From the IMG/VR virus record IMGVR_UViG_3300048502_000015, positions 32,001 through 96,000 of that record: DNA of 64,000 bases, one strand, 5' to 3'. The position numbers were made by a program, and so were the translations under genes. Below are positions 1 through 64,000 of the stretch, piece after piece. Numbering within the stretch: position 1 is the first letter of the stretch; each line of letters begins with the position of its first letter. Under the pieces are notes generated by a model. It was not told the origin of the DNA, did no database searches, and worked only from the letters and a program-made list of their open reading frames with translations. This stretch comes from a virus (taxonomy: Duplodnaviria; Caudoviricetes).

Positions 1-401
1 TAGGTTACTATTGATCCACCAGATTGAGGCCCATCCCATTCGTTTAGGGTTGCGCCTTGAAGAACCCATTCTTCGGGATCAAGTCCTCTTTCTCGAAGCA
101 TTGCTTCGGGATCATCCAAATGCGGATAAGGATTCTCGTAAGCAGTAAGAGTCTGATGGCCAATTACTTCGGCCTCGTCGCCCTTGATTAGAAGTCCACC
201 CTTTTCCTGAGTCGGGATACCCAATCCGTGACGCTTACGAAAACGCTTGATTGATGACTCGGTTGTATCCTTACCATATACCGTATGCAAACTACGAACT
301 ATAGTGGTAGTAAATTCACCTAAATTAACAAGACCTATAATGTAACTTTTATATGGTTCTTCGTCCAGCCAACTACTCTGCTTGTTCTTCTTTGGACTCA
401 T
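1..401 (-). CDS. partial CDS (runs off left edge); N-terminus resembles phage metallophosphoesterase-type proteins
   Basis: Open frame MSPKKNKQSSWLDEEPY...RGLDPEEWVLQGATLNEWDGPQ read by hand; overlaps portal stop; absent from ORF track because truncated. Confidence 0.55.
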   Translation of the reverse strand, partial: MSPKKNKQSSWLDEEPYKSYIIGLVNLGEFTTTIVRSLHTVYGKDTTESSIKRFRKRHGLGIPTQEKGGLLIKGDEAEVIGHQTLTAYENPYPHLDDPEAMLRERGLDPEEWVLQGATLNEWDGPQSGGSIVT

Positions 402-2838
402 CAGTGTCTTCTAACTCCTCGTCAATTATTTCGGCTAACGGATCAACAATCGAATACTTCTTCTCGGTTTCAAAGGATACTTTACGCTTCTTTGGAACTT
501 CCAGAATACTCTGTTCGGCAGTTACGGTCCTTCCATGAAACTTCCATTTATTACTGCCTTCTCGGAGTTCCTGGTTATCCTTTAATTCAAGCTCTTCATC
601 AACTATAGCAGACTCGTCATTAGTGTCAACTTCGGCTTCCTCATCTGCAAGCATCAATTTAGCTAGTCTAGCACGTTCCTTATAAACCGCAATGATCGTT
701 TCCAAGGTTGGAGCGCTAGAAGTAACGGATGAACCATAGTCCAATCCCGGACGACGTTCGTTAGAAACTTCAGGAACATTTCCTGCCGGTCCCCCTTCAA
801 TCGGACTCGTCGGAGGAGCACCGCCACCAGGAGGAGCCGTTCCCGGACCAGAGCCAAGATCCGGTGGAGGATCAGGCATCACTATTGGGGAACCAGGGGG
901 ACCACCAGGACCAGGATCTCCTGCGCCAGCACCACCAGGAGGAGCGGCTGCACCAGCCCCCTGAATAAGAACGGATTCTACCTCGGCCTTTAGGTCTGCC
1001 GGAACAGGAAGACCCTGAACCGTAAGAGCGATGTATGTGTCCATCTTTGCTCGCTGCTGAGAAATGGTCTTCTTCTCAAGTTCTCGGTTGTAGTCGTCTG
1101 TGACATCTGTAATATCCCATTCAATTCCGACCATAAGCTTGCTATCCGGAATCGGCACTCCAATTTGGCGAAGCTCCATTAGGAACTGACGTTCGGTGGC
1201 CTCATCTCTAAGATCAAAGGTGGAAAAGTTTAGCTGAGGACACGTATACTTAGGAACTTCTTTAAGGGTCTTGTTTCCCTCGTCATCGTAGGTCACGATA
1301 GTCTCATAAAGAGGAATTCTAGTCTGTCCTTTTCTCTCAAAATCTTGGTGTCCTTGGGCCTCTGCGACAACTAAGGCTCGCTCCATATAGTGCTTCTTGA
1401 GTTGCTTCTGGAAGGTTCGAAGAACCTGATTCATGAATTCTGCCTGAAGAGCCGAACTAGCATAAGGCTGAGAGTTTGATCCTCCGGAAAGCAACGAAGG
1501 GTTGATTCCGAAAACCTGGAATAGACGACGTTCAATACGATCAAAGTCATCACCCAATCGAGGCATTTGTTCTCGTCCGAAAACGGACGACATTTCAAGT
1601 CCGAAGTGGTGGACCATAACTCGGAAGTCAGATGCCATGGCGATATCAATATCGTCACGGACGGATTCAAGTTGTTCTGGACCGGGAACCCAAGGGGGAA
1701 GTCCGTCGCCCATGTCCATGATTCCTAGCTTGGCAAGAATGAACGGCGAGTAAAGTCGTTCTGCAATAGCATCCTGAGAAGCCAAAAGCTTCTCTTCGTG
1801 AAGGAGAGTACGAAGGCCACGGAGAAGAATCGGCGTTCCGTGGTCATCCCAGTCGTTAAGCTTGTTTGCTACCTGTCGAAGCATGACCGGCGAAATCGGA
1901 ATATGCTCTCCCTTTTGAAGATAAGGAATAAGCTCTGAATAGTTCTCGTTTAGCATGTACCACTCACGAGCAGGCGACTTAGTTTGAACAATTCTACGGA
2001 GATAATCTGGCGGAACGATCTTTAGCTGCTGAGTATCGAGAAGAGGGAAGTTGTCAATGACGATATCTTCCGGATTGATCAATTCCTCATGTGTCCAGAC
2101 ACCAAGGTCTTCATCAAACTGACCAAGAGGAAATGCCTCTCCAACCGTCCATACTTCTCGACCCATCGAAACAAAGAAGTCATCGTATTCAAGATTGCCC
2201 AAGAAGATGTCTTCGTAAATTGCCTTTAGCGCAGGGTCCTTATGTTCCAATTCCATACCAATTAGAGGGAATCTAGTAAAGATGTCGATAAGGCTCGGGA
2301 CCAAATAATGAGTCGCGTAATAGAGTCTTAACCACTTGTGAAGCTTATGTCGATGTCCTTCGTCGGCAATGTTCCACGGAAGTCCTGAAAGATCCCAGTA
2401 TTCAAGGGGATCATAGAAACGAGGGATAGCGTTATAAACATCGCCTCCCATTGCTCCTCCACCACCGGCTCCAATAGAGCCGTACTTTCCTGCCAACGAA
2501 GGATAGTTCTTGTCGTGAATGGCTGAACGGCGAGCCTGGAAACTAGAAGCCTGTCGATTAAACCCGCCTCCCCGTTTGCTAGCCATAGCGTTAGAAAGAG
2601 CCTTGTTCTCTCCCATGATGCGCTGAACCTCGGGGGTATCATAATTGGCCTGAGTAATCGGTCGGCCAATTCGGACTTCCAATCCACGCAAATCTCTTTC
2701 AGCGGTTTTGTTGATCTGGTAGTTGGTATTAATCGTATCCCCGTAGGCTTCTATAGCCCGTTGAGGATGCTTTGGAAGGATTAACCCATTATCACGGAGT
2801 CTCTGTAACTCCGCTCCCATTTTGTCTTGATCTGACAT
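373..2838 (-). CDS. portal protein with long Pro/Gly-rich and acidic C-terminal extension
   Basis: 821 aa; portal-like core (HGTPILLRGLRTLL, FGINPSLLSGG); in head-packaging cluster near terminase. Confidence 0.8.
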   Translation of the reverse strand: MSDQDKMGAELQRLRDNGLILPKHPQRAIEAYGDTINTNYQINKTAERDLRGLEVRIGRPITQANYDTPEVQRIMGENKALSNAMASKRGGGFNRQASSFQARRSAIHDKNYPSLAGKYGSIGAGGGGAMGGDVYNAIPRFYDPLEYWDLSGLPWNIADEGHRHKLHKWLRLYYATHYLVPSLIDIFTRFPLIGMELEHKDPALKAIYEDIFLGNLEYDDFFVSMGREVWTVGEAFPLGQFDEDLGVWTHEELINPEDIVIDNFPLLDTQQLKIVPPDYLRRIVQTKSPAREWYMLNENYSELIPYLQKGEHIPISPVMLRQVANKLNDWDDHGTPILLRGLRTLLHEEKLLASQDAIAERLYSPFILAKLGIMDMGDGLPPWVPGPEQLESVRDDIDIAMASDFRVMVHHFGLEMSSVFGREQMPRLGDDFDRIERRLFQVFGINPSLLSGGSNSQPYASSALQAEFMNQVLRTFQKQLKKHYMERALVVAEAQGHQDFERKGQTRIPLYETIVTYDDEGNKTLKEVPKYTCPQLNFSTFDLRDEATERQFLMELRQIGVPIPDSKLMVGIEWDITDVTDDYNRELEKKTISQQRAKMDTYIALTVQGLPVPADLKAEVESVLIQGAGAAAPPGGAGAGDPGPGGPPGSPIVMPDPPPDLGSGPGTAPPGGGAPPTSPIEGGPAGNVPEVSNERRPGLDYGSSVTSSAPTLETIIAVYKERARLAKLMLADEEAEVDTNDESAIVDEELELKDNQELREGSNKWKFHGRTVTAEQSILEVPKKRKVSFETEKKYSIVDPLAEIIDEELEDTDESKEEQAE

Positions 2839-2882
2839 CTACTCTTTTACCTTACAGTTTCGCCCCATTTCGGAGCACTTGA

Positions 2883-4400
2883 CTAATCTGAAGCTTTATT
2901 TGTTACTGGGTCTGCTTGGTCGCCTTTAGGCCAAGTCTTGGTCTTTGGTCCCTTTGATTCTCCACCTGGAGCAAAGCCGCCATCATCTAATCCGGTTCCA
3001 GAAGGCAACTCTTCCTTCTTGATATCGCCAATTTCCTTTAGCTCGTCATCATTCTTAGGAATGATCGGCTCAAGGATATCCTTGATGATTCCGTCTGACT
3101 TGATTGGATCAAGATTCTCTGGAGTCCACTTACGCTTGTCAATCTTTGGTTCTGGTCCGCCTAGACCAGTCGTTTCCGTTGCTACTCTGCTTTCTAGAGC
3201 ATCAAGGGCAGATGGTCCCCAATCAGAAACTTTTCCTTTGCCGTGGCAACGAGAACACTTAGGGTTGTCGCCTCCACACAATGGGCAAGTTACCTGCTTA
3301 GGAGAATCATCCTTATCGGATGCTGGGTTATACTCTTTTGGGGATGCCGTTCGGCTATCCGGGGTTTTAACCCCTGACTCCGCAATGGTCCGAACATCTT
3401 TAGGAGTCCAAGCTGCCGTTAATCCGCCACCGCCATAAAGCATTCCCTGAAGATCAGCTAGACTCTTCTGAATCTGTTGCGCATGAGGATGTCCGCCTCC
3501 GCTGGCCATAGCTGCCTGCTGAAGAGTCATAATCGCGTTTTGAACACCTTCTGGGTTCTGTACCGGGGTTGCAGGAGCGTTTGTAGGAACTCCACCCATA
3601 GCATTTGGATCGACCGCATTCGGATCTAGAGAAGCCGGATCTGTAGGACCATTTGCAAACTCAACTCCGTTATCTGCTGTACGCACACTAGCAGCCATCG
3701 CCATAGGCTCTCCTGCGCCCTCAGAGCCTCCAGAAAAGCCTTCTGAACCGGAATCAGAGGTTTCTGCGCCCGGACTTGGGAAATCAATTACGTTGTCTAC
3801 AGGAGCTTCGGTCTGATCGCTAATTTGTTCGGTGTTCTGATCTGGCACATCAAGAGTAATCGGCTCGTCAATAACCTGATTCTTCTTGTCTTCTCGTGCC
3901 TTAGCTCGGTCGTCCCAATAAGACTGGGTTACCATTTCCTTCTTGAAGTTACACTTGCCTTCAAAGCTTCCCTTACAATGCTGATCTGTCCAAGCATGAG
4001 AAGCCATAGCGTTAAAGCCTGCTGAAGGATCTCCTGAAGCCAACGAAATATCGGTAACCTCGGAATGATAAGGACACATCTTAACGCGAGCTTCATGAAT
4101 GCTTGCTGTACGAACATCTACATTTTGTCGCGCTTCATACGGACGATAATGATCTCGAAGAGTCTGAGCGATATTTGCTGGAGACTTGTGACCAACCTCG
4201 TCACAAGCAACAAGGACAACCCCATTGAAGTCATCTTCAACAAGGGCAAAACGAGCATCGAATTCCGCTGCCGTCTTTGCCTGCTTAAAGTAGTTTCCGT
4301 ACATAGCATCTGTACGAGCCTCAGCAACGACTAAAGCTTGGCGGGAAGCCAATCGGGGATTTTCATCTTCTGCGGCTAAAACTTCAAAAAGTCCGGTCAT
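2883..4400 (-). CDS. head-assembly/scaffold-like hypothetical protein with CxxC Zn motifs
   Basis: 505 aa; acidic, low complexity; CPLCGG..CSRCHGKG motif; position between terminase and portal. Confidence 0.45.
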   Translation of the reverse strand: MTGLFEVLAAEDENPRLASRQALVVAEARTDAMYGNYFKQAKTAAEFDARFALVEDDFNGVVLVACDEVGHKSPANIAQTLRDHYRPYEARQNVDVRTASIHEARVKMCPYHSEVTDISLASGDPSAGFNAMASHAWTDQHCKGSFEGKCNFKKEMVTQSYWDDRAKAREDKKNQVIDEPITLDVPDQNTEQISDQTEAPVDNVIDFPSPGAETSDSGSEGFSGGSEGAGEPMAMAASVRTADNGVEFANGPTDPASLDPNAVDPNAMGGVPTNAPATPVQNPEGVQNAIMTLQQAAMASGGGHPHAQQIQKSLADLQGMLYGGGGLTAAWTPKDVRTIAESGVKTPDSRTASPKEYNPASDKDDSPKQVTCPLCGGDNPKCSRCHGKGKVSDWGPSALDALESRVATETTGLGGPEPKIDKRKWTPENLDPIKSDGIIKDILEPIIPKNDDELKEIGDIKKEELPSGTGLDDGGFAPGGESKGPKTKTWPKGDQADPVTNKASD

Positions 4401-4408
4401 ATTGATCC

Positions 4409-5407
4409 TTACAAGAAGAGAGAAGCGTCCGGAGCATCCTTAAAGGATTGTTCCTGAACAGCCGCTTCCTTATGAATTGAAGACTGTCTATCCGCAAGCT
4501 CTGCGCGGCGAGCTAATTCGACTTTGGCTACGAAGGCATCTCGATAGTCATCTACCTTATCGCCGCTAAATCCTGCGGTCTTAGAATGAATGTGGGAATA
4601 AGCCATTTCTCGTGTAACTCCGGCATCAGCCAAAGCTCCAAGGTCAAGCGTTGAAGCAAAGATTCCTGGCTCCTCTGAAAGGATCTTGTCAAAGTCCTGT
4701 CCTTCAGATTCGGCAATCATTTCTGACGAAACAACATCAAGCCAGTCGTTGCCCTTTCCTCGTCCAAGATCAGCTTGTTCGGCTACACCATAATCGAACT
4801 TAGCTGGAGCAGCAAAGGCTTCTGCATCGGAGCTATCAAGGTGCTCGATAGCCTCCTTGATTTCAAGCTGCTCGTTCTGAGCTTCTAGGGCAAACTTGTG
4901 AAGAGTGGTTTCATCAGCATATGATGAACCCTGAACGATAAGATCTCCAATTTCTGTCTGAAGGTCATTAAGCTTAGCGATACGAGTTGCAAGAGATCGC
5001 TTGTCGTGAGGGTATGTCTCATCAAGGTCTTGACGAATTCGAACAATCGGGCTAGTTGGAACCGAAGCAAGCTTCTCATTGTGATAAACAAGGTCGTCAT
5101 CTGATCCGTGAGTCTCAAACTTAGAGATGCGCCCGTTTTCAAGTCTGATGGTGATTTCATTTCCCCAAACGCTAGGGATACGACTAAGAATCTCTCCCTT
5201 TAGTCCGTTAGGGGTGATAATGTGAGTAGCGGTCTTCTTGGCCTCATCGCGGGCCTTTTGCTTGCGTTCCTTCTCGACGGTATCGAGATAGTCAACCGCA
5301 TCCTTTTCCACTTCTTTGAAATCGTCACCGGAAGCGATTCTACGGCCTTCAAAAACGGCGATAGTGGTGCTTCCTTCAAAAACGTATGTTGGAATATATT
5401 CGGACAT
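4409..5407 (-). CDS. hypothetical virion/head-assembly protein
   Basis: 332 aa helical ORF with putative late leaderless promoter motif. Confidence 0.5.
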   Translation of the reverse strand: MSEYIPTYVFEGSTTIAVFEGRRIASGDDFKEVEKDAVDYLDTVEKERKQKARDEAKKTATHIITPNGLKGEILSRIPSVWGNEITIRLENGRISKFETHGSDDDLVYHNEKLASVPTSPIVRIRQDLDETYPHDKRSLATRIAKLNDLQTEIGDLIVQGSSYADETTLHKFALEAQNEQLEIKEAIEHLDSSDAEAFAAPAKFDYGVAEQADLGRGKGNDWLDVVSSEMIAESEGQDFDKILSEEPGIFASTLDLGALADAGVTREMAYSHIHSKTAGFSGDKVDDYRDAFVAKVELARRAELADRQSSIHKEAAVQEQSFKDAPDASLFL

Positions 5408-5450
5408 CGCTAATTATTATCTAGATACAATGAGAATACAGGTATGAAAC

Positions 5451-7592
5451 TTATCTCCATCCTGCTCTTCTTCCTCTTTGTCCTCGGGATCGACCTATAG
5501 CTGATCCCTGACGCAAAGCTCGATTGGCTTCCGTTTGTTCTCTGGAATGATAGAATTCGTGGATATTGACTGGGCCAACCCCTCCAACCGGAGGAGCATC
5601 AGAACCTCCAATTGGATATCCTCCTGCGGCCCCTCCTACAAGGGCACTATTAGCAAGACGATCTTGCATTCGGTTAACCATAAGGTTTCCGATGAGCGAG
5701 TAAACGCATTCAGCCACGCAATCGGCCCTATCCTTTAACTGCACAGGACCAATAGTTTGCTTGTCTACGCGAGGGAACTTTCCTCCCGTGTTCTGTTGCT
5801 GGAGGAACTTGAGTTCTTGATCGACACCAAACGGCTTCTGATCTTTGGAGTCATAAGGCGCATGAACCAACCCTTGATAAAGGGCCGTCTTAAAGACTTC
5901 CCAACGCTTCCAGTTTAACTCGTTCGTGGCGACCTTTTCGTACACCCTTGTAGGGATATTTCTATCTCGTAATCGTTCTGAAAGATCATAGATCGGATCG
6001 ACGCTTTGGTGTTGGTCCATTGTGATTTCGAATGGACGGAAAATGTCTGCAAATTCTTCAAGCTCTCGAAGAATGGTTGGCCAACGAATAACCTGTCCAG
6101 GGAAGTTTTTCGGGTCCCAAGACTTAATCAAGTCAAACACGCAATGCTCCTCTAGAACGCCATCAAACCTCGGAAGCATTTCGAGATGGGCCATAGCAAA
6201 ACCGAATCCAGCCGTTGTTGAAGAGGGGTCTACATGGATCTTGTATCGGAATGTGTTAAGGGCAGATTGACCACCGATATCCGAATGATAAAGCTTTCGC
6301 TTAAGCATCGGCATTCCCTGTACATTGACTTCCCAGTGAGTAGGAATGCCCTCGAACATCTGGTCCACCATTCGGGGAAGCAAGAATGCCTCTGTTACTT
6401 CGGCAAATTTTCCTCTACGTTCAACTTTGTAGGTTTCAGGATTGTCTGCTTCCTTAGCTCGCGCCTGAATGATTCTTCGCTTGTCTTCTTCGCTATAAAG
6501 TGGCTCTCCATTCGCATCGACCCCATCTGGGTCCCAATCAGGAGAAGCGGTAATGACAAAATTGAATTTGTGCTTTGGCTGCCACTTGCTTTTATACCTT
6601 CGGTAGTTTTCAAATAGTGCCCAAGACGGATACTGAAAGGCCATAAGTCGAGGGTCGCCGTTGGCTCCTTCGCTACTTTCTCCCTCACCAAAATCTTTTG
6701 CGAAGTCAACGGGGCGATCTCGATCAAAAGACCTCATCGACTTCTCATAACGTTCATAAAACATTCCCACTTTAGTATATGGAGAACTGTTACAGAAAAT
6801 CATTCCGTCGTTCCCGAATTGGTCGAGGGATGGGTCGAGGGCAGTATATACCTCGGAGGCACTAGCTTTGCTAAGACCAGGAATCATGTGGGCCATCTCG
6901 TCAATAACACCGATCATTGTCGCTGATCCTCGAAGAGTACCGGCGTTAGCTGCTAAAGCATTTCCTCTGATTCGGGCAATAGCCCTAGAGATCTTAGCCT
7001 GTCTCTCAGAAATTTGGCTAATTTGACGAAGATCGGCCTCGGTCGATAGGCGAATCTCGGTTTCCAAAGTAGGGAACTTTCGGAATCGTTCCATAGCCTT
7101 ACAAGATTCAACTATGGATACAAGGTCGGCATATTGGAACTGTTTTGCCTGAGATTCAGAACCCGCGACGCAAGAAAAGTAGATTTCCTTTTTCTTATCA
7201 ATTCCGTAATGTTCTCCGGGATCGCCTAACTGAAGGGTTTCCAGCATAATTTTCCCCATGGCGGCGGCGGTCATCCATCCCTTTGATGAACGTCTACCCC
7301 CAATAAGGGTTACTTCCCGAAAGTGTTTGTAACTGTTTTCTCGAAGAAATTCGATCCTCTCTCGAATATCCGGAGAGATTTGGATCTCTGTCCCGTTGCG
7401 TCCTCCTCGAATCCAGTAATCAACCGTATCCTCTTCTTCGCCGGTTAGTTCCTCTAAGAAGATTAGCTTCAAAAAAGTAGTCTGTGCGGGATAAGCGGCT
7501 TTCCCACAGTACTCATCTGACTCAATAAATTGCTGGATTCCTACGGGTCGAACAACTAAGCTACTCTCGATAGTGTCGAGAAGATTAACCAT
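5451..7592 (-). CDS. terL: terminase large subunit
   Basis: Walker A-like GGRRSSKG, Walker B IGVIDEMAH, motif III NSSP, nuclease IHVDPS. Confidence 0.9.
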   Translation of the reverse strand: MVNLLDTIESSLVVRPVGIQQFIESDEYCGKAAYPAQTTFLKLIFLEELTGEEEDTVDYWIRGGRNGTEIQISPDIRERIEFLRENSYKHFREVTLIGGRRSSKGWMTAAAMGKIMLETLQLGDPGEHYGIDKKKEIYFSCVAGSESQAKQFQYADLVSIVESCKAMERFRKFPTLETEIRLSTEADLRQISQISERQAKISRAIARIRGNALAANAGTLRGSATMIGVIDEMAHMIPGLSKASASEVYTALDPSLDQFGNDGMIFCNSSPYTKVGMFYERYEKSMRSFDRDRPVDFAKDFGEGESSEGANGDPRLMAFQYPSWALFENYRRYKSKWQPKHKFNFVITASPDWDPDGVDANGEPLYSEEDKRRIIQARAKEADNPETYKVERRGKFAEVTEAFLLPRMVDQMFEGIPTHWEVNVQGMPMLKRKLYHSDIGGQSALNTFRYKIHVDPSSTTAGFGFAMAHLEMLPRFDGVLEEHCVFDLIKSWDPKNFPGQVIRWPTILRELEEFADIFRPFEITMDQHQSVDPIYDLSERLRDRNIPTRVYEKVATNELNWKRWEVFKTALYQGLVHAPYDSKDQKPFGVDQELKFLQQQNTGGKFPRVDKQTIGPVQLKDRADCVAECVYSLIGNLMVNRMQDRLANSALVGGAAGGYPIGGSDAPPVGGVGPVNIHEFYHSREQTEANRALRQGSAIGRSRGQRGRRAGWR

Positions 7593-8079
7593 TAGCTCGT
7601 TTCTTAGCCTTTGTCGTTCGGTTAGGATCTTCCTTCTGTCCTAAGAAGGCTTCTCCTCGCTCCTGAGCCTTTCTAACTTCGTAACCCTTGCGGTCGTGAT
7701 CGTGGCCATATTTGGATACCGAATGGCTTCCAAGTGCGCCCTCAAAGGAAACTACAATCGGCTTACCCTCAAGAAGAGGGGTAACATCAACACTGACCAA
7801 GAGATCGCATTTTTCCATCATCGTGGTCTTGATCTCGTCTTCAAACTGATCAACCAGTTTCATGGCCGCATCAACATCAAATTTGGGATCTCCTTGAAAT
7901 CTTCCGAGAAATTTCTGTCGCCACTTGTTGGTAATCGGGAGCATTGTTCGCCATGCCTTAGCGATTTCTTCATCGGTAAGGTCAAGGGTAAGGGCATTCG
8001 AGAAGTCTACTGCCGACTTAACAATTCCTTGATTGACATCAAGCTCTGGAGAGGTTACGGCAAAATCTGAATCAGTCAT
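7585..8079 (-). CDS. hypothetical protein
   Basis: 164 aa; SD AAAGGA; overlaps terL start. Confidence 0.6.
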   Translation of the reverse strand: MTDSDFAVTSPELDVNQGIVKSAVDFSNALTLDLTDEEIAKAWRTMLPITNKWRQKFLGRFQGDPKFDVDAAMKLVDQFEDEIKTTMMEKCDLLVSVDVTPLLEGKPIVVSFEGALGSHSVSKYGHDHDRKGYEVRKAQERGEAFLGQKEDPNRTTKAKKRANG

Positions 8080-8163
8080 ACTATCCTTTGGTTATACTTG
8101 TCTACCCCTTACAACGCAGAATGGCCCTAACAAGTAGGGCCATTCGTTGTTATAGACTGAGGT

Positions 8164-9369
8164 TTATGGACGTGCTGCAAACAATGCTGGAGCAACAAAC
8201 GATGCTGCTACCGAGTTGTTTACGAGGTATACTGCCAACGGAGTAATGTTGGTAAAGGTTCCCGTTACCGTTGCCGAAGCAGTCGCGTTACCAGAAAGGG
8301 TTACCGTCCCGGCTCCTGCCGCAGTAGATGGAGTAATCGCCGTTACATATAGATATGAGCCTGATGTTGGGGCAAGTCCTGTTCCGTTAACTACCGCGCC
8401 AATCTGAATTCCGGCTGTATTAGCTACAGAAAGAACGTTAGATGAGCTTGTCGTAGTTACTGGAGTCTGAGTAATTCGACCAGAGTTAGCTGGGTTAATT
8501 GTCGGAAGAACAGCCGTTCCTACAGTTGTGGTTACCGGACCCGTTAGGTTGATAATCAAACCAGTTGGAAGAGCAGCAATAACGTCAAATCGCTCTGATC
8601 CTGATGCTGGCTTAGTAGCCAAAACATTAGTTGTGGTCAAACAAGTCTGATAAAGACCTGTGCTTCTCTGCTTTAGTTCTCCACCAGACGGGGTTAGCGT
8701 CAAGGTAGAAAGAGATAGGGTCGGTAGTGAGTTGAAAACCAAATCGTAATTGCTATTTGAAATTCCACCTACAACATAGTATGCACCAATGGCTGATGAA
8801 GAAGATAGTTCCTTACGAAAGTTTCTGTTTGTCTCGTTCAAAAGTACAGTATTGTTAACCGTGTTAGGAACCGTGTTTGCCACTCCTAGTTGATTGACAG
8901 CCGGGTTAACTGTGCTAACTGTAGTACCCCAACCAGCCGTCTGAACTGCCAAGCCGTCTGCATAAATCGTTCCACCAGAAACGTTAACCAAGAAGGTTTC
9001 TGCTCCAGTAGCCGTTCCTCGGTAAATGTTATAACCATTGACTGGCTCAACATAGTTGCCGTCCTGATCAATGATTGGAAGCCAACGAAGAGTAAGGTAA
9101 GAGGTTGTATCGGCTGACGTTGTAGCCGTTACTTCTACTGATGCTGGGGTTTCTCCACCAAAACCGTCTACAGCGGTAATCTGGTAGTAGTAAGCCTGTC
9201 CTGAAGAAAGTCCTGTACCACCAGTTGTGGTTTCAACAGGGGTCTGTACTCCGACCGGAATAGGCAACTTTCCTAAGTCGATATAGGAAGTACTGTCTGA
9301 AGAAATCTTATAACCACCGATACGGAGATTCTGACTTCGGTTAAATGAGCGAATTGGCAAATACGGCAT
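8164..9369 (-). CDS. virion structural protein with FN3-like segment (Thr/Ser-rich)
   Basis: YYYQITAVDGFGGET...GYNIYRGT motif; start moved to MPYLP, which has SD AAAGGA. Confidence 0.65.
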   Translation of the reverse strand: MPYLPIRSFNRSQNLRIGGYKISSDSTSYIDLGKLPIPVGVQTPVETTTGGTGLSSGQAYYYQITAVDGFGGETPASVEVTATTSADTTSYLTLRWLPIIDQDGNYVEPVNGYNIYRGTATGAETFLVNVSGGTIYADGLAVQTAGWGTTVSTVNPAVNQLGVANTVPNTVNNTVLLNETNRNFRKELSSSSAIGAYYVVGGISNSNYDLVFNSLPTLSLSTLTLTPSGGELKQRSTGLYQTCLTTTNVLATKPASGSERFDVIAALPTGLIINLTGPVTTTVGTAVLPTINPANSGRITQTPVTTTSSSNVLSVANTAGIQIGAVVNGTGLAPTSGSYLYVTAITPSTAAGAGTVTLSGNATASATVTGTFTNITPLAVYLVNNSVAASFVAPALFAARP

Positions 9370-9384
9370 ATTTTGTGTCCTTTT

Positions 9385-9443
9385 GTTACCTACTTTATTC
9401 GGCAACGATAGTTTAGGGATCATAGCCTACTTTATTCGGCTAT
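9385..9443 (-). promoter_or_regulatory. tandem hairpins with identical 10-nt loops in 5' UTR
   Basis: ATAGCC-GAATAAAGTA-GGCTAT and GTTGCC-GAATAAAGTA-GGTAAC immediately 5' of the SD. Confidence 0.7.
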
Positions 9444-9482
9444 CAACCTTTATGGGACCGAATTGTGACCTAAATATAGTGA

Positions 9483-10604
9483 TTAGTCAGAGATTATGAT
9501 AAGAGAACCATTAGAAGCTCCCGATCCTGCCGTCAAAGTAACGGTTCCGGTATTTGTAACCGTATTACCTATAAGAGCCACAGTTCCCCCTGCGCCTCCA
9601 TATGCTGTCGTATAATGAATTCCCGTTCCCGTTCCCGGATTACCGCCTGTAGAAGTAATTGTTCCAGCAAGGGTGATAGTTGGAGAAGCAACGGCTAATC
9701 CATATCCACCACCGCCTCCACCACCGCCTGCACCAGCACCAAGTTCGGCACCGCCTCCACCGCCTCCACAGCCAGTACAACCCCATGGACCCAATAATCC
9801 CTGTACAAAATGGGTAGCCCCACCACTAGAAGATATGGCATAGGAGTTTCCGCTGCCGCCATATATCAAACTTGAGTTACCGCCATAAATTCCAAAACCA
9901 ACGCCACCCCCGGCGCTCCCTCCGGTAACGCCTGCGCCGGAACCCCCGGCGGTTCCGGAACCCCCCATAGTACCCCCAGACCCTCCATAAGCTAGACCAG
10001 AACCCGAAGTTTGACCGGAGCCTCCTCCACCACCGCTACCCCCGCTACCCCCATTACCTGCCACAGTAGAAGACGAGGCATTTGTTCCATTACCTCCGTT
10101 GGCATTAATTGTAAATGCTGACGCCTCACTCCAACTGGTTTTACAAAAATGTCGAAATCCTTGGGGATACAGGGTTATGGTTCCAGACATCAAAAACGTT
10201 GTGGCATAAACATCTCGAAGTTGAATATAAGTATAGGAACCAACGCTACCAGTAGTAGAGAAAATTCCAGGATAGGTGTTCGTCCCGTTTAGAACAATGG
10301 CCCCATCAGAGCCGTCCCCATAAAAACCAGACGCCGACAGAAGTTGACTTTGAATGGAGGCTGATAGTTGTGTATATCCTACCGCGCCTGCCTGTATCTG
10401 GGTTGTTCCAACTGCCCCAGTTGCAATCAGGGTATTTGTAATTGCGCCCGGTAAAATCCCTGCCGTTCCGATTTGAACCCCTCGACCAGTCGAATGATCG
10501 TGATAAGCGATCTTGGTAAAGTTTCCGGCCAACTGAGTATTGCTATAGAGATCGTCATTCTGATCCCAAAGGACCAAAGACATTTTTGGATCGATTCTAG
10601 CCAT
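9483..10604 (-). CDS. glycine-rich tail fibre/minor tail protein
   Basis: GAITxxxIAxGAV repeats, YGDGSDG motif, Gly-rich C-terminus. Confidence 0.7.
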   Translation of the reverse strand: MARIDPKMSLVLWDQNDDLYSNTQLAGNFTKIAYHDHSTGRGVQIGTAGILPGAITNTLIATGAVGTTQIQAGAVGYTQLSASIQSQLLSASGFYGDGSDGAIVLNGTNTYPGIFSTTGSVGSYTYIQLRDVYATTFLMSGTITLYPQGFRHFCKTSWSEASAFTINANGGNGTNASSSTVAGNGGSGGSGGGGGSGQTSGSGLAYGGSGGTMGGSGTAGGSGAGVTGGSAGGGVGFGIYGGNSSLIYGGSGNSYAISSSGGATHFVQGLLGPWGCTGCGGGGGGAELGAGAGGGGGGGGYGLAVASPTITLAGTITSTGGNPGTGTGIHYTTAYGGAGGTVALIGNTVTNTGTVTLTAGSGASNGSLIIISD

Positions 10605-10693
10605 CGCTAATTACTCGTCTGTTTGTGTCTAGAAACCAAAAAGACTCCAGAAGGAGTCTCGTTGTTACTTCTTTCTGATGAGGATCGGTTCCA

Positions 10694-11026
10694 TTATAGC
10701 TTATTAACGTTGATCTTGACCAACGCACGGATAGCTGCATAGAATACCGCTACTGCTCCGACGACGATCTTTGGAACATGTCCTTCATGAGCAAAAGCGC
10801 TGTTAAGGGCAGCCGCTACAACTCCCCAAAATTCGGTTGTCTTATATCCAGCCTTAACTTCTGAAACTGCGGCAGGAATCTGAGCGATAATTGAAGAACC
10901 CTGAGTGGTTCCAAGGGTTACTAGACCAGCGACATTTCCTGTTTCAATGTCCTTAACAACAACCGGGACATCCTTTGTTACGTCGGCAATCACTGTGTTT
11001 ACTGCTGGATCTGGGTTTACTGCCAT
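10694..11026 (-). CDS. holin-like membrane protein
   Basis: KAGYKTTEFW motif plus two hydrophobic segments; directly after endolysin. Confidence 0.65.
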   Translation of the reverse strand: MAVNPDPAVNTVIADVTKDVPVVVKDIETGNVAGLVTLGTTQGSSIIAQIPAAVSEVKAGYKTTEFWGVVAAALNSAFAHEGHVPKIVVGAVAVFYAAIRALVKINVNKL

Positions 11027-11036
11027 TTGCTTCTCC

Positions 11037-11702
11037 TTATTTCTTAATTTTGTGTCGTAAACGACTGAAAGCTGGAGCTAGGATAGAGATATCTGAATTC
11101 TCTCCGATTCCAGGAATTCTATGAGGAGCCGGTCCATGAACCCCATCACTAAGCTGAAGCGCCCACAAGAATGCGTTCTTTGGAAGAGCGGCCTTTACCT
11201 TATCCCAAAGGGATTCTACTGTATCTCCTGGAGCGCCATAATCGGCAGCCCAAACATTTCCTGATGGCGGAACAAGTTCCTTGTCTCCGTTCTCCAAGAA
11301 GAAGGCCAAATCGGTATAAAGCGGAGCGCCCTTGTGACCGTGAAGATAAAGATATGCGAAAGCAACCTTTGTCCAGTTAATGGTTTCGACAACTGTGGCT
11401 GCTGGCCACTCGACATCTAGAACGAGATGATCTCCGCGCTTGAAATGCGGAGCAACTGTTTCAAGGAAGAACTTAATCTGGCCCGCAGGATCTCCCAAAG
11501 CAGGCTCAGCGAAATGATAATGGATAACCTTGAGTCCCGCTTTATGAGCGGCGGTTACACGTTCTACATACGGCGGCTGAGTCCCAGTTAGTCCCTGAGT
11601 AGCCTTTGTAGCATACGTTCTAGAACCAGACTTCTTGTACTCTGCTGCGTTAAATGTCGGAGAGTTGTTATCACTCTCATCTGCGAAATATCTATTAGCC
11701 AT
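11037..11702 (-). CDS. endolysin, GH25 muramidase (catalytic domain only)
   Basis: FADES, KATQG, HYHFA, LVLDVE (DxE) motifs. Confidence 0.85.
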   Translation of the reverse strand: MANRYFADESDNNSPTFNAAEYKKSGSRTYATKATQGLTGTQPPYVERVTAAHKAGLKVIHYHFAEPALGDPAGQIKFFLETVAPHFKRGDHLVLDVEWPAATVVETINWTKVAFAYLYLHGHKGAPLYTDLAFFLENGDKELVPPSGNVWAADYGAPGDTVESLWDKVKAALPKNAFLWALQLSDGVHGPAPHRIPGIGENSDISILAPAFSRLRHKIKK

Positions 11703-11750
11703 CGTCTATTACCTTACTGTATTGAGAAACTTTATGCGCCCGGTTTTGAA

Positions 11751-11821
11751 TTGCGACAGAGGGAATTGAACCCTCCTCTAGACACCGTATGAAAGTGTAC
11801 GCCCACCACGGGCTTGTCGCA
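11751..11821 (-). tRNA. tRNA-Met(CAT), short D arm
   Basis: TGCGACA/TGTCGCA acceptor; ACACT-TT-CAT-AC-GGTGT; T loop TTCAATT. Confidence 0.75.
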
Positions 11822-11920
11822 TTGGATTTCCCCTACCGCCTATCCCGGTCATAGGGTACTCAAGGTTGTGCTTACAGACTCCCTAAATCCGGGGTGCGGT
11901 CTGTAGATAGGCGTCACAAG

Positions 11921-12334
11921 TTAAACTACGTTTACCCGTCGAGAAGACTTGTACCAATGATAATGCTTAAAATGGCGTCGATTAGCTCGGCCATTTTTGC
12001 CGCAATAAACGCACATTTTGTACTCTCGTGTAACGAGATATGGTTTACGAGGAGGCCAAGGATAGGCCATAACCTCTTCTTCACCAGTCAAATAAGCGTG
12101 TCGCTTATGTCCTTCTCGGGCAGGGCAATACGAGATCTTCTTCTTTTCCTTCTTTCGAGACTTTCCGTTAGAAGGATGATCTAGAATCGGGGGCTGACGA
12201 TCATCTCGTGCTGCCCAGCTATCGGTTCGAACCGTTTTGATAGGGCCTCCTCGAAGGGCGGCTGCTTCTGCGGAACGAACTCTCTTGTTGTCGATTCGTT
12301 TACGAATGTGACGACTTGTAGATTTACGAGCCAT
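11921..12334 (-). CDS. basic hypothetical protein with CxxC
   Basis: 137 aa, Arg/Lys-rich; SD AAGGAG. Confidence 0.6.
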   Translation of the reverse strand: MARKSTSRHIRKRIDNKRVRSAEAAALRGGPIKTVRTDSWAARDDRQPPILDHPSNGKSRKKEKKKISYCPAREGHKRHAYLTGEEEVMAYPWPPRKPYLVTREYKMCVYCGKNGRANRRHFKHYHWYKSSRRVNVV

Positions 12335-12404
12335 GTTTGTTTTCTCCTTGTTAATAGGTTACTTTACAAACATATTCGTTCTCCTTGGTTAGTTGATTAT
12401 AAAG

Positions 12405-12476
12405 AGCGGGTAGAGGGAATTGAACCCTCATCTCAGGTGTGGAAGACCGGCATAATAGCCTTTATACTATACCCGC
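12405..12476 (-). tRNA. tRNA-Gly(TCC)
   Basis: GCGGGTA...CCGGT-CT-TCC-AC-ACCTG...TACCCGC-T. Confidence 0.9.
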
Positions 12477-12508
12477 AAGATACCTTTTATAGTCATGCTC
12501 AGGACTGA

Positions 12509-12582
12509 AGCCCATTTAGGGAATCGAACCCTATCTATTTCGCTTTACAAGAGCGATGCAGCACCATTTCTGCATAATGGGC
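12509..12582 (-). tRNA. tRNA-Thr(TGT)
   Basis: GCCCATT...TCGCT-CT-TGT-AA-AGCGA. Confidence 0.9.
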
Positions 12583-12589
12583 GATACTA

Positions 12590-12910
12590 TTACAGCTTCA
12601 TTATCCGGGGTTCTGTCCCTATTTCTAGGTGACGATCATCTGTCTCAGTTAGCCTATTTCTAGGCTTCCCTGGCGGATTCTTGACGAGTTGCCCGCTGCC
12701 CTCTACCTGCTATGTCCGTAGGTCTTTGCCCTTAGGATTCGCGTCTTGAGGTTGCATCCTCAGTTCCCATTCGAGGTTCAAGCGCCTTAGCTCCCTCCAA
12801 ATGTTACTTATTTACTGAGTTAGTTAAGCTCATAACCGAGTTTCCTCGGCCAGGATGCCCCGAAATTCCTCTACATATACCTTCTATGCAGCGACCGTCT
12901 TTAACTGTAA
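12590..12910 (-). ncRNA. rnpB: RNase P RNA (divergent, reduced S-domain)
   Basis: P1 TTACAGTT/AGCTGTAA; P2 GACGGTC/GATCGTC; CR-I GAGGAATTTCGGGGC pairs with CR-V ACAGAACCCCGGAT (P4); GATGCAA; AGACAGATGATC. Confidence 0.85.
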
Positions 12911-12912
12911 GT

Positions 12913-13122
12913 TTAGGAAATTCTTTGAACAACTACTACTTGAGTATCCCCTTTCATGAAGGTCCGGACTACCTTACTCTTGATATTGACCTGTCCAGGA
13001 TGGGCATGAACGATTGCACCAGGACCATACTTGGGGGCCGGTATAACCACACCCAAGTCTTCGTTGTTCCAATCTCTCGTGTATAGCTCTTCTACAAAAA
13101 GAGCCTTAGTATGTTTGCTCAT
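12913..13122 (-). CDS. small hypothetical protein, leaderless
   Basis: TGATATACT-6nt-ATG upstream. Confidence 0.6.
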   Translation of the reverse strand: MSKHTKALFVEELYTRDWNNEDLGVVIPAPKYGPGAIVHAHPGQVNIKSKVVRTFMKGDTQVVVVQRIS

Positions 13123-13140
13123 ATACATAGTATATCACAA

Positions 13141-13229
13141 ATCCTACAGCAAGATTCAAACTTGCGACACCATTTCGATTCCGGGTCCTACCCGGATGAT
13201 CTGTGCTCTGATCACTGAGCTATGTAGGA
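13141..13229 (-). ncRNA. tRNA-like RNA with extended, anticodon-less arm
   Basis: Normal acceptor, D and T arms; anticodon arm replaced by bulged helix ending TCCGGGT-AGG-ACCCGGA. Confidence 0.7.
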
Positions 13230-13367
13230 TGGCCTAGATAGAAACCCGCCGCTTATCTTCGGTCGGTTACGTAGCGACAAATCGCGGGAGATAAGCCCAA
13301 CGAAAACCTTGCCTCCTGGTACTCCCCGGTCATCATGAATCCGAGGGCCAGTTCCACCGTCTATCTA

Positions 13368-13428
13368 ATAGTGATAGGAGAATCGAACTCCAAATTAAGG
13401 GGTCTTCCTTAATCAACCTATATCACTA
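13368..13428 (-). ncRNA. D-armless mini tRNA-like RNA
   Basis: TAGTGATA/TATCACTA stem; ATTAAGG-6nt-CCTTAAT; GGAG-TTCGATT-CTCC. Confidence 0.6.
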
Positions 13429-13479
13429 GCTTTCTACTGAGTTAATTATCATGTGCTGATTCCTGGCGATGAGCCAGAG

Positions 13480-13551
13480 AGGAGTAGAGCGGTTTCGAGC
13501 CGCCTTCTGGGACATGGCAAGCCCCTGTAATAGCCAGTATACGACTACTCC
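13480..13551 (-). tRNA. tRNA-Gly(GCC), atypical T loop
   Basis: GGGGC-TT-GCC-AT-GTCCC; T loop CTCGAAA. Confidence 0.8.
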
Positions 13552-13632
13552 AAACACGCGGCAAACATATGATCATGGGAACTTCGGGTTTACCGCGTTA
13601 TACCCTAGCCGCACCATATGTTTTATTTTTAG

Positions 13633-13705
13633 TACCCCTGGACGGATTCAAACCGCCGACCTGATCGTTCGAAGCGACCCACTCTATTCACTGAGCTACA
13701 GAGGC
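13633..13705 (-). tRNA. tRNA-Arg(TCG)
   Basis: GGTCG-CT-TCG-AA-CGATC. Confidence 0.9.
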
Positions 13706-13844
13706 AAGAACTACAAATTATCAATCTTCTCTTCAATCCGTCTTTCTACATCGTGATCTCTGTCTTCTTCAACCGAATCTGCCTTTACCTCGACCGTCCA
13801 TCTATTCCATAATGTCTTCATCTACCTTTACCGTCTTGGTAAAG

Positions 13845-14165
13845 CTACTGAAGCACTAAATCTGTTTCATACCAACGATAATCGCTTAGTTGGTTATTGA
13901 AAAATTCTAGCCAATCAGAAGTACCTTTTGCTTCGTCCCATGTTACCAGAAAGTACGGAGGATCAGGTGACACTCTAGGAGTAATATCCTCTTTCTCTTC
14001 AATCAAGGAAGAAATCGTCCCAACAGGATCGTCGCCCTTGAGATAGGCGAGCGCTCCAATTAGATACCAATTGATTTCGTCGCTGGAATCCAATTCAAGG
14101 GCAATATCGTTTGCCACGCCGTTTGAAAGCTTTACTTTATCTCCAATTTTCATTTCATACCTCAT
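13845..14165 (-). CDS. hypothetical protein
   Basis: 106 aa ORF, MKIGDKVKL-type phage N-terminus. Confidence 0.55.
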   Translation of the reverse strand: MRYEMKIGDKVKLSNGVANDIALELDSSDEINWYLIGALAYLKGDDPVGTISSLIEEKEDITPRVSPDPPYFLVTWDEAKGTSDWLEFFNNQLSDYRWYETDLVLQ

Positions 14166-14337
14166 AGACTTGAGTTGTTTTACTTACGTAGTACTTTCCA
14201 TCGGCGGCAAGAATACCGACGAGGGTTCCTAAATGAATGGCAGCTATTTCTAGCTCCATCAGAGGCTTCCTCCGCTTCCATGTTCCTTGAACTGGATTCC
14301 ACTTCCTCATTGGACTTATTTCTATCTTGTAGTACAT
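14155..14337 (-). CDS. hypothetical protein
   Basis: Start moved to MYYK to avoid overlap with tRNA-Lys. Confidence 0.45.
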   Translation of the reverse strand: MYYKIEISPMRKWNPVQGTWKRRKPLMELEIAAIHLGTLVGILAADGKYYVSKTTQVYEV

Positions 14338-14339
14338 AG

Positions 14340-14415
14340 TACCCCGTATGCGGATCGAACGCATCTGATATCTCGATTAAGAGTCGAGTGCCACCACCAT
14401 TGGAGCCAACGAGGT
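14340..14415 (-). tRNA. tRNA-Lys(CTT)
   Basis: CTCGA-CT-CTT-AA-TCGAG. Confidence 0.9.
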
Positions 14416-14480
14416 AAGCGGGCTAATTATCGTCAAGCCCAATGACTATTCGGTTGTCTAATGGCCAACCGACAAACCCA

Positions 14481-14553
14481 TGCGACTGGAGGGATTCAAA
14501 CCCACGACCTTCGGTTTCGTAGACCGACGCTCTTTTCGCTGAGCTACAATCGC
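14481..14553 (-). tRNA. tRNA-Arg(ACG)
   Basis: TCGGT-CT-ACG-AA-ACCGA. Confidence 0.9.
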
Positions 14554-14567
14554 GTTTTGAGTGAGTA

Positions 14568-15236
14568 CTAGCCCTCACTCACGGCTTTGAGCATCTGGAT
14601 GCTATCTTCGATCTCAAAGGAATTGTCTTCCTTTGCAAACTCCCCTAGAGTGAAGTCCCTCAAGAGAGTATATTCGTAGCTGGATTCATCTCCCGCCAAG
14701 ATCAAGTCGTATACTACTGGACGCTGTTCCTTGAACTCGGTTAGCATTTTTTGAGCGAACTTTCGTTCGTCGTTTGTCATAGACGGCGCAATGCTTTTTG
14801 AAGCCAATTCTCCGACCCTTAGATGTAAGTCTCTGTGAGCTTTCAAACAAATTGGGATGGTACACTTGGACCGAGAAGCATATGCCTGATAGTTCTCAAG
14901 CATGAGCATCATCCAACGAGGTACATAGTGATGCCTCGTTATCCTACCTTCGCAAGTTAGTCCATGAATAGAGCAAATTCGGCAAACTGGTTCAATCCCT
15001 GCAAGCCGAATTCTTTCTAGGCGGCGCTCGATGACATGAGCCGGAACCACATTATCATCAGAAGCCAAACGAAGTCGATAAAGAACCTGACGCTGAGAGA
15101 GATCTTCGTCTAGAAGATCGTCCACATCAATGTCTTCGAGATCGGCAAGAAGCTCAAGCTGAGCAACAGTAGCCTTAGCTCGTTGATCGAACCAAATTTG
15201 GCCTGCTGGAGTGTTGAAAGGTCTAGCGCGGCTCAT
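14568..15236 (-). CDS. HNH-like Zn-binding protein
   Basis: CRIC...TRHHYVP...CLKAHRDLH. Confidence 0.6.
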   Translation of the reverse strand: MSRARPFNTPAGQIWFDQRAKATVAQLELLADLEDIDVDDLLDEDLSQRQVLYRLRLASDDNVVPAHVIERRLERIRLAGIEPVCRICSIHGLTCEGRITRHHYVPRWMMLMLENYQAYASRSKCTIPICLKAHRDLHLRVGELASKSIAPSMTNDERKFAQKMLTEFKEQRPVVYDLILAGDESSYEYTLLRDFTLGEFAKEDNSFEIEDSIQMLKAVSEG

Positions 15237-15314
15237 TTATTTTCTCCATCTATTATATCATAGAATTGAAGTCTACCCGATATTTTACCTTAAACTACAT
15301 ATCCCGTGATCAAG

Positions 15315-15349
15315 CGGTCAACGACGGGACTCGAACCCGCATCTTCGGA
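15315..15349 (-). pseudogene. isolated tRNA 3' fragment (T arm + acceptor 3' strand)
   Basis: GCGGG-TTCGAGT-CCCGT-CGTTGACC-G directly after tRNA-Glu; no 5' half. Confidence 0.65.
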
Positions 15350-15350
15350 G

Positions 15351-15424
15351 TACCACCACCGGGATTTGAACCCGAGTTTCCGCCGTGAGAGGGCGGCGTC
15401 CTAAACCAACTAGACGATGGTGGC
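15351..15424 (-). tRNA. tRNA-Glu(CTC)
   Basis: CCGCC-CT-CTC-AC-GGCGG. Confidence 0.92.
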
Positions 15425-15531
15425 TTGGCGGGGGTCCACCCTTTAACAGGTCTACCCCCATAATACAGCAAATATGATGCCTTATGGCCGCTTTAGGCAT
15501 TTAAAGCATCATATTTGCATCACTACAGGAA

Positions 15532-16947
15532 CTACAATGCCGCCCTCTCACGAATGTTGGCAAACGTCTGATGCCGAGTAATCTTTCCATTCTCGAAAAC
15601 AGTTTGTAGTACATCCGGGATTTGTACGTCATACATAGGAATAACGCCGTAACGTTCCGTAGCGTAGTTACCCGCCTGACTAAAGACAAGCTTCAAACGG
15701 CCTGCCTTACTTCTCTTCGAAGTATCGAGAGGAATCTTTGAGACATCATGCCAAATTCCATCTCGCTTCTGTGCGCTGCATTTGAACGCAAATCTTTGCG
15801 TATCACGGTTGACCTTCTGGAGCAAGCCCCCACCCATTCCGAAGACCATGTTTTCGGCTGAGTAGCCAGCAAGCTGGAGTCGTCCAAGGATCTTGTCGAT
15901 GCCGTTAGGATCGATCCCATCGCCCCACAAGACACGAATCTTGGGGTTAAGGACCTTGAATCCCTTAGAATTCGTAGTGGTTCCAAAACCCTTAGCCAGA
16001 GTATCTACAATCCATTCGGTTAGTAGATCTGGCGTAGGATGCTGAACGGTAATCGAATCAGGACGGACTACGAAAACCCCTTCGCGTTCAAGAATCTTAT
16101 CCTTGTACCAGGAGTTGAGATCAAGGCCAGCGACCGTATTGACAAAACGATAGATGTCATAGCTGTCGGCTACCACTGAAAGAATTCCAGTTGGGTATTT
16201 CTCAAGTAGGTCAGCCACGATCATCATTTCCTGCGCTTGTCCTCCTGCCGTCATAACCGAATGCTCAGTAGCAGGAACCGAAAATGCGAGACTTTGAGGG
16301 TCCGCATCGTAGGCTTGCATCGCCAACACCATTGCAGGGAGCGTATCTGTGCCCATGAAGTTGACTAGATGGGCTGCTCCACCGATGGCTGCTGTTTCGT
16401 CGCTTGAAGCTCCGCGATAACCAAAATCATGAAGCATGAACGGAAGACCGTCCCGGTTATCTGCTGTAGCGTCAAGATGGCCAGCAATCATTTCCTTTGT
16501 ATGGCGGCTGAGCGTAGCAACCGTTGATGGATACCAAACATGAGTCAAAAGGGACTCAACAAAGTTGGTAAGCCAAGCGCACTCTGGATCGGTATTTTCA
16601 ACCGTCATAAGCACGTTACCTGTCGGGATTACAGAACCCTCCGGAACCGCCTTGATGCGGATCGGAAGCTTGCCGTCAAGCTTGTTAACAATGTAATTCC
16701 ATCCATCAAAATTGAAGAGATTAGGATTACCAAAGTGAGTCTCGGCAATACCATAAGCCTCCCGGACATCATCCATCGTAACCGGCGTTTCAAGCTTCTC
16801 TAGGATCTTCTGCAATCCGAAAAACACCGTGTAAGGGAACTCTGCTCCCTGACGGCTTTCAAAATATGAGTAAACGCCCTCTGTCCCCTCGGGGTACATT
16901 TGATGGTGCGTCAACTTGTAGCTGTCTGTACTGAGAATTGTATTCAT
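15532..16947 (-). CDS. nadV: nicotinamide phosphoribosyltransferase (Nampt)
   Basis: TDSYK, LHDFGYRG, PATEHS, VVRPDS, NRDTQRFAFK motifs. Confidence 0.95.
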   Translation of the reverse strand: MNTILSTDSYKLTHHQMYPEGTEGVYSYFESRQGAEFPYTVFFGLQKILEKLETPVTMDDVREAYGIAETHFGNPNLFNFDGWNYIVNKLDGKLPIRIKAVPEGSVIPTGNVLMTVENTDPECAWLTNFVESLLTHVWYPSTVATLSRHTKEMIAGHLDATADNRDGLPFMLHDFGYRGASSDETAAIGGAAHLVNFMGTDTLPAMVLAMQAYDADPQSLAFSVPATEHSVMTAGGQAQEMMIVADLLEKYPTGILSVVADSYDIYRFVNTVAGLDLNSWYKDKILEREGVFVVRPDSITVQHPTPDLLTEWIVDTLAKGFGTTTNSKGFKVLNPKIRVLWGDGIDPNGIDKILGRLQLAGYSAENMVFGMGGGLLQKVNRDTQRFAFKCSAQKRDGIWHDVSKIPLDTSKRSKAGRLKLVFSQAGNYATERYGVIPMYDVQIPDVLQTVFENGKITRHQTFANIRERAAL

Positions 16948-16985
16948 AATCTTATCCTTGTATAGATTGTTGAATGTATATTGTA

Positions 16986-17966
16986 CTACACTTGCTGCTT
17001 ATGTGCTCTGCGGGTCACAATGACGTTGATCAAATCCTGGTGATTCGGAACAACGTCCAAATCCCAGTCAAGATCAAACCACTTAACCTCGGCAATGTCA
17101 TCTCCTGGCTTAGGAGTCCCGAACATATGCTTGGCCTCGAAGAGCAGAGTCTTGATAACTCTATCTGGCTCTTTGCGATAGCGCCAATCATCGATTAGGT
17201 AGCTCCCGACATAGACCGGATCAGTAATCTCGATCCCGGCTTCCTCTGAAACCTCTCTGCGGGCATCTGCCTCGTAGCTAGGACTCTTAGGATCGGAGAA
17301 CCCTCCGATCAGTCGGAACTTCTTCTCATTGGCTTTGCGGCCTAGAAGGATCTTGCTTCCGTCCTCGTTGAGGATGGCAACATCGACTGTTGCAAAGCAT
17401 TGAGGAAACTGGCTGAATGCAGCCCAGACAACGCCTGCGCGGAAATCCGGAGTCCCTCGAACGCTTGTGCGAGAAACCTCTTTGCGGATTTCGCTTCCCG
17501 AAACAAAGACCTGAGATTCAAGCTCTTCGCTGGGATGCTTTCCCGAATAATGAGAGATGAATGAGTCGCGTCCTCCATAGAGAAGAACGGTCTGATTCGG
17601 GGTAATCACATCATCGATTTGAGTATCGAGATTGCGGCTCCAAACTTCATCGTCGGGCTGGTCCTTGATGTAAAGGACGTTCACATGAGGGAACTTGGCA
17701 AGGATCATCTGCTTGCGTCCCTCGAAGTCCAAAGGATTCTCTCGGGTGACCATCAAAGGCGACAAGCCAAGAAAGATGATTACTTTTCCATGGCGGTCAC
17801 AAACGGTCTGAATAAGTTCCATATGAGCATCATGTAGCTCGGGAACCTGAAAACGGCCTACGATTACACCGACATCCTGGCTGTTAGCTCTGGCGCGATC
17901 TCTAGATGCACCTTTGCTAAGCTTCAAGTTTCTTTCAAACTCTGTGTATTCTGCTGGATATGTCAT
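16986..17966 (-). CDS. natV: bifunctional NMN adenylyltransferase / Nudix hydrolase
   Basis: VGRFQVPELHDAH (HxxH), SGSEIR, Nudix box GG...ARREVSEEAG. Confidence 0.9.
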   Translation of the reverse strand: MTYPAEYTEFERNLKLSKGASRDRARANSQDVGVIVGRFQVPELHDAHMELIQTVCDRHGKVIIFLGLSPLMVTRENPLDFEGRKQMILAKFPHVNVLYIKDQPDDEVWSRNLDTQIDDVITPNQTVLLYGGRDSFISHYSGKHPSEELESQVFVSGSEIRKEVSRTSVRGTPDFRAGVVWAAFSQFPQCFATVDVAILNEDGSKILLGRKANEKKFRLIGGFSDPKSPSYEADARREVSEEAGIEITDPVYVGSYLIDDWRYRKEPDRVIKTLLFEAKHMFGTPKPGDDIAEVKWFDLDWDLDVVPNHQDLINVIVTRRAHKQQV

Positions 17967-18013
17967 TTTCTTCCTTTCAATTCCATCAATAACGAATTGT
18001 TTGGTTTATAAAG

Positions 18014-18089
18014 TACCAGTAGGGGGAGTCGAACCCAACCTCACTCTTGTTTAAAAGACAAGTGCCCAGTCCACACGGGCGCTACTGGC
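18014..18089 (-). tRNA. tRNA-Lys(TTT)
   Basis: CTTGT-CT-TTT-AA-ACAAG. Confidence 0.88.
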
Positions 18090-18092
18090 AAG

Positions 18093-18176
18093 CTAATGAA
18101 CTCCTGCTGCTACAAGAACGGCTACAACGTAGCCTATCAAGATAAACAACAAAAGCGCAATCAATTTATAGTTCAT
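18093..18176 (-). CDS. 27-aa single-TM peptide, leaderless
   Basis: MNYKLIALLLFILIGYVVAVLVAAGVH*; TGATATAAT-6nt-ATG. Confidence 0.6.
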   Translation of the reverse strand: MNYKLIALLLFILIGYVVAVLVAAGVH

Positions 18177-18200
18177 AACTACATTATATCACAGTTTAAG

Positions 18201-18272
18201 TACGCCCACGAGGATTTGAACCCCGATGTGCTGGGAATAAGCCAGATGTTCTAACCGTTGAACTATGGGCGC
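18201..18272 (-). tRNA. tRNA-Ile(TAT)
   Basis: CTGG-CT-TAT-TC-CCAG; T at position 37. Confidence 0.75.
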
Positions 18273-18277
18273 AAGAG

Positions 18278-18349
18278 GGTGACTGATGGGAAATGACCCC
18301 ATACCAACCGGCTTCACAGGCCAGGACTCTACATTAAGCTACAGCCACC
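18278..18349 (-). tRNA. tRNA-His(GTG)
   Basis: G-1:C73; CTGGC-CT-GTG-AA-GCCGG; atypical T loop GTCATTT. Confidence 0.85.
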
Positions 18350-18496
18350 ATGATTACTACAAACCGCTGCCGAGTCGCCACTGTCCGTTCCTAACTCCTG
18401 CTCTCGGCCAGTATCCCGTTCATCGGATACTCTCATCCACGAGACTTAAATCGTCTACCTATTAAAATGCCTTTACCGTTTATAATTAGTAGAAAG

Positions 18497-18583
18497 TAGC
18501 GGTAGAGAGGATCGAACTCTCAATTCCCTTACGGGACAACGATTTTTAAGACCGTCCTGTATACCTAATTCCAGCATACCGCC
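18497..18583 (-). tRNA. tRNA-Leu(TAA), long variable arm
   Basis: ACGGT-CT-TAA-AA-ATCGT. Confidence 0.9.
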
Positions 18584-18587
18584 AAAT

Positions 18588-19112
18588 ATGACTAAACCAA
18601 GAAAATACAATGATCCTGATCTAATTGCTGCTGTTAAATCATCAACTTCAATTGCACAAGTCTTGAATCAACTGGGACTTAAACCTGCGGGAGGTAACTA
18701 TACCACAATCAAGAATCGAACACAAGAACTTGGCTTAGATACCTCTCATTGGAGGGGTCAAGCTTGGAACAAGGGGTTAAAGGTTCCTGGTTATACCAAA
18801 CGTAATCTACAGGATATCCTAGTCGAAAATAGTCCACATAAGCAAAGTCACGGTTTGAAAATTCGCCTCATTAACGAGGGTTTACTCGAAGAAATTTGTG
18901 ATGAATGTTCAATTACTAACTGGATGAATCGGCCACTATCCTTTCATTTGGAACATATTAACGGTGTTCATAGCGATAACCGTCTTCCCAATCTACGGCT
19001 TCTATGTCCTAACTGTCATTCACAGACGCCTACCTATTGTGGCCGAAATATTGGCAAAGCCGAATCCCTCTGCCATTGGGTAGATGCCCTTGGTGCTAAA
19101 TTTCTCTCTTGA
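18588..19112 (+). CDS. HNH homing endonuclease
   Basis: CDEC...LEHINGVHSDNRLPNLRLLCPNCHSQT; antisense to tRNA operon. Confidence 0.9.
   Translation: MTKPRKYNDPDLIAAVKSSTSIAQVLNQLGLKPAGGNYTTIKNRTQELGLDTSHWRGQAWNKGLKVPGYTKRNLQDILVENSPHKQSHGLKIRLINEGLLEEICDECSITNWMNRPLSFHLEHINGVHSDNRLPNLRLLCPNCHSQTPTYCGRNIGKAESLCHWVDALGAKFLS
19057..19089 (-). pseudogene. 5' half of a short-arm-type tRNA-Leu truncated in the anticodon
   Basis: GGGCATCTACCCAATGGCAGAGGGATTCGGCTT; D loop resembles that of tRNA-Leu(TAG) at 26446. Confidence 0.65.
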
Positions 19113-19302
19113 TCGTCAAGCAGGGACCAGAACTATATTGATCGTAGCTAACCGATCTAGCCTTTACAACATAACGTTTACCGTCGATGTCAAAGGAAAT
19201 CCAAGTTGGCTCGTAGCCACAATTATCAGAAACGCCGACAATCGTTGCGGTCTTTCCTTCGAGTCCTACAAACTCGTTCTTCTTGACTGTTTCAAATTCC
19301 AT
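19096..19302 (-). CDS. small hypothetical protein, leaderless
   Basis: TGATATACT-6nt-ATG. Confidence 0.6.
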   Translation of the reverse strand: MEFETVKKNEFVGLEGKTATIVGVSDNCGYEPTWISFDIDGKRYVVKARSVSYDQYSSGPCLTIKREI

Positions 19303-19326
19303 AACTACAGTATATCATACTTCAGG

Positions 19327-19686
19327 CTAACCAAGGGCCTCTTCGATAACTTTCCAATCTTCGTCTGTTCCGTATGCTATCGGATTATCTTCGGTAAAGA
19401 CTTCGGGAATTGCATTTGGACTCACTATGATATAGAAATCATTGGGATAATCAAGTTGATTGGTCGCCTCTTTTGGCGTTGTAATTCCCTGTTCTACATG
19501 GGCGTTTACTGCATGACGCAATCCGCGTTCCGAAGCCGGAACGACTATGACGGGAGAAAATTGGTGAAGTAGTACTACTCGCTCATCCCGAAAATCTGCG
19601 GCAGTAATTTCTGATGCCTTCAGTAGACCGATTACCTGTTCTCTTTCTTTTTCGGAAAGAGCATATCTCTTTACTATTTCTCCCAT
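19327..19686 (-). CDS. hypothetical protein
   Basis: 119 aa; SD AAAGGA. Confidence 0.6.
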   Translation of the reverse strand: MGEIVKRYALSEKEREQVIGLLKASEITAADFRDERVVLLHQFSPVIVVPASERGLRHAVNAHVEQGITTPKEATNQLDYPNDFYIIVSPNAIPEVFTEDNPIAYGTDEDWKVIEEALG

Positions 19687-19710
19687 ATCTTTCCTTTAGG
19701 TTGTACTTAG

Positions 19711-19784
19711 CTGCGGGGAAGAGAATCGAACTCCTGATGGCTACGGTTCAAAGCCGCAGTTGCGATGCCAGCACACACCCCGCA
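19711..19784 (-). tRNA. tRNA-Gln(TTG)
   Basis: TGCGG-CT-TTG-AA-CCGTA; T1-A72, G73. Confidence 0.85.
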
Positions 19785-19885
19785 ATAAGGCGGGTTCTCA
19801 CCGCACATGCGCCATATCGTAGATGGCCCGTCTATAGACCCTTTAATTCTATAGTCGCCAAGTATCCCCTTGGTGGTCACTTAAG

Positions 19886-19957
19886 CTGCGGAAGTTGGAT
19901 TCGAACCAACATCAGACGGCTTCAGAGGCCGCTATCTTGCCATTAGACCACTCCGCA
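19886..19957 (-). tRNA. tRNA-Gln(CTG)
   Basis: GCGGC-CT-CTG-AA-GCCGT. Confidence 0.92.
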
Positions 19958-20083
19958 AAGAGTTTGGTTGTTGTCGTACAACCATAAACGAGTCATTTCT
20001 CTGGCCTTGCTGCCGCTGCATGGCTGACTACCGGAGCGTTACCTGGGACTTAATACCCTGTTCTGAGGCGGCTAGACGATTTA

Positions 20084-20158
20084 TGGCGGCAACAGGTAAC
20101 GCTCCTGTATCGATTGGCTTATGAAACCAAGCTGGGTCTATCTCCAGTCCATACCGCA
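20084..20158 (-). tRNA. tRNA-Met(CAT), initiator-like 1:72 mismatch
   Basis: T1xC72; TTGGT-TT-CAT-AA-GCCAA; T loop AGCGTTA. Confidence 0.75.
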
Positions 20159-20165
20159 TTAAAGG

Positions 20166-20252
20166 GAACAGGGGAAGGAATCGAACCTTCGTAGATCTGG
20201 ATATGAGCCAAATTGGAGAAAGCCCTTTAGGGCAACCAACACTCTCCCTGCA
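20166..20252 (-). tRNA. tRNA-Met(CAT) with hairpin insertion in D loop
   Basis: TTTGG-CT-CAT-AT-CCAGA; extra GCCCT-AA-AGGGC in D loop; T1xT72, C73. Confidence 0.65.
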
Positions 20253-20264
20253 CGTAAACAAATC

Positions 20265-20340
20265 GAGGAACAACCTTACCCGTTAGGTGAAATCTAATGC
20301 CAGAGACATTAGACTATCGGACTCGAACCGATGTATCCTC
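20265..20340 (-). ncRNA. circularly permuted tRNA-like RNA (YrlA-type T-AS-D order)
   Basis: ATCGG-TTCGAGT-CCGAT, then AGTCTAA-linker-TTAGATT, then ACCT-AACGGGTA-AGGT, closed by GAGGA/TCCTC. Confidence 0.7.
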
Positions 20341-20344
20341 TCAG

Positions 20345-20430
20345 TACTCAAGAAGGGACTCGAACCCTTACGCCGTTTCACGGGCACACGCTTTTGAGGC
20401 GTGCGTGGCTACCAATTACACCACTTGAGC
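20345..20430 (-). tRNA. tRNA-Leu(CAA)
   Basis: CACGC-CT-CAA-AA-GCGTG; long variable arm. Confidence 0.92.
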
Positions 20431-20533
20431 AAAATATATACTGGACCTAGCCCTCGCGCGCTTTGCAGGGTGTTTCCGGATTTGCCATTCCTTCGTTGGA
20501 ATGGACAGGTAAGTAGTATATGTACCACCTTAG

Positions 20534-20607
20534 TACCACCAGAGGGATTTGAACCCTCGATATCTTGCTTGAAAGGCAAGCGAATTAGACCGCTATTCTA
20601 TGATGGC
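20534..20607 (-). tRNA. tRNA-Glu(TTC)
   Basis: CTTGC-CT-TTC-AA-GCAAG. Confidence 0.9.
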
Positions 20608-20790
20608 GTGTGTACGCTCTCTGTGACAATTTGCGCATACAAGATCACATTTGGCTATTTCGGCCAAAACAGACCTTAGAGAACGTCCGTTTGTAATCAA
20701 TTGAGAAATATTATTATCCTTTTGTGAGGGATCTAAATGATGAAAATCGGTGACATAGTAGCGAAATTGCCTGATTCCTCCGCTGGCCAA
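20593..20790 (-). pseudogene. N-terminally truncated HNH endonuclease
   Basis: DFHHLDP...EIAKCDLVCANCHRERT present; upstream CxxC absent; stop codon lies inside tRNA-Glu. Confidence 0.65.
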
Positions 20791-20942
20791 TTCGGAAGTG
20801 GTCCTCGATTTGAATCGTCATAAAAGCTATCCTGAAGGTCCTCTTCAAGTTCAAGAACTCGATCAAGGGCTTCAAGCAGAAGACCAACTATTTCACCGAA
20901 CGAGAACCGTTCTTCGTAATATTCTCTAGTGTGTCGTTCCAT
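20733..20942 (-). CDS. small acidic hypothetical protein, leaderless
   Basis: TGCTATACT-6nt-ATG (MERHTREYY...). Confidence 0.55.
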   Translation of the reverse strand: MERHTREYYEERFSFGEIVGLLLEALDRVLELEEDLQDSFYDDSNRGPLPNWPAEESGNFATMSPIFII

Positions 20943-21049
20943 AACTACAGTATAGCAGAACTTCAAAATTCGTGCAACACCTTAACCACCTGAACGTTGG
21001 CCCAATTCGGCAAAGAACTTAGGGCCAGTAGTCTAGGGCGTTACACAAG

Positions 21050-21123
21050 TGCGAATGGGAGGACTCGAACCTCCGACCACTTCCATATCAGGGAAGCACT
21101 CTAGTCCACTGAGTTACACTCGC
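21050..21123 (-). tRNA. tRNA-Ile(GAT)
   Basis: CTTCC-CT-GAT-AT-GGAAG. Confidence 0.92.
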
Positions 21124-21125
21124 AA

Positions 21126-21191
21126 TCTCCGTAAGAGGACCTGAGCCTCTACCTCTGGCTGCCGCCAGGATGCTTCTTACACCATACGGAA
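21126..21191 (-). ncRNA. compact tRNA-like RNA with tetraloop in place of anticodon loop
   Basis: TTCCGTA/TACGGAG; GTGT-AAGAA-GCAT; CTGGC-GGCA-GCCAG; AGAGG-CTCAGGT-CCTCT. Confidence 0.72.
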
Positions 21192-21192
21192 G

Positions 21193-21264
21193 TGGTCCCA
21201 GAGGGAATCGAACCCTCTACGCCCTCCTCTTCAGGGAGGCGCTCTACCATTGAGCTACAGGACC
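21193..21264 (-). tRNA. tRNA-Phe(GAA)
   Basis: CCTCC-CT-GAA-GA-GGAGG. Confidence 0.93.
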
Positions 21265-21630
21265 ATATACCTGCCGATCTCTCAGAAGGTATCTACAACA
21301 GGCGGACATGTTGAGCCGCCGAAAAGCTTGCAATCCACTTTTGTAGAATGGATTCGTTACTTTTCGGTGCCGGTTTCATCGTCCAACCGCTTGGTTAAAA
21401 CTACTATTTTCTTTGGCTTTTGCATACTATTTATACTACCTATTATCGGGTTATTACACTTGTACAAAAGTACAAGATTTAGTGGCTTATTCTATCCTTA
21501 CACCACTATCCAGTGATAACGTCGGTGTCACGACCTGATAGATGGCAATTAGATAGATCGGAGTGTGCGGTATGACCAGAGGAGTCCACACACCCCTGAT
21601 ACCGAGTGGATTTTACACAAGAACGATCTA

Positions 21631-21714
21631 CGGAATACCAGAGAATCGAACTCTGCCGGGACATAGCCCCTTATCTCGTTTCCAGCGAGACTCCTAACCA
21701 ATCGGTTATATTCC
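21631..21714 (-). tRNA. tRNA-Ser(GGA)
   Basis: TCTCG-CT-GGA-AA-CGAGA; long variable arm; overlaps pth2 stop. Confidence 0.8.
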
Positions 21715-22122
21715 AGAGTCCTCCGACAAGTGCCACCAGCGGCGTTCCTTGGTTTTTGGCGGCAAATCCTTGTACGTCCTGAAGTCTCCAAAAGTAGCCT
21801 GGACATGAAGATCGTCCTTATCCACAATCTCGACTCCGAGAGCAGTATAAGAAAACGGCTGAATCTCAGTTCGGCCTTCATCGATGATGATTGCCGTTTT
21901 GAATCCGCGTTCCTTAATGTACCGCTCAATGACCAGGAGTTGATCCGCATCCTCAGCCAGCATAACCAGCTTTGTGTAGTGCTTTCCGTAATTCCAGTTC
22001 TCGATCATCTTCCGATCAGAAATTTGGAATGCTTCGACGGCAGCATGAGCGACCTGCGCAGCAGATTTGCCAACCGACATACCTAAACCTCGGTTCAGGA
22101 ACAAATACATTGCAGGTCGCAC
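21706..22122 (-). CDS. pth2: peptidyl-tRNA hydrolase, Pth2 type
   Basis: MSVGKSAAQVAHAA, TKLV, IDEGRTEIQPFSYTALG. Confidence 0.9.
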   Translation of the reverse strand: MRPAMYLFLNRGLGMSVGKSAAQVAHAAVEAFQISDRKMIENWNYGKHYTKLVMLAEDADQLLVIERYIKERGFKTAIIIDEGRTEIQPFSYTALGVEIVDKDDLHVQATFGDFRTYKDLPPKTKERRWWHLSEDSGI

Positions 22123-22130
22123 ATTCTCTC

Positions 22131-22316
22131 CTAGCTGTCAATTTTTGTATAAACACCAAACACATCGAATAGCTTATCTACCGCCCATGCAGCAAGTGCC
22201 CATACTGTCCAAACTTTCCAAGCCGCGCCTAAGACAAGGGCCGGAGCAAGTAGAGAGTACAAAGCAAATGCTAGAAATAGTACTGCGAGAAACAAAATCA
22301 GTTTCTTGAGAATCAT
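22131..22316 (-). CDS. small two-TM membrane protein
   Basis: Two hydrophobic segments. Confidence 0.6.
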   Translation of the reverse strand: MILKKLILFLAVLFLAFALYSLLAPALVLGAAWKVWTVWALAAWAVDKLFDVFGVYTKIDS

Positions 22317-22384
22317 ATGAATCTTTCTGATGGTGCTACATTTATTCGTCAAATTAGGGAACGTACAGGTTTCTGTACGTCCAG

Positions 22385-22470
22385 CGGAAGGGAGGAGGGT
22401 CGAACTCCTAAGGCTTGCGCTCGTCTGTTTTCAAGACAGATGCCGTCGCCAACTGTCGGCTAGCCCTTCC
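22385..22470 (-). tRNA. tRNA-Ser(TGA)
   Basis: TCTGT-CT-TGA-AA-ACAGA. Confidence 0.88.
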
Positions 22471-22512
22471 AAACGGATCGTAACCCCATTTCAGGTTCGC
22501 TACGATCCTAAG

Positions 22513-22588
22513 AGATCAGAGTGAGATTCGAACTCACGATATTAAATGCTTTGCAGGCATTCCCGTTCAACCACTCCGGCATCTGATC
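22513..22588 (-). tRNA. tRNA-Cys(GCA)
   Basis: AATGC-CT-GCA-AA-GCATT; T73. Confidence 0.9.
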
Positions 22589-22862
22589 TTGGTCCCAGCC
22601 GACGCCTTCCGACGCCGACCGAGATGTGAAATCCGGATTGCCTACCGAAAACTTTGGACCAATATTGGTTTATAGTCAATATTACCGCAGTACCCATTGT
22701 TAGCCGCTAAGCACAACTGCCATCCGCTGCTAACGGACGCCACTAACTGTCTCAGGAACTTTCCCGTTGATGCGTTAGCTTGACGTTGCCAATGTTGCCT
22801 TATCCCCTATTGGTGCAGGGATTATTCAGCCATTTCTAGGTGCAACCGTCGCTACACCATAG

Positions 22863-22933
22863 CTCCTGAACAGGGACTCGAACCCCGATTAAATGGTTAA
22901 CAGCCATTCGTCCTGCCATTGAACGATTCAGGA
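22863..22933 (-). tRNA. tRNA-Asn(GTT)
   Basis: AATGG-CT-GTT-AA-CCATT. Confidence 0.93.
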
Positions 22934-22970
22934 ATGTTACTACAAGATCCTATGCGAGAACCATAGGATA

Positions 22971-23056
22971 CGGAATGCCTGGGATTTGAACCCAGAACGG
23001 GTATTAGACCGCACTTCCTTAGCAGGGAAGCTCCTCGTGCCATTCGGACACATTCC
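22971..23056 (-). tRNA. tRNA-Ser(GCT)
   Basis: CTTCC-CT-GCT-AA-GGAAG. Confidence 0.88.
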
Positions 23057-23117
23057 AAAGTAAATACTACTTCGGTTACGGGAATCCTCGCGGCCCACAC
23101 GATTTTGAAGGTAGTAA

Positions 23118-23189
23118 TGTCCCTGATGGGAGTCGAACCCATTCTCGCGGTTTAGGAAACCGCTGCCTTGTCCGTTTGGCTTCAAGGAC
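23118..23189 (-). tRNA. tRNA-Arg(CCT)
   Basis: GCGGT-TT-CCT-AA-ACCGC. Confidence 0.9.
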
Positions 23190-23283
23190 CGAGAGAAAGA
23201 GTCCCGTAGGACCCTTTCTGATTTGCTAGCACAATTAAAGTTCCCGCACCCGCCCGAGAGCTACAAACTCACTTGGGAACTAT

Positions 23284-23353
23284 TGATAAGTCCAGAATCG
23301 AACTGGAATCTCTGCCGTTTAGCAGCGAGGTTTCCAAAACCTCTTCATTATCT
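23284..23353 (-). ncRNA. tRNA-like RNA with long D stem and 4-nt 'anticodon' loop
   Basis: GAGGTTT-TGG-AAACCTC; CTGCT-AAAC-GGCAG; TCCAG-TTCGATT-CTGGA; GATAA/TTATC. Confidence 0.65.
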
Positions 23354-23384
23354 CCCCAGTACCCATGCATTGGCGTTGGAGTTA

Positions 23385-23783
23385 TGGATCATGTCGGAAT
23401 CGAACCGACGTGTTCGGTACGCCTATTAGGTTACTTCTATCAGCTTTGGGGCAGGCTTTAACCCGCCTCCACCAAAGAGTTTATACGATACTCATAAACG
23501 AAAAGCCCCGCTACCAATCTAGCTTTTATTCAGGTCTTTCTAGACGTGCTAGACAACGCTAGAAGACCGACTCTTGTTCTGGTTCCAAGTCAGAGTTGAC
23601 TCATGCAATGGCTAAACCAATGCTAGGAGTGAATCTCCCGCTGTTACCTGATCGCACTTGGCGAATAGGCTTGCCGGAATGTTCACGAGTGAATCGTTGT
23701 CATGTATTGACTGTTTGGTTTATGGTGACCAACCGCTGAATAACACTAACCGCTTCTTACCGAGTCGAATGCCTGTATGACCC
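23385..23783 (-). ncRNA. ssrA: tmRNA; predicted tag (A)DNDSLVNIPASLFAKCDQVTAGDSLLALV*
   Basis: GGGTCAT/ATGATCC-A with G3.U70; ATTCGAC; T arm GTCGG-TTCGATT-CCGAC; tag ORF 23701-23612. Confidence 0.9.
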
Positions 23784-23877
23784 GAGATTAGATGGACTAG
23801 GATTTCTGGGTTCAGTTCCCCACGTTACCTAGACTGGTGCGGTTGTTCCCGCTGTCTCTATTTGGACTACCCATCTA

Positions 23878-23949
23878 TATCCAGTACTGGATTCGAACCA
23901 GTGATCTCTTGCGTGTCGAGCAAGCGTAATCCCACTTTACCAACCGGAT
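23878..23949 (-). tRNA. tRNA-Val(GAC)
   Basis: CTTGC-TC-GAC-AC-GCAAG. Confidence 0.88.
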
Positions 23950-24004
23950 GAATTTCTCTGTCGCGGCGTTACCCACAGAGCCTCATCGCATCTGGATGAG
24001 AAAG

Positions 24005-24077
24005 TACTCGATATCCGTTCTGCCCGGATTACCTTTTGCGTGTAAAACAAACGCTCTCCTAATTGAGCTAATCGAGC
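24005..24077 (-). tRNA. tRNA-Val(TAC), atypical T loop
   Basis: TTTGT-TT-TAC-AC-GCAAA; T loop GGCAGAA. Confidence 0.8.
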
Positions 24078-24457
24078 AAGAATCCAAAGAGAGTCTGCGT
24101 TCACATCAAATAACTTTCAGAGCTACTGTCTTCCTGCCGGTCAAGTAGGTGGTTATTTGGCTGACTGTCACTCGGGACCTAGATCTTTGAGTCCTGTTTC
24201 TTTGGGTAAGAGTCCCCTTAAGGTATTACGTTGCCCCGCCTCTACCGGGGTCGCAAGGGGATAAGATTACGAGCGGTCACCAGCCATTGGAGGAATCGAA
24301 CCTCTCTACTCTAGGTGTACCATTATAAACAAGAATCGAACTTGACACCGTTAGGTTAAACTGTAGTCTAGATGCCTACACGGGTTCCCCGTTTACCGTA
24401 GTTGCTTGCGGTCTTAGCGCTAAGGAACCAAATTTGGTACATGGACCTACAGTTAAG

Positions 24458-24529
24458 CGACCCCATGGGGACTCGAACCCCAACTTCAACTTCGACAGAG
24501 TAGTGTGATGACCTTTTCACTATAGGGCC
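24458..24529 (-). tRNA. tRNA-Asp(GTC), intact
   Basis: CTACT-CT-GTC-GA-AGTTG; G73. Confidence 0.85.
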
Positions 24530-24581
24530 ATTAAATGAACCCCTACCGTCGCATAATGTATGAAACGATAAGGATGCAATA

Positions 24582-25253
24582 ATGAAATTACAACAACGAA
24601 CAGAAGCCCGTCATTTACGACAAGATTATGGTTGGTCTATTAAACAAATAGCCCAAAACCTCAATGTATCTCCCAGTTCAGTTAGTACCTGGACTAGAGA
24701 CATTGTTCTTACACCCGAACAACAGAAAAATTTGGATCTAAAAAATCCAGCATTGAATCCCACCGGAACAAACACAAATACCAAATTCTTTCGAGATAAA
24801 CGAAAGATATCACAAAACATCGGAGCCTCCCAAATCGGGAACCCCGAGTTTGCTGCTGGTTGTTGTCTGTATTGGGGAGAAGGATCTAAAAATCGTAATT
24901 CTGTTAGTATTACTAATACAGATACGAATCTTTTAGTCTTCTTTTTGCAATTTATACGAAATCACTTCGTCATTGACGATAATGAGATTCACGTAACCGT
25001 TTCCTATCATGTCGATAATGGATTCGATAAAGATACCGTCGAAGGATTTTGGTTACAAGCATTAAATCTACCCAAATCCTGTTTAAGAAAACCCATTCTA
25101 GATAGTCGATCTCGTTCGGCCACTAAAGCCCCAAATAAAAAGTATCCCTTTGGGTGTTGTCGAATTGAAATAGGTCGCACAGATATTATCCAAGCCATTT
25201 ATGGTGGTATTCAAGCACTTGGGGGATTTACAAAAACCGAATGGTTAGATTGA
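24582..25253 (+). CDS. HTH + LAGLIDADG-like homing endonuclease
   Basis: N-terminal HTH (SIKQIAQNLNVSPSSVSTW); LYWGEGSK...ITNTD; AT-rich; antisense to tRNA operon. Confidence 0.8.
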   Translation: MKLQQRTEARHLRQDYGWSIKQIAQNLNVSPSSVSTWTRDIVLTPEQQKNLDLKNPALNPTGTNTNTKFFRDKRKISQNIGASQIGNPEFAAGCCLYWGEGSKNRNSVSITNTDTNLLVFFLQFIRNHFVIDDNEIHVTVSYHVDNGFDKDTVEGFWLQALNLPKSCLRKPILDSRSRSATKAPNKKYPFGCCRIEIGRTDIIQAIYGGIQALGGFTKTEWLD

Positions 25254-25288
25254 CAGGGTAGCGCTTTAAGCCACTAAGCTACAACTCC
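25251..25288 (-). pseudogene. 5' half of tRNA-Asp(GTC) truncated after position 37
   Basis: GGAGTTGTAGCTTAGTGGCTTAAAGCGCTACCCTGTCA. Confidence 0.85.
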
Positions 25289-25359
25289 AGAAGCCACGAT
25301 GCCGACTGCATACGGCGGTTTGCGCAAACTCCCTCATGGCTTGAGGAGCGACCGTTAAG

Positions 25360-25430
25360 CAGGCCATATCCGAATCGAACAGATGTTAAGGGGTTTGGAA
25401 TCCCTTGTGCTACCACTACACCAATGGCCC
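25360..25430 (-). tRNA. tRNA-Trp(CCA)
   Basis: AGGGA-TT-CCA-AA-CCCCT. Confidence 0.88.
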
Positions 25431-25438
25431 TTATTTTA

Positions 25439-25624
25439 CTACCGAATTACAAAACGTCCCTGTCCAATGTGGCGGCGAGAACACTCCCTCTTCAAACCTC
25501 TAAGAAGTTTGTTCTTTTCGTCACTCATAGAGCCAAATCCGGATGAATAAAGCGCTGAAGTTAGAGAAAGAATTTCCTCGTCCGAGAAGACCGACCAACG
25601 AATCTTATTTGGAGTTTTGTTCAT
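25439..25624 (-). CDS. small hypothetical protein, leaderless
   Basis: TGATATACT-6nt-ATG. Confidence 0.6.
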   Translation of the reverse strand: MNKTPNKIRWSVFSDEEILSLTSALYSSGFGSMSDEKNKLLRGLKRECSRRHIGQGRFVIR

Positions 25625-25729
25625 AACTATAGTATATCACATAAATAGGCTCGCAAGGGGAATCAAAACCTATCGGAGCGCTCCCCAGCGCGGTTTAGAT
25701 AAGGATTTATATGATCGTTTGTCCGCCTA

Positions 25730-25800
25730 AGCCACAAGATGGTGCTGATCCATCGTCCCTGGGGTACGAATCCAGAATTCTTCCGTTGAACTATTGTGGC
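25730..25800 (-). tRNA. tRNA-Thr(CGT), atypical T loop
   Basis: CTGGA-TT-CGT-AC-CCCAG; T loop ATCAGCA. Confidence 0.78.
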
Positions 25801-25949
25801 GCTACTAATGAGATAGGAGTAAGCTACTCCATAGGTTCGGTTAATCCGTTGATCATGCCAATCTAATCAGCATAAGAGGCATCGATACTCTTCGTTAGCC
25901 AATGCTGTTAGCAACCCTTAGGATGGTCCCTTTCGGGAAAACTATCTCA

Positions 25950-26021
25950 AGCCGCCACCGAGAATCGAACTCGGGATGCATCCGTACCAAGGATGTGTGA
26001 TACCACTTACACCATGGCGGC
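25950..26021 (-). tRNA. tRNA-Thr(GGT)
   Basis: CATCC-TT-GGT-AC-GGATG. Confidence 0.92.
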
Positions 26022-26126
26022 GAATTGGGAATCCAATAAATTGGCAGTTAGCATCAAATGCTACTGGTTTATATTCCCAAGATCTCTACAAGAAACTGTT
26101 GCCCAGCTTCTTGCAAGTTTGAATTA

Positions 26127-26201
26127 TCGGGACGGCTGGATTCGAACCAGCGCTCACTCACTTCCAAGGCGAGGATGTTGACCAGGCTACACTACGCCCC
26201 G
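26127..26201 (-). tRNA. tRNA-Pro(TGG)
   Basis: CTCGC-CT-TGG-AA-GTGAG; C1-G72. Confidence 0.9.
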
Positions 26202-26247
26202 TTGGAGCAGAGAAGACCTTTGACAGCCTACTCTGCAAGTTACTTCA

Positions 26248-26322
26248 TGGACCTATTCGGGTTCGAACCGAAAACCTTCTCCGTGCAAGGGAGTTGCTCT
26301 ACCAAATTGGAGCTACAGGCCC
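26248..26322 (-). tRNA. tRNA-Ala(TGC)
   Basis: G3.U70; CTCC-CT-TGC-AC-GGAG. Confidence 0.92.
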
Positions 26323-26445
26323 AGACACCTGGGAAGATTGGTATCCCAGGCTTACTATCCAATGTATATTTAACGATTGGCCAATCACCGACCGACAGAG
26401 CAGGGCTAGACCCCTCTGTGATGCATGGCCTCTTCTAGCGAGGAG

Positions 26446-26519
26446 TGCCTCTCCTGGGACTCGAACCCAGACTGATACGCTTCTAAGGCGTAGTCCTCTA
26501 CCAATTGGGATAGAGAGGC
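26446..26519 (-). tRNA. tRNA-Leu(TAG), short variable loop
   Basis: TACGC-CT-TAG-AA-GCGTA; no long variable arm (a form known from actinobacterial tRNA-Leu). Confidence 0.88.
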
Positions 26520-26523
26520 TAGT

Positions 26524-26562
26524 GCCCTCTCCTACCAGAAAGGAGGAGGGTTAGGAGAGGGC
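26524..26562 (-). ncRNA. 11-bp hairpin displaying anti-Shine-Dalgarno CCTCCTTTCT in its loop
   Basis: GCCCTCTCCTA-ACCCTCCTCCTTTCTGG-TAGGAGAGGGC. Confidence 0.6.
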
Positions 26563-26711
26563 TGGGGGGACCAAGGGAATAAGCCCTTTACGCGGTCCCC
26601 GGTGCTACATTCTAGATACTGCAAATCACTCTAATAATCACATATTACAACTTGGAATCCGATCTAGGCCGGAACTTTTATGTTTCATGGATCCATAACC
26701 GCCGAAGCGGA

Positions 26712-26792
26712 TACCCACAAGAGGATTCGAACCTCTACGCCTTTCGGCACAACGTTCTTAGCGTTGCATGTCTACCATTCCATCATGTGGGC
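26712..26792 (-). tRNA. tRNA-Leu(AAG)
   Basis: CAACG-CT-AAG-AA-CGTTG; long variable arm. Confidence 0.88.
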
Positions 26793-26861
26793 GTACCCAT
26801 CGTGGCTCATGGGGCATCCGGACTACGATGGCTATCCGGTTTAGGCCAACCCTTACTAACT

Positions 26862-26932
26862 CTCGGGACGCCGGATTCGAACCGACTTCTCAGGGAACAA
26901 GATCCCTGCGCATTTCCTGTTGCTAATCCCTA
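26862..26932 (-). tRNA. atypical tRNA with 8-nt anticodon loop (undetermined/pseudo)
   Basis: CAGGG-ATCTTGTT-CCCTG; canonical T arm; A2xG71 mismatch. Confidence 0.55.
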
Positions 26933-27112
26933 CCTCAATCCAACCGTCGCCAGAAAGAGGATACTTGGTCCGTTGGGGTACATGGCCACGATCCCGTCAT
27001 CGTGGACGGGGCACCCATGAGATATGCCAACGGAAAGTGATCCAAACCATTTTCAGAAGAATTCAGGCTATACCTGTTCAATCTACGCGGATTGTCTTCT
27101 AGGTTCAGCTTG

Positions 27113-27252
27113 CAGTCGTGGGAATCGCACCCAATGGCGGTATTACCCGTCCACTCTTCGTGGGTCCATAAGATAGCGGCCCTCTTGTACTCCCGGAGGC
27201 TTCACTTCTACGTATTCCGGTTTCCTCATGCATATCTTACTTATCTTCGACT
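27113..27252 (-). ncRNA. ~140-nt RNA with tRNA-like acceptor/T-arm ends and large multibranch interior
   Basis: TAGTCG...TGGG-TGCGATT-CCCA-CGACTG; internal AAGATA/TATCTT, CCGGA/TCCGG, CCAC/GTGG helices. Confidence 0.5.
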
Positions 27253-27255
27253 AAG

Positions 27256-27342
27256 TGCTGGCCGAGGGATTCGAACCCCCATGGATTGTTTTGCCCGCTC
27301 GGGTTACAGCCGAGTGCAGCTAACCGTATCTGCGTGACCAGC
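27256..27342 (-). tRNA. tRNA-Tyr(GTA)
   Basis: CTCGG-CT-GTA-AC-CCGAG. Confidence 0.85.
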
Positions 27343-27583
27343 ATAAATATAGATAACCGGGCGCTAAACCCAGTGGTTCTAATCACCCGCTTTATAGACC
27401 CTATATGTATTGTCTACGAATAGGCGGGGAGTCATCGCCATCCAGGGGGTTATTGGCCCACCTAAGTCTAAATCAAACTTCTGAAGTATCTTAGATCCTG
27501 GTCAGGCTGCGGATTGATTTGTGCCCCGGAGGGTTATTCCTTTTCGGAACCGCGTGGTTTATCTATGTTTTACTGCTTTCAAC

Positions 27584-27613
27584 AGTATATCAGACTTTCT
27601 GATGTCCTGTCAA
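27584..27613 (-). promoter_or_regulatory. near-consensus sigma70/SigA promoter for tRNA operon
   Basis: TTGACA-18-TATACT with extended TG. Confidence 0.85.
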
Positions 27614-27614
27614 G

Positions 27615-27688
27615 TACCCCTGGAGAGATTCGAACTCCCGACCTAGCCGGTAGAAACGGCTTGCTCTAATCCACTGAGCTACAAAGGC
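27615..27688 (-). tRNA. tRNA-Arg(TCT)
   Basis: AGCCG-TT-TCT-AC-CGGCT. Confidence 0.92.
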
Positions 27689-27754
27689 AAGATGGTTGTT
27701 TGTATTTTAGCGGCCATTCCATACCGCTTCTATAAGATATCATACTTCCAATTC

Positions 27755-27790
27755 AAAAAACAAGGCCCCAGAAATAAATTTCGGAGGCCC
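27755..27790 (-). terminator. intrinsic terminator (attenuator 3:4 stem)
   Basis: GGGCCTCCGAAAT-TT-ATTTCTGGGGCCT followed by TGTTTTTT. Confidence 0.75.
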
Positions 27791-27819
27791 TTGGGTCCAA
27801 GCATATTGGTTCCCAAGGA

Positions 27820-27879
27820 TTACAAGGCAAAGCCTCTTTGCGAATAATTCGGTAGTAATACTGGATCAGACATGTTCAT
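27820..27879 (-). CDS. putative 19-aa leader peptide MNMSDPVLLPNYSQRGFAL
   Basis: Follows TTGACA-18-TACACT promoter (27888-27917); ends just before terminator. Confidence 0.5.
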   Translation of the reverse strand: MNMSDPVLLPNYSQRGFAL

Positions 27880-27950
27880 ATATTATCAGTGTAGCATATT
27901 CTATTTTGTAGTGTCAATGAGGAATTAATTTGTGGGGCCGTCCGCGATAA

Positions 27951-28058
27951 TCATCTATACCAACGATCAGTCCATGGTCCAACAGTAGCGCTCCATATGA
28001 AAATTCCAATCCAACATATGATAACACCGCTAAATGTGATAACAAGCACTTCAATCAT
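27951..28058 (-). CDS. 35-aa TM peptide
   Basis: MIEVLVITFSGVIICWIGIFIWSATVGPWTDRWYR*; ATGA-coupled to MTase; SD AAGGAGG. Confidence 0.5.
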   Translation of the reverse strand: MIEVLVITFSGVIICWIGIFIWSATVGPWTDRWYR

Positions 28059-28630
28059 TCAGTCCTCCTTGTAGACCTTGAGTACCCGTCCGGCAATAAA
28101 ACACCTTCAAGCGGAACGACTGCACCATGCGCGCGAAACGCCTCAGAGAACGCGTCCAGATCGCACCCGTAGTAGATGACAGCACAAGACATTGGGGCGC
28201 CTTTGTGGTCCGGTCTTCCTGCGATATAGAATTTGACCCGAGGTTCGTAGAGGAAGCAAACTGCGGCGGCTCGCGGATACACGAAGCGTTTCCAATGGCT
28301 GGTGTTGGTAGCGACTGGGACGAGCGCGATGACCTCTGATCCTGCGGCCGCTGCCTCTGCGATCCGCGCGAACCAGTCCAGGATCCGAGTGCCCCTCTGT
28401 TGGTCGGAACCGTACGGCGGGTTGACATAGATCCGTTGGTAGTCCCACGACTCAGCCAGGCCATCGTGCTCGGGGAGTTCGTAGCTGACGCGCGCGCCCA
28501 CCACCGAGTGAGCATTGGAGCACGGGTCGAGATCAATGTCGCCTCCGAACGTCCGTCGGACGGACGCGAGAAGCGCAGGTGGTGTGCACCAATCCTTCGT
28601 CTCAGTGACTGATTGTCGGCCTGCGGTCAT
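28055..28630 (-). CDS. phage Dam-like N6-adenine DNA methyltransferase
   Basis: DWCTPP, DLDPC, YVNPPY motifs. Confidence 0.85.
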   Translation of the reverse strand: MTAGRQSVTETKDWCTPPALLASVRRTFGGDIDLDPCSNAHSVVGARVSYELPEHDGLAESWDYQRIYVNPPYGSDQQRGTRILDWFARIAEAAAAGSEVIALVPVATNTSHWKRFVYPRAAAVCFLYEPRVKFYIAGRPDHKGAPMSCAVIYYGCDLDAFSEAFRAHGAVVPLEGVLLPDGYSRSTRRTE

Positions 28631-28661
28631 GCGCGTTCAGCCTTAGTCCGGTTCTCGTCGC

Positions 28662-28841
28662 TCATTCGCTAGACCCGACCATCCACGGATCATCGTCTGT
28701 GCCGATCACGTCGTTGCCATCGGTCGGCAATGAAGTCTCGAACGGTGGGACTAGCTCGTGCTCGTACGCTGCCTGGTCGCCGCTCCGCGTCGGCGGCGTA
28801 ATCGGCCCGTCCATTATCCAGTCAGCGAGCTTGTCAGGCAT
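28662..28841 (-). CDS. 59-aa acidic hypothetical protein
   Basis: MPDKLADWIMDG...SSE*; below ORF-track cutoff; coupled to upstream ORF. Confidence 0.4.
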   Translation of the reverse strand: MPDKLADWIMDGPITPPTRSGDQAAYEHELVPPFETSLPTDGNDVIGTDDDPWMVGSSE

Positions 28842-29247
28842 CTGGCTTTCCTTCCTGCCTCTCAGACCCCAAAGCGCTCAACGGCTGATAATCGGGGATT
28901 GAGCGCCAGACGCCGTGATCGAGCCAGCCATGCCAGCCAGCGGGCGAATCGAAGACCGAAGGCGTCACGGTGATCGAGCAGCCCCGAGTGTGACCTATCG
29001 CAGCCGCCCGTTCCCTCTCGTCAGCCGGGCTACTCCCGAGCGGGTCGCCAGCCGACACGGCGCCGTCATCGTGTTCGGTGACCGACCAACGATCATCTAG
29101 ACGTCCGAGCACGCCAGTCGGCAGACATACCCACCAGTAGAGATCGGTGGGGTCCGCGACGCCCTTACCGGCGCGACCATAGTCCCCTGGTTCGTAGTCG
29201 TTGGGCACCGTACCGATGGGGACGCGCCTGCCCTGTAGCTCAGTCAT
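28834..29247 (-). CDS. hypothetical protein (DUF6527-like C-terminus)
   Basis: WSVTEHDDG...ITVTPSV...WHGWLDHGVW; SD GAAAGGAG. Confidence 0.5.
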   Translation of the reverse strand: MTELQGRRVPIGTVPNDYEPGDYGRAGKGVADPTDLYWWVCLPTGVLGRLDDRWSVTEHDDGAVSAGDPLGSSPADERERAAAIGHTRGCSITVTPSVFDSPAGWHGWLDHGVWRSIPDYQPLSALGSERQEGKPDA

Positions 29248-29512
29248 CGTCGCTCCTTTCCAGAATCCGTAGCGCCTCGGCGCAGACGATCCACTCTGAC
29301 CGGCCCAGACGCTCACGTAACACGGCCTCCCGGCTCTCCTTTTCGAGTTCTTCTCTGATCTGCTGATAGAGGCCGGGAAGGGCAGCCGCGAGGATTAGTT
29401 TCGTGATGCGCTGATCGAGCAGAATTACCGGATTCGTCATTCCGATGTTCCGTCGCTCTCTCCCGAGTATCCTCGCTCCAATTTCTATCGCTTCTTTGCT
29501 TGGCTCGATCAT
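29240..29512 (-). CDS. hypothetical protein
   Basis: Translationally coupled small ORF. Confidence 0.5.
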   Translation of the reverse strand: MIEPSKEAIEIGARILGRERRNIGMTNPVILLDQRITKLILAAALPGLYQQIREELEKESREAVLRERLGRSEWIVCAEALRILERSDDD

Positions 29513-29712
29513 CCTACCATTTCTCCGTGTAGCGGGCAAATATAGGAGTACCCGGTCTTTAGGACCATCTGCTTACCGCAAGACGAATACTCGCCTTCCT
29601 TCTTTGCAGTATTAGCATGACATACTGCTGTTTCGTTTACTACATGGCTTCCAGAAAGAGGAGAAGTCTTTCTCCCCGATCCGGGATTATATCCTCTAGA
29701 TGTTTGCATCAT
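29509..29712 (-). CDS. small Zn-ribbon protein
   Basis: CH..CGKQM...ICPLHG. Confidence 0.5.
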   Translation of the reverse strand: MMQTSRGYNPGSGRKTSPLSGSHVVNETAVCHANTAKKEGEYSSCGKQMVLKTGYSYICPLHGEMVG

Positions 29713-30017
29713 AGCTTCACCAGATCCTCAAACGTAAAGCCCCGTCCGTAGACATGATGCCCGTCAAAGTAGTCCTCGATTCCGTCATCGAAGAGAATTG
29801 TAACTCGCGGAGGCCAGTATACAGAACGGCCTTCGTCGTCAACATCTCCATCCGGATCGCTAAGCTGGATGATAACTCCCGACGATTCCTCTACAGGAAT
29901 CTTGTTAGGACCAGCAAGCCTTACTCGATCACCCTTGTCGAATGATTCCCATTCGGCGTCGTGATATCCATAGGCATCTGGCGGACCTTCATATTCACCT
30001 TGTTCAAAATAATTCAT
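29709..30017 (-). CDS. acidic hypothetical protein, leaderless
   Basis: TGCTATACT-6nt-ATG. Confidence 0.6.
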   Translation of the reverse strand: MNYFEQGEYEGPPDAYGYHDAEWESFDKGDRVRLAGPNKIPVEESSGVIIQLSDPDGDVDDEGRSVYWPPRVTILFDDGIEDYFDGHHVYGRGFTFEDLVKL

Positions 30018-30238
30018 AGATGAAGTATAGCACAACTTGATCACTAAAGCGAAAGAGCCTCCATAACGGCCCGCTCAGCGGACTAGGAGACTCTTTCTGG
30101 GAATGTCAGATGGTTCCTGACGCCGCTGGGAATTGCCTATCTATCCCGAGATACACACCCTTGGTTCCTGGCAACCTTTCTGACTACCTAAGTATAGCAC
30201 ATAGTCGTTAGTACACGTAAAATGTGTATTCGCGTACT

Positions 30239-31927
30239 TTATGCGCCGCAAACACCTGAACGGCAAAAGGCATCTTCCGACTCCTCAAAAGTTACTCCAG
30301 TTTGTCCTAGAGCCTCTTCGTAAGGAACTGCCGTCAAAGGTTGTCCTGCACGAGCGCCATCCGGATAACAGGTCACACCACGAAGTCTTGGAAGATAAGT
30401 CATCAGCGTATCCCCAAATAGTTGAACATCCTGATCGTCAACAACAGATGAAGGTAGGTTGATAGTTGATGAAATTCCGTGATCTACATAGTCCTGAAGA
30501 TCGGCCTGGAACTTGATCCTACGCTCATAATCATAGGAGAGCATGTAAGCATCCTCGATCTTATCGGGATCGATTCCATGTTCCTGAACCAATCTGTGGG
30601 CAGTTGGATCAATAACGTATTGGTACTTCCACTTTTGATCTGTATCAAGGAAGCGACGCTTCATCGCTGTACAGAACACTGGTTCAGCAGAAGTAGTGGT
30701 TTCTGCCACAATCCCAATTGTTCCGTTTGGAGCAATTGCCCGAGTCTTAACTGGACGACTCAGCTTATGCTTGTCTGCCCATTCTCCGGCTCGCTCAGTA
30801 GACGTTGTATAGACTTCCATCCATTCACGAAGCTCTGGAACCATCTCGTAACGATATCCACGCTTTAGAAGCCATTCATGGACACCCATTAGACCTAGAC
30901 CTAGACGACGGTTCTTTTCTCGTGTCTTACGAATCTCCTCATGGGGAAGATCTGAGTATACGGTTCCGGCTAGCAAGAATAGGGTTCCAAGCTTTACTAC
31001 CTCGGCAAACTCTTCTTTAGACTCGATACGAGAAAGATTGATTGACCCAAGACAACAAACGTCAGAATCATCTTCGCTAGTTATCTCACAACAAGGGTTA
31101 CGTAGGTTCTCTTTAGCATTCTGGCCAACATCAATTGAGAATCCTGGCTCTCCGTGTCGAAGCATATGTTCTGTGGCCGTCCAATAGACCCGGTTCGCCC
31201 AATCATGCTTTGGATGTTTTTCATTGTTGTACGCAAAAAAGAACTCGGTATCCAAAATGACAGAGATGTTCGTCATGTCTAAAGTAGCCGGAGCACTAAA
31301 GTCCTTTTCCTTCGCGGCCTTAACCTCATCTGACCAATCCTTAGAAGTGATCCACGAAAAGATATCGGGATGATTCCAATGGAGTCCTCCCCAAATAGCA
31401 CTTCTACGAGATCCTCCCTGCATAACATGACGAGCAACTTCGTTAACCATACATGCGGGAGAAAGAGGACCAGTTGCTACTCCACCAGTCTTCTTAATGA
31501 GCTTTCCGCTCTCCCGAATGTCGGAGTATACGACACCTACACCACCGCCGCTAGACAACGACAAAATAGACTTTCTAACTAGATCGGCCCATCCCTCTCT
31601 AGAATCTTCACATCTATAGAGGAAACAGTTGTTAATGTAATGAAGCTCATGTCCTGCCGAACGCAAATAACGTCCACCGGGCATAAATTTACGCTGTGCT
31701 ACGAGAGCTACTAACCTTTGAAATTCTGGGTCCCGATCCGTATACCCAAGTGCTCCTAAAACGAATCTAACTACTCGATAAGCTGTATCTGGCCAAGCTT
31801 CAACCGGGTTCTGATTGTCGTCTTTCCATGCGTACTTATCCGTGTACTGCTTGATTGCCCAGTCTCCCATTTTGTCATTCGGATCGATCAACTCGTGTGG
31901 GTCAAAGGTTAGTGTTGCTGCTTCCAT
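30239..31927 (-). CDS. nrdJ: ribonucleotide reductase, probably class II (B12-dependent)
   Basis: FMPGGR, NNCF, NPCCEI, IAPNGT, C-terminal CRSGVC; no small subunit nearby. Confidence 0.85.
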   Translation of the reverse strand: MEAATLTFDPHELIDPNDKMGDWAIKQYTDKYAWKDDNQNPVEAWPDTAYRVVRFVLGALGYTDRDPEFQRLVALVAQRKFMPGGRYLRSAGHELHYINNCFLYRCEDSREGWADLVRKSILSLSSGGGVGVVYSDIRESGKLIKKTGGVATGPLSPACMVNEVARHVMQGGSRRSAIWGGLHWNHPDIFSWITSKDWSDEVKAAKEKDFSAPATLDMTNISVILDTEFFFAYNNEKHPKHDWANRVYWTATEHMLRHGEPGFSIDVGQNAKENLRNPCCEITSEDDSDVCCLGSINLSRIESKEEFAEVVKLGTLFLLAGTVYSDLPHEEIRKTREKNRRLGLGLMGVHEWLLKRGYRYEMVPELREWMEVYTTSTERAGEWADKHKLSRPVKTRAIAPNGTIGIVAETTTSAEPVFCTAMKRRFLDTDQKWKYQYVIDPTAHRLVQEHGIDPDKIEDAYMLSYDYERRIKFQADLQDYVDHGISSTINLPSSVVDDQDVQLFGDTLMTYLPRLRGVTCYPDGARAGQPLTAVPYEEALGQTGVTFEESEDAFCRSGVCGA

Positions 31928-32263
31928 TTATCTTCCTTGTTAAAAATTTTCTGATGCTCGTGGGTATTACCCTCCAGAGTTAATCATCCATATAGGAGGC
32001 AACCTAGCTTGTTGGGTTGTCCTAAATTCATCATAGCAAACCATACCCAAAATACCGCCCTTGACAAAATATTCTCGTGTGATATATCGCGCGTGCGCGC
32101 GTATGATTATTCTTAAATAAGAAGAAACTACCTACAAATACACGAATAACTATACTAATGAATTAACTAAAATGTGTTACAAAATAGTGCCTAAATATTG
32201 GGCTAATATTTACGCTACGTGCGGGTATTATGGCAATCCAAAATGGTATGCTAAGATGTCAAT

Positions 32264-32569
32264 ATGGGATTAGTTTCCAGACAAAAATGTTCCTCGTGGG
32301 ATTTGTGGTTTGAAACCAAGGTTGATTCTCAGTCCAATCCGGACGAGAAATATGTAGTACTAATTCCTCTTCCAGATGATCCGGTTGAGGAATACATTTG
32401 TGAGTGTCAAGGATATATCCATCGAGGTAAATGCCGCCATCAACAGATAGCCGCTGATTCGCTTTGTCGATGGGATGGAGAAACTCTTCAGACAGAAAAG
32501 CAAATGCGTGATATGATATGTCCAAAGTGCGGCGATAAAACGATTTGGAGTACAGAGTGGATAAACTAG
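32264..32569 (+). CDS. SWIM-type Zn-finger protein, leaderless
   Basis: CECQG...KCRH and CPKCG; TGCTAAGAT-6nt-ATG. Confidence 0.7.
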   Translation: MGLVSRQKCSSWDLWFETKVDSQSNPDEKYVVLIPLPDDPVEEYICECQGYIHRGKCRHQQIAADSLCRWDGETLQTEKQMRDMICPKCGDKTIWSTEWIN

Positions 32570-33174
32570 AAGAAGTTTGTACCAAGTTAGGAAAGGCTCA
32601 CAAAGCCCAAAAAGAAGAAAAAGACAATCTAGAGAATGGACGAAATGAATTTTTCACGTTGGCGACAGAAACTTTGGAGAAGACAACTCTGGCAAAAATG
32701 GTTGTTGAATGGCCCGAAGGGGTGGACCCCTTGGAATATACCTCCCGGTACTATCCCGGATGGAGGGCAGTTAAGTTAGTCGATCACAAGGTTCAATTAG
32801 AAGAAGATCCGGCCCTTAAGAAGTTTGTTTTTGTTAATCCGGTTGACGGTAAGGTATACCAGCGCAACGCTATTCAAGGTCAACCTCAACTTGATGACGA
32901 ACTCCTTCGAGAGAAAGATCCGGACCTTTGGATCCGGATTACTGATGTTGAAAATCGTGCTTGGCTAGGTAATCTTCTTTACGAAATGAACGTAGAACCG
33001 GATGAGATTGATGAAATCCTAATTACTTACGATGCTCCACGGGTACTTAAACCAGCGGACGAACTTGATCCAGAAGACTTAGCTGCTATAACCGACTATT
33101 TGGTTCCATCCCCGATTACTCTTCGTCTTGAATCTCCTCGAAAGGCCACAGATGAAGAACTCCAAGAAAACTAA
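32557..33174 (+). CDS. hypothetical protein
   Basis: ~205 aa ORF in replication operon. Confidence 0.65.
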   Translation: MDKLEEVCTKLGKAHKAQKEEKDNLENGRNEFFTLATETLEKTTLAKMVVEWPEGVDPLEYTSRYYPGWRAVKLVDHKVQLEEDPALKKFVFVNPVDGKVYQRNAIQGQPQLDDELLREKDPDLWIRITDVENRAWLGNLLYEMNVEPDEIDEILITYDAPRVLKPADELDPEDLAAITDYLVPSPITLRLESPRKATDEELQEN

Positions 33175-33450
33175 ATGCGAACCACTACAGCCGAAAAATG
33201 GGGATTCAATTTTACCATCACCGACCTTGGTAAGTTTCTTGGAAAATCTCCTGTCACCTTACGAGGATGGGACAAAAGTGGATTTATCAATATCCCGCGA
33301 GAAGGAACAGACCGTAAGCTGGCATTACACGATATACGCGAAATTGCCATCGTTGCCAGAAAATCTCGACGTATATCTAACACTCGCTTTAACATAGTTA
33401 ATGCCGCCATCACTCTCTTAGAACTCATCGAACAGGAAAATTCAAAATGA
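33175..33450 (+). CDS. MerR-like HTH DNA-binding protein
   Basis: FTITDLGKFLGKSPVTLRGWDKSG. Confidence 0.7.
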   Translation: MRTTTAEKWGFNFTITDLGKFLGKSPVTLRGWDKSGFINIPREGTDRKLALHDIREIAIVARKSRRISNTRFNIVNAAITLLELIEQENSK

Positions 33451-34055
33451 AGCTAGCAATCACCGGAGCACCAGGATCGGGAAAAACTCAGACGGCCAAG
33501 AGCATCGCTCGTCGCCTAACAAAGGTCGGAGAAAATGTCAAAGTAATCGACGGGTACGTTGAGCGACTCCAGTTAGAAACTGGTTTAGCATACGGTCATT
33601 TTGCTAGCTATCCACTGAACTTTCAAATCCTCTTTAATCGGCTAATGCTTGAACAGAAGTACCAGAACGAGGGTTTTAGTACGATCACTTGTGGGTCAAT
33701 CTATGAGACAACCCTCTATTGTGCTCTCCACGGAAATCGTTCTTGGGTAGGTTCCCCTGAGGATACCCGCGCCCATATTGAGGGTAAGATCACGATGGAA
33801 GCTATCAGTATGTTTGAAACCATGACAAGTGATTACTTGCATATTTTCAGACTACCCTACGATAGTAAAAGGCTTGCAGAAAAGGAAGACGGATGGGATA
33901 CCGTTATCGACCAAAAGCTTCCAGAAGTTCTTGAAGGATACTTTCGATATGCTACAGTTCTAGAAGGAACTCTAAAGGAAAGAACCGATTTTGCCATCAA
34001 CATCATTAACGCCATCCAGACTCAGACTCCCGAGGATGAACAACAGTCAGTTTGA
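33447..34055 (+). CDS. P-loop nucleotide kinase-like protein
   Basis: ITGAPGSGKT. Confidence 0.65.
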   Translation: MKLAITGAPGSGKTQTAKSIARRLTKVGENVKVIDGYVERLQLETGLAYGHFASYPLNFQILFNRLMLEQKYQNEGFSTITCGSIYETTLYCALHGNRSWVGSPEDTRAHIEGKITMEAISMFETMTSDYLHIFRLPYDSKRLAEKEDGWDTVIDQKLPEVLEGYFRYATVLEGTLKERTDFAINIINAIQTQTPEDEQQSV

Positions 34056-34830
34056 CGAAGTTGAAACACTGATTGAACATTCTAAGTACTCCTCTCGGCA
34101 ATGCCCGACATGTGGCGTCTATTCTGAAGAGGCTGGACCCGGAGTTTACGAGTGGCCAGAAAGTACCTTTCGCCTTTGGGGAAAGGAATATCCCTGCGAC
34201 TGCGATTCTCAGATTACCTTAATGCGCCATTATCTTCTGGCCCATATGCCGGATGAGTATTGGCGGCTAAATGAGAAAGACTACTTCGGAGATCCAGAGG
34301 CTTGGAAAGAGACTCAGAAGTATCTCGATAACTGGGCCGGGATGAAGAATCATGGAATCGGCCTAGAGTTCTATTCTCCCCGTCAGGGAACTGGCAAGAC
34401 CTTCCTTGCAACCTATGTAGCACGCGAGCTAATTAAACGTGGCGAGCGAGTATACTTCATCACCTTCAGGAGCATCATCAGCCTTTATTCGAAGCCTTAC
34501 GAGGACCGCCAGATTGAGGAGAACCGTCTTCATAACGATACCGTTCTGGTACTTGATGAAGTGATTTCCCCGAACAGTCTAGCCCAGCAAAACCTCTTTG
34601 GAGACAAATTTGAAGAGCTTATTCGTGACCGCACTAACTATGGAAAGATTACAATTTTGACAACCAATTTGGTCCCAAATGAACTGGATGAGTACTATCC
34701 TCGTACATATTCGCTACTTAGTGCGAAACAAAAGCGGGTTAAGATCAACGGCGACGATGTTCGTAGAGAAGGAATGGGGCTAATCAATCTTGAATTAGCG
34801 GAGAATAACGAGTCGAGGCCGCTAAGCTAA
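34036..34830 (+). CDS. DnaC/IstB-like helicase loader
   Basis: CxxC..CxC; QGTGKT; LVLDEV; ILTTN. Confidence 0.85.
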   Translation: MNNSQFDEVETLIEHSKYSSRQCPTCGVYSEEAGPGVYEWPESTFRLWGKEYPCDCDSQITLMRHYLLAHMPDEYWRLNEKDYFGDPEAWKETQKYLDNWAGMKNHGIGLEFYSPRQGTGKTFLATYVARELIKRGERVYFITFRSIISLYSKPYEDRQIEENRLHNDTVLVLDEVISPNSLAQQNLFGDKFEELIRDRTNYGKITILTTNLVPNELDEYYPRTYSLLSAKQKRVKINGDDVRREGMGLINLELAENNESRPLS

Positions 34831-36062
34831 TGGCCGATATATTCATTCTCGATTTAGACGAAGAGTTCATGTCACACCTTGTCATTCAAGATTCTTGGTT
34901 GGTAATCCAATCCGAGTCAATCAGCTACGACCTTATTGAAGACCCCTTTGTTCAAAAGGTCTACGAGTACCAGCGAAACCATTTCCACAAAGAGGGAAAG
35001 ATTGCTACGGCGACCGTCCTAGCAGAAGAGTTTGATGTCGATTTTGTTGAGCCAGAAACGGCGATTCATGATCTTGTTGAGCGACTACAGGTTAGATACC
35101 TCAAGAATAAGGGACGAGATACCCTTAAAGAGGCCATCGAGATTCAGAAGGAAGATCCTCTTGCCGTTCCGGGATTCCTGGTTAGAAAAGGTCGAGAGCT
35201 AGTTGCCATCAGTTCTACAAAGGGCGAAACCTTTGGATCTGGAGACTTTGATCGATCAATGCTTCTCTATGACAAGAAGGTTAACGTTGGACCCGGAGCT
35301 AGCTTAGGATTTGATGAACTCAATGACCACTTTTATGGACAGAGAGGATTGACATTTCTAATAGCGCCCCCAAAGAACTACAAGAGTTGGATGATAATCA
35401 ATACCCAGATTGCCAACGTCATCGACGGGAAATTCCCGTACACCTATAGTCTAGAACTTCCTGCGGAAGAAACAGATATGCGGCTACGTTGTCTTATGGC
35501 CGACGTTCCCTGGTGGAGATACCTCAAGAACTCCTTGAAGCCTGAACAAAAGGAGAAAATGAGAGAGGCGTCTGAGTACCTTGATGACATCGGAGTTTAT
35601 CGAATTACCAAGCCGCCACAAGGCGAGCGGTCGATTGATCAACTTGTAGACCGTGCTGGCAATGCAGGAGCCGATTTGGTCCTTATCGACCAGCTTCAGT
35701 ATGTTGAGGTTGATGGAAAATCTCTTGGCGAGCTTAACAATACCGGAGCCTATTTCGGGGTTATCAATCGCGCCCGTAACCTGTCGGATGACATTCCAAT
35801 AATGATTGCCCATCAATTCAACCGGCAGGCGATGTTTGCCGATGAGATGCCAGATATTCGGTATGCAAAGGGATCTTCTGCAATTGAGGAGGCTGCTACT
35901 CTAGCTTTGGGTCTATGGGCAAACAAGGATATGCGCCGTTCAGGAATTCTTGAAATGGGAACCCTGATCTCCCGCAACTACATGTATGCCTCCTGGGAAC
36001 TTGAAGTTGAGTTAAGTCGAGGATGCAGTTTCAAAGTGATCGGTCGCAAAGAAGATGAGTGA
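34830..36062 (+). CDS. dnaB: DnaB-like replicative helicase
   Basis: YSLE, LIDQLQ, AHQFNR, GSSAIEE; variant Walker A APPKNYKS. Confidence 0.8.
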   Translation: MADIFILDLDEEFMSHLVIQDSWLVIQSESISYDLIEDPFVQKVYEYQRNHFHKEGKIATATVLAEEFDVDFVEPETAIHDLVERLQVRYLKNKGRDTLKEAIEIQKEDPLAVPGFLVRKGRELVAISSTKGETFGSGDFDRSMLLYDKKVNVGPGASLGFDELNDHFYGQRGLTFLIAPPKNYKSWMIINTQIANVIDGKFPYTYSLELPAEETDMRLRCLMADVPWWRYLKNSLKPEQKEKMREASEYLDDIGVYRITKPPQGERSIDQLVDRAGNAGADLVLIDQLQYVEVDGKSLGELNNTGAYFGVINRARNLSDDIPIMIAHQFNRQAMFADEMPDIRYAKGSSAIEEAATLALGLWANKDMRRSGILEMGTLISRNYMYASWELEVELSRGCSFKVIGRKEDE

Positions 36063-36261
36063 TGAACCGACGATAATTCCGTCTTGGTTATCTGATGAAG
36101 ACGAGATAGCTCCGTGTCCCTGCGGAGGACCAAGAATAGGTCCAATCGCCGTTATCAAAAGCGAGCGCGGACTAAAGACCGGCTACCACTATCCCGGTTG
36201 TCTCCAACTTCGTAGGGCACATGAAGAACTTGATGAAGAAGATACTATCGACTGGGAGTGA
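36055..36261 (+). CDS. small hypothetical protein
   Basis: Coupled between helicase and primase. Confidence 0.5.
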   Translation: MSDEPTIIPSWLSDEDEIAPCPCGGPRIGPIAVIKSERGLKTGYHYPGCLQLRRAHEELDEEDTIDWE

Positions 36262-36273
36262 TATACTTAGCTA

Positions 36274-37353
36274 ATGGCTAAGTTACGCTATTCCGAGTTT
36301 GTAGATGATATCGATGTAGACGCTTTTGAAGCGGCTATTGGTTTCGACGCGCAAAGTAACGATAAAGGTAACGATATCGGATTTTGTCCTGACTTTTGGG
36401 GCCTCCATAAGAACGGAGACACCACCGGAAAGTTTGCTATCCATCGGGACAAAAGGGTCTATAATTGCTGGGTATGCGGGGGAGGATCTCTCCTTGACCT
36501 AGCTATGCACGCCAATGATATGGACGTTGATGACGCCACCTACTGGCTTTATCAATTTGCCCACGGAGAACAGAAGACCGACTCCGAATTTACTGAATAT
36601 CTTCTTGAGATGCTCAAAGATGTTGAAAAGCGTGTTGCCACAATGCCTTATTTCAATGAGCGAGTTCTAGACCGCTTTAACGGTCCCCGAGACTGGTTCT
36701 ATGATCGGGGAATCTCGGATGAGGTTATCGAAGCTCATAAACTTGGAACCAGCCTACTATACCAGAAGACCGCTCCTCGAAAGAACGTCGGATCTGAAAA
36801 GGTCAAGATTGACGAAGACTACATTGGTCCAGTAGCCATCTTCCCTCATTACTGGCAGGGTAAACTTGTTGGTTGGCAGCATCGCTGGATCGATTTTCCC
36901 GATACTCCAAAGTGGCTTGGTAAATGGGTCAATACGACCGATTTTCCAAAATCTGAAACTCTCTACAACTTTGATAACGCTCAGAAGGCTAAGGAGCCGA
37001 TTGTGGTAACCGAATCAGTTGCCTCTGTGCTCTTCCTAGAGACATGCCAAATTCCTGCGGTGTCCACATTCGGCTCAGACGTTTCAGAAGCCCAATTGAG
37101 ATTATTGAGGCGTTTTCAGGCTGGCGTTTTGCTATGCCCGGATAACGACAAACCTGAGAGTGACAAAATGGGAGCCGGAGAGAAATGGGCAGGCACCATT
37201 ACCCGATACCTGGAGCGTCATATCCCAGTCAAGCAGCTTCCTCCAGTACCCCTTGGACAGGGAGCCGATTTAGGTGACTTTGCCTATACAGATCATCCCT
37301 ATGATGATCTTATGGCACATCTAGATTTGGCGTATGATAGCCTCTCTTTATAG
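36274..37353 (+). CDS. dnaG: DNA primase
   Basis: CP..H...CWVC Zn finger; TOPRIM VTES, PDND. Confidence 0.85.
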   Translation: MAKLRYSEFVDDIDVDAFEAAIGFDAQSNDKGNDIGFCPDFWGLHKNGDTTGKFAIHRDKRVYNCWVCGGGSLLDLAMHANDMDVDDATYWLYQFAHGEQKTDSEFTEYLLEMLKDVEKRVATMPYFNERVLDRFNGPRDWFYDRGISDEVIEAHKLGTSLLYQKTAPRKNVGSEKVKIDEDYIGPVAIFPHYWQGKLVGWQHRWIDFPDTPKWLGKWVNTTDFPKSETLYNFDNAQKAKEPIVVTESVASVLFLETCQIPAVSTFGSDVSEAQLRLLRRFQAGVLLCPDNDKPESDKMGAGEKWAGTITRYLERHIPVKQLPPVPLGQGADLGDFAYTDHPYDDLMAHLDLAYDSLSL

Positions 37354-37376
37354 CCCAATCGGGACCATAATAGGTG

Positions 37377-37529
37377 ATGGCCTTCACAAAGTTAATGTCA
37401 ACTGAGTCTGTTGCGGTTCTAACCGACGAGGATGCTGCTCGTATCAATAATGCGATCAGTAAGCTTGGAAAGAGTTCTGCCGCAGAGCTTTCAGATGACG
37501 AACGTGAAGTAACATTGCAGTCGAAGTAA
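37377..37529 (+). CDS. 50-aa hypothetical protein with late-type leaderless motif
   Basis: MAFTKLMSTESV...LQSK*; ATAAT-AGGTG-ATG. Confidence 0.5.
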   Translation: MAFTKLMSTESVAVLTDEDAARINNAISKLGKSSAAELSDDEREVTLQSK

Positions 37530-37615
37530 ATTTCCTTGCGTAGGAAAACTCATCTGCTATGATCAGATGAGAGGCTCAAAGTAGCCTGATAATAAATCGA
37601 ATTAGAGGTAATAAT

Positions 37616-38632
37616 ATGTCACCGTTAGAATTTAGACGTGGTAGAGAAGAGATTCAAAAGGTAGTTGAAGAGCGTAACTCTTCTGACGGAGGTAGCTTCA
37701 CTCCATTCCTTCCGAACATTTACTGGAAGGACGACAAGGAAGAGAAGTACCTGTTGTTTTTGAATGACATCGATTCTATTCCTAGACTCGATCTCATTAC
37801 TTTCATCCCTGACGGAAATCATGTCGCAAATGTAATTGCGCACACGGATCAGGTTTTTGGTGAAAGTTCAGATCCGTTCATCGACAAGTGGGATGCAACC
37901 GCTCGTGAAATGAACATTGCAATAGCCGTTGAGCTAGAGCCGAAGTTCGAATTGGTTGAGGGTCGTAAGCGTCCTCGTGGATTCGAAGTAGCCACTCGTG
38001 AATTTGATCGGAAGGTTCGAGATGAGGACGGAGAAGCTACAGATGAAACCGAAGAAGTTACGGTTCCAGTTGTCGGCGTAATTGTTCAGTCAACCACTAA
38101 CTTCTTTGCCCACATTGAGGCTTATGATGCTAGTGATGCTCCGATTCATTCTACTCCAATCCGAGTAAAGCGAATTGGTAAGGGCACGAACACCAGCTAT
38201 AACGTCGATGGGTTCCCGGATCAGAAGATTGATTTGACCAACCTTATCGAGTACATTCCTGGAATCTCGTACCTAGACAAGGACGAGATTGAGGCCATTG
38301 TAGAAGACTCGGAGAATCAGTCTCCAGAGGAAACCGCATTGGTAATCGGAAGCGTTCTGCTAGAGAAGCATCTACAGGAACTAGCTGATCAGGAGCGTTA
38401 TGAGCGACTGCTTGATAACGTTACCGAATCGTTGGACAAGTTCGGAAAGAACAAGAAGAAGGAAAAGAAGCCTGCTACTCGTTCAACCCGTCCTTCTCAG
38501 CGTCGTTCGGCAGAAGCAGAAGAGCCAAAGGAAGCTAAGGAAGAGGTAACCCAGGACTCCCCAGCGAAGTCTAAGCTTGAAGAAATTCGAGCAAAGGCCG
38601 AAGCAAAAAGGGCAGCTAAGGGTGACTCTTAA
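37616..38632 (+). CDS. probable ssDNA-binding protein
   Basis: Position; RIGKGTNTSY motif; own promoter TGCTATGAT and SD GAGG. Confidence 0.6.
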   Translation: MSPLEFRRGREEIQKVVEERNSSDGGSFTPFLPNIYWKDDKEEKYLLFLNDIDSIPRLDLITFIPDGNHVANVIAHTDQVFGESSDPFIDKWDATAREMNIAIAVELEPKFELVEGRKRPRGFEVATREFDRKVRDEDGEATDETEEVTVPVVGVIVQSTTNFFAHIEAYDASDAPIHSTPIRVKRIGKGTNTSYNVDGFPDQKIDLTNLIEYIPGISYLDKDEIEAIVEDSENQSPEETALVIGSVLLEKHLQELADQERYERLLDNVTESLDKFGKNKKKEKKPATRSTRPSQRRSAEAEEPKEAKEEVTQDSPAKSKLEEIRAKAEAKRAAKGDS

Positions 38633-39047
38633 AGGACCTGAAATTGGATTGTTTACTGATGGGTCCGCCTATCATGTAGACCAATCCGGTGGTTGGGCCT
38701 GGATTGCCTTCGACACTTTTGATGAAGAAGAATTCGACTTTGGTGGCGAATCAGAAACCACCAATAATCGAATGGAGTTAACTGCATGGATCGAGGGATT
38801 GAAGTCGTTATATCGATCTCTCGGTCCATGTGATGTGCTAGTATATTCTGATAGCCAGTATGTCGGCTTAGGAGCGATGGACCCCGGAAGAAAACGAAAG
38901 ATGAACGTTGATCTCTGGGAAGATCTTGATTCGGCAGTAGCTCGACACTCATACGTTGAATTCGTTTGGGTCAAGGGCCACGATGACAGTTATTACAACC
39001 ACTTTGTAGATGAATTAGCAGGAGAAGCACGAAAAGCATGTCAATAG
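38622..39047 (+). CDS. rnhA: ribonuclease HI
   Basis: FTDGS, TTNNRMEL, YSDSQY, WVKGH, VDELA. Confidence 0.92.
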   Translation: MTLKGPEIGLFTDGSAYHVDQSGGWAWIAFDTFDEEEFDFGGESETTNNRMELTAWIEGLKSLYRSLGPCDVLVYSDSQYVGLGAMDPGRKRKMNVDLWEDLDSAVARHSYVEFVWVKGHDDSYYNHFVDELAGEARKACQ

Positions 39048-42000
39048 TCCCGTTGCACAATCATAGCCATTATTCTCAACTTGACGGTTTTTCAACCCCT
39101 GAGGAGATTGCCGAACGTTGTGTTCAAATCGGTTGCTCATGTTGTGGTCTAACGGACCACGGAGTTGTCACCGGACACTTGGATTTTTCGAAGCAGCTAA
39201 CTAAACGTGGCATCAAGCCAATATACGGCTGCGAATTATACCATGGCGTAGTTCCTCACAACAACATCGGTAAAGGCCGCGACCAAGCTCACCTGATAGC
39301 TTTGGCCATGACAGACGAAGGATTGAAGAACCTCTGGCGGCTAGTTAATGCTACTGCCTCTAGAGAGCGTTTTCATCAGGTTGGTAGGATTAACTGGGAA
39401 GACCTAGAAAAGTATCGAGAAGGGCTTGTTGTAACCTCTGCGTGCGCCTTAGGGTTGGTTCCTAAGAACGTAGTTCACGGAGATTATGATTACCTCAACC
39501 GCTACCTTGATATCTTTGGTGACAATTTCTACATTGAGATTCATACCTATCCTACTAACAAGGATTTCATTGACAAGGATAGCGATGAAGTGTCTAATAT
39601 GGGTATCATTAATGAGGCTCTCATTTCGGTTGCCCAGGAACGTGGGCTTCCAATGGTCTATGCTAATGATGCTCATTATGCCTTCCCTGAACAGTATCCT
39701 CAACACGACCTTTATCTAGCTCTTCAAACCGGCCAAACGGTTTTTACCCCGGTTGAAGATCGCAAACAATGGCACCCTCCCGGAGCCGTATCCATTATGG
39801 ATGAAGTCGGAGTACGTAATGCCCTCGACTATCTTCCCGACTATGTAATAGACGAAGCTCTTGCTAATAGTGTGGCTATTGGAGAACGAGCAAATGCGGG
39901 ACTACCTAAAACGGGTCGTCATCTTCCGGTTTTTGTTCCCGCCGATTGCCCATTCTTGGACGAGGAGCAGGCGACTAAAACGGCAGAAGAACTTTTTGTC
40001 GAATTGGTAGAACAGGGGCTTTATCATCGATATGGTGAGGAACCATCTTCTGAGGTTTGGGAACGTGCCGTATACGAGATGGAAACTTTGATCAAGGACA
40101 ACATTCATCATTACTTTTTGATGGGCTGGGACGAGATCAAATTTGCCGAGGGAGAAGGAATTGAAATCGGTCCCGGACGAGGTTCTTCTGCTGGTTCTAT
40201 CGTCGCCTACGCTCTTGGAATTACCGATGTTGATCCGCTCCACTATGGACTCATCTTTGAGCGATTTTGGAATTCAGGACGTACTGATGGCTTCCCAGAT
40301 ATCGATACTGACTTTGCTCGCTCTGGCCGACCTAAGATCCGCGAATACCTTATCGAGCGATGGGGAATTAACCGAGTTTGTTCGATTGGAACAGTTGGAC
40401 GAATGAAGCCCAAGGCTGTTGTGGATAAACTTCACAAGGGATGCGGGATATCCTATTCGGAGGCCGATGCTTTGAAGAAGATCCTCGATGGAACCCGAGA
40501 TCTTGAAATTCACGGTGCCGATCAGATTGGGTGGAATCCTGATATCGAGCCGGGTAAGGTAATTTACGTCAAAGAGGATGTTGGAGAGGCAATCGATCAA
40601 TGGATCGTGGCAGAACCTTCTAGACAAAAATTGCGCCAACTCTTCATCGACATGTGCGAACAGTGTTGTTCCCGAGTAGAGGGTTACGGGATTCACGCTT
40701 CTGGAATCGTTATCTCTGACATTGATTTGGCCGACTATGCTCCTGCGTATCTTCGAGGGGGAAAGGAAGAGGGAATCCCCGCCACAATGTTTCCAATGGC
40801 CGAGATCGAAAAGCTAGGACTCAATAAACTTGACGTTCTTGGTTTGGCAACTCTTGACACTCTTGATATTTGGAAGAAGCAGATGGCCAAACAAGGAGTA
40901 GATATTACATGGTCCGGATTGGATAAAGAGGATCATCCTCATGGAATGTGGAAGCTTCTCGCTGACGGAATCTGTGCCGGAATCTTCCAGGTCGAGCAGG
41001 GATATCCGAAGCAGCTATGCGAAAAGATGAAGCCAGAAACGGTTGAAGATTTGGCCGTTCTTGTGGCTCTAAACCGTCCTGGACCGATTGGCGAGAAGAT
41101 CCCCGAAAGTTACATTGCGCGCCGCCTTGGAAAGGAAGAGGTTACCTATCCTCATCCAATTCTTGAGGAAATTTTGAAACCAACCTACGGACTCTTCGTA
41201 TATCAGGAACAGGTCATTGCCTTTTATAACGCCATCGGCTATACCCTTCACGAAGCCGACGCCGTTCGAAAGATTTTGGGTAAGAAAAAGCCAGAAGAAC
41301 TTGCCGCCCTTTATGACGGGTCCGGAGAATGGGAAGGACGTAGTTATCCTTCAATGGCTCAGGTTGCCGGAATTCCAAGAGATCGAGCAGACGCTATTTG
41401 GAAGACTCTTGAACGATTTGCTTCTTACTCGTTTAATAAGTCTCATGCGGTTGCTTATGGCATCATTGCTTTCCGCACGGCCTTTGCCAAGTACTATGGA
41501 ACGGCGGAATTCTATGCATCCAACATTCAGATCGTAGAAGACAAGAAACGAAAGAAGATGCTTCCAAAGTATGTCTCGGAAGGCCGTCGCTACTTCAATA
41601 TTCAGACATTGCCTCCGGATATCATCCTGTCGGACGAAAAGACCTCTGTAATCGACGGAAACGTTTATCTGGGATTTTCTGATGTCAAGGGTGTCAAGAG
41701 TAGCGGATCGGTTATCGTCGCAATGCGTAAGGAAGGTAAGTATGACCTCTCTAGTCCAGAAACGTTTCTAAATCAGCTTGAAATTGCAAACAAAGAATTT
41801 GCAAAGGCAAAGAAAGAGGCCGCAGCGAACGGAACCCCTTGGGGAAAGGAAATTAAGTCTCCGAAGCAGCAGATTGATAAAGCCAAGATTCAGGCACTCC
41901 TAGATGTGGGTGCCTGGGGTCAGGATGACGTATCCTTGAAGGATATCCAGTTCTTTGAGTCAGAATTACTACACGTTACTCTTACCGATAATGTCGATGC

Positions 42001-42364
42001 TATTCTAGAACGACACAAGGAGGATATCCAGGACCTTGATAGTTATTCAGAAGCCCTAATTCCGTTTGCCGAAAAGGTAATTGACGACGAATACAGTCCA
42101 AGTGAATATTACTACAAAATCTGTGGTATAGTTACTGATATACGACCAACTGTGGTCAAAAAGACTGGTGCCCCAATGGGCATCGTGACAATAGAGTATG
42201 GAAATGATGAGCTTACCTTTGCAGTATTTTCTCACAAATGGGCACAAGACAAATTTTTGTTCAAACATGGAAATGTTGGAATATTCAGGATCAAGCATAC
42301 TGGTCCTACGGAAAAACGAGATCAAGAGGGATACTCTTTTGAAGAAGGTTGGTTATTGAAATAA
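39038..42364 (+). CDS. dnaE: DNA polymerase III alpha subunit
   Basis: PHP LHNHSHYS, GPGRGSSAGS, PDIDTDF, FNKSHA. Confidence 0.97.
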   Translation: MSIVPLHNHSHYSQLDGFSTPEEIAERCVQIGCSCCGLTDHGVVTGHLDFSKQLTKRGIKPIYGCELYHGVVPHNNIGKGRDQAHLIALAMTDEGLKNLWRLVNATASRERFHQVGRINWEDLEKYREGLVVTSACALGLVPKNVVHGDYDYLNRYLDIFGDNFYIEIHTYPTNKDFIDKDSDEVSNMGIINEALISVAQERGLPMVYANDAHYAFPEQYPQHDLYLALQTGQTVFTPVEDRKQWHPPGAVSIMDEVGVRNALDYLPDYVIDEALANSVAIGERANAGLPKTGRHLPVFVPADCPFLDEEQATKTAEELFVELVEQGLYHRYGEEPSSEVWERAVYEMETLIKDNIHHYFLMGWDEIKFAEGEGIEIGPGRGSSAGSIVAYALGITDVDPLHYGLIFERFWNSGRTDGFPDIDTDFARSGRPKIREYLIERWGINRVCSIGTVGRMKPKAVVDKLHKGCGISYSEADALKKILDGTRDLEIHGADQIGWNPDIEPGKVIYVKEDVGEAIDQWIVAEPSRQKLRQLFIDMCEQCCSRVEGYGIHASGIVISDIDLADYAPAYLRGGKEEGIPATMFPMAEIEKLGLNKLDVLGLATLDTLDIWKKQMAKQGVDITWSGLDKEDHPHGMWKLLADGICAGIFQVEQGYPKQLCEKMKPETVEDLAVLVALNRPGPIGEKIPESYIARRLGKEEVTYPHPILEEILKPTYGLFVYQEQVIAFYNAIGYTLHEADAVRKILGKKKPEELAALYDGSGEWEGRSYPSMAQVAGIPRDRADAIWKTLERFASYSFNKSHAVAYGIIAFRTAFAKYYGTAEFYASNIQIVEDKKRKKMLPKYVSEGRRYFNIQTLPPDIILSDEKTSVIDGNVYLGFSDVKGVKSSGSVIVAMRKEGKYDLSSPETFLNQLEIANKEFAKAKKEAAANGTPWGKEIKSPKQQIDKAKIQALLDVGAWGQDDVSLKDIQFFESELLHVTLTDNVDAILERHKEDIQDLDSYSEALIPFAEKVIDDEYSPSEYYYKICGIVTDIRPTVVKKTGAPMGIVTIEYGNDELTFAVFSHKWAQDKFLFKHGNVGIFRIKHTGPTEKRDQEGYSFEEGWLLK

Positions 42365-43437
42365 TGGCAGAAGCAGTTAACGCAAAACTTGAAAAGGCCG
42401 TGGCAGCAACGGTTACTAAATTTGGTCATAAGTCGGCAAGCCTTGGAAGCGAGAAGTATGAACTGAATGTTGTTCCTTCTCCTTCTATCATGCTCGACTA
42501 CATGCTTGGGATTGGAGGATTTCCATACGGTCACATGGTAGAGATTTTCGGCTCGAATGGGCTTGGAAAAACGAGTGCCCTTCTTTATGGAACCCTTGCT
42601 AATGTACAACGTCAGGGAAAGCTTCCGGCTCTTATCGCTATGGAGCCTACATTTGATGCTAAGTGGGCACAGAAGCTTCACGGATTAGATCCCGATCTTC
42701 TTTTGATCAATCGTCCAGACAATGCTGAAGAAGCAATGGAGATGCTTTACGATCTTGTCTTCGGCGGTCTTGTAGATTACATTGGGATTGATTCTGTAGG
42801 GGCCATGGGAACCAAATCAGAGGCCGAAGGTGGAGGAAAGAGGGCTTATGGTCCATCGGGCGTAATTACTAGCGGATTGAATGCCACGATTCCCCGACTA
42901 TATCGAAACAACATGGGATTGATGATTATCAACCAGCAACGTCAATCTGGAAGTTTCCAAGGAAATACGACCTTTGAATCTCCCGGTGGAGAAGGTCTGA
43001 AGCATCACGCTATGATTCGTATTCAGCTAAAGCCAGGGAAGGGTCGATATATGGCTAAAGTTGATGGAGAGAACATCATGGTCGGTCGTACCCTAAGCTG
43101 CACCTTCAAGAAGAACAAGCTGGCTATGGCTTCTAATAAGAAGGCCGATTTTGATTTCTTCCACATTGAATCTGCTGAATATGGTTTGGGCGTAGATCAC
43201 ACTAACGATATCCTCAACGTCGGTAAACTAACCGGAGTGATTACTGGAAACGGTTGGTATTATCACTCTACTTTCCCTACAGGAAAGATTAATGGAAAGC
43301 CAGCCATTGCCAAATTCCTCTCCGAAAATCCTCAAGCGCTAGAAGTCATTCGTCAAGAGGTTATGGAGAAGATGATCAATAAGGAACTTCAAGCTGCGGC
43401 AGAACAGGATGAAAGTGGCCAAGCGGGGGACGAATAA
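42364..43437 (+). CDS. recA: RecA/UvsX-like recombinase
   Basis: EIFGSNGLGKT, IDSVG, INQQR, PGGEGLKH. Confidence 0.92.
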   Translation: MAEAVNAKLEKAVAATVTKFGHKSASLGSEKYELNVVPSPSIMLDYMLGIGGFPYGHMVEIFGSNGLGKTSALLYGTLANVQRQGKLPALIAMEPTFDAKWAQKLHGLDPDLLLINRPDNAEEAMEMLYDLVFGGLVDYIGIDSVGAMGTKSEAEGGGKRAYGPSGVITSGLNATIPRLYRNNMGLMIINQQRQSGSFQGNTTFESPGGEGLKHHAMIRIQLKPGKGRYMAKVDGENIMVGRTLSCTFKKNKLAMASNKKADFDFFHIESAEYGLGVDHTNDILNVGKLTGVITGNGWYYHSTFPTGKINGKPAIAKFLSENPQALEVIRQEVMEKMINKELQAAAEQDESGQAGDE

Positions 43438-43783
43438 GGCTCGAAGCCTTGATCAAGAAAATCACTTGGCTAAACTTTTTGACGGGAAGCGATCCCCATC
43501 ATCTGGAGCAGCCAGTAATGACGCAGGCGACATAAGGTGCGAGAAAATCATGATAGAGGCCAAAGTAACAGGAACCCCAGCTAAGGTCAAACGACCAGCT
43601 TGGCTAAAACAATTTGAAAAAGTAGCGGAGGAAGCATGGCAAGAAGGACGGGAGCCAGTGATGGCTTTCCGTTTCTTTGATCCCGAAAGCATTCTGTCCG
43701 ATTCAGATGGTATCATAGATTTAACGGTTCGGATTTGTGCCGACGACGCTTTAAGAGAGAAAAATTATGTTGAAGTTCGATAG
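43409..43783 (+). CDS. PD-(D/E)XK Holliday junction resolvase-like protein
   Basis: SGA...GDI...IEAK. Confidence 0.75.
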   Translation: MKVAKRGTNKARSLDQENHLAKLFDGKRSPSSGAASNDAGDIRCEKIMIEAKVTGTPAKVKRPAWLKQFEKVAEEAWQEGREPVMAFRFFDPESILSDSDGIIDLTVRICADDALREKNYVEVR

Positions 43784-44552
43784 CAGTAAGGTCATCAAAG
43801 ACTTAGGTAAGAAGTACAAGCTAGTTCCTTATCTCGATAAGGTGTGGACGACGTTTGATGAATCCTTTGAGTTCTCCTACGAACCAAAGATAACCGATTA
43901 CGGTTGGCATCCATCTGGTCACTGTACGCCCTCTATTTTGGAGCTATATGACTATGCTAAGCCGCTTTACTTGAAAGCAATTAGTGTAAAGTCCTTCTCG
44001 GGTCTTCCGCCCGCTTCTCCTTTACCGGCCAGCACTCGTAAGTCGTTTATCGTTGGCCATTATTGGCATCAGGTACTTCAGCATATAGTCTGTAACAAAC
44101 TTCATTGGTGCGGACCCGAAGATCTCGAACGTAAGGGAATTCGCGCTTGGGGAGATTTATCCGGGGACACTTTTCAACCATTTCATTTTGCTACTGGATC
44201 AGGAGATATCGTTCCTTGCGTCGCTCCTAATTGGACGGGCATCGTTGACATCAAGACAATGAGCGCCAACCAGTTCAAGCAAAATGGCATTCCGGCTTGG
44301 GCCGCAGACAAATACGAATGCCAAATGAACATCTACATGGACTTTTTTGATCAAGACAACGCTATAATCCTTGCCGTCAATAAGGATGGCCCCCATGACT
44401 TCAAGGAATTCATGTTTCAAAGGAATCAAGATTTGATAGATACCATTTACGGAAAATGGGAATTTGTCAGCCATTGCTTAGACATTGGCGAAGCCCCAAC
44501 CGAGGAAGATGATTTGTTATTTCCAATAATAACCAAGGGTCCGACAATCTAA
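43767..44552 (+). CDS. PD-(D/E)XK (Cas4-like) exonuclease
   Basis: HPSGHC, GHYWH, GD...VDIKT, QMNIYM. Confidence 0.75.
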   Translation: MLKFDSSKVIKDLGKKYKLVPYLDKVWTTFDESFEFSYEPKITDYGWHPSGHCTPSILELYDYAKPLYLKAISVKSFSGLPPASPLPASTRKSFIVGHYWHQVLQHIVCNKLHWCGPEDLERKGIRAWGDLSGDTFQPFHFATGSGDIVPCVAPNWTGIVDIKTMSANQFKQNGIPAWAADKYECQMNIYMDFFDQDNAIILAVNKDGPHDFKEFMFQRNQDLIDTIYGKWEFVSHCLDIGEAPTEEDDLLFPIITKGPTI

Positions 44553-45070
44553 GGGTCCTCTCCTTCGACCCAGGAGCCGAGAAAGCAGGCTGGGCTGTTA
44601 TTGATTCTGGCCCAACCTATGTTGCTTCCGGAATAGTCAAGTTCCCGCGCGGCAAAACTCCTTTTCAGAAGTATCGTCTACTCCTAGCTGAGTATTGGGT
44701 TGAATATGCCTACGATCTACTTCTAACCTATTTACCCGACCTTGTTGTTACCGAGACAGTTCCCTCGACCGGGGCTAACAACATGTCCCAGCTATATCTA
44801 GCTAACGTGATGGCTAGCACAGTTCATGCTGTTGGTTACTTTAACAGTAAATCGCTGACCGTAAAACAGGTTAGCGCTCGGTCTGTACAGTCTAAGATCG
44901 CCATTAGGGGACGATCCTCTAAGATCACTAAGGTAAATGTCCGAGATGGTGTTCTCAGCATTCTTCCTGAGTTAGCCCACAAGAAGCCCGAATGGATCAA
45001 GACCGGCATATCTGAGGAGAGCGATGCGCTCGCCATTGGGTTGTACGCCCACAAATTTCCTATCAAATAA
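44519..45070 (+). CDS. ruvC: RuvC-like resolvase without canonical start codon
   Basis: In-frame LRVLSFDPG...VVTE...EESDALAI; the ORF track captures only the C-terminal 95 aa. Confidence 0.75.
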   Translation: MSNNNQGSDNLRVLSFDPGAEKAGWAVIDSGPTYVASGIVKFPRGKTPFQKYRLLLAEYWVEYAYDLLLTYLPDLVVTETVPSTGANNMSQLYLANVMASTVHAVGYFNSKSLTVKQVSARSVQSKIAIRGRSSKITKVNVRDGVLSILPELAHKKPEWIKTGISEESDALAIGLYAHKFPIK

Positions 45071-45115
45071 TAGGCGAGATTGCAATGTTAATTAACGTAT
45101 GTTACACTAATCTTA

Positions 45116-45514
45116 ATGGAAGACAAAAATAAGCCAACGAAGGCTACCGAAATACCAGCGCATCTTATTTTAAGAGAAGTGCTTAGACACTATACTGAGT
45201 TCAAGGCATATGTGACATCTCATATGGATGACCACATTATTGAGCACAGTTACTACGTAGACGAGGAGGATGGAACAAAAAGGAAAGTTACAGTATCGAT
45301 ATCGTTTTGGGATCTTCAGGGAGCTTTAGCTGAACTTGCCCCAAGAAAAAGAGAAGCTGTTTTTTGGAATGTAATTATGGACTATAAGCAGAAGGATGCC
45401 GCAAGGATAATGGGCATTACGACCGTCAGTATAGGTCAGTATACCTCTGCCTCAATGGAACAGATTGCGGCCAAGCTTTTCAGTAGTGAACACCTAACCG
45501 AAGAAACTTTATGA
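45116..45514 (+). CDS. sigma70 region-4 HTH protein
   Basis: LAPRKREAVFW...KQKDAARIMGITTVSI; TTGCAA-17-TACACT-7nt-ATG. Confidence 0.7.
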   Translation: MEDKNKPTKATEIPAHLILREVLRHYTEFKAYVTSHMDDHIIEHSYYVDEEDGTKRKVTVSISFWDLQGALAELAPRKREAVFWNVIMDYKQKDAARIMGITTVSIGQYTSASMEQIAAKLFSSEHLTEETL

Positions 45515-46263
45515 CAGAAGATTTAGAAGAAGTAGAATTAGACGACGAGGATCTTGATGAAGACGAGGAAGCCGGATTTAACCCAGAAGGGGATTATTCT
45601 AAACTGGAACTTGAAGATTGGGCAAACCAACTATTGTTGGAGGATGTCAACCGAGAGTTATGTCCTCAATGTAAGGCTAACAATAGAGCCAACCCCAAAA
45701 AATTTCCGAACGAAATTCCTTATGGTTCGGAAACGGGGGTTATTGAAGCCATGCCCCAGTTCCATAAAAGCGGCGATCCAATTGTGGACGAGAATGAAAA
45801 CCAACTATATATCGACTATCCAGAATACGTCTGTGAACTAGGACACAAGTGGTATAAAGGAGAGGGTCCTCGAAGAGACTGGAAGGGGCCGAATCAGGTT
45901 CTTTCAAAGAGCCATTTGGAAAACCGGCAACGAAGAGAAATTCAAAGTTCCTTTGGAACGGCTGATCCCGCCTTTACCCTTAACAAGAATGGCCAACCGG
46001 GGATTTACAATCGTGTAGGCGAGGGTGGAAGAAAACAAAACACCGACGAACAGCGGAAGAAGAATGGAGCGTCCTTTTTTGGAAGCTCTAGTCCCGCCGA
46101 ATCCTGGGGATGGCGTCTTTCGGAACATCAAAAAGAGGAAAAGACCTCAGAAGTCAAATCAAGAATTCTTACTCCTGAAGAGCTAGCCGCCCTTCCGCGA
46201 GGACGAAACTCCTTATTCGGAGAAGAGAAGCGAGATCTACGACAGTTCGTGATGCCAAAATGA
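45511..46263 (+). CDS. hypothetical Zn-binding protein
   Basis: CPQC...CELGHKW. Confidence 0.6.
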   Translation: MTEDLEEVELDDEDLDEDEEAGFNPEGDYSKLELEDWANQLLLEDVNRELCPQCKANNRANPKKFPNEIPYGSETGVIEAMPQFHKSGDPIVDENENQLYIDYPEYVCELGHKWYKGEGPRRDWKGPNQVLSKSHLENRQRREIQSSFGTADPAFTLNKNGQPGIYNRVGEGGRKQNTDEQRKKNGASFFGSSSPAESWGWRLSEHQKEEKTSEVKSRILTPEELAALPRGRNSLFGEEKRDLRQFVMPK

Positions 46264-47045
46264 ACGATCTAACCGTATCAGACGAAGAGCGAAAGAAGCG
46301 TCAAGAGATTCTGGAAAGTAAGGGACTTGAAGGCGTCAAAAAGAAATGGGAAAATGAAGATCGTGCTGCCCTTGAGTTAGCTCAGTCTCGTTATGCTCCC
46401 CCTATTTTTGTGGAACCAAGATGTGCTATTTGTGCCGGGGATTATGCTCAATGGCGAGTATGGATTGAACAGCAACTCTATAAAGGACGCGCCTATAGTG
46501 CTATCGCTAGGGCTATTCCTCCAGTGAATAATCGTCCCCTGGATCGTCGTACTGTAAGTACCCATTTAGACAAACATGTAAAGCTGGACGAAGCAATTGT
46601 TCGCGCAACTCTAAATGAAGAGGCAACCGTTATCGGCCAGAACTTCCAAGAGGGTGTCAAAGGAGCAATCACTGACCGAGGAATCGTCAAGGTTCTTATC
46701 CAAAAGGCTTATGAAGATGCGATGGCCGGGATTACAACGGTTGAACCCAAGGACCTCATCCAGCTAATCAAGCTTAGCCAGGAGTTTGAGTCCGGGAATA
46801 CCGACCTTCAATATCGAGAAGCCGAAAATGCTGTACGAATTTTCATGAATGCAATCAAAAATGTTATGCTTAGTGAAACGTTTTTTGATAAGGAAGTCGG
46901 TAACACCATCCTTGTAGCCATTCAAGATGAGGTTCGTGATCTCCGAACTAAAGACGAAATTGAAGCTTCTCTAGAAAGCCGTCTAGGACTACCTATCCCG
47001 GACGCAGAAGTAATTGATGACCCAACGATACCAAATACTGAATGA
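46260..47045 (+). CDS. hypothetical Zn/HTH protein (possible terminase small subunit-like)
   Basis: CAIC, YSAIAR, HLDKH. Confidence 0.4.
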   Translation: MNDLTVSDEERKKRQEILESKGLEGVKKKWENEDRAALELAQSRYAPPIFVEPRCAICAGDYAQWRVWIEQQLYKGRAYSAIARAIPPVNNRPLDRRTVSTHLDKHVKLDEAIVRATLNEEATVIGQNFQEGVKGAITDRGIVKVLIQKAYEDAMAGITTVEPKDLIQLIKLSQEFESGNTDLQYREAENAVRIFMNAIKNVMLSETFFDKEVGNTILVAIQDEVRDLRTKDEIEASLESRLGLPIPDAEVIDDPTIPNTE

Positions 47046-48960
47046 AGAACTCTCGGATCAATTAGCTAGCGCTGATCGAGCCGAACAAGCAAATTGGTTA
47101 ATTCTTGGTCCCAGTCCGGACTTTATCGGGCAATGGGAAGTAGATTCTCTGTGGCCGGATTACTTCTTCGATTTTGAAGACGTTATCGGTTCCTATCGTT
47201 CTATCTCTCCTTCGCGTTTAGACCAACTGTTTGATCGTGCTGAGGGAGCGGGTTACCACGTTGCCTTTGTAGAAGATCCGATTACCATTCTCGATGATTA
47301 TGCTCATCTTCAAGATCCCCCTCCGTTTTCCATTCATTCAACACTTGACAACACCATAAATGGGTTTCTCCCTTGGCAGATCATAGGGTTTAACAAGTTA
47401 ATCAAAAACGAGTCAATTGGGGCTGGCCTTTTTTGCTACGACACGGGTTCAGGAAAAACGTTGATGATAATTTGTGCCCTTTTGTGGCACAACGGATACA
47501 GCAAACACAACTATGATTTGGGCTTGATTGTCGTCAAGTCTAATAACAAGGTTGACACACAGCGAAAGCTCAAAAATCTTGCCGGAATTGAATCGATTAT
47601 CGTAGACGGAACTCCTACAAAGAGAATGGCTATCTATGATTCTGTTCTCGAAAAGATGAACAACTTTGAACCCGTAGTCGTCATTCTCAACTACGAAAAA
47701 TTCCGCGAAGATTACGACATGATCAAAAGTCTGGTTTCAGGCAAAAAGGTTTTGGCATTTTGGGACGAAGCTCCGACAAAATTGAGTAATCGAAATTCGG
47801 TGCTATACAAAAAGGTGAAGAAGTCAATTTATGACAATTTCCCCTCGAAGCCTCGACCATCCTGGATACGTCATTGGGAATTGACGGCAACCCCGATTCA
47901 AAATACCCCAATGGATCAGTATTCAGTAACGAGGTTGATCAACCCTCCTCTTCTCGGAACCGTATCAGAGTTTGAGGCCGAATATGTGACCTACAAGAAC
48001 CCCCTTTCCGGGAAACCTCAGACTTTCAAAAATCTCGATAAGCTTGAAGCGAAATTAGGCTACATGACTCACCGAGTATCAAGATCTGATCCGGAAGTGG
48101 CCAAGATGTTCCCGGCCATTGTTTATGATCCTATCACAATCGACTGGAACGATAAACACCGAAAGGTTTATGATCGCTTGACGGGAAAGGCTAAGGATCT
48201 TCTTGAATCGGAAGACTTTTCTGAAGACAACGTTCTATCAATCATCCAGGTCATGCAGATGATTTGTGATGCCCCAACGATGGTGCAACAATCGGCTTCT
48301 AATCGACAGGCGTTTGAAACCTCTCTAATTACTCCGTTTAACGAAGATGGACCAATCCCTAACTTTAGTGGACCAAAAGGCTCAGAGGTCGCGCTGAAGC
48401 TACTAGAGGGCATATCTGTAAACGAATTAACCAACGATGGCCATACCAAGATTGAAACATGGCGGGAAATCTTGATGGAGAAACATCCTGACGAGAAAAT
48501 CATTACCCATATGACCTGGGCCGGATATGGATTTCCTCCTTTGACTAAGAAATTAGACGAGTGGGGAATCTCCTATATTTGCTATGTCGGAACGGACAAG
48601 CAGAAACAGGAAGCTCTTGATTCTTTCCGAGATGACCCATCGATTCGCATATTTCTAACAGGAGATTCGGGAGCAGATGGAATCGATATTGCCCAAGCAA
48701 CTGTAGGAATCAACTACAACTATCCGTGGACTTGGGTTAAGGTCGAACAACGAGAGGGTAGACGTAATCGAGTGAACTCGTTAAACAAGACCATCTATAC
48801 TTACGATCTGATAATGGCCAACTCTATTGATGAACGCAAGAGAGAAATCATCGACCAAAAGCACGAATATCATGTTGCCCTATTTGAAGGACGTGCTGCC
48901 GATTTTGCCCAAAGCGCAAGGGTAGGGCGTGAAGAATTGCTGTACGTACTTTTTGGTTAA
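47017..48960 (+). CDS. SNF2-family helicase
   Basis: DTGSGKT, WDEA, LTATPIQN, QREGRRNR. Confidence 0.88.
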   Translation: MTQRYQILNEELSDQLASADRAEQANWLILGPSPDFIGQWEVDSLWPDYFFDFEDVIGSYRSISPSRLDQLFDRAEGAGYHVAFVEDPITILDDYAHLQDPPPFSIHSTLDNTINGFLPWQIIGFNKLIKNESIGAGLFCYDTGSGKTLMIICALLWHNGYSKHNYDLGLIVVKSNNKVDTQRKLKNLAGIESIIVDGTPTKRMAIYDSVLEKMNNFEPVVVILNYEKFREDYDMIKSLVSGKKVLAFWDEAPTKLSNRNSVLYKKVKKSIYDNFPSKPRPSWIRHWELTATPIQNTPMDQYSVTRLINPPLLGTVSEFEAEYVTYKNPLSGKPQTFKNLDKLEAKLGYMTHRVSRSDPEVAKMFPAIVYDPITIDWNDKHRKVYDRLTGKAKDLLESEDFSEDNVLSIIQVMQMICDAPTMVQQSASNRQAFETSLITPFNEDGPIPNFSGPKGSEVALKLLEGISVNELTNDGHTKIETWREILMEKHPDEKIITHMTWAGYGFPPLTKKLDEWGISYICYVGTDKQKQEALDSFRDDPSIRIFLTGDSGADGIDIAQATVGINYNYPWTWVKVEQREGRRNRVNSLNKTIYTYDLIMANSIDERKREIIDQKHEYHVALFEGRAADFAQSARVGREELLYVLFG

Positions 48961-49394
48961 GAAGAGCGTCGAATAGCAAATGGGGAACCAATTGCCGTAA
49001 TTCCTGCATAAAGGTTGAGTTGTTGTGAACGAGCTATCAGTTGACCCGAATTTGTAGTCACAGAAAGATTAACTTGAAGTCCGGGAATTACAAACTGATA
49101 AATGTGAGAAACGGTTTGTCCATAACCAATTACCCCATCACCAAAATCCCAACGATATTGTATTATTGTTACGCCAGGAGGGACGGTAAGTTTAGGAAGT
49201 CCTAGGCTAGCCGAATCTGTTGCATAAAAGGTAATCGCATTTCCTGTAGGCGTTTCAACACTTTGATATTGAGCGCCAGAAGGAGGATAAGAAACACCGT
49301 CCTCTACAAATGAAGGGAGAGCCGTAGAGGGTGTCCAACCAAAATTACAAATTACCGGAGCGGTATAAATGGGGATATCGTTAATTGTACTCAT
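48957..49394 (-). CDS. PKD-domain virion protein
   Basis: YRWDFGDG...SHIY. Confidence 0.75.
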   Translation of the reverse strand: MSTINDIPIYTAPVICNFGWTPSTALPSFVEDGVSYPPSGAQYQSVETPTGNAITFYATDSASLGLPKLTVPPGVTIIQYRWDFGDGVIGYGQTVSHIYQFVIPGLQVNLSVTTNSGQLIARSQQLNLYAGITAIGSPFAIRRSS

Positions 49395-52300
49395 TAGACG
49401 GTGACCACCGTTAAGGTTGAATTTCGTTGATTATAGGCATCGGTGACAGTAAGAGTAACGTTATAACTACCGTGGGCTGCATATGTATGTGGAGGAATTA
49501 GCTTACCGACATAGACTGTCCCATCACCAAGATTCCATTCGTATAGAATGATGTTTGCTGATCCCGCCGTTGAGGTATTTGTGAAGGTCCCAATAAACGA
49601 TCCTCCAACTGCGCTAAACGATGCGGTCGGCCCGGTTATCCCGCTTAGAGCATCCTCTGGCCAAATCAATCTTCCTAATTGTGCATATTGAGGGATGAAG
49701 TTGGGGGCACCCATGATAGAAGCTGCCTGGGTTAATGCCTTGGCTCTTATTTGGAACTGGGTTCCCCAGATAGGGAATTGTGCTCCGTATTGGTCGGAGT
49801 TAATCAATTCACGAAAATCAGTCCACGGAGCATAGTTGGACGACCAGGAATCGCTTGATACTGAACGACCGCTCCATAGAACCGCTCGTTCAAAAGCCGA
49901 TACACCATCAACCCAGAATGTTCCGTTAATGGCTTCTGGTTGATAAACGAATAGTTGGTAATTTCCTGCTTGTGTTAATCCAAATGGTGGGTCAAGAACG
50001 ATATGCTGCCATTGATCTGGAACGATTTGGGGCATTGGCAACGTTAACGAGAATCCATCTTGAGAGACAAGTTGGACGGAAATCGTTCCACCTTGATTTA
50101 GTAAACTACTCGGATACCACAAGTCAAAGACAATTCCAGCCTGAGTTAAATCGGTATAAGGTAGAACATTAGAAATAAATCCTTGATTCACGAGTGTTCC
50201 ATAAACCTGTATCTTGTAGCTTTCGGATGTTGTTGTTCGAGTAGAGTCTCTACTAATGGATGAGCCGGTAACCCCTCCAACTACATTGTCCGGACCTGCT
50301 CCAAAGGCCGTCCACAACTCGGTATTAGGGGTTGAGTTAGCATAAACCTGTCCACCTGAAACTGGAGTAAAACTGTTCAACGGGGTTGAAATGTATTCTG
50401 CAAAACATGCACTTCTTTGACGGATATTGGCAATCGAGGCCGTTCCGTCCGTAACGTTAGATGCTGACCTAACGCTTCCTGCCATTCGAGGAAACGTAAA
50501 TTCATCGTTAATGGCCGTGGAATCCAAAACGGCGACGGGATTAATGGACATATCGCTATTAAGCGGATAGATATATGCATGGGCTGTTGTGCCCTTTACT
50601 GAACAAATAAGGATATAGTAGGTGTTATTTGTCAAAGAATATCCTGTAAAGTTGTACGGAGTTATTAGAGCATTACCAATGGTAAGTGATTGAGTTGCTC
50701 CCCAACTCAGGGTAAAGGCAACCCAGTTATTACTTGGAACATTTGAAGTAAGGGGTTGAGGTAGTCCGTTTAATTCGGCCTGAATGAAGTAATCTAGATC
50801 AAGTTGATTAGTGAAGGTTTCGGTGTCATTTTCTCGCATAAATACGTTAACCGTATTTGTACTTGCTTGGGACCCGGTGTAGAATACAACCTGCATCTCA
50901 ACATCAATAGGCGTTGGGGTTGCACTTAGAGGGAGTACTTCGGTATTCATGTTTCCGTAGGAATCCAAAACCCAATCGTTAAGAACGGCATTGACGGAAT
51001 CGCCACCTGTCTCGATGTATTGAGCGGTGTCTCCCGTTATTGCATAATTATTACGCATAAAGGCTATCGAATTAACCCCCGCGAAATATGCCTTGTTGTT
51101 ATCAAAATTAGCCGTCAATTCTCGATAAAAATGACGACAAGTAAGGTAGAAGAACATGACAGGCATCGACTGTTCGAAAACGATCTGTTCTCGACTAAGA
51201 GATGATACGTCTGAATAATCGACATTTGGTGAAACGACCCCTGATTCAACCGGATAATTGATCGCGGAACCCGAAGTGGCCCTCTGTACAACAGATCCTA
51301 ATAGAGTTGTTGGATCAGCCAGATTTCCAGGAGGCTGGGTATAGGTGTTCATTACCAAATTGATCTTTTGCAAGGTGGTTGGGTCCACCTGATCAGATGC
51401 GTCATTTAAGGTAGAAAAGAAGTTGTTGATCTGAGGAATATTCGAAGACGACGCTGGAGCAGCCGGTTGCTGACCGATATCATCAAGATAGTAGTTGTAG
51501 GCGAAGTCAAGGGCGTCGTAAGAAACGTTTACTTGACTTGCAATAAATGACGGCAACTCCATTTGTCCGATGAAGAAATCAGCTACCCATTTAGGGTACT
51601 TTTTGTAAGCTACAGGGATTGGGAAGTTACCTGGATTATACGATTGTGGCTGAAGATCCGAGAATTCGATCTTGACATATTTGGCCACCATCGGTGTCGG
51701 TAGATAGTATTCCTGGGCTACTGTTGTAACGTAGGTTTGAGGAACATGGGTCCACAACTTTTGTTCCCATTCCGTTTCGGTTAAAGGAGACAAACCCTCG
51801 GATGTATTGTTTGTGTCATCTGTTGAGTAGTAAATGTTGAACCCAACATTTGGGGTAATTGGGTCTACAAAAACCGAATCGATAACTGTCGTGTCATCCT
51901 GAATTGCCGATTCAACCAGTTCAACAGAACTTGACTGACCCTTTTGTGTAACCCATTCCCAACCAATTTGGTCGCCATCTCCGTAAGGAAGATATCCCGT
52001 TCCAAGAGTTACTTGAATAGTGTCTAAATAGAAGTCAACTGTCTTGGTTGATCCCGAAGTATTGGTGGCTACAATTGAGATTGTGGCTAGGGTTGCACCA
52101 ACCGGAGGAGTAGCCGTTTGTTGATAGGCTGTAAGTCCCGTCGCAGTTATCGTATTTGTAGAGGAGCCTAAGAAGGTTGCTCCGCTATACCAGTTAATCA
52201 GAAACTCTATTCCCGTACTCGTGGGAACTGTTAGGGCATTAAGCTCACAAGACAAGTATAGATTCAACATTGGATTGATCGGAATTCCACTAGATGGAGA

Positions 52301-53230
52301 AACGATTCCTGCTGTGGCCCCAGTTGGTAAACTAGCCGTTAGCCTTAACGAATTATTGCCCAAAAAGGACCAACTGTTTTCTACCGCTTTGGTAGAGAGG
52401 GTTCCTCCTCCAGAAGTTGTAGAAGCCCACCAAGCGGGAGCCGCTGTGATATTGTCATATTCGAAACTAGGGTTTCCGATGTAGTTTATCTGCCCATAAC
52501 TAGCAACCTCAGCCACGGGCCTAACATCAAAGTATATGCTCTTGACTCCAAACTGGGATGGACATGGATCGCTCATCCAGTGACCTGTATTGTCTCCCAC
52601 TATACCCGTTGTGTCGGTACTGGCGGCACCGTTACCAAGAACTACCGAACGATAGTTGTTGCCAAGAAAATCGACTCCGTTATCTGCTGTTAGGCCAAGA
52701 ATTCTGAAGCAGAACGAAAGGTTATTTCCGGCATTAGTAAGAGCCACCATAGAGGAGTTGTATGCCTCTAAAGGAGTGATAGGATTTGGTTGCGAATACC
52801 AAATGGCGGTTACATCTGCTTGACCGAGAACCCCAAATCGAAGGAGATTGTTACTCCCTATAACCATTGAGCTATCAACGGGGATCGTCGTCGGAAATAG
52901 AACGTCATACCAGATTTGACTTCCATCGGCGTGACTTCCTACGGTTGTTCCTGTTGCAAGATTACTCCATCCTGATCCCGTGATATACTGGTCAACCGTC
53001 CATTCTAGAGAAGCTGCGGCAGCCATTCCAGTAGTGACTGAAACAAGAAGCTGAAATCCTGATAGATCAGGATAATTCAATTCTCCCGAATTTGTTCCTC
53101 GCTCATAATTTGATGGCAATTGAAAGGTTTGATAAAACCAGCTACTCGAAATAGTCTCATATGCCCCTGAAGCAGGAGTTTGATTCTGATCAATGATAAC
53201 GCCAGAATAGTTTTGTGCCAAAGTAGCCAT
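49394..53230 (-). CDS. large tail/baseplate protein with carbohydrate-binding-like and PKD domains
   Basis: NYIGNPSFE; C-terminal YEWNLGDG...HTY. Confidence 0.7.
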   Translation of the reverse strand: MATLAQNYSGVIIDQNQTPASGAYETISSSWFYQTFQLPSNYERGTNSGELNYPDLSGFQLLVSVTTGMAAAASLEWTVDQYITGSGWSNLATGTTVGSHADGSQIWYDVLFPTTIPVDSSMVIGSNNLLRFGVLGQADVTAIWYSQPNPITPLEAYNSSMVALTNAGNNLSFCFRILGLTADNGVDFLGNNYRSVVLGNGAASTDTTGIVGDNTGHWMSDPCPSQFGVKSIYFDVRPVAEVASYGQINYIGNPSFEYDNITAAPAWWASTTSGGGTLSTKAVENSWSFLGNNSLRLTASLPTGATAGIVSPSSGIPINPMLNLYLSCELNALTVPTSTGIEFLINWYSGATFLGSSTNTITATGLTAYQQTATPPVGATLATISIVATNTSGSTKTVDFYLDTIQVTLGTGYLPYGDGDQIGWEWVTQKGQSSSVELVESAIQDDTTVIDSVFVDPITPNVGFNIYYSTDDTNNTSEGLSPLTETEWEQKLWTHVPQTYVTTVAQEYYLPTPMVAKYVKIEFSDLQPQSYNPGNFPIPVAYKKYPKWVADFFIGQMELPSFIASQVNVSYDALDFAYNYYLDDIGQQPAAPASSSNIPQINNFFSTLNDASDQVDPTTLQKINLVMNTYTQPPGNLADPTTLLGSVVQRATSGSAINYPVESGVVSPNVDYSDVSSLSREQIVFEQSMPVMFFYLTCRHFYRELTANFDNNKAYFAGVNSIAFMRNNYAITGDTAQYIETGGDSVNAVLNDWVLDSYGNMNTEVLPLSATPTPIDVEMQVVFYTGSQASTNTVNVFMRENDTETFTNQLDLDYFIQAELNGLPQPLTSNVPSNNWVAFTLSWGATQSLTIGNALITPYNFTGYSLTNNTYYILICSVKGTTAHAYIYPLNSDMSINPVAVLDSTAINDEFTFPRMAGSVRSASNVTDGTASIANIRQRSACFAEYISTPLNSFTPVSGGQVYANSTPNTELWTAFGAGPDNVVGGVTGSSISRDSTRTTTSESYKIQVYGTLVNQGFISNVLPYTDLTQAGIVFDLWYPSSLLNQGGTISVQLVSQDGFSLTLPMPQIVPDQWQHIVLDPPFGLTQAGNYQLFVYQPEAINGTFWVDGVSAFERAVLWSGRSVSSDSWSSNYAPWTDFRELINSDQYGAQFPIWGTQFQIRAKALTQAASIMGAPNFIPQYAQLGRLIWPEDALSGITGPTASFSAVGGSFIGTFTNTSTAGSANIILYEWNLGDGTVYVGKLIPPHTYAAHGSYNVTLTVTDAYNQRNSTLTVVTV

Positions 53231-53236
53231 CAAACT

Positions 53237-55237
53237 TTAAGCTACGTTTCTACCTACGCGAAGGTTTTGAACCTCGATGCTATATGGCAATAGATTACCG
53301 AATCCGTCTGTAAAGGGGGAGTTGTTTGCGGTTACTTTGGTAAAGCCAACCCTTAGGTATCTAGTAAAAATCTGGTTACCTAATGAATTTGAAAAGTAGA
53401 TCGCTACAGTTGTCCATGGATTAGTATTGGTTGCCGAGTAAGAGAGACTCGTGGTTGATATTGCTGTCGCGTTTGGAACCAAAGTAATCGGATAGAACAG
53501 ACGAGCAGGAGATTGGTCAAGTAGGTCATATTCTACCGAAATTGTGTACGGCTTATTGCTTGCTTCAAAATACAGGAGGTTTACGGCTTGAACAGTTCCT
53601 AAATCGATTTCTAGATAATCCGTACCCGATGCTCGTTCTAGAGAAGACCAAAATGAAGATTGAACTGGTTGGGGAACCCCTGGCAATCCTTGGTAATCAA
53701 CGGGGTAGATTCCGTTAATCATCATCTCGTTTGATCCCGTAACAGAGGTAATCGTTAGAGGTTCGGCTTGGGCCGCTATTGATTGGGTAGCAAAAAATTG
53801 TGCTGAAGGATTAGTATAGGGAGAGAGGAACGGATAGAGTGCGGTTTGAAGATTAGAGAATCCGCCTACATGAATATCGTTATCGAGAGCGGGCCACTGG
53901 GGAGAACCACCACCGGAAGTAGGGGATAGCGTGGTCCCATACAGGCTGTCAAGCAATGCATTTTCGGTATATGCGATAACGTTGGAGATGTTGTGAAAGC
54001 CCTGATAGCTTCCATTAATGTCTCCTTCGGCTCGCGGAGCTTCGTGTTCAACTCCCTTTTGAATCCAATGGGTCGAATCTAGAGTTGGCCACGGTACTGC
54101 TCGATTTCCGGTGACATATCTAACGACCCCTGTAAGAGTAGATTCTGAGAGGATTGCGTTCGCTGGTTGGCGTAAGGTTGATCCTTGCCCGCTTCCCAAG
54201 GTGACAATCGAGGTTACGGGCTGAATATCAGAAAGGGCGTCGTACATGTAGAAAGTATTTTGAGGACTCAAAATCACGTTTTCTCCATCGGCTGAAGTTC
54301 CTACTTGACTAACCTCTACGATTGCCACGGGGATAGCTCCTGTGATGGTTGTTGTCAAAGATGAAGTAATCTGAAGATCGGGAACATCCTGATTAGCCAA
54401 GGCTCCTGTGAATGCGACCTGGACGGGTTGATCCGGAAGGGGTCCGCCAGTGACGATGATGTTATTTCCAACCGAAGGAATTGCCTCCAAAGCCGTTTGA
54501 ATTACGTCGTAGGTTGTGTTATAGGCCAAGGAAGAGGTAGTGTTGTTATTTCCAACGGGGAAAGTGATGGTAAAGGTTCCTCCCTGAACGTTGGAGAAGC
54601 TAATCGTTTGAATTTCGCTTTGGGAAATGTTCTGGTTAGGAACAATGATAACCTCTTCGGTAGATTGGGTAATCCCCATTGGCTGTAGCCCTAAGCGATT
54701 GTCGGAAAAATGATCGTATAGGGCTTTGTAGTTCTCGATAACCTCAACCGGATATCCTAGTCCTGATTTTGCCGCCAATTCCATCCCCTGAACTGTCCCT
54801 CCTGCTCTAACGGCATGAAGGAAATCAATCACCCGGTTACGAAACGATGCATCTTGCTGATCAATAAGGGATTGTTCCGCTGATGTCAAGAGGCCGCTTT
54901 GATCAAGATCATTTTGTTCCTCAATCAATGGAACGAACTGCAAGGGGTTTGCATAAAGGCCACTTAGCTGACTCGTATTTAATCCTGCTGCCTCTACCGA
55001 TAGACGAGCAACAAGGTAGTTGTATTGAATTGATCCTACTCCGGATGGACCAAGAAGGGCATACAAAAGGGTGACTAGATTTGAATCGATTGCCTTGTTG
55101 TAAAGTGAGTCTGGGAATCGATCCAGATAACTGATCGGATTTTGAGGACCCCCTAACGGTTCGATGAAAAATGACTGGTTTACCGTAGCGGTAAAATCAG
55201 GGGTTATGGTCGTAGTAGTAACATCAGGAGTAGACAT
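53237..55237 (-). CDS. baseplate wedge/tail protein
   Basis: AGGTVQGMELAAKS; adjacent to baseplate J. Confidence 0.6.
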   Translation of the reverse strand: MSTPDVTTTTITPDFTATVNQSFFIEPLGGPQNPISYLDRFPDSLYNKAIDSNLVTLLYALLGPSGVGSIQYNYLVARLSVEAAGLNTSQLSGLYANPLQFVPLIEEQNDLDQSGLLTSAEQSLIDQQDASFRNRVIDFLHAVRAGGTVQGMELAAKSGLGYPVEVIENYKALYDHFSDNRLGLQPMGITQSTEEVIIVPNQNISQSEIQTISFSNVQGGTFTITFPVGNNNTTSSLAYNTTYDVIQTALEAIPSVGNNIIVTGGPLPDQPVQVAFTGALANQDVPDLQITSSLTTTITGAIPVAIVEVSQVGTSADGENVILSPQNTFYMYDALSDIQPVTSIVTLGSGQGSTLRQPANAILSESTLTGVVRYVTGNRAVPWPTLDSTHWIQKGVEHEAPRAEGDINGSYQGFHNISNVIAYTENALLDSLYGTTLSPTSGGGSPQWPALDNDIHVGGFSNLQTALYPFLSPYTNPSAQFFATQSIAAQAEPLTITSVTGSNEMMINGIYPVDYQGLPGVPQPVQSSFWSSLERASGTDYLEIDLGTVQAVNLLYFEASNKPYTISVEYDLLDQSPARLFYPITLVPNATAISTTSLSYSATNTNPWTTVAIYFSNSLGNQIFTRYLRVGFTKVTANNSPFTDGFGNLLPYSIEVQNLRVGRNVA

Positions 55238-57949
55238 CTAGACCAAAGGCCCAATCCAAGTTTGTTGTGCTCGTGGACGGATAATTAGTCCAGGAAGAGT
55301 ATCTGTGCTGAGGGCATTCGGAGTTAATTGGGGAAGCTCGTTGTCTCGAAGGAAGAAATCGTAATTGTTAAGGTATTGACAAGGGTTGGCTGGTGTGTTT
55401 GTAATTGGCGTTGGGTAGGTTATTGTTGGGGTGACATATTCTCGTCCAAAACAGGTTTGTGTACCTGATCCCGCCGAACTGGTATTAATCGGTGAACCCC
55501 CGCTAGTCAAAGAAACTTCAAAGGTATTTGTTGTGGCAGCTACAACAAAGTATTCCGTATTTGCCGTTAGACCTGTTGGAAGTGTGTTGGTCGTAGCAAA
55601 CGAAACCGTATTACCATTAACAAGGCCATGATTGTTAAGTGTGACTACCGCTGGGGAAGCGTTTGAAATTGTGCAAGTTGGTGGTGCCCAAGTGACTTGA
55701 TATGTTGTAACTGGGTTAGCTACATTTGTGGTGACGGTATTTGTCGCAATTACCGTTGCTGCTCCGACTCCCGGAATAAGTCCGTTAATAGCCGTTTGAA
55801 GATTAGATGCGCTAAGGGTTGAAATGGTTATAGTCGATGTTGAATATGCCCCGTAGGTCAATACAAACGTACCGCTAGTTGGTTGTCCCATAACGTAGAT
55901 ATTTTGAACTTCTGGTGATTGACCAATAGCTCCTCCTGCTGCCGTTGATCGACCCGTGGTAACTCGATCACTAAAGATTCCTACTAACGGCGTTCCATTG
56001 ATATTGGTTTCGAAAACACGGGTAACGGCGGGAGGAGTTGCCGTTGTTGGAATGTCTACGGTCCATCGAACGTTATCTACCCCTGGGACTCCATGGACTA
56101 CCTGAAGAAGGTCAGAAAGCTGGATAACCGAACCAAAGTATTGACCTGAGAAATATGACTGAAGTGCGGCCTGTATAGCCGAGTTAACTGTAGTTGGGGT
56201 TGATCCACTTGAATACATGATGGATATATCAAGCTTGAAATATCGAATTGTTGAATTATGTGCAAGAACGCTTGTTGTGACTTGACTTGCGGCTTCTAAA
56301 GCAGCCTGAAGATCAACAACGTTTTGATCATATTCGTAGTTGTCAACCTCAACGGGAGTAATCGTTTCCGTTGCCCAATCAGTAATGTGATTTCCTGTTC
56401 CCAGATATGGTTGGGTCGGGTCCCCCGAAAATAACGTAGGGCCATTCCAAGTGGCCGAAGGATTAGGGTCCTCTGGGGCTTGTCCACGGACATCCATGCT
56501 CCATTCGATTCCATCTCGTGCCTGAACGGTTCCCCCAAGTGGCGAAATATCGTGAACCAACCAATAGTGAACCCCGATGTAGTAAAATTGTCCACCAATT
56601 GAGATTTGGTTTGGAAGTTCGGTAAGGGGACTATAGTACAGCGGAGTGATGACATTTCCTGCATGAGGACGTTTTGATGGAAGTCCATCTCGTCTGAAGT
56701 TTTCTAGGTAGAACATGTTTGCCGGGTTGTCAAAGACACCCGCCGTATTAGAGCCTGCGCTCGCCGGAGGAGTAAAGATAGTCGATGCTAGAGTAGGGTT
56801 AGAGCCATCAACGAAAACATCAACACAGTTGGTAACGTTGTGAACTAGACTGTTACGAGATTCAGAGGATAGGTAAAAGTATTCGACCAAGACAATATCG
56901 CTAGGATTGATCGCCTGAACCGTATCATTAGTCCCCGTATATACGTTGATGAAAGTAAAGTTTGGTTGATTTAGAACATAGGGTTCAATGTTTGCGTTTA
57001 GCTGATTGAAACGGTAAGTATCGCCTACGTTTAGGGCGGGCCAATTGAAGTTGAAGTCAATCCCTGGACGATAGAAGTAGTTTCCTATTCCAGAGTTGCT
57101 GTCGGTAATGAAAACGGGATTTGAAGCATAGACATATTGGGCATAAGGGATGGTTGAAAGAGCCGTCGTATATTGTCCTGCTGAACCGTTTCCTGACTGT
57201 CCACCAATTGTTGTAGAGTCATCTCCGCTTGGAACCTGAATATACTCTTGGTATTGGGAAATTGGCCCAATGACATTTGCCTTTGTACTAAAGGCGGTTG
57301 ATACCGCTAGAGCTAGGAATTGGTCTTGGGTTCCCGCGAGGTTTCTGAAGACCGTATTTTGGAATCGGACTTTAAGGCTGTTGTCATCCTCTTGGTCCGT
57401 TCCGCCAGTAATTGGATTAGGGTTAGTAACAGATGTAATTCCGCTGATGAGGTTTCCCGTGCTCGGCGTTAGATTTGTAAGAGTATTGATCGCCGCATTT
57501 CCAAGCGACCCTGGGTTAACGGCTGCCACGGGGACCGGGCTGGTAGATGTCGTTCCGTTTGTAAGAACTGCGGCTGCCGTAGTAGAATAGGTGGCAAAAA
57601 CTCCCTGGGAGTTTGCGTTGCTAGAAGTGATAATGGTCCCCTGAGGGATGTTGATATCTACACTAGGAGCCGCTCCACAAGAAAAGACAACATATCCCGT
57701 AGCAAATGTCCCTCCGACCCTAGAAAAACCAAAAAGCCCAACAAAGCTGTCAAGGTTACTTCCGAACTTCGAGTTAATGTCAAGCGCTCCTGATAGCCCC
57801 GTAAGGTCTATCTGGGTCAGTGAAAGGGCCGATGCAACCGTATCTATGATTTTTCGTTCTGGACTTCCAACCTCTGCACTAACCGAAGGATCAAGCAACC
57901 GAAGTTGCTGAACCATCTGGAGGCTAAAGTCGTCTGCTGTATTAACCAT
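55238..57949 (-). CDS. baseplate J-like protein
   Basis: GSNLDSF...PGSLGN...ITGGTDQEDDNSLKVRF. Confidence 0.88.
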   Translation of the reverse strand: MVNTADDFSLQMVQQLRLLDPSVSAEVGSPERKIIDTVASALSLTQIDLTGLSGALDINSKFGSNLDSFVGLFGFSRVGGTFATGYVVFSCGAAPSVDINIPQGTIITSSNANSQGVFATYSTTAAAVLTNGTTSTSPVPVAAVNPGSLGNAAINTLTNLTPSTGNLISGITSVTNPNPITGGTDQEDDNSLKVRFQNTVFRNLAGTQDQFLALAVSTAFSTKANVIGPISQYQEYIQVPSGDDSTTIGGQSGNGSAGQYTTALSTIPYAQYVYASNPVFITDSNSGIGNYFYRPGIDFNFNWPALNVGDTYRFNQLNANIEPYVLNQPNFTFINVYTGTNDTVQAINPSDIVLVEYFYLSSESRNSLVHNVTNCVDVFVDGSNPTLASTIFTPPASAGSNTAGVFDNPANMFYLENFRRDGLPSKRPHAGNVITPLYYSPLTELPNQISIGGQFYYIGVHYWLVHDISPLGGTVQARDGIEWSMDVRGQAPEDPNPSATWNGPTLFSGDPTQPYLGTGNHITDWATETITPVEVDNYEYDQNVVDLQAALEAASQVTTSVLAHNSTIRYFKLDISIMYSSGSTPTTVNSAIQAALQSYFSGQYFGSVIQLSDLLQVVHGVPGVDNVRWTVDIPTTATPPAVTRVFETNINGTPLVGIFSDRVTTGRSTAAGGAIGQSPEVQNIYVMGQPTSGTFVLTYGAYSTSTITISTLSASNLQTAINGLIPGVGAATVIATNTVTTNVANPVTTYQVTWAPPTCTISNASPAVVTLNNHGLVNGNTVSFATTNTLPTGLTANTEYFVVAATTNTFEVSLTSGGSPINTSSAGSGTQTCFGREYVTPTITYPTPITNTPANPCQYLNNYDFFLRDNELPQLTPNALSTDTLPGLIIRPRAQQTWIGPLV

Positions 57950-58408
57950 TTAGTTACCTACTGTTACGGCGGTAGCTATTGTTCCGGCACCAGTTCTAAG
58001 AGTAACTCCTACCAGCATTTGATCTTGAGATTCTTGAATGCTGATATTCTCGACCTGAATTAACGTTTCTCCAGGAGTGATAGTTGGTTTTCCGTAAGTT
58101 GAGGCGTCAGAATTGTTTCGGGCAATTTGACTCTTTTGATAATCTGAGCACACGCGAGAAACCTCTGATTGAACAAAGGTCGCCGCCTGATCGTTGTTTT
58201 GTTCACCAATAACCCCAGGTTGATAAACACCGTTTTGGATTCCCCCATCAATGAGCGAACCAAAAGTTGGATGGGCATCGTCTGTCCCCATGGGTTCCAA
58301 AAGATCACAAGTTAGATCTTGAACGAGTTTCGCGCCATCGGTAACGGTAGCCAGAGAGGTTCCGTTAAGAACTAGATCTCCATTGGCTATTTGTAAACTC
58401 CATGACAT
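57950..58408 (-). CDS. baseplate wedge protein (gp25-like)
   Basis: LVQDL...HPTFGS. Confidence 0.7.
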   Translation of the reverse strand: MSWSLQIANGDLVLNGTSLATVTDGAKLVQDLTCDLLEPMGTDDAHPTFGSLIDGGIQNGVYQPGVIGEQNNDQAATFVQSEVSRVCSDYQKSQIARNNSDASTYGKPTITPGETLIQVENISIQESQDQMLVGVTLRTGAGTIATAVTVGN

Positions 58409-58443
58409 ATCAATGATTACTCAACCGTTTTGGGATATTAGGT

Positions 58444-58833
58444 CTACGGAGCAACCGGGACAAAGGTTCGTGTCGTGGCATCCCAACCAATTAGATATCC
58501 ATCAGGGAATGTACTAACATCTACGGTGACAAATTGATTACCAGAAGAATCAATCGTTTCGGTGGCATTGATTTGGGCCTGCCCTGGTTCCATTTCAGAT
58601 AGGGGGGCATCAGAACTAGAATCTTGATAAAGACTGTCCAAGAGCCAAGTTCCATTCTCTTGTCGGACCATCCAGTGTTCTCCGACGACTGGCCAACGGA
58701 AAAGAACGGGAACAATATCGACCAAAACCTGGACGACTCCTCCAGCGGTTGTTACCTGGACCGTTCCTGTCGCTGGATCTGAAGCAGCGATAATTCCGCC
58801 ATACGTAACGGTTGATGTTGATGATCTTGCCAT
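58444..58833 (-). CDS. baseplate spike/assembly protein
   Basis: WPVVGEHW OB-like motif; position. Confidence 0.5.
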   Translation of the reverse strand: MARSSTSTVTYGGIIAASDPATGTVQVTTAGGVVQVLVDIVPVLFRWPVVGEHWMVRQENGTWLLDSLYQDSSSDAPLSEMEPGQAQINATETIDSSGNQFVTVDVSTFPDGYLIGWDATTRTFVPVAP

Positions 58834-61613
58834 TAGTTACTGAACGTCATTGCTTTATGTTGTTTGGTAGGTTTTGCTGTTGCTCGAATCGGCTCCACTA
58901 ATGCCGCTACCATATTAGGAGGAAGATCGGGATTAGAATATCCTTCCATTATTGCTGGAGCAGAGAGGGTAGCAACGGTTGTAAATCCTCCCTCATAATC
59001 CCAAGTATGAGTCACGTCTTCGATGTACATTTGAATCCCGTGATTAGGGAAACCGACCTTCCCTCCCGGATACAATTCGGGCATAAAGGTGAATTCAAAC
59101 GGGGAGATAAATTGTCTACTCCAGGCAAGACAAAATAGCTGATATGCCATTAACATTTCAAACAGCGGACTACGAACCATTGGATAATCCTGTACAAATG
59201 GCCTTGCCCCATATCGCTTGTAAAAGTCAACGGCTTCGGATTTTTCCATCAGGTTAATGAAGCTGTTATCTCCTCCGTTATTGGCCTTAACAATCTGATC
59301 TCCTGATGTCCCACTAACAAAAGCGTTGAAGATCGTTACCGTTCCGGCAGAGAATATCTCGTTGATCATTTGATTATTGGCAGGCCATGTCGTATTTCCA
59401 ATTGCAAAAACATCGGTGGCTAGATATGCATCGGTAAGTCTAATATCCCCATCCAGAAGCTCAATATCATCAATCAACCAATACGGATTGTGATGGCCAA
59501 ATTCTCCGAAATAGTCAGGGTAGAATGCATAGAAATCTCCATTAGGAAGAGACATGAAGTTTCGAAGCGAAGCTTGGGTCATCTGCTGAACAAACGGAAG
59601 AAGATTTTGATCCTGTAGAAGCCCTCGATGCTGTTGTCCAAGCATGATGGCCTCGGTTGTATCTTCAAGGGTCGGAACCTCAAGTTGTGATACAAACGCG
59701 GTTGCCAACGATGTGCTCATAATGCTGCTAGACCCATCTGCATTTAGTCCCGATGCATCCGGTACAGATGTGTTTCCCGCATACGTCGATGTATGTTTAG
59801 TATTCAGCGCCGCTGGAAGAATATGGTAGGTTTGGAAATTAGCCAAGTAACTACTTGGAGGAGCATCCGGCAACCATCCTACTCCGGCTCCATTTACTGG
59901 CGAACTTCCGTCGTCAGATGTTCCCCAATAACGTCCATTGATTTGCATAAATGTATGATCGTTAGGAACCGTGGGGTTTATGAATACGTTTACTCCTGTA
60001 GATCCCAAGAATGGTCCGGGGGCAGCAAACGAGGCAATAGCTGAAGCCAAAGTTTCTGTGCCCTGGGGACTTGTAAGGATACCTGCGGCCCCTAATACAG
60101 CGCTCACAGCACCAGAACAATCAAATCCAACAACCTTAGGACCAGTAGAAACTACTCCCCCACTTTCCCCCGGAGCACCCAAAGTAGGAACGCCCAGTTG
60201 TCCGTGTCCACCACCCCAAGAATATGGATAATTTTGCTTGTCGATGTCATTTGCAGCAGATTCGATATCATCAAGACGAGTTGCTTGAGATGCTGCCGAT
60301 TTGTTGGTTTTCTTATCCGTGAATCCTCGCTGAGAGGTTAGGTTATCTGTTGTCGGAAGACTTGCGTTACCAAAAATCCCCGTATTGGAGTTAACGTTAG
60401 ATTGAGAGTTTCCTTTCGACACTTTAACCGTTGAAGAGGCGCTACCATATTGGGTTAGATAGGATTTGGCATTGGCTAAAGCGGTTGACCAATAGGTGAC
60501 ATATCTTTGGTTGTGACCCTGTTGGATAGATTGAACGACCCCTTGGGTTGTTTCGGCCCATAGTTGTAGGTTATTGGCAAGCGAAGGATTTTTCTGTAGC
60601 TGATAAACCGCTGCATTGCAGAAAAGTCCTGTAGCGATTCCAAGATCGTATGTATCCGCTTGCGTGGGAACTTCTGAGGAATCTGGATAAGGAGGTTCAG
60701 TAATGCTCATCTGGAACAAACCATAGTAAGAGGTTCCTGGCGTGTGCATATTTGTTCCGTAGTTAGACTCAATATCCATTGTGGCTAGAGGCAATTCGGC
60801 AGGAATTCCGGCCTTATCAGCAATCGCCTTTACCTGAGGAACAATTTGGTCAATTCCGTTTACCTGTCCGGTTGATTGTGCCGTAACAGTGTTTCCTCCC
60901 CCAGATCCCTGTGCCCCTCCAATGACATCGTTCATGAAGGCAGTAAATTCTTCTTGGGTCGAAGCTTCTTCTTTTTGGAAACTTCTCATCAAGTGGGCCA
61001 TCAAAGCAGCCACTCCATTTGGTCCGCTTGGAATTGGCTCGATGTAAACTCGTGAGTCATTCCATTCACCGATGTCCGTCATCACGGCATAAAGAAGCTT
61101 GCTGATAGAAGCGTCGTTGAGGATTACCTTTGACAAATCGGCGCTGTCATTTGTAGCCCCGCTTCCTGCCGCATACGGGCTAATGATGCTTCCCGAACCA
61201 GAGTTGAACCAGCCATATTTCTCAAAGAACTTGATGACATATGGAAGGGATGGGTCGAAGAACGTATAGAGAAGTTTCTTCAACGTACAAGAGGCGTTTA
61301 ATTGGATTGTCCCCGGATACATCTGATAGTACGGAGTGTCATCAAGAAATCCCGTGAACACTCGAACCGGCTGATTAGCTAATCGTTGGAGAAAGATCGT
61401 AATAGGATCTTGGGGATGGAAAGCCTGACCGATTCCCGGCTTGGTGAAGATCTTATTTGGGTTACGTAAGGTAACTTCAGCCGTTGAAACCTGTCCCACT
61501 AATCGATTGACTTGGCCCGCCGTGACGTAGTTAGATACATCGATGATTTCACCACTTTGGTTCTTGATGAATGTCCAACACTTCGGACTATAGATCAGAC
61601 GTTGGATACCCAT
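58833..61613 (-). CDS. baseplate hub with lysozyme-like and NlpC/P60 peptidoglycan hydrolase domains
   Basis: IESNY...YGLFQ; YSWGGGH...FDCSG...HTFM; FMPELYPG. Confidence 0.8.
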   Translation of the reverse strand: MGIQRLIYSPKCWTFIKNQSGEIIDVSNYVTAGQVNRLVGQVSTAEVTLRNPNKIFTKPGIGQAFHPQDPITIFLQRLANQPVRVFTGFLDDTPYYQMYPGTIQLNASCTLKKLLYTFFDPSLPYVIKFFEKYGWFNSGSGSIISPYAAGSGATNDSADLSKVILNDASISKLLYAVMTDIGEWNDSRVYIEPIPSGPNGVAALMAHLMRSFQKEEASTQEEFTAFMNDVIGGAQGSGGGNTVTAQSTGQVNGIDQIVPQVKAIADKAGIPAELPLATMDIESNYGTNMHTPGTSYYGLFQMSITEPPYPDSSEVPTQADTYDLGIATGLFCNAAVYQLQKNPSLANNLQLWAETTQGVVQSIQQGHNQRYVTYWSTALANAKSYLTQYGSASSTVKVSKGNSQSNVNSNTGIFGNASLPTTDNLTSQRGFTDKKTNKSAASQATRLDDIESAANDIDKQNYPYSWGGGHGQLGVPTLGAPGESGGVVSTGPKVVGFDCSGAVSAVLGAAGILTSPQGTETLASAIASFAAPGPFLGSTGVNVFINPTVPNDHTFMQINGRYWGTSDDGSSPVNGAGVGWLPDAPPSSYLANFQTYHILPAALNTKHTSTYAGNTSVPDASGLNADGSSSIMSTSLATAFVSQLEVPTLEDTTEAIMLGQQHRGLLQDQNLLPFVQQMTQASLRNFMSLPNGDFYAFYPDYFGEFGHHNPYWLIDDIELLDGDIRLTDAYLATDVFAIGNTTWPANNQMINEIFSAGTVTIFNAFVSGTSGDQIVKANNGGDNSFINLMEKSEAVDFYKRYGARPFVQDYPMVRSPLFEMLMAYQLFCLAWSRQFISPFEFTFMPELYPGGKVGFPNHGIQMYIEDVTHTWDYEGGFTTVATLSAPAIMEGYSNPDLPPNMVAALVEPIRATAKPTKQHKAMTFSN

Positions 61614-62386
61614 TAGAAGGAAAACCCATTAGGACCGAAAGGATCAAGTGACGGAAGATTAGAGGTTCCCGTTGTTACTTGCTTTGTATCTGACGTAACA
61701 ACTGGGGCAACCCCGAGTTGGGCCTGCATGATATCCGACCAAGTTTGAAGTTCATTTGCGGTTACTGTGTCTTCGGAGTAGATTCCTGATATCATGTCAT
61801 CTACAACAAAGCTAAAGGTAAAGACCGGAGAGTAAACAAATTTCTCATGAGCACGAGCTATTGAGCCAATGTGACCTTTAGCCACAACGGGTCTACGCGG
61901 ACCCTTAACGGTTTGTTGTCCATTTTTGTTTACGTGAATTTTCTTCTTGAATTTCCAAGTATCCCCTTTAACCAAAAGTTGGGTTAGACGACCAGAATGA
62001 TGAAGGGACTTATGTTGAGACTGATGAATGAATTCGCACAGGACCCCATATTCCACTTGGTCAAGACAAACTCCCGTTATGGTAAATGACGGCTGGACGA
62101 AATTCTTTGGATAGAAATCCTGTTTGTATCGAGACTGAGCAGTTGATCCGCCAAGGGCGATGTCGATTTCTACATCGGTGACGAAAAAGTTGAAGAAGTA
62201 TTTTCCGTCGTGGAGTTGGCCATTGGTTCTTTTTAGAGCCTTTTGTTTACGGGCTTGGCCAAGTGTATTTACAACATCATAGCCTTGGTCAACCGTGACT
62301 TTCCCTCCCCAATTAGTAAGAGAAGAATTTGCTAATGTAGGAGAAAAGGCGGTGCCGCCCGTATACATTGAAGGTGTTGTGGCCAT
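61613..62386 (-). CDS. tail/baseplate hypothetical protein
   Basis: 257 aa in tail operon. Confidence 0.55.
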   Translation of the reverse strand: MATTPSMYTGGTAFSPTLANSSLTNWGGKVTVDQGYDVVNTLGQARKQKALKRTNGQLHDGKYFFNFFVTDVEIDIALGGSTAQSRYKQDFYPKNFVQPSFTITGVCLDQVEYGVLCEFIHQSQHKSLHHSGRLTQLLVKGDTWKFKKKIHVNKNGQQTVKGPRRPVVAKGHIGSIARAHEKFVYSPVFTFSFVVDDMISGIYSEDTVTANELQTWSDIMQAQLGVAPVVTSDTKQVTTGTSNLPSLDPFGPNGFSF

Positions 62387-62410
62387 CGCTTATTATGGCT
62401 TGGTTTACTA

Positions 62411-63190
62411 CTATGACTTCTTTTTCTTCTTGGGAGCCGCTACTTGCTTTTGACCCTGGGATTTTCCGCCGTAATCTCCAAATGACGGAGAAGAGCCAAT
62501 TCCGTCCCAGACAGATGAGAAGTCCCCCTTCATGTATGAAGGGATAATGCTGTTGAAATAGTTCTCAGATTTTGAAATCTGCTGAAGAGAAGTTTGGGTA
62601 TTGGAAGCAACGTATGTTTGAAACGGATTGGTATTTGGATTTCCTGAATTCGGGCTTATGAGACTAGAGATAGAGAAAATTCCACTTCCGATGTCAGCCG
62701 GATTATCATCATCCCCGGTAGACGAGGAAACTTGGGCGGCAATTAGATCCTTAATCGCCTCAACATCCCCAGAGTCATCAACGACGTGCGCCACAATTCC
62801 CCATTGGGGAGCTATGATTTCTAGACCATAAGCAAATCCGGGGGCTGATTTTGGTTGAATCTTGAAAGACCAATTTCGAGGAAGATAATGGAGGGTCATG
62901 GGGTTTTGATCATAGAATGTTCCTCCGGGGGTGTTTCCTCCGTGCCCCTGACTTGCGATTGTCATGTACTGAGCAAAGAAGGCATAGATATTTTCCATTT
63001 CCCTTTGACTACTTAGTTCTCCCTCGATTGTAAGATCGTCAATAAAGACACTAAGGATTTGGACAACCTCCCCTTTGTATGTCGGGAAAGTAACCGTATT
63101 AAGGTTGTATGCCCACTGAATTGAGTCGGGATTTACACTTACGATAAGTGTCCCGACTTGAGGATGAGTGAAGGAAAGATTAGAGGCCAT
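62411..63190 (-). CDS. tail tube initiator-like protein
   Basis: VNPDSIQW...TYKGEVVQ; follows tape measure. Confidence 0.55.
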   Translation of the reverse strand: MASNLSFTHPQVGTLIVSVNPDSIQWAYNLNTVTFPTYKGEVVQILSVFIDDLTIEGELSSQREMENIYAFFAQYMTIASQGHGGNTPGGTFYDQNPMTLHYLPRNWSFKIQPKSAPGFAYGLEIIAPQWGIVAHVVDDSGDVEAIKDLIAAQVSSSTGDDDNPADIGSGIFSISSLISPNSGNPNTNPFQTYVASNTQTSLQQISKSENYFNSIIPSYMKGDFSSVWDGIGSSPSFGDYGGKSQGQKQVAAPKKKKKS

Positions 63191-64000
63191 TTAGTGAACC
63201 GGGGTAGAGTAGTCTAACATCGGGTCAGCCGCATGATTAGAAGTTAGCTCTCCTCCAGCGTGCATAGTAAGCGTTGTGGCGTTTGTATTCTGTTTGAACC
63301 ACTTAGCAGCCGCTCCAGTAAATTGGATGCCAACCTTCTGCTGGTTGTTATAGATCTGCTGTTTTCCGACCTTTCGAAGGGCTGCATTAAGATCATTTGC
63401 TCTCTCGTGAAGGGGATCTTTGGAATAGGCAGCCAAATCTTTTGCGCTGACCCCTGCTTTTCTTGCTTCGTTAGAAATCTTAGCCCAACTTACCCAACTG
63501 TCTCCTCCCTCTGAATCTGGCTTTCCGCTATTAAGAAGCTCCATTTCGTGCCCGGTAAGGGTCGCTCCATGAGCTTCCATTTTCTTCATCTCGTTTTGCC
63601 ATCCTTCTTGGGAATTCAATAGTGATGAAGCCCTTGATGCCGCAGTAATCCTTCCTTGATTTCTCCAAAGTCGCTCAGCAATTGCAGGACTCTGGCCAAC
63701 CAATTGAGCCGCCTGAGCTATCTGACGTTCTCTCCCGGTTTGGACCATGACTCGAACCCCATCGATCATTCGATATGTCGGGGTATCAAGACCACTGGTA
63801 GAATTCATAGCCAACTTGAGAACCCCCAACATTCCCGCCGTCTGTGTTCCTGTATCGGCGGTAGCAAGTCCAGACGGCATGATTCCATACTGAGACATCA
63901 TGTATCCTTGATAAAGGGGGTTAGAATATTCTTCTCCGAGGATCTGAGGATCTAGTCCCGTGATTGTTGAGAATTGGGTCCCTGTAGCAGCCGCCTGTCC
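63191..64000 (-). CDS. partial CDS, probable tape measure C-terminus (open to right edge)
   Basis: Frame stays open from 63901 to 64000; Ala/Gln-rich helical; position. Confidence 0.55.
   Translation of the reverse strand, partial: GQAAATGTQFSTITGLDPQILGEEYSNPLYQGYMMSQYGIMPSGLATADTGTQTAGMLGVLKLAMNSTSGLDTPTYRMIDGVRVMVQTGRERQIAQAAQLVGQSPAIAERLWRNQGRITAASRASSLLNSQEGWQNEMKKMEAHGATLTGHEMELLNSGKPDSEGGDSWVSWAKISNEARKAGVSAKDLAAYSKDPLHERANDLNAALRKVGKQQIYNNQQKVGIQFTGAAAKWFKQNTNATTLTMHAGGELTSNHAADPMLDYSTPVH

Follow-up and report, generated by a model that had tools for sequence, protein, structure and literature searches.

The window analysed here, a stretch of 64,000 nucleotides, belongs to the 160-kb genome of an uncultured phage (W) that is distantly actinophage-like by its DnaE and is not a T4-like cyanophage. 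It was compared with four syntenic relatives, G1 to G4, G2 being the closest and the other three distant. A check of the whole genome placed all 37 tRNA genes inside one island (11751..27688), where 35 tRNAs called by ARAGORN, 2 tRNAs recognized by Rfam only and a tmRNA are all encoded on the minus strand. None of these tRNAs has an encoded CCA and nearly all are followed by T (U) at +1; the genome carries a gene for a CCA-adding-type nucleotidyltransferase. The region had been taken for a single tRNA operon in the preliminary description. It is not one operon, because no fewer than eight promoters on the minus strand lie within it, together with embedded small ORFs, tRNA relics and, on the opposite strand, homing endonuclease genes. 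One sigma-70-type, TG-extended promoter (TTGACA-18-TATACT, 27584..27613, minus strand, scoring 11/12 with the TG) lies directly after tRNA-Arg(tct), and its −35 and −10 boxes are kept in G2, G3 and G1. The motif TGATATACTGTAGTTATG, an extended −10 box joined to a leaderless ATG, occurs four times on the minus strand (18174..18191, 19300-19317, 20940-20957 and 25622-25639) against 0.05 matches expected, and these copies are predicted internal promoters of ORFs of 27, 68, 69 and 61 aa. The direct-repeat families that we detected are T-arms and promoters. An ORF for PTH2 (21706-22122) is found two tRNAs after a manA-type RNA.

RNAs of known families lie among the tRNA genes. Directly upstream of tRNA-Thr(tgt), a reduced RNase P RNA homologue of about 325 nt (12586..12910, minus strand) aligns with RF00010 over its full length (model positions 1-367) with 39.2 bits and an E value of 1e-10, below the gathering threshold of 100 bits, and occupies the same position in 10 related contigs. 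Among 7 distinct sequences, P4 is paired in 56 of 56 cells, 5 of its 8 positions covary and its bulged U is invariant; P1-P3 are also kept with covariation, which gives the P1-P4 and bulged-U signature of type A. The covariation supports the assignment of this element as a phage-encoded RNase P RNA, whose catalysis is only predicted. No gene for RnpA (PF00825) was found in the phage genome, and a host protein might serve the phage RNA. Our literature search found no published report of a phage-encoded RNase P RNA. The spacer between tRNA-Asn and tRNA-Cys holds a manA-motif RNA resembling RF01745 (22623..22856, minus strand; 40.2 bits). Its orthologues in G2 and G3 reach 51.4 and 40.9 bits, likewise below the gathering score of 55.2 bits, with full-length alignments and E values of 3e-9 (the W copy) to 4e-7 across copies. 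The RNA is present in W, G2, G3 and G4, P1 pairs in all four with different, covarying sequences, and the blocks GGCUGAAUAA, GCUUAGC and GGUAGGCAAUCC are common to the copies. The tmRNA (23385..23783, minus strand, called by ARAGORN) has a tag ending in AGDSLLALV-stop; the window copy gave no Rfam match, and its orthologues in G2, G3 and G4 exceed the threshold of RF00023.

When whole spacers were considered, with boundaries set by tRNA ends and not by inverted repeats, the results supported structure at the RNA level for the inter-tRNA spacers as a class, far above chance. The mean sense-strand z-score, from 30 shuffles per spacer, was −2.21 in W (n=16) and −1.57, −1.27, −2.47 and −1.39 in the four relatives, against −0.52 for length-matched random segments from the rest of the genome (MWU p 7e-6). 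The preliminary description had named beforehand the comparison of folding with shuffled controls, and its expectation was borne out at this level. In each of the five genomes, folding was stronger for the sense strand than for the antisense strand (n=71, Wilcoxon p 4e-5). Of 92 whole spacers from these genomes, 23 (25%) were closed by a terminal helix of 7 bp or more, against 6.2% when edges were mismatched (p 7.5e-9). W and G2 do not count as independent genomes here, and leaving G2 out still gave 19 closed spacers of 68. The orthologous spacers from Pro to Thr have unrelated sequences and are both well folded.

The same cannot be said directly of the thirteen closed-stem elements originally singled out, numbered here from 1 to 13 by position. 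Complementary ends of 6-9 bp were present at all 13 intervals (12 bp for 20973-21046 once extended), and the minus-strand MFE used the claimed pairing in 11 of them, the exceptions being 26936-27094, which uses it only partly, and 20436-20522, where another fold of the whole spacer is favoured. Terminal complementarity alone means little, because inverted repeats of 7 bp with a spacing of 70-230 nt are about as dense as chance predicts: 800 perfect ones in the window (12.5/kb) versus 598-760 in five shuffles. The array spacers, with 8.8/kb, are therefore not enriched in them. Moreover, boundaries chosen by such repeats already yield a z of about −1.5 (40 controls), and the mean of −2.47 for the 13 elements on the minus strand is only about 1 SD better. 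The elements hold only short TTG or GTG frames without a promoter, in line with the earlier view that they contain no credible ORF, which does not extend to the array spacers generally, as these carry small leaderless ORFs.

The repeat density would also fit a reading in which the stems are chance inverted repeats together with DNA-level signals, namely promoters, terminators and nuclease or recombinase sites, the TAGAT-type ends marking a mobile or recombination element. Indeed, the density of TAGATNG and CNATCTA in the array is 3-4 times that in the remainder of the window, such repeats lie at the borders of several W-specific inserts, and 29 terminator-like sites were counted where 14.6 were expected. 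However, words with TAG should be less frequent in the coding remainder anyway, and no second copy of any element was found in the 160-kb genome, as a dispersed or MITE-like repeat would have. Apart from the initial T, the closing helices of the relatives have no sequence in common, and it is the transcribed strand that folds more strongly, with use of G-U pairs. Some hairpins may be terminators or DNA-level signals; as an account of the whole island, we consider this reading improbable.

Conservation divides the elements. By nhmmer against the four syntenic relatives, homologues of 7 of the 13 were found, in G2 only; the covariation discussed below rests on few events, and the pairwise counts, from one close and three distant relatives, include many broken pairs. 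Compensatory changes appear to give the best support to 23789-23877, 20973-21046, 27345-27570 and the hairpins inside 18357-18484. Element 8 (23789..23877, minus strand; z −3.5, closure p 0.003) is an 89-nt cloverleaf-shaped RNA without T or anticodon loop that fills the spacer between tRNA-Val(gac) and the tmRNA, beginning at +1 past the discriminator and stopping 5 nt short of the tmRNA; in its central hairpin the stems covary and the loop is rich in A and C. This spacer is closed in four genomes by different helices: that of W and G2, AGCAACAC/GUGUUGCU in G3 and UUUGAUAGG/CCUAUCAAA in G4. Element 5, extended to 20970..21048 (minus strand), is a long bipartite hairpin that starts 0-2 nt past tRNA-Ile(gat), with a 12-bp base including three G-U pairs. 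The minus strand, which the G.U pairs had earlier been noted to favour, folds better (z −3.6 sense versus −1.7 antisense for 20973-21046). In G2, changes from G-U to A-U and from C-G to U-G keep the base helix paired, and a different hairpin takes the place of the apical one. After the stem comes AUUUU (W) or AAUUU (G2), with a promoter within 15 nt (20949-20957 in W); it was not called an intrinsic terminator by a consensus scan, and its base is rich in A/U and G-U pairs. Element 13 (27345..27570, minus strand) lies before tRNA-Tyr as the 5' leader of the transcript from promoter 27613-27584. Its closing helix, ATAGATAA(A)CC/GGTTATCTAT, still pairs in G2, where a double change has turned A-U into G-C, and the GCGCCCGG block with a covarying hairpin is common to four genomes; the inner MFE fold is for the most part not kept, with 26 broken pairs.

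In the Leu(taa)-His spacer, element 3 (18357..18484, minus strand; nhmmer E 2e-10 in G2) retains its inner hairpins (about 18410-18431 and 18369-18408) in G2 and its closing stem only partly, with 3 compensatory and 7 one-sided changes versus 10 broken pairs. For element 1 (11837..11913, minus strand), flanked by the stop codon of a 137-aa ORF and by the final tRNA (Met), the 3' strand of the helix and the following GCGGUAGG-GAAA-CCA leader are kept in G2 and G1. One compensatory change and two one-sided changes versus four broken pairs, with CGCC/GGCG becoming CGCU/AGCG in G1, give moderate support to a conserved helix. Element 7 (22589-22662, minus strand; z −4.8) is the tail of the manA-motif RNA plus a 12-bp hairpin (22596..22621, minus strand) located between that RNA and tRNA-Cys. 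The hairpin shows a compensatory G-C to A-U change in G2, and the claimed closing stem borrows manA residues and is not conserved. In the Rfam scan suggested at the outset, part of this element falls to a known family. Only the 3' half of element 9 (24157..24287, minus strand) is kept in G2, there directly after tRNA-Asp; its closing stem is not conserved, and a T-arm relic adjoins it at 24289-24304.

The remaining 6 of the 13 elements had no homologue in the four syntenic relatives and are lineage-specific, and in two of them the transcribed strand does not fold better than its shuffles. The two are element 2 (13235..13367, minus strand; z −0.5), a W-specific filler flanked by two tRNA relics (13140-13230 and about 13367-13452), and element 10 (24359..24454, minus strand; z −0.6, versus −4.6 on the plus strand), W-specific DNA adjoining a homing-endonuclease/tRNA-Asp duplication. 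Element 4 (20436..20522, minus strand) is weak, the orthologous G2 spacer being unrelated and poorly folded. Element 6 (21554..21630, minus strand) is a W-specific 77-nt insert right after tRNA-Ser(gga), which it overlaps by 1 nt, with the ends TAGATCG/CGATCTA; in G2 the conserved block 21394-21486 comes 11 nt past this tRNA. Element 11 (25809..25949, minus strand), closed by TGAGATAG/CTATCTCA (closure p 0.04), fills the Thr(ggt)-Thr(cgt) spacer, which measures 14 nt in G2 and has unrelated sequence in G1, G3 and G4. Element 12 (26936..27094, minus strand) folds well (z −2.9) and adjoins a tRNA-like relic (26862-26932). The description of the spacers as structured RNAs is supported for the class, and several of the named elements show compensatory changes; these six have no such support.

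Such relics raise the question of a passive legacy, in which spacers are the debris of tRNA birth and death and of homing-endonuclease co-conversion, their stems being acceptor, T and D remnants that no selection on folding has shaped. T-arm or D-arm fragments lie in spacers at 26872-26894, 25251-25288, 24289-24304, 23293-23305, 20315-20332, 20172-20191, 15324-15341, 13378-13391 and 13203-13224, and tRNA-like relics appear at relaxed ARAGORN settings. A 66-nt cloverleaf (21126..21191, minus strand), tRNA relic or mimic, carries a loop of 4 nt where the anticodon loop would be; ARAGORN calls the G2 orthologue tRNA-Ile(aat). Furthermore, tRNA content varies among the relatives, and the closed elements begin at +1 like abutting tRNAs and are of tRNA-like size. 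Nevertheless, unlike the neighbouring relics, which give tRNA-type matches, none of the 13 elements matched the tRNA covariance model (RF00005) at E up to 10, nor ARAGORN at 85% thresholds. The closure enrichment survived the removal of spacers with tRNA-like hits (16 of 85), many closing helices have 8-10 bp and not 7, compensatory changes maintain helices, and spacers such as Pro to Thr fold well in both orthologues despite unrelated sequence. Decayed tRNAs, and not selection, could account for some of the excess structure; that they account for all of it seems doubtful to us.

The preliminary description had proposed that tRNA-end processing of the operon would release a dozen or more sRNAs, on a much larger scale than the stable RNAs of T-even and T5 tRNA regions. 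In its full form, this would make most or all of the 13 discrete, stable RNAs with roles of their own, excised from one operon as T4 RNAC and RNAD would be. The terminal pairing at 13 of 13 intervals, the class-level surplus of folding and closure, and the several elements that abut tRNA ends exactly all agree with it. We nonetheless regard it as unlikely for most or all of the 13, given the six elements without homologue, the sense z-scores of elements 2 and 10, the chance density of 7-bp end pairing and the absence of a single operon; in addition, one element is a manA tail, and another a promoter-proximal leader rather than a piece cut out between tRNAs. No more than about half of the named elements look like conserved RNAs, the remainder resembling fast-changing filler.

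We favour, with a probability of roughly 0.55, a mosaic of transcription units in which tRNAs alternate with self-folding spacers under RNA-level selection, a minority being conserved RNAs and the rest filler. According to this proposal, the 16-kb island would comprise at least eight minus-strand transcription units, and selection would favour self-folding spacers, whose two ends are often joined in a single helix that begins 1-2 nt past the upstream tRNA discriminator and ends 2-8 nt before the next tRNA. Each module would fold independently and so let the neighbouring tRNAs fold correctly, leaving the cleavage sites of RNase P and the host 3' endonuclease exposed on short linkers, and an excised piece would offer exonucleases no free end; cleavage, release and RNA stability are deduced here from sequence. 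The conserved minority would be RNA genes or cis elements: the RNase P RNA, the tmRNA, the manA-type RNA and its hairpin, the tRNA-Val/tmRNA spacer RNA, the hairpin after tRNA-Ile, the tRNA-Tyr leader, the Leu/His spacer hairpins and the helix before tRNA-Met. The remainder, including 6 of the 13 named elements, would be rapidly replaced filler, derived in part from decayed tRNAs and homing-endonuclease traffic, with end pairing at or near chance level.

Known systems offer partial parallels. The T5 tRNA region encodes tRNA-like stable RNAs among its tRNA genes. In T4, RNAC and RNAD (species 1 and 2 RNAs) are small non-tRNA RNAs co-transcribed with the phage tRNA genes among which they lie, and their functions are still unknown (PMC9697503). 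Compared with these, the island spacers, known here from their sequence, are far more numerous, longer and mostly not conserved. No match to a TROVE (Ro60) protein, the accompaniment of Y RNA and YrlA-type RNAs, was found in the genome. The manA motif (RF01745), described by Weinberg et al. 2010 (PMC2864571), occurs in cyanophages (PMC2864571, PMC9964418). Like it, 22623-22856 aligns over the whole model with a covarying P1 and resides in a phage; unlike it, it sits between tRNA-Asn and tRNA-Cys and not in the 5' UTR of a gene for sugar or nucleotide metabolism, scores 40 against the 55-bit threshold, and belongs to a phage outside the T4-like cyanophages. The RNA at 12586-12910 shares with bacterial type A RNase P RNA the P1-P4 helices, the CR-I and CR-V blocks, the P4 bulged U and an AGAUGA-type J18/2 block, and differs in being phage-encoded, about 325 nt long and at 39 versus 100 bits. 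As in the leader-trailer processing stalks of rRNA operons, both ends of the excised segment would pair together; RNase III cuts those stalks, which measure some 20 bp or more, whereas the island helices have 7-12 bp and no RNase III gene was found in the phage genome. In MHV68 tRNA-miRNA units, MALAT1-mascRNA and plant tRNA-snoRNA genes, tRNA-linked stem-loops are excised via tRNase Z. Those systems are eukaryotic or herpesviral, and as in them, the spacer helix begins right after the tRNA discriminator; tRNA 3'-end cleavage would therefore make the 5' end of the neighbouring RNA, the downstream end of the phage spacer being presumably set by RNase P at the next tRNA.

The usual annotation of a phage tRNA cluster lists the tRNAs and treats the gaps between them as empty. 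In the phage studied here, whose 160,424-bp source record is rated complete by CheckV, the gaps between tRNAs are under measurable RNA-level constraint. ARAGORN places 34-35 tRNAs and a tmRNA at 11751-27688, every one on the minus strand; Rfam adds tRNAs at 24005-24077 and 18014-18089, and a genome-wide scan located all the tRNAs of the genome within this island. For comparison we used four syntenic IMG/VR arrays, one of them close (G2, ~75-85% nucleotide identity) and three distant (G1, G3 and G4). The unbiased tests considered whole spacers, with edges set by the tRNA ends. The 16 spacers of 45-195 nt had a mean z (folding score of a segment against its own shuffles, negative meaning a better fold) of -2.21 on the transcribed strand, compared with -0.52 for 48 length-matched random segments (p 7e-6), and the whole-spacer means of the four relatives were -1.57, -1.27, -2.47 and -1.39. 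Moreover, the sense strand was better folded than the antisense strand in five out of five genomes (-1.76 versus -1.07, n=71, p 4e-5), which indicates RNA structure rather than DNA symmetry. Closure was scored when the first 15 nt of a spacer paired with its last 15 nt in a helix of 7 bp or more; 23 of 92 spacers showed it, versus 6.2% in a mismatched control whose 5' and 3' edges came from different spacers (p 7.5e-9). The closing helix usually starts +1 or +2 past the discriminator and stops 2-8 nt short of the next tRNA. The comparison with shuffled controls that the preliminary description called for thus comes out in favour of structured spacers as a class. The best-folding whole spacer, between tRNA-Pro and tRNA-Thr(ggt) (26022-26126, minus strand, z -5.1, two long hairpins), was outside the list of 13 "closed-stem" elements drawn up in that description; the spacer at this position in G2 is of unrelated sequence and is strongly folded too.

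The statistical core of the earlier interpretation is therefore real at the class level, but only a subset of the named elements is conserved. Complementary ends do exist at all 13 intervals, and most minus-strand minimum free energy (MFE) folds use them, but this carries little weight. Inverted repeats with 7 perfectly matching bp and a spacing of 70-230 nt number 800 in the window versus 598-760 in shuffles, and they are not denser in the non-tRNA DNA of the array (8.8/kb) than in the window (12.5/kb). Forty control segments outside the array, picked by the same repeat rule, already reached a mean z of -1.48, against -2.47 for the 13 elements, so the way in which the elements were picked accounts for most of their apparent stability. 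About half of the closed stems picked by eye cannot be told from chance, and end-pairing alone is therefore unfit for calling RNA genes. Several known element types were also considered. A MITE or repeat family defined by the TAGAT-type ends was ruled out, as the genome holds no further copies and the closing helices of the relatives have no common motif; integron attC-like elements were dropped because the conserved core sites are absent. A retron was rejected with no reverse transcriptase among the array ORFs scanned, and a Y-RNA with no TROVE gene in the genome.

Searches with nhmmer recovered homologues for seven of the 13 elements, in G2 only, and none in any relative for the other six. 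Judged by sequence comparison, the best-supported named elements are 23789-23877, 20973-21046 and 27345-27570. The first fills the spacer between tRNA-Val(gac) and the tmRNA and has the closing helix TAGATGG/CCATCTA, which is shortened to GAUGG/CCAUC in G2; the corresponding helices are AGCAACAC/GTGTTGCT in G3 and TTTGATAGG/CCTATCAAA in G4. The stems of its central hairpin differ lineage by lineage and the loop is always A/C-rich. MAFFT gave no usable alignment of the more distant versions, and a 24-nt block of the element used as a query matched G2 alone. The second element, directly 3' of tRNA-Ile, can be lengthened to give a base helix of 12 bp, three of them G-U pairs; this helix is retained in G2 by changes of G-U to A-U and C-G to U-G, the apical hairpin being exchanged for another. 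The third starts only a few nucleotides downstream of a strong promoter (27613-27584) whose -35 and -10 boxes are kept in G2, G3 and G1. Given this position, it is the 5' leader of a transcript starting with tRNA-Tyr rather than an inter-tRNA piece. In G2, both partners of an A-U pair in its closing helix have changed, giving G-C. Four genomes have in common a GCGCCCGG block and a hairpin that covaries; the inner MFE structure is mostly not conserved.

Support of a moderate kind can be put forward for two further elements. Compensatory changes occur in two inner hairpins of 18357-18484, with the closing stem conserved in part only, and for 11837-11913, which is flanked by an ORF and by the last tRNA, the 3' strand of the helix and the leader motif that follows recur in G2 and G1. 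At 24157-24287 conservation is limited to the 3' half. The interval 22589-22662, described as a closed element of its own, proved to consist of a conserved 12-bp hairpin and the 3' end of a manA-type RNA. That RNA (22623-22856) matches the model over its full length at E 3e-9 but scores below the Rfam threshold; the closing stem described for the interval is not conserved. The six elements without a homologue in any relative by nhmmer are 13235-13367, 20436-20522, 21554-21630, 24359-24454, 25809-25949 and 26936-27094, and no second copy of any of them was found in the genome. Three (21554-21630, 24359-24454 and 25809-25949) are insertions specific to this phage relative to G2, and 13235-13367 lies in DNA absent from the relatives at that position. 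Sense-strand folding of 13235-13367 and 24359-24454 is no better than that of shuffles; the latter scores z -4.6 on the plus strand versus -0.6 on the transcribed strand and lies near an opposite-strand HTH/homing-endonuclease gene (24582-25253, plus strand).

The island also carries an RNase P RNA homologue on the minus strand at 12586-12910, between tRNA-Gly(gcc) and tRNA-Thr(tgt), which scores 39 bits (E 1e-10), below the Rfam threshold. It occupies the same position in 10 related contigs; a metagenome scan added six mostly short contigs to the comparison, which were useful for RNase P and barely so for the 13 elements. In P4, 56 of 56 cells are paired in a set of seven distinct sequences, with covariation at five of eight positions and a bulged U that never varies; P1-P3 covary too, and the RNA carries the block GCAACCTCAAG-NN-GCGAA-N-CCTAAGG. 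The literature searched gave no published report of a phage RNase P RNA, which is not proof of absence. In one metagenome relative (L052:1097-1873, minus strand) the gene is broken by an insert of ~450 nt resembling an HNH endonuclease ORF, with Cys-x-x-Cys and His-containing motifs in the DNA; this insert may be an intron or homing element within the ribozyme gene. The tmRNA (23385-23783, minus strand) is called by ARAGORN, yet it gives no RF00023 match even at E 10; the G2 copy, 85% identical to it, scores 55 bits. None of the tRNAs encodes CCA, and in nearly all of them the next nucleotide 3' of the tRNA is a T. A PolyA_pol/CCA-adding-type nucleotidyltransferase domain in a 1135-aa open frame outside the window (genome G000:C1:21993-22379, minus strand) fits these CCA-less tRNAs. 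A PTH2 peptidyl-tRNA hydrolase gene (21706-22122, minus strand, Pfam E 7e-21) lies between tRNA-Ser genes and is kept in G2 and two metagenome contigs, and NAMPT and NUDIX genes are also inside the array. RnpA, a metallo-beta-lactamase RNase Z, RNase III and Ro60 were not found in the genome. As for wider relationships, megablast with 10 kb of the array and blastn with the RNase P region gave no match to isolated phages, a 222-aa array protein recovered G2 as its sole relative, and the DnaE-type polymerase is only 28-33% identical to Rhodococcus and Mycobacterium phage versions.

The term "tRNA operon" did not hold, since promoters, small ORFs, other RNAs and genes, and tRNA debris in the spacers make the region a mosaic rather than a single operon. 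Its minus strand has eight extended -10 promoters. Four of the eight are copies of the 18-mer TGATATACTGTAGTTATG, with a predicted transcript start at ATG, and lie at 18174-18191, 19300-19317, 20940-20957 and 25622-25639 (four found versus 0.05 expected); the 18-mer also occurs at genome positions 112342 and 113512 (plus strand). Each of the four island copies would drive one leaderless small ORF (27, 68, 69 and 61 aa), among which no clear homology was found. The 27-codon ORF (18093-18176, minus strand), which has tRNA-Ile(tat) on one side and a tRNA-Lys(ttt)-like gene on the other, encodes the very hydrophobic peptide MNYKLIALLLFILIGYVVAVLVAAGVH, and its spacer is also strongly folded (z -3.2). 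Two opposite-strand nuclease or HTH genes adjoin duplicated tRNA halves: beside the HTH gene at 24582-25253, 38 nt (25251-25288, minus strand) are an exact copy of the tRNA-Asp 5' half as in G2, the intact tRNA-Asp being at 24457-24529. In the G1 array (L047, 13191-13272, reverse complement), an 82-nt tRNA-shaped spacer with anticodon loop UUA and an odd T loop is possibly an ochre-suppressor-type tRNA. An alternative explanation, by which the spacers owe most of their structure to decayed tRNAs, has real support, since they hold fragments of T-arms and D-arms as well as tRNA-like relics. However, closure persists at 16 of 85, still significant, once spacers with tRNA-like hits are taken out, and tRNA decay leaves the compensatory changes unexplained.

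We observed excess RNA-level folding, frequent end-to-end closure, compensatory upkeep of some helices and abutment on tRNA ends. A host 3' endonuclease would cut past the discriminator of the CCA-less tRNAs and RNase P at the next tRNA, releasing a spacer module with both ends buried in a helix and hence resistant to exonucleases; self-folding spacers might also shield neighbouring tRNAs from misfolding. We speculate, at odds of roughly one in five, that the island is an autonomous RNA-maturation unit with its own putative RNase P ribozyme, that the closed-end spacers are purpose-made stable sRNAs, and that at least the Val-tmRNA spacer RNA and the ~230-nt Tyr leader are new trans- or cis-acting RNA families, for example for tmRNA maturation or array output. 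The constrained spacers adjoin phage-borne RNase P RNA, tmRNA, manA-type RNA, peptidyl-tRNA hydrolase and CCA-adding enzyme. Should the closed spacers be set free as stable RNAs, the non-coding repertoire of large phages would be far above that catalogued. Engineered multi-RNA arrays could also use the design rule, in which a segment flanked by two tRNA cleavage sites has both ends locked in one helix. The chief value of the analysis lies in the class-level closure signal and in the conserved Val-tmRNA and Tyr-leader RNAs.

A precedent for the cutting logic is provided by the tRNA-linked stem-loops of eukaryotic and herpesviral systems. manA is a described RNA motif (PMC2864571, PMC9964418), and the manA-type RNA of this phage is placed between tRNAs. 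The closest precedents for the spacer RNAs are RNAC and RNAD of T4, which have no known function to date (PMC9697503), together with the tRNA-like stable RNAs of T5.

Follow-up and report, generated by a model that had tools for sequence, protein, structure and literature searches.

A divergent RNase P RNA gene with a remodelled S-domain predicted in the tRNA array of a phage genome

A 160,424-bp IMG/VR virus genome (CheckV completeness 100%) carries what is, judged from its sequence, a divergent, phage-encoded RNase P RNA gene. The gene lies within a 64,000-nucleotide stretch, bases 32001-96000 of the record, which is referred to here as the window. In textbooks, RNase P RNA figures as a universal ribozyme of cells. 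A preliminary description, made from the letters of the window, had placed a divergent phage copy inside its tRNA operon, at coordinates that prove to run exactly from the 5' to the 3' strand of P1 (Table 1). A covariance-model (CM) match, intact conserved regions and covariation all support this identification. The gene is likely to supply a functional catalytic RNA subunit of RNase P that borrows the host RnpA protein and matures the phage's own tRNAs and tmRNA.

The best-matching family is bacterial class A (RF00010), and the match spans the full length of the model (positions 1-367). With E-value reporting, cmscan of positions 12400-13200 places it at 12586-12910 (-) with 39.2 bits and an E-value of 1.2e-10, a score far under the gathering cut-off of 100 bits; the E. 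coli rnpB control reaches 318.6 bits. Four other RNase P clan families match the same stretch, all scoring below RF00010. Class B (RF00011) loses the clan competition, and its P5.1 and P10.1 elements are not evident. At gathering thresholds, cmscan finds no RNase P family in the window, where Rfam's curated thresholds return 28 tRNAs and nothing else. The Infernal comparison with Rfam RNase P models that had been suggested at the outset is negative by those thresholds and positive by E-value. Routine phage annotation misses such genes because their scores fall below the Rfam cut-off.

Could the match be a chance likeness of an intergenic spacer? The sub-threshold score speaks for this, and nothing further does. 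The idea is effectively refuted by an E-value of 5.5e-12 for the single RF00010 match in the whole 160-kb genome, by a full-length match with all three conserved regions of the C-domain in order, and by the existence of covarying homologues. A model-free minimum free energy (MFE) fold recovers P1, P3, P4 and P5 and the P18 and P19 hairpins (z = -2.96). No ORF of note overlaps the gene, and neither a promoter nor a terminator is recognisable at the locus.

Table 1. Features of the predicted RNase P RNA and its surroundings in the window. For RNA position p, the window coordinate is 12911-p.
Feature	Window position	RNA position	Strand	Basis or remark
RNase P RNA gene	12590-12910		-	321 nt, P1 5' strand to P1 3' strand; RF00010
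P1 5' strand UUACAGUU	12903-12910	1-8	-	pairs with 12590-12597 AGCUGUAA (RNA 314-321); CM, MFE
P2 5' strand GACGGUC	12893-12899	12-18	-	pairs with 12631-12637 GAUCGUC (RNA 274-280)
P3 hairpin	12871-12891	20-40	-	CM alignment; covariation
CR-I and P4 5' strand GAGGAAUUUCGGGG, bulged U48	12858-12871	40-53	-	pairs with 12603-12610
P5 5' strand CAUCC	12853-12857	54-58	-	pairs with 12755-12759 GGAUG (RNA 152-156); J5/15 CAA next
Remodelled S-domain, 93 nt versus about 160	12760-12852	59-151	-	CM deletes model ~61-217; manual comparison with G001, L078, L074, L087
P8 hairpin, GAAA loop	12835-12850	61-76	-	directly after P5
Closing helix UCAGU/ACUGA	12814-12818 with 12760-12764	93-97 with 147-151	-	manual comparison
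Module GG-N-GG GAG (variable hairpin) GYUWGRA CC-N-C GA	12771-12798	113-140	-	subfamily-specific; common to 5 RNAs
P15 (CCUC/GAGG), L15 internal loop, P16/17-like arm	12700-12751		-	manual mapping on E. coli alignment
Extra hairpin, P15.1-like, between P15 and P18	12673-12696	215-238	-	in every subfamily member
P18, GAAA tetraloop	12651-12666	245-260	-	CM-aligned to P18
J18/2 / CR-IV UGAGACAGAU	12638-12647		-	contains universal AG-NNNN-AU; CM alignment
P19-like hairpin CCUA-GAAA-UAGG	12618-12629	282-293	-	between P2 3' and P4 3'
CR-V and P4 3' strand ACAGAACCCCGGAUA	12602-12616	295-309	-	CM; E. coli mapping; pair test
Array of 34-35 tRNA genes and tmRNA, same strand	11751-27688		-	ARAGORN (34 tRNAs in window); presumed substrates
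tRNA-Thr(UGU)	12509-12582		-	7 nt downstream of ribozyme P1
tmRNA, tag AGDSLLALV*	23385-23783		-	ARAGORN, inside tRNA array
Five tRNAs with deviant T loops (Gly-GCC CTCGAAA; Arg-TCG and Arg-ACG TTTGAAT; His GTCATTT; Thr-CGT ATCAGCA)	13479-13551, 13632-13705, 14481-14553, 18277-18348, 25730-25800		-	

Nucleotides were mapped by aligning fetched E. coli rnpB and the phage RNA to the same RF00010 model. The mapping, the CM alignment and covariation bear out the earlier claim that the catalytic core is present: P1-P5, the P4 pseudoknot with its bulged U, CR-I, CR-IV and CR-V are all found. P4, which had been described as covaried, pairs A45-U308, U46-A307 and U47.G306, leaves U48 bulged, and continues with C49-G305, G50-C304 and G51-53 with C303-301. 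Compared with the E. coli helix, two pairs have reversed orientation (A67-U359 to U46-A307; C71-G356 to G50-C304) and one has become a wobble (G68-C358 to U47.G306), while the bulged U and the remaining pairs are unchanged. J5/15 GCAA is likewise conserved.

The P15-L15 loop with its CCA-binding GGU is present by manual analysis. CCUC at RNA 160-163 faces GAGG at 208-211, with the P16/17-like arm placed by hand at RNA 169-202. GGUA at 12704-12707 (RNA 204-207) abuts the P15 3' strand on its 5' side, at the very place that GGGUA occupies in E. coli; this assignment was made manually, across a strand that the CM leaves unaligned. P18 with a GNRA loop and the P8 hairpin are also found, and the L18-P8 and L8-P4 contacts are predicted from them. 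The RNA holds three GAAA tetraloops, in P8, P18 and the P19-like hairpin. An identical 12-nt sequence, CCUAGAAAUAGG, occurs in the P18 (12653-12664) and P19-like (12618-12629) hairpins, which suggests a local duplication.

Covariation was assessed in a subfamily of five distinct RNAs, comprising the window copy and G001, L078 (G018), L074 and L087, each from a phage or metagenome. The formal pair test used a MAFFT alignment and was limited to P2, P3 and P4 because MAFFT matches the manual pairing there alone. Across these three helices 100% of cells are paired and both partners have changed at 8 of 20 pairs, in a sample of five sequences of which two are near-identical; none of 500 shuffles reaches the observed values, and slid controls are 20-49% paired. 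P4 is 100% paired in all five sequences, and both sides have changed at five of the seven P2 pairs. In P1, all seven compared pairs covary within the subfamily. P15 is paired in 5/5 members and covaries at 2/4 pairs, and the P18 loop is GNRA in 4/5. In the part that was aligned by hand, which biases the percentage paired, all 54 pairs in 12 helices are standard in every sequence after re-indexing of two L087 hairpins, and compensatory change is seen at 29 of them; the placement of P1, P2, P3, P4, P5 and P15 is set by invariant motifs next to them.

Selection can be read from two sister phages, G001 and G018 (L078). Their RNAs are 96.3% identical, while the surrounding 2.8 kb is 83.5% identical. 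Three core-helix substitutions between them leave the pairing intact, and the L18 loop, GCAA in one and GCGA in the other, conforms to GNRA in both. This sister clade indicates that the subfamily is under purifying selection. For the window's own copy, constraint is suggested by the intact core and by the compensatory differences from other members.

In the S-domain, the CM deletes model positions ~61-217, which correspond to P7-P14 including CR-II and CR-III, and the 93 nt that take their place contain neither CR-II (ACAGARA) nor CR-III (GGUGAAA). The full S-domain, P7-P14, is therefore lacking. J5/7 is 2 nt long (UG), so the P6 strand is absent, and the L17 loop GCAAAGA has no complement. 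The preliminary description was right on both counts, having called the S-domain short and divergent and having seen no P6.

Within the subfamily, a common layout runs from P5 to the P8 hairpin, then to a closing helix and the module. G001 has the P8 loop GCUAA, which agrees with GCUAAC in the P8 of G005; in G017 and the window the loop reads GAAA. The outer helix of the module is recovered by RNAalifold in an alignment anchored on the two sequence motifs, with a second pair that is A-U, U-A or C-G; with an unanchored MAFFT alignment the 5' strand was displaced, and the RNAalifold structure carried no information. The module has probably taken the place of the P10-P12/CR-II/CR-III platform, the usual docking site of the tRNA elbow. 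A bolder proposal, which we hold to be rather doubtful, is that it forms a new substrate- or protein-docking device through which the viral RNA captures host RnpA and favours maturation of the phage's own polycistronic tRNA/tmRNA transcripts, or works protein-free. If true, this would amount to viral hijacking of RNase P and to a previously undescribed, phage-confined architectural class of bacterial-type RNase P RNA.

The same architecture is found in the lowest RF00010 scorers among viral records (G001 and G014, 28.4 bits; G018, 27.1; G017, 54.0). A probe combining CR-I and the module retrieves solely the low-scoring subfamily records from IMG/VR and one contig from metagenomes, L087, which has 24 tRNAs and an RNase P RNA that begins right after tRNA-Gly. 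Past the L087 RNA by 2-3 bases lies a tRNA-like element (L087:6160-6236 (+)) that ARAGORN does not call, with acceptor-like ends CUGGGGG/CCCCCAG and a T arm GUUCGAGUC. As with tRNA-Thr in the window, the L087 ribozyme may form the leader of this tRNA-like element.

These findings also bear on whether the RNA is a decaying, functionless relic of a captured host rnpB. The low CM score and the loss of most of the S-domain would fit such a history. Nevertheless, we consider it highly unlikely, given that compensatory changes maintain pairing in all core helices and that the sister-clade RNA is far more conserved than its flanks. The architecture is also shared by phages whose RNAs span 48-62% G+C and which have no terminase detectably in common with the window phage. 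Moreover, the CR-I and module pattern has no match in 185,579 bacterial and archaeal species (one genome each). The RNA does not appear to be a recent capture, because no cellular genome in that set shows its architecture.

RNase P RNAs are found in other viruses as well. Degenerate CR-I-to-CR-V patterns at set distances returned 37 IMG/VR loci, and scoring of whole records identified an RF00010 match in at least 27 viral records, of which 21 exceed the gathering score (102-265 bits). Among them are the complete genomes G005 (168 kb), G025 (170 kb) and G027 (94 kb), which have terminal repeats. The initial statement that such RNAs are normally encoded by cells thus needs qualifying, and predicted RNase P RNA genes are recurrent in large phages. 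In G005 and in G003, a 463-kb phage with 69 tRNAs, the gene lies within the tRNA array. Two further records, L080 (G026, 71 kb) and L063 (G016, 101 kb), have intermediate RF00010 scores of 64 and 73 bits. L080 combines the window's L15 5' side (AAGACG) and its 3' side (...GGUAGRGGGCAG) with another S-domain, a hint that the two domains have evolved as a mosaic. L071/L073 had been considered as a split RNase P RNA and was rejected, as RF00010 finds an ordinary 348-nt copy there (124 bits).

Exact core-strand seeds (GAGGAATTTCGGGGC and GACAGAACCCCGGATAA) gave chance matches alone in IMG/VR and no RNase P. One of these led to an unrelated viral contig on which a D12-methyl RNA (RF02950, 92 bits; L033:5468-5531 (-)) adjoins a truncated tRNA. 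Neither the window RNA region nor the G005 copy has an RNase P match by blastn among 50,697 GenBank phage records. No relatives were found in IMG/VR through a flanking 137-aa ORF or the putative major head protein, nor in GenBank phages by tblastn with the latter. By terminase, the nearest cultured relatives are Bxz1, Rhodococcus E3 and Finch, and Gordonia Stormageddon, at about 32% amino acid identity. Bxz1-type mycobacteriophages and the Rhodococcus and Gordonia myoviruses also carry about 35 tRNAs and a tmRNA. The RNA is not a trait of the Bxz1/E3/Finch/Stormageddon lineage, because none of these four genomes has an RF00010 match. Finally, the open-access literature searched, including the rnpB-annotation papers P finder and Bcheck, yielded no mention of a phage or viral RNase P RNA.

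The genomic context of the window copy is a large tRNA array on the same strand (Table 1), in which the RNase P RNA is in effect the 5' leader of tRNA-Thr(UGU). Seven of the ARAGORN tRNAs fall below the Rfam tRNA cut-off. The tmRNA reaches the gathering score of no Rfam tmRNA family; it is predicted to be a divergent phage form and is presumably another target of RNase P. CCA is not encoded by any of the phage's tRNA genes. Upstream of the window, at G000:C1:21993-22379 (-) (L088), there is a PolyA_pol/CCA-adding-type domain (PF01743, 107.6 bits), in a frame reported as 1135 aa that is possibly a fusion protein. The tRNA region also includes an NAD+ salvage pair at 15532-17966 (-), formed by a NAMPT (PF04095/PF18127; phrog_448, E 1e-150) and an NMN adenylyltransferase-like/NUDIX protein.

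Has the S-domain been retuned to unusual substrates in this array? The preliminary description had proposed tuning to the phage's non-canonical T loops and tRNA-like RNAs, a switch in specificity that would fit the deviant T loops of five of the 34 tRNAs and the loss of CR-II and CR-III, which dock the T loop. The other 29 have the canonical TTCRANY, and phages with the same module are canonical as well (L074, 16/16; L087, 21/24). Conversely, in G005, with an RNase P RNA above the Rfam cut-off (191 bits), 2/10 T loops are odd. Tuning to T loops is not supported, because the remodelled S-domain and odd T loops show no association, and we regard a specificity switch of this kind as very unlikely.

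A second feature of the context is the absence of a protein partner. The earlier remark that no rnpA is recognisable in the window extends to the entire 160-kb genome, where a search for RnpA (PF00825) gives no match at E<=1; controls were positive in ten bacterial genomes. RnpA is likewise absent from the five other rnpB-carrying phages tested, all of which have 24-69 tRNAs. An RNA without a phage rnpA must compete for the host protein, and its S-domain is heavily altered, so it might be asked whether it acts as a dead decoy, a mimic that captures host RnpA or pre-tRNAs and thereby shuts down or redirects host tRNA maturation. We find this improbable: the P4 bulged U, ACAGAA, AG-NNNN-AU, the J5/15 A's and the L15 GGU are all conserved, a pure protein sponge would not need all of these catalytic and substrate-positioning blocks, and the association with tRNA-rich phages fits a processing role.

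The reading that we favour remains that of a functional RNase P RNA working with host RnpA. It is supported by homology in sequence and structure, by covariation, by the purifying selection seen among sister phages, by the absence of rnpA and by the gene context, and from these we infer transcription, catalysis, the use of host RnpA and a role for the module. The RNA would probably be transcribed together with the minus-strand tRNA array, its 3' end probably being freed as RNase P processes the 5' end of tRNA-Thr, which lies 7 nt further on. It would then fold into a complete type-A-like catalytic domain, with P1-P5, P15/L15 with GGU, P18 and the P15.1-like and P19-like hairpins. Assembly with host RnpA is the most likely next step, because the phage encodes no RnpA. 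Bacterial RNase P is well known to be reconstituted from RNA and protein subunits of different origin. The holoenzyme would trim the 5' leaders off the 34 phage tRNA precursors and the tmRNA, providing extra processing capacity during infection. P8 and the GNRA-capped L18 would preserve the L8-P4 and L18-P8 contacts, which PMC8457005 gives as the main interdomain contacts of type A RNAs, and the phage-specific module would stand in for the platform on which the tRNA elbow docks.

Viral copies of RNase P RNA would extend the set of translation genes of large phages, which includes tRNAs, tmRNA and CCA-adding enzyme, and would show that phages invest in tRNA 5' maturation besides tRNA supply. 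Fast evolution and the shedding of parts make such copies a natural series of deletions and replacements in the specificity domain. The subfamily described here, in which P8 and L18 are kept and the T-loop-docking core is swapped for a small conserved module, could reveal the minimal substrate-recognition needs of bacterial RNase P. This also raises the question of how an RNA subunit without a cognate protein uses or competes for host RnpA.

Among known RNase P RNAs, the closest is class A, represented by E. coli M1 RNA (rnpB, RF00010). Shared features include P1-P5, CR-I, CR-IV and CR-V, the P4 bulged U and J5/15 GCAA, as well as the P15-L15 loop with GGU(A), P8 and P18 with its GNRA loop. 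However, the phage RNA is virus-encoded without rnpA, is shorter (321 versus 377 nt) and scores 39 rather than 318.6 bits. It has no P6, P9, P13, P14 or recognisable CR-II and CR-III; it has two added hairpins, one between P15 and P18 and one that is P19-like, and has a phage-specific module as the core of its S-domain. Compared with class B (RF00011), the phage RNA has hairpins at the P15.1 and P19 positions of established type B anatomy. Nevertheless, its P15 is a type-A-style internal-loop helix, P5.1 and P10.1 are missing, and RF00011 scores lower than class A in the clan competition.

Loss of S-domain elements has precedents in archaea. According to PMC7191817, which cites Lai et al. 2010 (PMC3012483), the minimal archaeal RNAs of type T (Pyrobaculum/Thermoproteaceae) and type M keep the C-domain and have lost nearly all (T) or parts of the S-domain, including CR-II and CR-III. 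Those RNAs belong to archaeal cells and function with several protein partners, whereas the phage RNA is bacterial-type and viral. It also differs from type T in retaining a 93-nt structured S-domain with P8 and in having bacterial class A as its best family, and it does not belong to that type. Organelle rnpB genes, as in plastids and the Paulinella chromatophore, offer another parallel, being located in small genomes, sometimes reduced, and dependent on proteins encoded elsewhere (PMC4264200). In contrast to the phage gene, they are non-viral, were inherited vertically from a cyanobacterial ancestor and have a canonical S-domain.

Among phage ribozymes, the nearest comparison is with theta (HDV-like) ribozymes, which adjoin phage tRNAs and help to mature the phage's own tRNAs (PMC10879173). 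Both are phage-encoded ribozymes embedded in tRNA clusters. However, theta ribozymes are small, self-cleaving and act in cis at specific tRNAs, while RNase P acts in trans. What is new relative to these published kinds is the predicted combination of a class A RNase P RNA that is virus-encoded, has no encoded protein partner and carries a phage-specific S-domain.

Follow-up and report, generated by a model that had tools for sequence, protein, structure and literature searches.

The window analysed here, a 64,000-nucleotide stretch of a phage genome of ~160 kb, carries an HNH nuclease gene between the broken-off 5' half of one tRNA-Leu gene and an intact tRNA-Leu(UAA). We judge the locus (at a probability of roughly 0.7) to be a selfish cassette of the 'cut-and-rescue' kind, made up of a free-standing gene for an HNH homing endonuclease and a linked intact tRNA-Leu(UAA), which replaced a resident short-arm tRNA-Leu. 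The cassette now appears degraded and would represent a kind of intron-less homing, with cleavage and homing suggested by comparative sequence evidence. To our knowledge, homing endonucleases enter essential genes only within an intron or intein and otherwise stay intergenic. The window locus and its fuller relatives would add a third route, in which the nuclease breaks the gene and brings the replacement. A literature search found no paper describing such a nuclease-plus-spare-tRNA cassette.

Layout of the locus

Four elements that the initial annotation had reported were all found in the window where it placed them. Along the minus strand, a tRNA 5' half (the relic, 19089-19057) is followed by an HNH gene in antisense, which a gap of 4 nt separates from an intact tRNA-Leu(UAA). 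The relic lies on the tRNA strand, within an array of 35 tRNAs called by ARAGORN. The intact gene (the inner or 'spare' tRNA; 18496-18583, minus strand) is an 88-nt tRNA-Leu(UAA) with a long variable arm and the anticodon loop CTTAAAA. ARAGORN and the Rfam tRNA model (RF00005, 47.6 bits at 18497-18583) both bear out the earlier claim of an intact long-arm tRNA-Leu(TAA) 4 nt from the HNH start codon. The spacer between the tRNA 5' end and the HNH ATG reads AAAT (18584-18587). Outside the inner tRNA gene, it is too short for a separate HNH promoter or Shine-Dalgarno sequence; we looked for either and saw none, a point that we counted against the cassette reading. The HNH ORF itself (18588-19112, plus strand, 174 aa) runs antisense to the tRNA array.

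Read as the reverse complement of 19057-19089 (minus strand), the relic is GGGCATC-TA-CCCAATGGCAGAGGG-A-TTCGG-CTT. Its parts are an acceptor strand of 7 nt, U8 and A9, a D arm with 3 bp in the stem and GG in the loop, A26, one strand of the anticodon stem (5 nt) and then C32 U33 U34. The relic is 31-33 nt long, spans tRNA positions 1 to 32-34 and is truncated in the anticodon loop, where HNH begins in antisense. The initial annotation had placed its end at about position 34. The end in the anticodon loop holds, but bases 19057-19058 are shared with a conserved Lys codon of the HNH gene, and the unambiguous tRNA ends at C32/U33.

Upstream, a 68-aa ORF (19096-19302, minus strand) stops 6 nt before the relic. 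It had no Pfam or PHROG match and is the old upstream flank of the broken tRNA. A promoter-like motif of the extended -10 type, TGATATACTGTAGTTATG, follows at 19300-19317 (minus strand). The motif occurs four times in the window against an expectation of 0.01, and this copy falls in a block of 59 nt with 100% identity to L001, the closest relative. It is a putative promoter, from which a minus-strand transcript would cross the relic, the antisense HNH gene and tRNA-Leu.

The HNH gene and its predicted product

The HNH protein matched phrog_10822 ('HNH endonuclease') over residues 2-157 with an E value of 2.4e-51, and 1413 homologues were found, many of which carry PF13392. The Pfam models HNH_3 (16.7 bits, cut-off 24.8) and HNH (16.1 bits, cut-off 21.4) both scored below threshold. 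The superfamily motif is present, a catalytic His...Asn...His/Asn flanked by two CxxC zinc-binding pairs; residues C104/C107, H123, N131/N135, C140/C143 and H144 were invariant in 16 aligned homologues. The protein is predicted to combine a helical, HTH-like DNA-binding region at the N-terminus with a CxxC...H-N-H...CxxC core at the C-terminus. With regard to the beta-beta-alpha-metal fold of the superfamily, an AlphaFold2 model (mean pLDDT 82.7) placed strands at 120-123 and 136-139 and a helix at 141-144. The best Foldseek matches in the PDB were HNH nucleases (McrA, Cap5, the Gme nicking HNH and PacI), all weak (E 0.2-2.6). Foldseek and a PDB sequence search gave nothing informative beyond generic HNH, and the phage GenBank collection returned only short HNH matches, in Pseudomonas phages.

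The conserved body of the protein (residues 1-157, 18588-19058) is delimited by phrog_10822, the homologue alignment and the AlphaFold2 model. Homologues align only as far as ...TYCGRNIGK, the last residue being K157 (19056-19058). The 17 codons and stop that follow (19059-19112) are antisense to the relic and 20 further bases. They encode the tail AESLCHWVDALGAKFLS, which has no counterpart among the aligned homologues and a pLDDT below 50; in L001, this DNA is read in a different frame (KSRIPLPLG*). The family profile stops at Lys157 (19058), so that the final 17 residues come from reading through the relic, as the initial annotation had noted along with the atypical tail.

The HNH gene is not embedded in an intron or intein. 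A search with Rfam returned no match to Intron_gpI or any other ribozyme in 17900-19800, and the window showed no similarity to the Rfam-validated intron of a related locus (L025).

Relatives of the HNH gene at tRNA-Leu(UAA)

We compared 84 loci of the HNH family. At 71 of these, in either orientation, the gene is tied to tRNA-Leu(UAA): an intact tRNA-Leu(UAA) lies within 150 nt of HNH (49 loci), HNH lies within a tRNA-Leu(UAA) split by a group I intron (14) or HNH adjoins an intron-bearing tRNA-Leu(UAA) (8). The same 84 loci hold 404 tRNAs, only 54 of which are tRNA-Leu(UAA). Rfam Intron_gpI scored 69.3 bits in L025 and 62.1 bits in L021, and the intron mode of ARAGORN called a split tRNA-Leu(taa) around HNH in 11 loci. 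HNH is antisense within the group I intron in loci such as L043, L050, L071 and L090. On the HNH tree, the layout switches no fewer than 30 times, suggesting that the gene has moved repeatedly and always ended up beside tRNA-Leu(UAA).

Five relatives (L010, L031, L076, L079 and L089) carry complete nested cassettes, in which the 5' half of an outer tRNA is followed by HNH, next by an intact tRNA-Leu(UAA) and last by the 3' half, and the acceptor strands of the outer halves pair. When the 580-nt insert of L010 (HNH and a 76-nt tRNA-Leu(UAA)) was excised in silico, an 88-nt tRNA-Leu(taa) that ARAGORN scored as perfect was restored, broken between U33 and U34. L010 has a short-arm tRNA-Leu gene at 1320-1395. 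Nested cassettes break at position 33/34, and the window relic ends at 32-34. One of the five, L031, has the layout of the window, antisense HNH included, with both outer halves kept. Two more loci (L049 and L030) keep 5' halves; that of L049 ends at C32-U33, and the end of that of L030 could not be placed. We also asked whether inner and outer tRNAs are always of different arm class, and rejected this: L076 is short-in-short, and L079 and L089 are long-in-long. These complete nested cases support the earlier claim that an HNH gene interrupts the anticodon loop of a tRNA-Leu gene and is accompanied by a replacement tRNA-Leu(UAA). The window locus lacks the outer 3' half that they retain and is thus a degraded member of the class.

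On the HNH tree, the window, L001, L005 and L009 form one clade with 99% support. All four have tRNA-Leu and HNH spaced by 4-11 nt. In L009, the two genes flank tRNA-His on the opposite side, a different slot that suggests that they may move as a unit. After the inner tRNA of L009, we recognised by eye a short-arm 3' half (TAAA..TCAGT, T arm and acceptor strand), of which BLAST supported the T-arm part only. No group I core was found in the window, L001, L005, L009, L010 or L031.

The intron-borne relatives suggest another history, in which a tRNA-Leu(UAA) group I intron with an antisense HNH gene decayed, losing its ribozyme core and 3' exon. Its 5' exon would then have been fused to HNH, and the intact tRNA-Leu would merely be the next gene of the array. 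The antisense HNH genes in such introns do show the matching order (5' exon, HNH 3' end, HNH start), and on the tree L066 and L053, both of the divergent type, group with the intron-antisense loci L050 and L090, respectively. The relic, too, ends 1-2 nt from the canonical U34/A35 intron site. However, no ribozyme sequence is left on either side, and two deletions would be required, one ending exactly at the HNH stop region and the other 4 nt before the next tRNA. Moreover, complete nested cassettes exist without any trace of an intron, that of L031 with its antisense HNH among them, and they break at 33/34 and not at 34/35. We regard a decayed intron as unlikely.

The Asp locus and the search for an empty site

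The initial annotation had expected a nuclease-free allele. The array has a second locus of this kind at tRNA-Asp, and there the expectation was borne out. The tRNA-Asp relic (25288-25252) is identical at 37 of 37 positions to the start of the unbroken tRNA-Asp of L001 (11851-11925), and the homology ends after A37, at the start of the antisense nuclease ORF. Because L001 keeps the unbroken gene, the Asp cassette (24457-25288) is a demonstrable insertion, and its presence or absence is polymorphic between the window and L001.

At the Leu locus, the search for a cassette-free allele was negative. Every relative found carries HNH, including all four members of the window clade (4/4), and no single short-arm tRNA-Leu starting GGGCATC was found in viral or metagenome contigs. 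An exact 21-mer of the relic occurred in viral contigs only in that of L001. A degenerate 5'-half pattern including CTTAAAA had no match in viral or metagenome contigs, and a looser pattern gave four chance matches in metagenomes, in non-tRNA DNA. Searches for empty-site alleles of the outer tRNAs of L010 and L031 were likewise negative. Among flanking genes, a 119-aa protein used as query returned no relatives, and a NUDIX/NMNAT-like protein led only to distant phages that do not share the gene order seen here.

Could the elements of the Leu locus simply be unrelated neighbours, an ordinary free-standing HNH gene in an array spacer beside an independently decayed pseudo-tRNA, with no tRNA targeted and no tRNA-Leu brought in? 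Both degenerate tRNA-like elements (such as one in the L005 spacer) and HNH genes abound in phage tRNA arrays, and the Leu locus has no known empty site. Against this, the end of the relic coincides exactly with that of the HNH body, and this is also the position at which the nested cassettes break. An 85% family linkage to tRNA-Leu(UAA) argues against a random neighbourhood, and the Asp locus of the same array is arranged in the same way, its intact allele being proven in L001. We consider such a coincidence improbable. The initial annotation had seen in the two loci a general strategy, a view supported by the linkage at 71 of 84 family loci, the nested versions and the Asp locus.

The tRNA-Leu relic

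To assess the relic, we compared 363 tRNA 5' halves from unrelated loci with both strands of the 160-kb genome, with called tRNAs masked. The relic was the sole match with at least 21 identities. It is identical at 22 of 24 positions to the short-arm tRNA-Leu(UAA) of L010 (positions 11-34), a match that takes in the anticodon stem and CTT. This unique match confirmed the Leu-like 5' half at 19089-19057. All of its best matches were short-variable-arm Leu tRNAs, in line with the short-arm identity predicted for it, and the top one has the anticodon UAA. The relic presumably once had a UAA anticodon as well, although the anticodon itself is not preserved. Only 2 of 3000 random 31-mers from the genome reached its alignment score.

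Conservation in L001 agrees with this assignment. There, 23-24 nt of the relic are free of substitutions although the HNH DNA is just 68-80% identical, and the relic/HNH junction is also kept. A 187-nt deletion in L001 removed the acceptor part of the relic and most of the 68-aa ORF.

The generic Rfam tRNA model, including truncation-aware searches ending at the relic, did not detect the half-molecule; a target of 31 nt whose D stem has 3 bp gives such a model too little signal. An nhmmer profile of 29 short-arm Leu tRNAs, run against the genome, did not recover it at E ≤10; the profile is dominated by the T arm. Since covariance model and profile are both blind to it, the assignment to tRNA is one of pairwise similarity to two tRNAs, layout and context. 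The 3' half of the outer tRNA is absent from the 147-nt spacer beyond the inner tRNA (18349-18495), so that the acceptor strand of the relic cannot be checked by pairing. We also considered whether the relic could form an alternative exon pair with the intact tRNA's 3' half, and rejected this, as neither their acceptor strands (GGGCATC vs TACCGCT) nor their anticodon-stem strands are complementary. That the 31-33 nt are a mere 3' flank of HNH resembling half a tRNA by chance fits these two misses and the acceptor strand that cannot be validated, but is very improbable for a site that, at 22/24, outranks every other tRNA-half match in the 160-kb genome and whose score so few random 31-mers reach; the site also has the correct register, strand, D-arm complementarity and U8/A14/GG/A26 layout and is conserved in L001 under a different HNH reading frame.

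A cut-and-rescue model

Under the cut-and-rescue reading, the HNH nuclease would be made from the cassette-bearing phage during co-infection and would cut cassette-free tRNA-Leu(UAA) genes in or beside the anticodon loop. Recombinational repair would copy the nuclease gene and the linked tRNA into the break, and the resident tRNA-Leu gene would be split at about position 33/34. The carried tRNA, presumably charged with leucine, would preserve UUA/UUG decoding, the role that splicing would have in the intron-borne relatives of the nuclease. The Leu cassette would thus have arrived by insertion. In the window phage, the resident 5' half alone would have survived and the 3' half would have been lost, leaving the HNH frame to read the relic as a meaningless tail. 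The loop CTTAAAA is common to the inner tRNA and the presumed targets, so how the carrier escapes cutting itself is a puzzle, which we counted against the model.

A broader version can be offered only tentatively. A single HNH family may occupy three interchangeable niches: within the self-splicing intron of tRNA-Leu(UAA), in sense or antisense; next to the gene; or inside it together with a spare tRNA. In the last of these, the dead halves would serve as homology arms for copying into intact tRNA-Leu genes. Such a system would amount to a natural phage gene drive, run here by two unrelated nucleases, at Leu and at Asp. If the halves do act as homology arms, that role would account for the lack of substitutions in the relic between the window and L001. 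Cut-and-rescue cassettes may also account for some of the broken tRNA halves in large phage tRNA arrays. The HNH family in and beside tRNA-Leu(UAA) group I introns offers a natural series on how mobile introns and nucleases join or part.

Comparison with known systems

A close parallel is SegB of T4, a free-standing endonuclease encoded in a tRNA cluster, which recognises a conserved motif of tRNA genes and drives its own inheritance along with that of adjacent tRNA genes (PMC2330249). Like the gene for SegB, the nuclease gene of the window is free-standing in a phage tRNA cluster, with no intron or intein. Unlike the window HNH, SegB is a GIY-YIG enzyme that targets a T-psi-C stem-loop motif, and its gene is intergenic and splits no tRNA. 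The window HNH gene, by contrast, lies in the anticodon loop of a broken tRNA, 4 nt from the intact isoacceptor that replaces it. SegF and MobE are further free-standing endonucleases of 'intron-less homing'.

The tRNA-Leu(UAA) group I intron of cyanobacteria and plastids is inserted between U34 and A35, and I-Ssp6803I, from a tRNA-fMet intron, is an intron-encoded endonuclease aimed at a tRNA anticodon region. The window cassette has the same target gene as the tRNA-Leu(UAA) intron and nearly the same site. In uncultured phages, members of the HNH family lie inside such introns (sense or antisense) or just downstream of an intron-bearing tRNA-Leu. Unlike the intron, however, the window locus has neither ribozyme nor 3' exon, a spare gene and not splicing would restore function, and the break falls at 32-34 and not at 34/35.

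Integrative elements enter tRNA genes carrying a copy of the displaced tRNA end. As proposed for the window cassette, mobile DNA inserts into a tRNA gene and supplies sequence by which a functional tRNA is preserved. Integrative elements do so by means of an integrase and att sites and restore the interrupted gene itself from the duplicated 3' end, whereas the window cassette would be driven by a nuclease, would supply a complete but different tRNA gene and would leave the resident halves dead.

Finally, 'fractured genes' are reportedly interrupted by the gene of a free-standing homing endonuclease, with split inteins providing the rescue. As in the class to which the window locus belongs, a homing endonuclease gene lies between the halves of a broken host gene. 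The rescue differs: in fractured genes it comes from protein trans-splicing, whereas in the window class the halves are dead and the spare gene would do the work.

Results

The Leu locus lies inside a tRNA array

The virus record that holds the window is a single contig of 160 kb. ARAGORN placed 35 tRNA genes and a tmRNA in a minus-strand array at 11.7-27.7 kb, with the HNH/tRNA-Leu locus inside it. A tRNA-Lys(UUU) with an unusual D arm (18014-18089, minus strand), missed by ARAGORN, scored 32.1 bits with Rfam. In minus-strand order, the locus begins with a promoter-like motif (19317-19300) and a 68-aa ORF (19302-19096) that ends six bases before the relic, a tRNA-Leu-type 5' half reading GGGCATC-TA-CCCAATGGCAGAGGG-A-TTCGG-CTT (19089-19057). 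The HNH ORF (18588-19112, plus strand) is antisense to the array. Four bases from its start stands an intact 88-nt tRNA-Leu(UAA) (18583-18496, minus strand), just as the initial annotation had it, and a 147-nt spacer then leads to tRNA-His and tRNA-Ile on the same strand.

The 18-nt motif TGATATAMTGTAGTTATG occurs four times in the window (0.01 expected), always on the minus strand (18174-18191, 19300-19317, 20940-20957 and 25622-25639). It looks like an extended -10 promoter leading directly into the ATG of a small ORF, and its copies are probably internal promoters of the array. The HNH gene, which has no visible Shine-Dalgarno sequence and whose ATG is just 4 nt from the tRNA, is probably antisense to a transcript starting at the putative promoter at 19317. 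A 65-aa ORF (20593-20790, minus strand) overlaps the 5' side of tRNA-Glu(UUC) and ends ...CANCHRERTH; it resembles a C-terminal fragment of a further HNH nuclease.

The HNH family is tied to tRNA-Leu(UAA)

The HNH family comprised 1413 proteins at E ≤0.001. We mapped tRNAs, tRNA-Leu fragments and intron motifs round each HNH gene at 80 loci fetched from viral contigs and at three further loci (L005, L009 and L010). The HNH gene was tied to tRNA-Leu(UAA) at 71 of 84 loci, although this tRNA made up only 54 of their 404 tRNAs: an intact gene lay within 150 nt at 49 loci, at 14 a group I intron interrupted the anticodon loop of a tRNA-Leu(UAA) and the HNH gene sat inside this split gene, and an intron-bearing tRNA-Leu(UAA) directly adjoined it at 8. 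A maximum-likelihood phylogeny of these proteins shows at least 30 switches in how the HNH gene is arranged relative to the tRNA, and nucleases that are nearly identical adjoin tRNA-Leu genes with or without an intron (L070/L075 and L051/L033 are examples). Such switches and neighbours are what we would expect of a homing endonuclease that targets the tRNA-Leu(UAA) gene. The window's tRNA-Leu(UAA) has the loop CTTAAAA, as do 42 of 51 neighbouring tRNA-Leu(UAA) genes that we examined; the sequences of the stems are freely variable.

Rfam confirmed the introns of L025 and L021 (69.3 and 62.1 bits), and the exon-intron borders are canonical (CTT|...G|AAAA). The HNH gene lies in the intron in sense at L020, L017, L026, L039, L081 and L088, in antisense at L043, L047, L050, L071, L090, L032 and L084, and just downstream of the intron-bearing tRNA at L021, L025, L040-42, L051 and L070. 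The L025 intron shares homology, as two separate pieces, with the DNA on either side of the ORF at L020 (sense) and at L071, L090, L050 and L032 (antisense). At the loci where BLAST recovered both pieces of the intron (L020, L071, L090 and L050), the ORF breaks it at about one point; in L039 and L017 the ORF is nearer the intron 5' end. The cyanobacterial-type tRNA-Leu(UAA) group I intron is present in uncultured phages.

Complete nested arrangements occur elsewhere. At L010, a 33-nt 5' half from a long-arm tRNA-Leu is followed by a sense HNH gene, an intact 76-nt tRNA-Leu(UAA), four bases, and a 3' half starting TAAAC. Removing the 580-nt insert, which breaks the gene between U33 and U34, restores an 88-nt tRNA-Leu(taa) whose cloverleaf is fully paired in ARAGORN. 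L031 has the same arrangement and keeps both halves, with the HNH gene antisense as in the window; L076, L079 and L089 are also nested. In L049 and L030 a 5' half survives upstream of the HNH gene; the one in L049 ends at C32-U33. A group I core was not found in these nested or 5'-half loci. That the window locus descends from a group I intron, decayed with an antisense HNH gene of the kind described, is unlikely: two exact deletions would be needed, and a ribozyme trace is absent.

The relic is a tRNA-Leu-type 5' half broken in the anticodon loop

Residues 2-157 of the HNH protein match phrog_10822 (E 2.4e-51), and all invariant CxxC/H/N/H residues are retained. Aligned with 15 homologues, the protein shares sequence with them as far as ...TYCGRNIGK, K157 being encoded at 19056-19058; the last 17 residues have no counterpart in these homologues and are predicted to be disordered. 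The closest relative, L001 (a 56.5-kb IMG/VR contig; HNH 78% identical), has the same DNA past the Lys codon, read in another frame through a 1-nt difference (KSRIPLPLG, then stop). Thus, the tail is read-through and not a protein feature, in agreement with the proposal that the ORF reads on through the relic. The initial annotation had the relic stop at about position 34. It does break in the anticodon loop; however, the conserved Lys codon takes in U33-U34 on the opposite strand, which leaves C32/U33 as the end of the clean tRNA part. As had been recognised, the anticodon is not preserved. An ordinary HNH gene that happens to lie beside an unrelated pseudo-tRNA is improbable, since both the break point and the family linkage contradict it.

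The relic has the layout of a tRNA 5' half: seven bases, U8 A9, a 3-bp D stem, a GG loop, A26, five stem bases, and C U U. Among 233, then 328 tRNAs from related and unrelated loci, its best matches were short-variable-arm tRNAs with Leu anticodons, bearing out its description as Leu-like. With the 76-nt tRNA(UAA) of L010 it agrees at 24 of 27 positions (U8-U34), anticodon stem included; other top matches were the 76-nt tRNA(CAA) of L009 and the window's own 75-nt tRNA(UAG). When 363 tRNA 5' halves, taken from loci outside this phage and L001, were compared with the whole 160-kb genome, called tRNAs masked, the sole match of at least 21 identities was the relic site (22 of 24, positions 11-34 of the L010 tRNA-Leu(UAA)). 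Neither the generic Rfam tRNA model nor a profile built from short-arm Leu tRNAs (nhmmer) detects the fragment, and we therefore base its assignment on pairwise similarity, on layout and on context. Chance resemblance is very improbable, the relic's global score being reached by 2 of 3000 random 31-mers.

Phage tRNAs with the Leu anticodons UAA, CAA, UAG, AAG, GAG and CAG can carry a short 5-nt variable loop, often xCAGT; they are 74-77 nt long and class-I-like (window 26445-26519; L010:1320-1395; L009:2157-2232; many IMG/VR loci).

Close relatives carry the same pair in different slots

In the HNH tree, the window groups with L001, L005 and L009 in one clade (99% support). In every member, 4-11 nt separate the HNH start from a long-arm tRNA-Leu(UAA), which faces it with its 5' end and is transcribed divergently. 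The far side of the HNH gene differs: the relic in the window, a relic without acceptor part in L001, a tRNA-Pro directly at the HNH stop in L005, and a tRNA-His 16 nt beyond in L009. The L009 pair stands between tRNA-His and tRNA-Ile, versus upstream of tRNA-His in the window. Because far sides and slots differ, the HNH/tRNA-Leu pair appears to behave as a single unit that has entered different short-arm tRNA-Leu genes or different slots.

About 31 nt past the inner tRNA of L009 we read, by eye, TAAA, a 5-nt stem strand, TCAGT, a T arm and an acceptor strand. This stretch is a candidate short-arm 3' half, TCAGT being a variable loop typical of short-arm Leu tRNAs; BLAST backs the T-arm part alone (short-arm tRNA-Leu positions 45-66). 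The outer 5' half would thus be kept in the window and, on this reading by eye, the outer 3' half in L009. The two do not pair and so do not come from one gene. In L005, the spacer after the inner tRNA-Leu (2403-2491, minus strand) has a tRNA-shaped fold: its acceptor is paired, one hairpin replaces the D arm, a second (7-bp/5-nt) stands for the 'anticodon' arm, and TCAGT and a T arm complete it. This element may be a reshaped remainder of an outer short-arm tRNA or an anticodon-less tRNA mimic.

Compared with L001 (6472-6553), the window has no substitutions at 19059-19082 (23-24 nt of the relic) and at 19262-19320 (59 nt, spanning the motif and the start of the 68-aa ORF). Outside these blocks identity is 60-80% (HNH DNA 68-80%). 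Between them, L001 has a 187-nt deletion that takes the relic's acceptor strand and most of the 68-aa ORF. Possible reasons for the invariance are a recombination arm, a regulatory role or recent exchange.

An empty site exists for the Asp cassette

The initial annotation had likened the Leu locus to an Asp locus, and the architecture does match: a 37-nt tRNA-Asp(GUC) 5' relic (25288-25252, minus strand), a 223-aa ORF antisense to the tRNA strand with an N-terminal HTH (24582-25253), and a different, intact tRNA-Asp (24529-24457, minus strand). The relic is identical, at 37 of 37 positions, to the start of an uninterrupted tRNA-Asp(GUC) in L001 (11851-11925), and the upstream flank is conserved too. 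Homology ends after A37, where the window enters the antisense of the ORF. By this alignment, the L001 gene is the empty-site allele, a control lacking at the Leu locus. Because L001 keeps the tRNA-Asp unbroken, insertion of a putative nuclease plus spare tRNA into an anticodon loop is directly documented in this array. Pfam and PHROGs gave no nuclease family for the 223-aa ORF, and the second cassette appears to be built on an unrelated putative nuclease.

Discussion

With a probability of roughly 0.7, the Leu locus is a cut-and-rescue homing cassette, for which we infer nuclease activity, target, homing and order of events. The HNH enzyme would cut cassette-free tRNA-Leu(UAA) genes near the anticodon loop, break repair would copy the HNH gene and its linked tRNA into the cut site, and the spare tRNA would render the invasion harmless. 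The outer gene in the window phage would then have decayed to a 5' relic; the window instance is a degraded cassette. What we observed directly is the structure of the locus, its break point, the linkage across the family, complete cassettes at other loci and the empty Asp site.

The anticodon-loop site has a classical occupant, the tRNA-Leu(UAA) group I intron. In the literature searched, we found no description of one HNH family in both the phage tRNA-Leu(UAA) intron and intron-free cassettes. Among characterised systems, T4 SegB comes closest: this free-standing GIY-YIG endonuclease of the tRNA cluster recognises a motif in tRNA genes and spreads together with the tRNA genes beside it (PMC2330249). 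The Leu cassette differs from SegB in its enzyme family (HNH), in lying within the anticodon loop of a broken tRNA gene, and in carrying a tightly linked replacement tRNA.

Follow-up and report, generated by a model that had tools for sequence, protein, structure and literature searches.

Results

A putative nuclease gene inside a phage tRNA-Asp gene

The window, by which we mean the whole 64,000-nucleotide stretch of DNA analysed here, belongs to a 160,424-bp IMG/VR virus record that is rated complete. On its minus strand, between 11.7 and 27.7 kb, ARAGORN finds an array of 34 tRNA genes together with a tmRNA call, and it is within this array that a tRNA-Asp gene is split by a gene for a putative homing endonuclease (Table 1). 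Read along the minus strand, the locus opens with 38 nt of a tRNA-Asp(GUC) gene (25288-25251), comprising the acceptor strand GGAGTTG, the D arm, the anticodon-stem strand CTACC and the loop bases CTGTCA. The nuclease gene enters between tRNA-Asp positions 37 and 38 of the 7-nt anticodon loop and runs antisense to the tRNA, so placed that its TGA stop codon (25251-25253) is the complement of T35-C36-A37 of the broken gene. The insert in the loop measures 701 nt (24550-25250) and consists of the nuclease ORF and its leader, with no second ORF.

On the far side of the insert stands a short relic of the old 3' half. Its first seven bases, ACGGTAG (24549-24543), correspond to A37/C38 and the 3' anticodon-stem strand of the uninterrupted allele of a related phage, L002, and would pair with CTACC. 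The bases that follow, GGGTTCA (24542-24536), are possibly the start of the T arm after a 7-nt deletion; the L002 allele reads ...GTCACGGTAGAGATCGGGGGTTCGAAT... in this region. The remaining T arm and the 3' acceptor strand of the old gene are absent. Six bases past the relic begins an intact tRNA-Asp(GUC) gene of a different type (acceptor GGCCCTA, D stem GTGA/TCAC, anticodon stem CTACT/AGTTG), which lies 52 nt from the nuclease start and is transcribed divergently from it. A preliminary description of this DNA had listed the 5' half, the antisense ORF, the 3' stem relic and the intact tRNA-Asp, and all four are where it placed them.

Table 1. Features of the split tRNA-Asp locus and its flanks (window coordinates)
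Feature	Position	Strand	Remarks
Upstream homology arm: spacer and tRNA-Trp(CCA)	25289..25430	-	syntenic in L002, L021 and L024
Dead 5' part of resident tRNA-Asp(GUC), positions 1-37	25251..25288	-	ends within the anticodon loop; 38/38 against the intact L002 gene
Antisense 223-aa ORF, putative homing endonuclease	24582..25253	+	HTH and LAGLIDADG-like domain
5' leader of the nuclease gene	24550..24581	+	RBS AAGGA at 24570-24574
Relic of the old 3' half, 14 nt	24536..24549	-	A37/C38 and stem strand GGTAG, then GGGTTCA
Intact tRNA-Asp(GUC), different type	24457..24529	-	ARAGORN call; Rfam 56.9 bits
245-nt block	24212..24456	-	absent from L002; two T-arm-like motifs
Downstream homology arm	24158..24211	-	87% to L002:6701-6648, about 47 nt beyond the 3' end of the L002 tRNA-Asp

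Over the whole genome, the gene at 24457-24529 is the only intact tRNA-Asp, and the nuclease ORF is present in a single copy. When all tRNAs were compared by BLAST with the masked 160-kb genome, the 5' half at 25288-25251 was the sole strong tRNA fragment; general tRNA debris was rejected as an explanation, the same comparison having returned no other noteworthy fragment. Four contigs from four other samples are 100% identical to the window over 6-6.7 kb around the site, and the arrangement is thus real and not an assembly artefact. Blastn against GenBank phages gave tRNA-sized matches only, all to unrelated phages, and a scan of the locus for promoters and terminators gave matches at chance level.

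The uninterrupted allele in nuclease-free relatives

An exact search of viral contigs with the 38-nt half found one other phage contig, L002, which represents the closest relative found (L002/G001). At L002:6748-6822 it carries an uninterrupted 75-nt tRNA-Asp(GTC) gene, which reads ...CTGTCACGGTAGAGATCGGGGGTTCGAAT... and shares its first 38 nt with the window at all 38 positions. An uninterrupted allele of the GGAGTTG type, free of both the nuclease and the substitute, had been predicted from the window alone, and the allele of L002/G001 is of just this kind. The two arrays are collinear, with 66-97% identity by blastn, and have in common the gene order tRNA-Thr, Thr, Trp, Asp, then Val, Val, tmRNA and Arg. 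Across the spacer and the half gene the homology runs for 102 nt (25352-25251, 87%) and ends exactly at 25251; it resumes only at 24211-24158. Between these points the window has 1,039 nt (24212-25250) where L002 has 83 nt (6702-6784), which hold a short spacer besides the tRNA's 3' half. For the 245-nt block at 24212-24456, the relatives show no similar sequence. A nuclease homologue was looked for in the L002 array and was not found, nor did ARAGORN find a second tRNA-Asp in the whole array of this relative, which is covered by L002, L019 and L034. The nuclease gene is hence present in one and absent from the other of two close relatives at one site, with flanking homology on both sides. In two more distant relatives, L021 and L024, which were found through the PTH2 gene of the array, tRNA-Trp is likewise followed by an intact tRNA-Asp, and the nuclease is absent.

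L021 also bears on the origin of the substitute. It has both types of tRNA-Asp without a nuclease; the second type is found where its array ends, flanked by tRNA-Gly(UCC) and tRNA-Met at the far side. This second gene is 77% identical to the intact tRNA-Asp of the window and has the same D arm. The substitute had been described as a recoded replacement; this does not hold, as it is a second tRNA-Asp type like that of L021 and no recoded copy of the old gene. It was also asked of the relatives whether any of those free of the nuclease already carry both copies, which would tell against a cassette that brings its own substitute: L021 carries both, and L002 has the first type only. With both types present in L021, the substitute may have long belonged to the lineage and not be cargo. 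At the corresponding far position, between tRNA-Gly(UCC) and tRNA-Met, neither the window nor L002 has a tRNA-Asp, the flanks of the second-type copies of the window and L021 have nothing similar, and an exact search of viral contigs with the substitute sequence gave no match. On these sequences the substitute may have been acquired from a different phage of the group, or it may be a long-standing gene of the lineage that changed its position.

The putative nuclease

The 223-aa protein has an N-terminal HTH (residues ~1-45) and one LAGLIDADG-like domain (~84-217). Its homologues are 218-230 aa long and 36-45% identical to it; nothing more than 45% identical was found outside this phage strain, and a single-protein search of viral contigs was also empty. 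Among sequence models, Pfam recognises HTH_23 only (N-terminal, E 1.4e-5), the LAGLIDADG Pfam models match none of 11 family members at E <= 5 while HTH models do, a sequence-profile search of the PDB returns HTH matches only, PHROGs gives weak HTH families only, and the Atlas has unnamed look-alike clusters only. The most conserved block of the family alignment is AGC(M/C)LYWGEGSK; L96, Y97, W98, E100, G101, K103 and N112 are invariant in the 11 members, and the ORF of the window is full length for its family and keeps every invariant residue. In the AlphaFold2 model (pLDDT 88) this block ends the helix 88-100, with the acidic residue E100 followed by Gly. The spacing of the motif is unlike that of the canonical nine-residue LAGLIDADG motif.

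Foldseek found nothing at E <= 0.001 in the PDB or BFVD, with a few LAGLIDADG-named phage proteins among the weak matches. Exhaustive structural alignment of residues 84-217 against 48,161 chains matched eleven LAGLIDADG entries at Z 6.6 to 4.5, a range in which scores are common (as they are anywhere below 8): the TliVMA intein nuclease came best (Z 6.6, rmsd 3.3, 82 aligned), then I-DmoI (Z 6.2, rmsd 2.7, 81 aligned), with E-DreI (5.5), I-Vdi141I (4.9), I-Tsp061I (4.8) and I-CreI (4.8) lower, and WhiA was also among the matches (5.8 and 5.1). These fold matches are moderate evidence, drawn from a model, for a LAGLIDADG-like domain.

LAGLIDADG enzymes make Mg-dependent, site-specific double-strand cuts that leave 4-nt 3' overhangs, and those with a single motif dimerise through their motif helices, as in the I-CreI type. 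A homodimer was predicted here with a score of 0.81, against 0.00 for the best of three controls, a mark that 20 of 30 solved one-chain pairs attain, as does 1 of 23 proteins solved as single chains; because I-CreI-type dimers are solved, the pass may stem from likeness to them. Contact agreement between runs was at least 97%, the partner pLDDT was at least 83, and the predicted interface takes in residues 85-100 (the motif helix), 112-123 and 213-218. The modelling suggests that the protein probably acts as a homodimer. Its earlier designation as LAGLIDADG-like is backed by the motif, the weak-to-moderate fold matches and the dimer prediction, and it has no family model behind it for the nuclease domain. 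Because the fold scores are moderate and no sequence model matches, we call the protein LAGLIDADG-like and do not file it as a member of that family.

Docking at tRNA genes across the family

An alignment search yielded 13 loci from viruses and 80 from metagenomes, out of at least 516 metagenomic ones, along with 18 from bacterial MAGs of Chloroflexota and Actinomycetota. As judged from these sequences, the nuclease family is a large one whose nuclease domain has no name. Where both flanks extend for at least 130 nt, which is so at 97 loci, a tRNA gene lies no more than 100 nt from the nuclease gene in 92 (12 of 14 viral, 65 of 66 metagenomic and 15 of 17 in bacterial MAGs). The commonest arrangement is a tRNA-Gly(UCC) 20-40 nt upstream, which characterises a clade of 64 nuclease sequences with 99% support; also common are a tRNA-Val(UAC) about 14 nt downstream, in Chloroflexota, and tRNA-Glu(UUC). 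The phage copies form long branches and lie beside Asp, Thr, Gly, Cys, Ile, Leu, Glu or Val tRNA genes. The type of the docked tRNA is clustered on the nuclease tree (35 changes against a shuffled mean of 51.6, a value attained in 0 of 200 shuffles), this being a quick tree on which the long phage branches, that of the window included, are unsurely placed. At most bacterial loci the nuclease stands beside an intact tRNA and tRNA fragments were not detected; splitting is consequently the exception, and the usual target could be elsewhere in or beside the tRNA gene.

Recurrent split-tRNA modules

Split tRNAs were searched for by structure, as halves 150-1600 nt apart with paired acceptor (7 bp) and anticodon-stem (5 bp) strands, a D stem and a T arm. 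Four complete split tRNAs that enclose a nuclease gene were found, each with an intact tRNA nested inside as well. The halves of a tRNA-Gly(CCC) surround an intact tRNA-Gly(CCC) and a nuclease in L008. In L009 the order is the 5' half of a tRNA-Thr(CGT), 2 nt, an intact tRNA-Thr(CGT), the nuclease, TAA and the 3' half from position 33. Halves of a tRNA-Gly(GCC) flank a tRNA-Gly(UCC) and a nuclease in L010, where the stop codon lies directly against the anticodon, and in L100 the halves of a tRNA-Gly(UCC) enclose another tRNA-Gly(UCC), a nuclease and a small ORF. The same search elsewhere gave five hits, at four places, in 573 kb, and at least some of these draw their T arm and acceptor from a tRNA that is intact.

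Taking the window and the four contigs together, the breakpoints lie inside the 7-nt anticodon loop in all five cases, four of the junctions are at a distance of 0-5 nt from the stop codon of the nuclease, and the anticodon stem of the intact tRNA differs from that of the broken one in every case. The ends of the nested modules are the 5' end of the tRNA and the stop codon of the nuclease, which leaves no room for terminal repeats. An insertion sequence or a tRNA-targeting integrative element was also considered for the window and rejected, as the sole ORF has no recombinase domain and terminal repeats are lacking. As a separate observation, the cassettes of L009, L100 and L008 are bordered by direct repeats of the loop sequence, 5-6 nt in length; they are longer than the 4-nt overhang expected of the class.

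The window is unlike the four nested modules in that its nuclease is inverted relative to the tRNA, an inversion that would be possible for a homodimer acting on a near-palindromic arm. Its substitute also lies outside the loop insertion, behind the 14-nt relic, the insertion proper being the nuclease gene and its leader. The 'cut-and-replace' layout put forward in the preliminary description, in which a nuclease breaks a resident tRNA gene and carries a substitute for it, is thus borne out by the nesting of a same-amino-acid tRNA with a nuclease in L008, L009, L010 and L100, and does not fit the window itself in so far as its substitute is not part of the insert.

Discussion

We interpret the locus as the work of a free-standing homing endonuclease of an undescribed family that split the resident tRNA-Asp gene, left the decoding of Asp to a neighbouring tRNA and is copied by homing as part of a larger block. 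We put the probability of this reading as a whole at about 0.65. From comparison of sequences, the core of it, namely that a homing endonuclease is docked at a tRNA gene and has a substitute tRNA with it, is well supported by the docking at 92 of 97 loci, the nuclease-free allele and the recurrent modules taken together. The nested modules give the strongest support for the view that a tRNA and its nuclease can move as a unit. Nuclease activity, the target site, the resistance of the substitute and homing itself are what we infer.

In the mechanism that we propose, the putative nuclease would cut the anticodon-arm DNA, a near-palindrome, of its cognate tRNA gene. Its insertion at 37/38 destroys the tRNA-Asp gene and would also remove the presumed target of the nuclease, so that its own allele would be immune; most of the old 3' half has since been deleted, and the decoding of Asp codons falls to the neighbouring tRNA-Asp of the other type. 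The 17-nt anticodon arm of that tRNA (CTACT CTGTCGA AGTTG) differs from the broken one (CTACC CTGTCAC GGTAG) at 5 of 17 positions, and for this reason it is predicted to be probably not cut. If the phage shared a host cell with a relative free of the nuclease, such as L002, the relative's intact allele would be cut and then repaired from the allele of the window. One repair arm would be the 5' half together with tRNA-Trp, and the other would be the DNA that runs downward from 24211, after resection of the 3' half in the recipient. The whole 1,039-nt block, that is, the nuclease, the relic, the substitute tRNA and the 245 nt, would in this way be copied to the recipient. Some observations sit less well with this scheme: the 5-6-nt repeats around three of the cassettes, the position of the relic between nuclease and substitute in the window, the 245-nt block with its T-arm-like motifs, and the docking at most bacterial loci with no tRNA fragment in sight.

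Three other accounts of the locus have to be weighed. The nuclease could be mobile without the second tRNA-Asp being its cargo: the lineage would have had two types, the nuclease would have docked at the second, and the break in the first would be a one-off ectopic hit or a local rearrangement, the loss being tolerated as redundant. L021, with both types and no nuclease, speaks for such a course, as does the fact that the second types of the two phages are 77% identical, which is similar to the ~71% between their first types; moreover, a divergent pair of a minus-strand tRNA and a plus-strand nuclease 45-87 nt apart recurs in L007, L018, L091, L096 and L107, and in the window the relic of the old 3' half stands between the nuclease and the substitute. 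Against this, no tRNA-Asp of the second type occurs in the array of the closest relative, G001, the window has no tRNA-Asp at the Gly(UCC)-Met position of L021, and the flanks of the second-type genes share nothing. The position of the sole working tRNA-Asp beside the nuclease would also have to be a coincidence, yet nested modules occur in four other contigs. We regard this account as unlikely, though of some weight.

It is far less probable that the protein is a domesticated DNA-binding protein which, like WhiA, joins an HTH to a LAGLIDADG domain that has degenerated, and which binds tRNA genes or regulates them, the split tRNA being a relic of an old event. The matches to the WhiA fold, the restriction of Pfam matches to HTH models and the stable docking at tRNA-Gly(UCC) and tRNA-Val(UAC) in Actinomycetota and Chloroflexota MAGs are what one would expect of such a protein. 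Against it stand the invariance of the acidic E100 of the motif (followed by G-S), the presence of the gene in one and its absence from the other of two close phages at the same site, five independent tRNA breaks exactly in the anticodon loop, and the diversity of the partner tRNAs in phages. The last account, which we consider barely credible, takes the inserted DNA for an intron (group I or protein-spliced) and supposes that the GGAGTTG-type tRNA-Asp is still made. It is true that 37/38 is the classical position of tRNA introns and that group I introns with nucleases are known in the anticodon loops of bacterial tRNAs (PMC3984707). Nevertheless, splicing could not restore a gene whose T arm and 3' acceptor strand are missing, an antisense ORF fills the insert, and an Rfam scan of 23000-27000 at E <= 1 found tRNAs only, with no intron family or other ribozyme; this agrees with the earlier statement that no intron is involved.

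Returning to the homing reading, its wider form is one that we offer tentatively and hold to be somewhat less probable than not. Modules of a tRNA and a nuclease would be natural 'cut-and-rescue' drives, in which a homodimeric nuclease makes use of the palindrome inherent in the anticodon arm, puts the resident tRNA gene out of action and spreads in company with a divergent tRNA of the same amino acid that it is unable to cut; many such rounds, and not selection for codon usage alone, might shape which tRNA alleles fill the arrays of phages, and the same family might hold tRNA-Gly(UCC) and tRNA-Val(UAC) loci in soil Actinomycetota and Chloroflexota. Such modules would be a natural parallel to engineered cleave-and-rescue drives. 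To our knowledge, homing endonucleases enter essential genes only inside a self-splicing intron or an intein, and otherwise settle between genes. A nuclease gene that lies within an RNA gene without a splicing element, and leaves the function to an adjacent second gene, would show a third way in which selfish elements can enter essential genes. The family could also explain part of the turnover, duplication and fragment debris in phage tRNA arrays, and it offers compact putative enzymes whose targets, the anticodon arms, may be readable from the broken genes.

A full-text literature search returned no description of a nuclease cassette that both breaks a tRNA gene and supplies a replacement for it, a result that is not proof of absence since most subscription journals lay outside its reach; the work that it returned concerned SegB, mobE, collaborative homing and reviews of group I introns. 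The locus shares with ribozyme-bearing anticodon-loop elements a putative nuclease aimed at the anticodon region and a position within the anticodon loop. Those elements splice out and restore the tRNA, whereas in the window there is no ribozyme, the gene is dead and the function lies on a separate tRNA gene. The protein resembles nucleases of the I-CreI type in having one motif helix that ends in an acidic residue and Gly, a predicted dimer through that helix and a presumed near-palindromic target, the anticodon arm. It is unlike them in its lack of membership in a sequence model, its moderate fold scores, its added N-terminal HTH, its free-standing and not intron-encoded gene and its tRNA-gene target.

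With collaborative (trans) and intronless homing (PMC3984707, PMC2790892), the process proposed here has in common that the immunity of the donor would not come from an intron of the nuclease itself and that flanking DNA would be co-converted. In contrast to collaborative homing, the immunity element would be a divergent substitute gene together with the disruption of the target, and not an ORF-less intron. SegB of T4 is a free-standing GIY-YIG homing endonuclease encoded in the T4 tRNA cluster, which recognises the T-psi-C arm and is missing from T2L (PMC2330249), and its intronless homing with co-conversion has been shown experimentally in that cluster (PMC2330249). As with SegB, a free-standing nuclease gene sits in a phage tRNA array and relatives lack it. 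SegB also recognises a conserved element of tRNA genes, and its homing brings flanking tRNA genes with it and replaces markers of the recipient, as the homing that we infer for the window would do. SegB belongs to the GIY-YIG class, acts through the T-psi-C arm and cuts at the 3' ends of tRNAs, and its gene is located between tRNA genes, none of which it splits. The window differs from it in the LAGLIDADG-like fold of the putative nuclease, in breakpoints that lie in the anticodon loop, in the destruction of one tRNA gene and in the presence of a tRNA for the same amino acid beside the nuclease.

Genes within and beyond the tRNA array

The minus-strand tRNA array carries a second endonuclease gene, which encodes an HNH protein and, like the LAGLIDADG-like gene that splits tRNA-Asp, lies antisense to the tRNA genes. 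Five nucleotides separate its start from the 5' end of tRNA-Leu(UAA). Because this region is 75% conserved in L002, the nuclease-free contig that is the closest relative found, the HNH gene is common to both phages; the LAGLIDADG-like gene, in contrast, is not. Two large open reading frames within the array are, on a reading by eye, presumably NAD-salvage enzymes. Just beyond the end of the array lies a GC-rich island (window 28001-30000; 57% GC versus ~46% elsewhere), containing an open reading frame whose identical copy in the sister contigs, which come from other samples, has a Dam methylase domain (PF05869).

Features of the tRNA array and its surroundings (window coordinates)
Feature	Position	Strand	Details
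Large ORF within the array	15532-16947	-	471 aa
Large ORF within the array	16986-17966	-	326 aa
HNH endonuclease gene	18588-19112	+	174 aa; phrog_10822 match, E 2.4e-51
PTH2 peptidyl-tRNA hydrolase gene	21706-22122		
Candidate tmRNA	23385-23783	-	ARAGORN call; tag AGDSLLALV
tRNA	24005-24077	-	Rfam, 44.4 bits; no ARAGORN call
Block with no counterpart in L002	24212-24456	-	245 nt

RNA genes and possible tRNA remnants

Near the split tRNA-Asp, the tRNA recognized by Rfam occupies a position at which relatives have tRNA-Val(UAC). For the candidate tmRNA called by ARAGORN in the window, in contrast, the Rfam scan (E <= 1) listed no tmRNA family at the site; the syntenic position is likewise called as tmRNA by ARAGORN in L002 and in the more distant nuclease-free relative L021. 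The 245-nt block yielded no callable tRNA. Two motifs within it, GTTCGATTC and GGTTCGATTCC, resemble a T arm, and a short stem flanks each of them; they are possibly remnants of the 3' halves of earlier tRNAs.

At other loci carrying homologues of the LAGLIDADG-like nuclease, tRNA genes and fragments also accompany the nuclease gene. In L012 (3171-3372), it is directly followed by an 85-nt tRNA whose anticodon is GCA (Cys) and whose variable arm is long, then by an orphan T-arm/acceptor fragment (~3262-3295) and next by a normal tRNA-Cys(GCA). In L015, a tRNA-Cys-like sequence (3170-3250; acceptor AGTATTG/CAATACT, anticodon GCA), for which ARAGORN made no call, begins directly past the nuclease stop codon. 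In L011 (2050-3627), the nuclease is surrounded by two tRNA-Gly(UCC) genes, one of them an 83-nt copy with an insertion in the variable region, and one tRNA-Gly(GCC).
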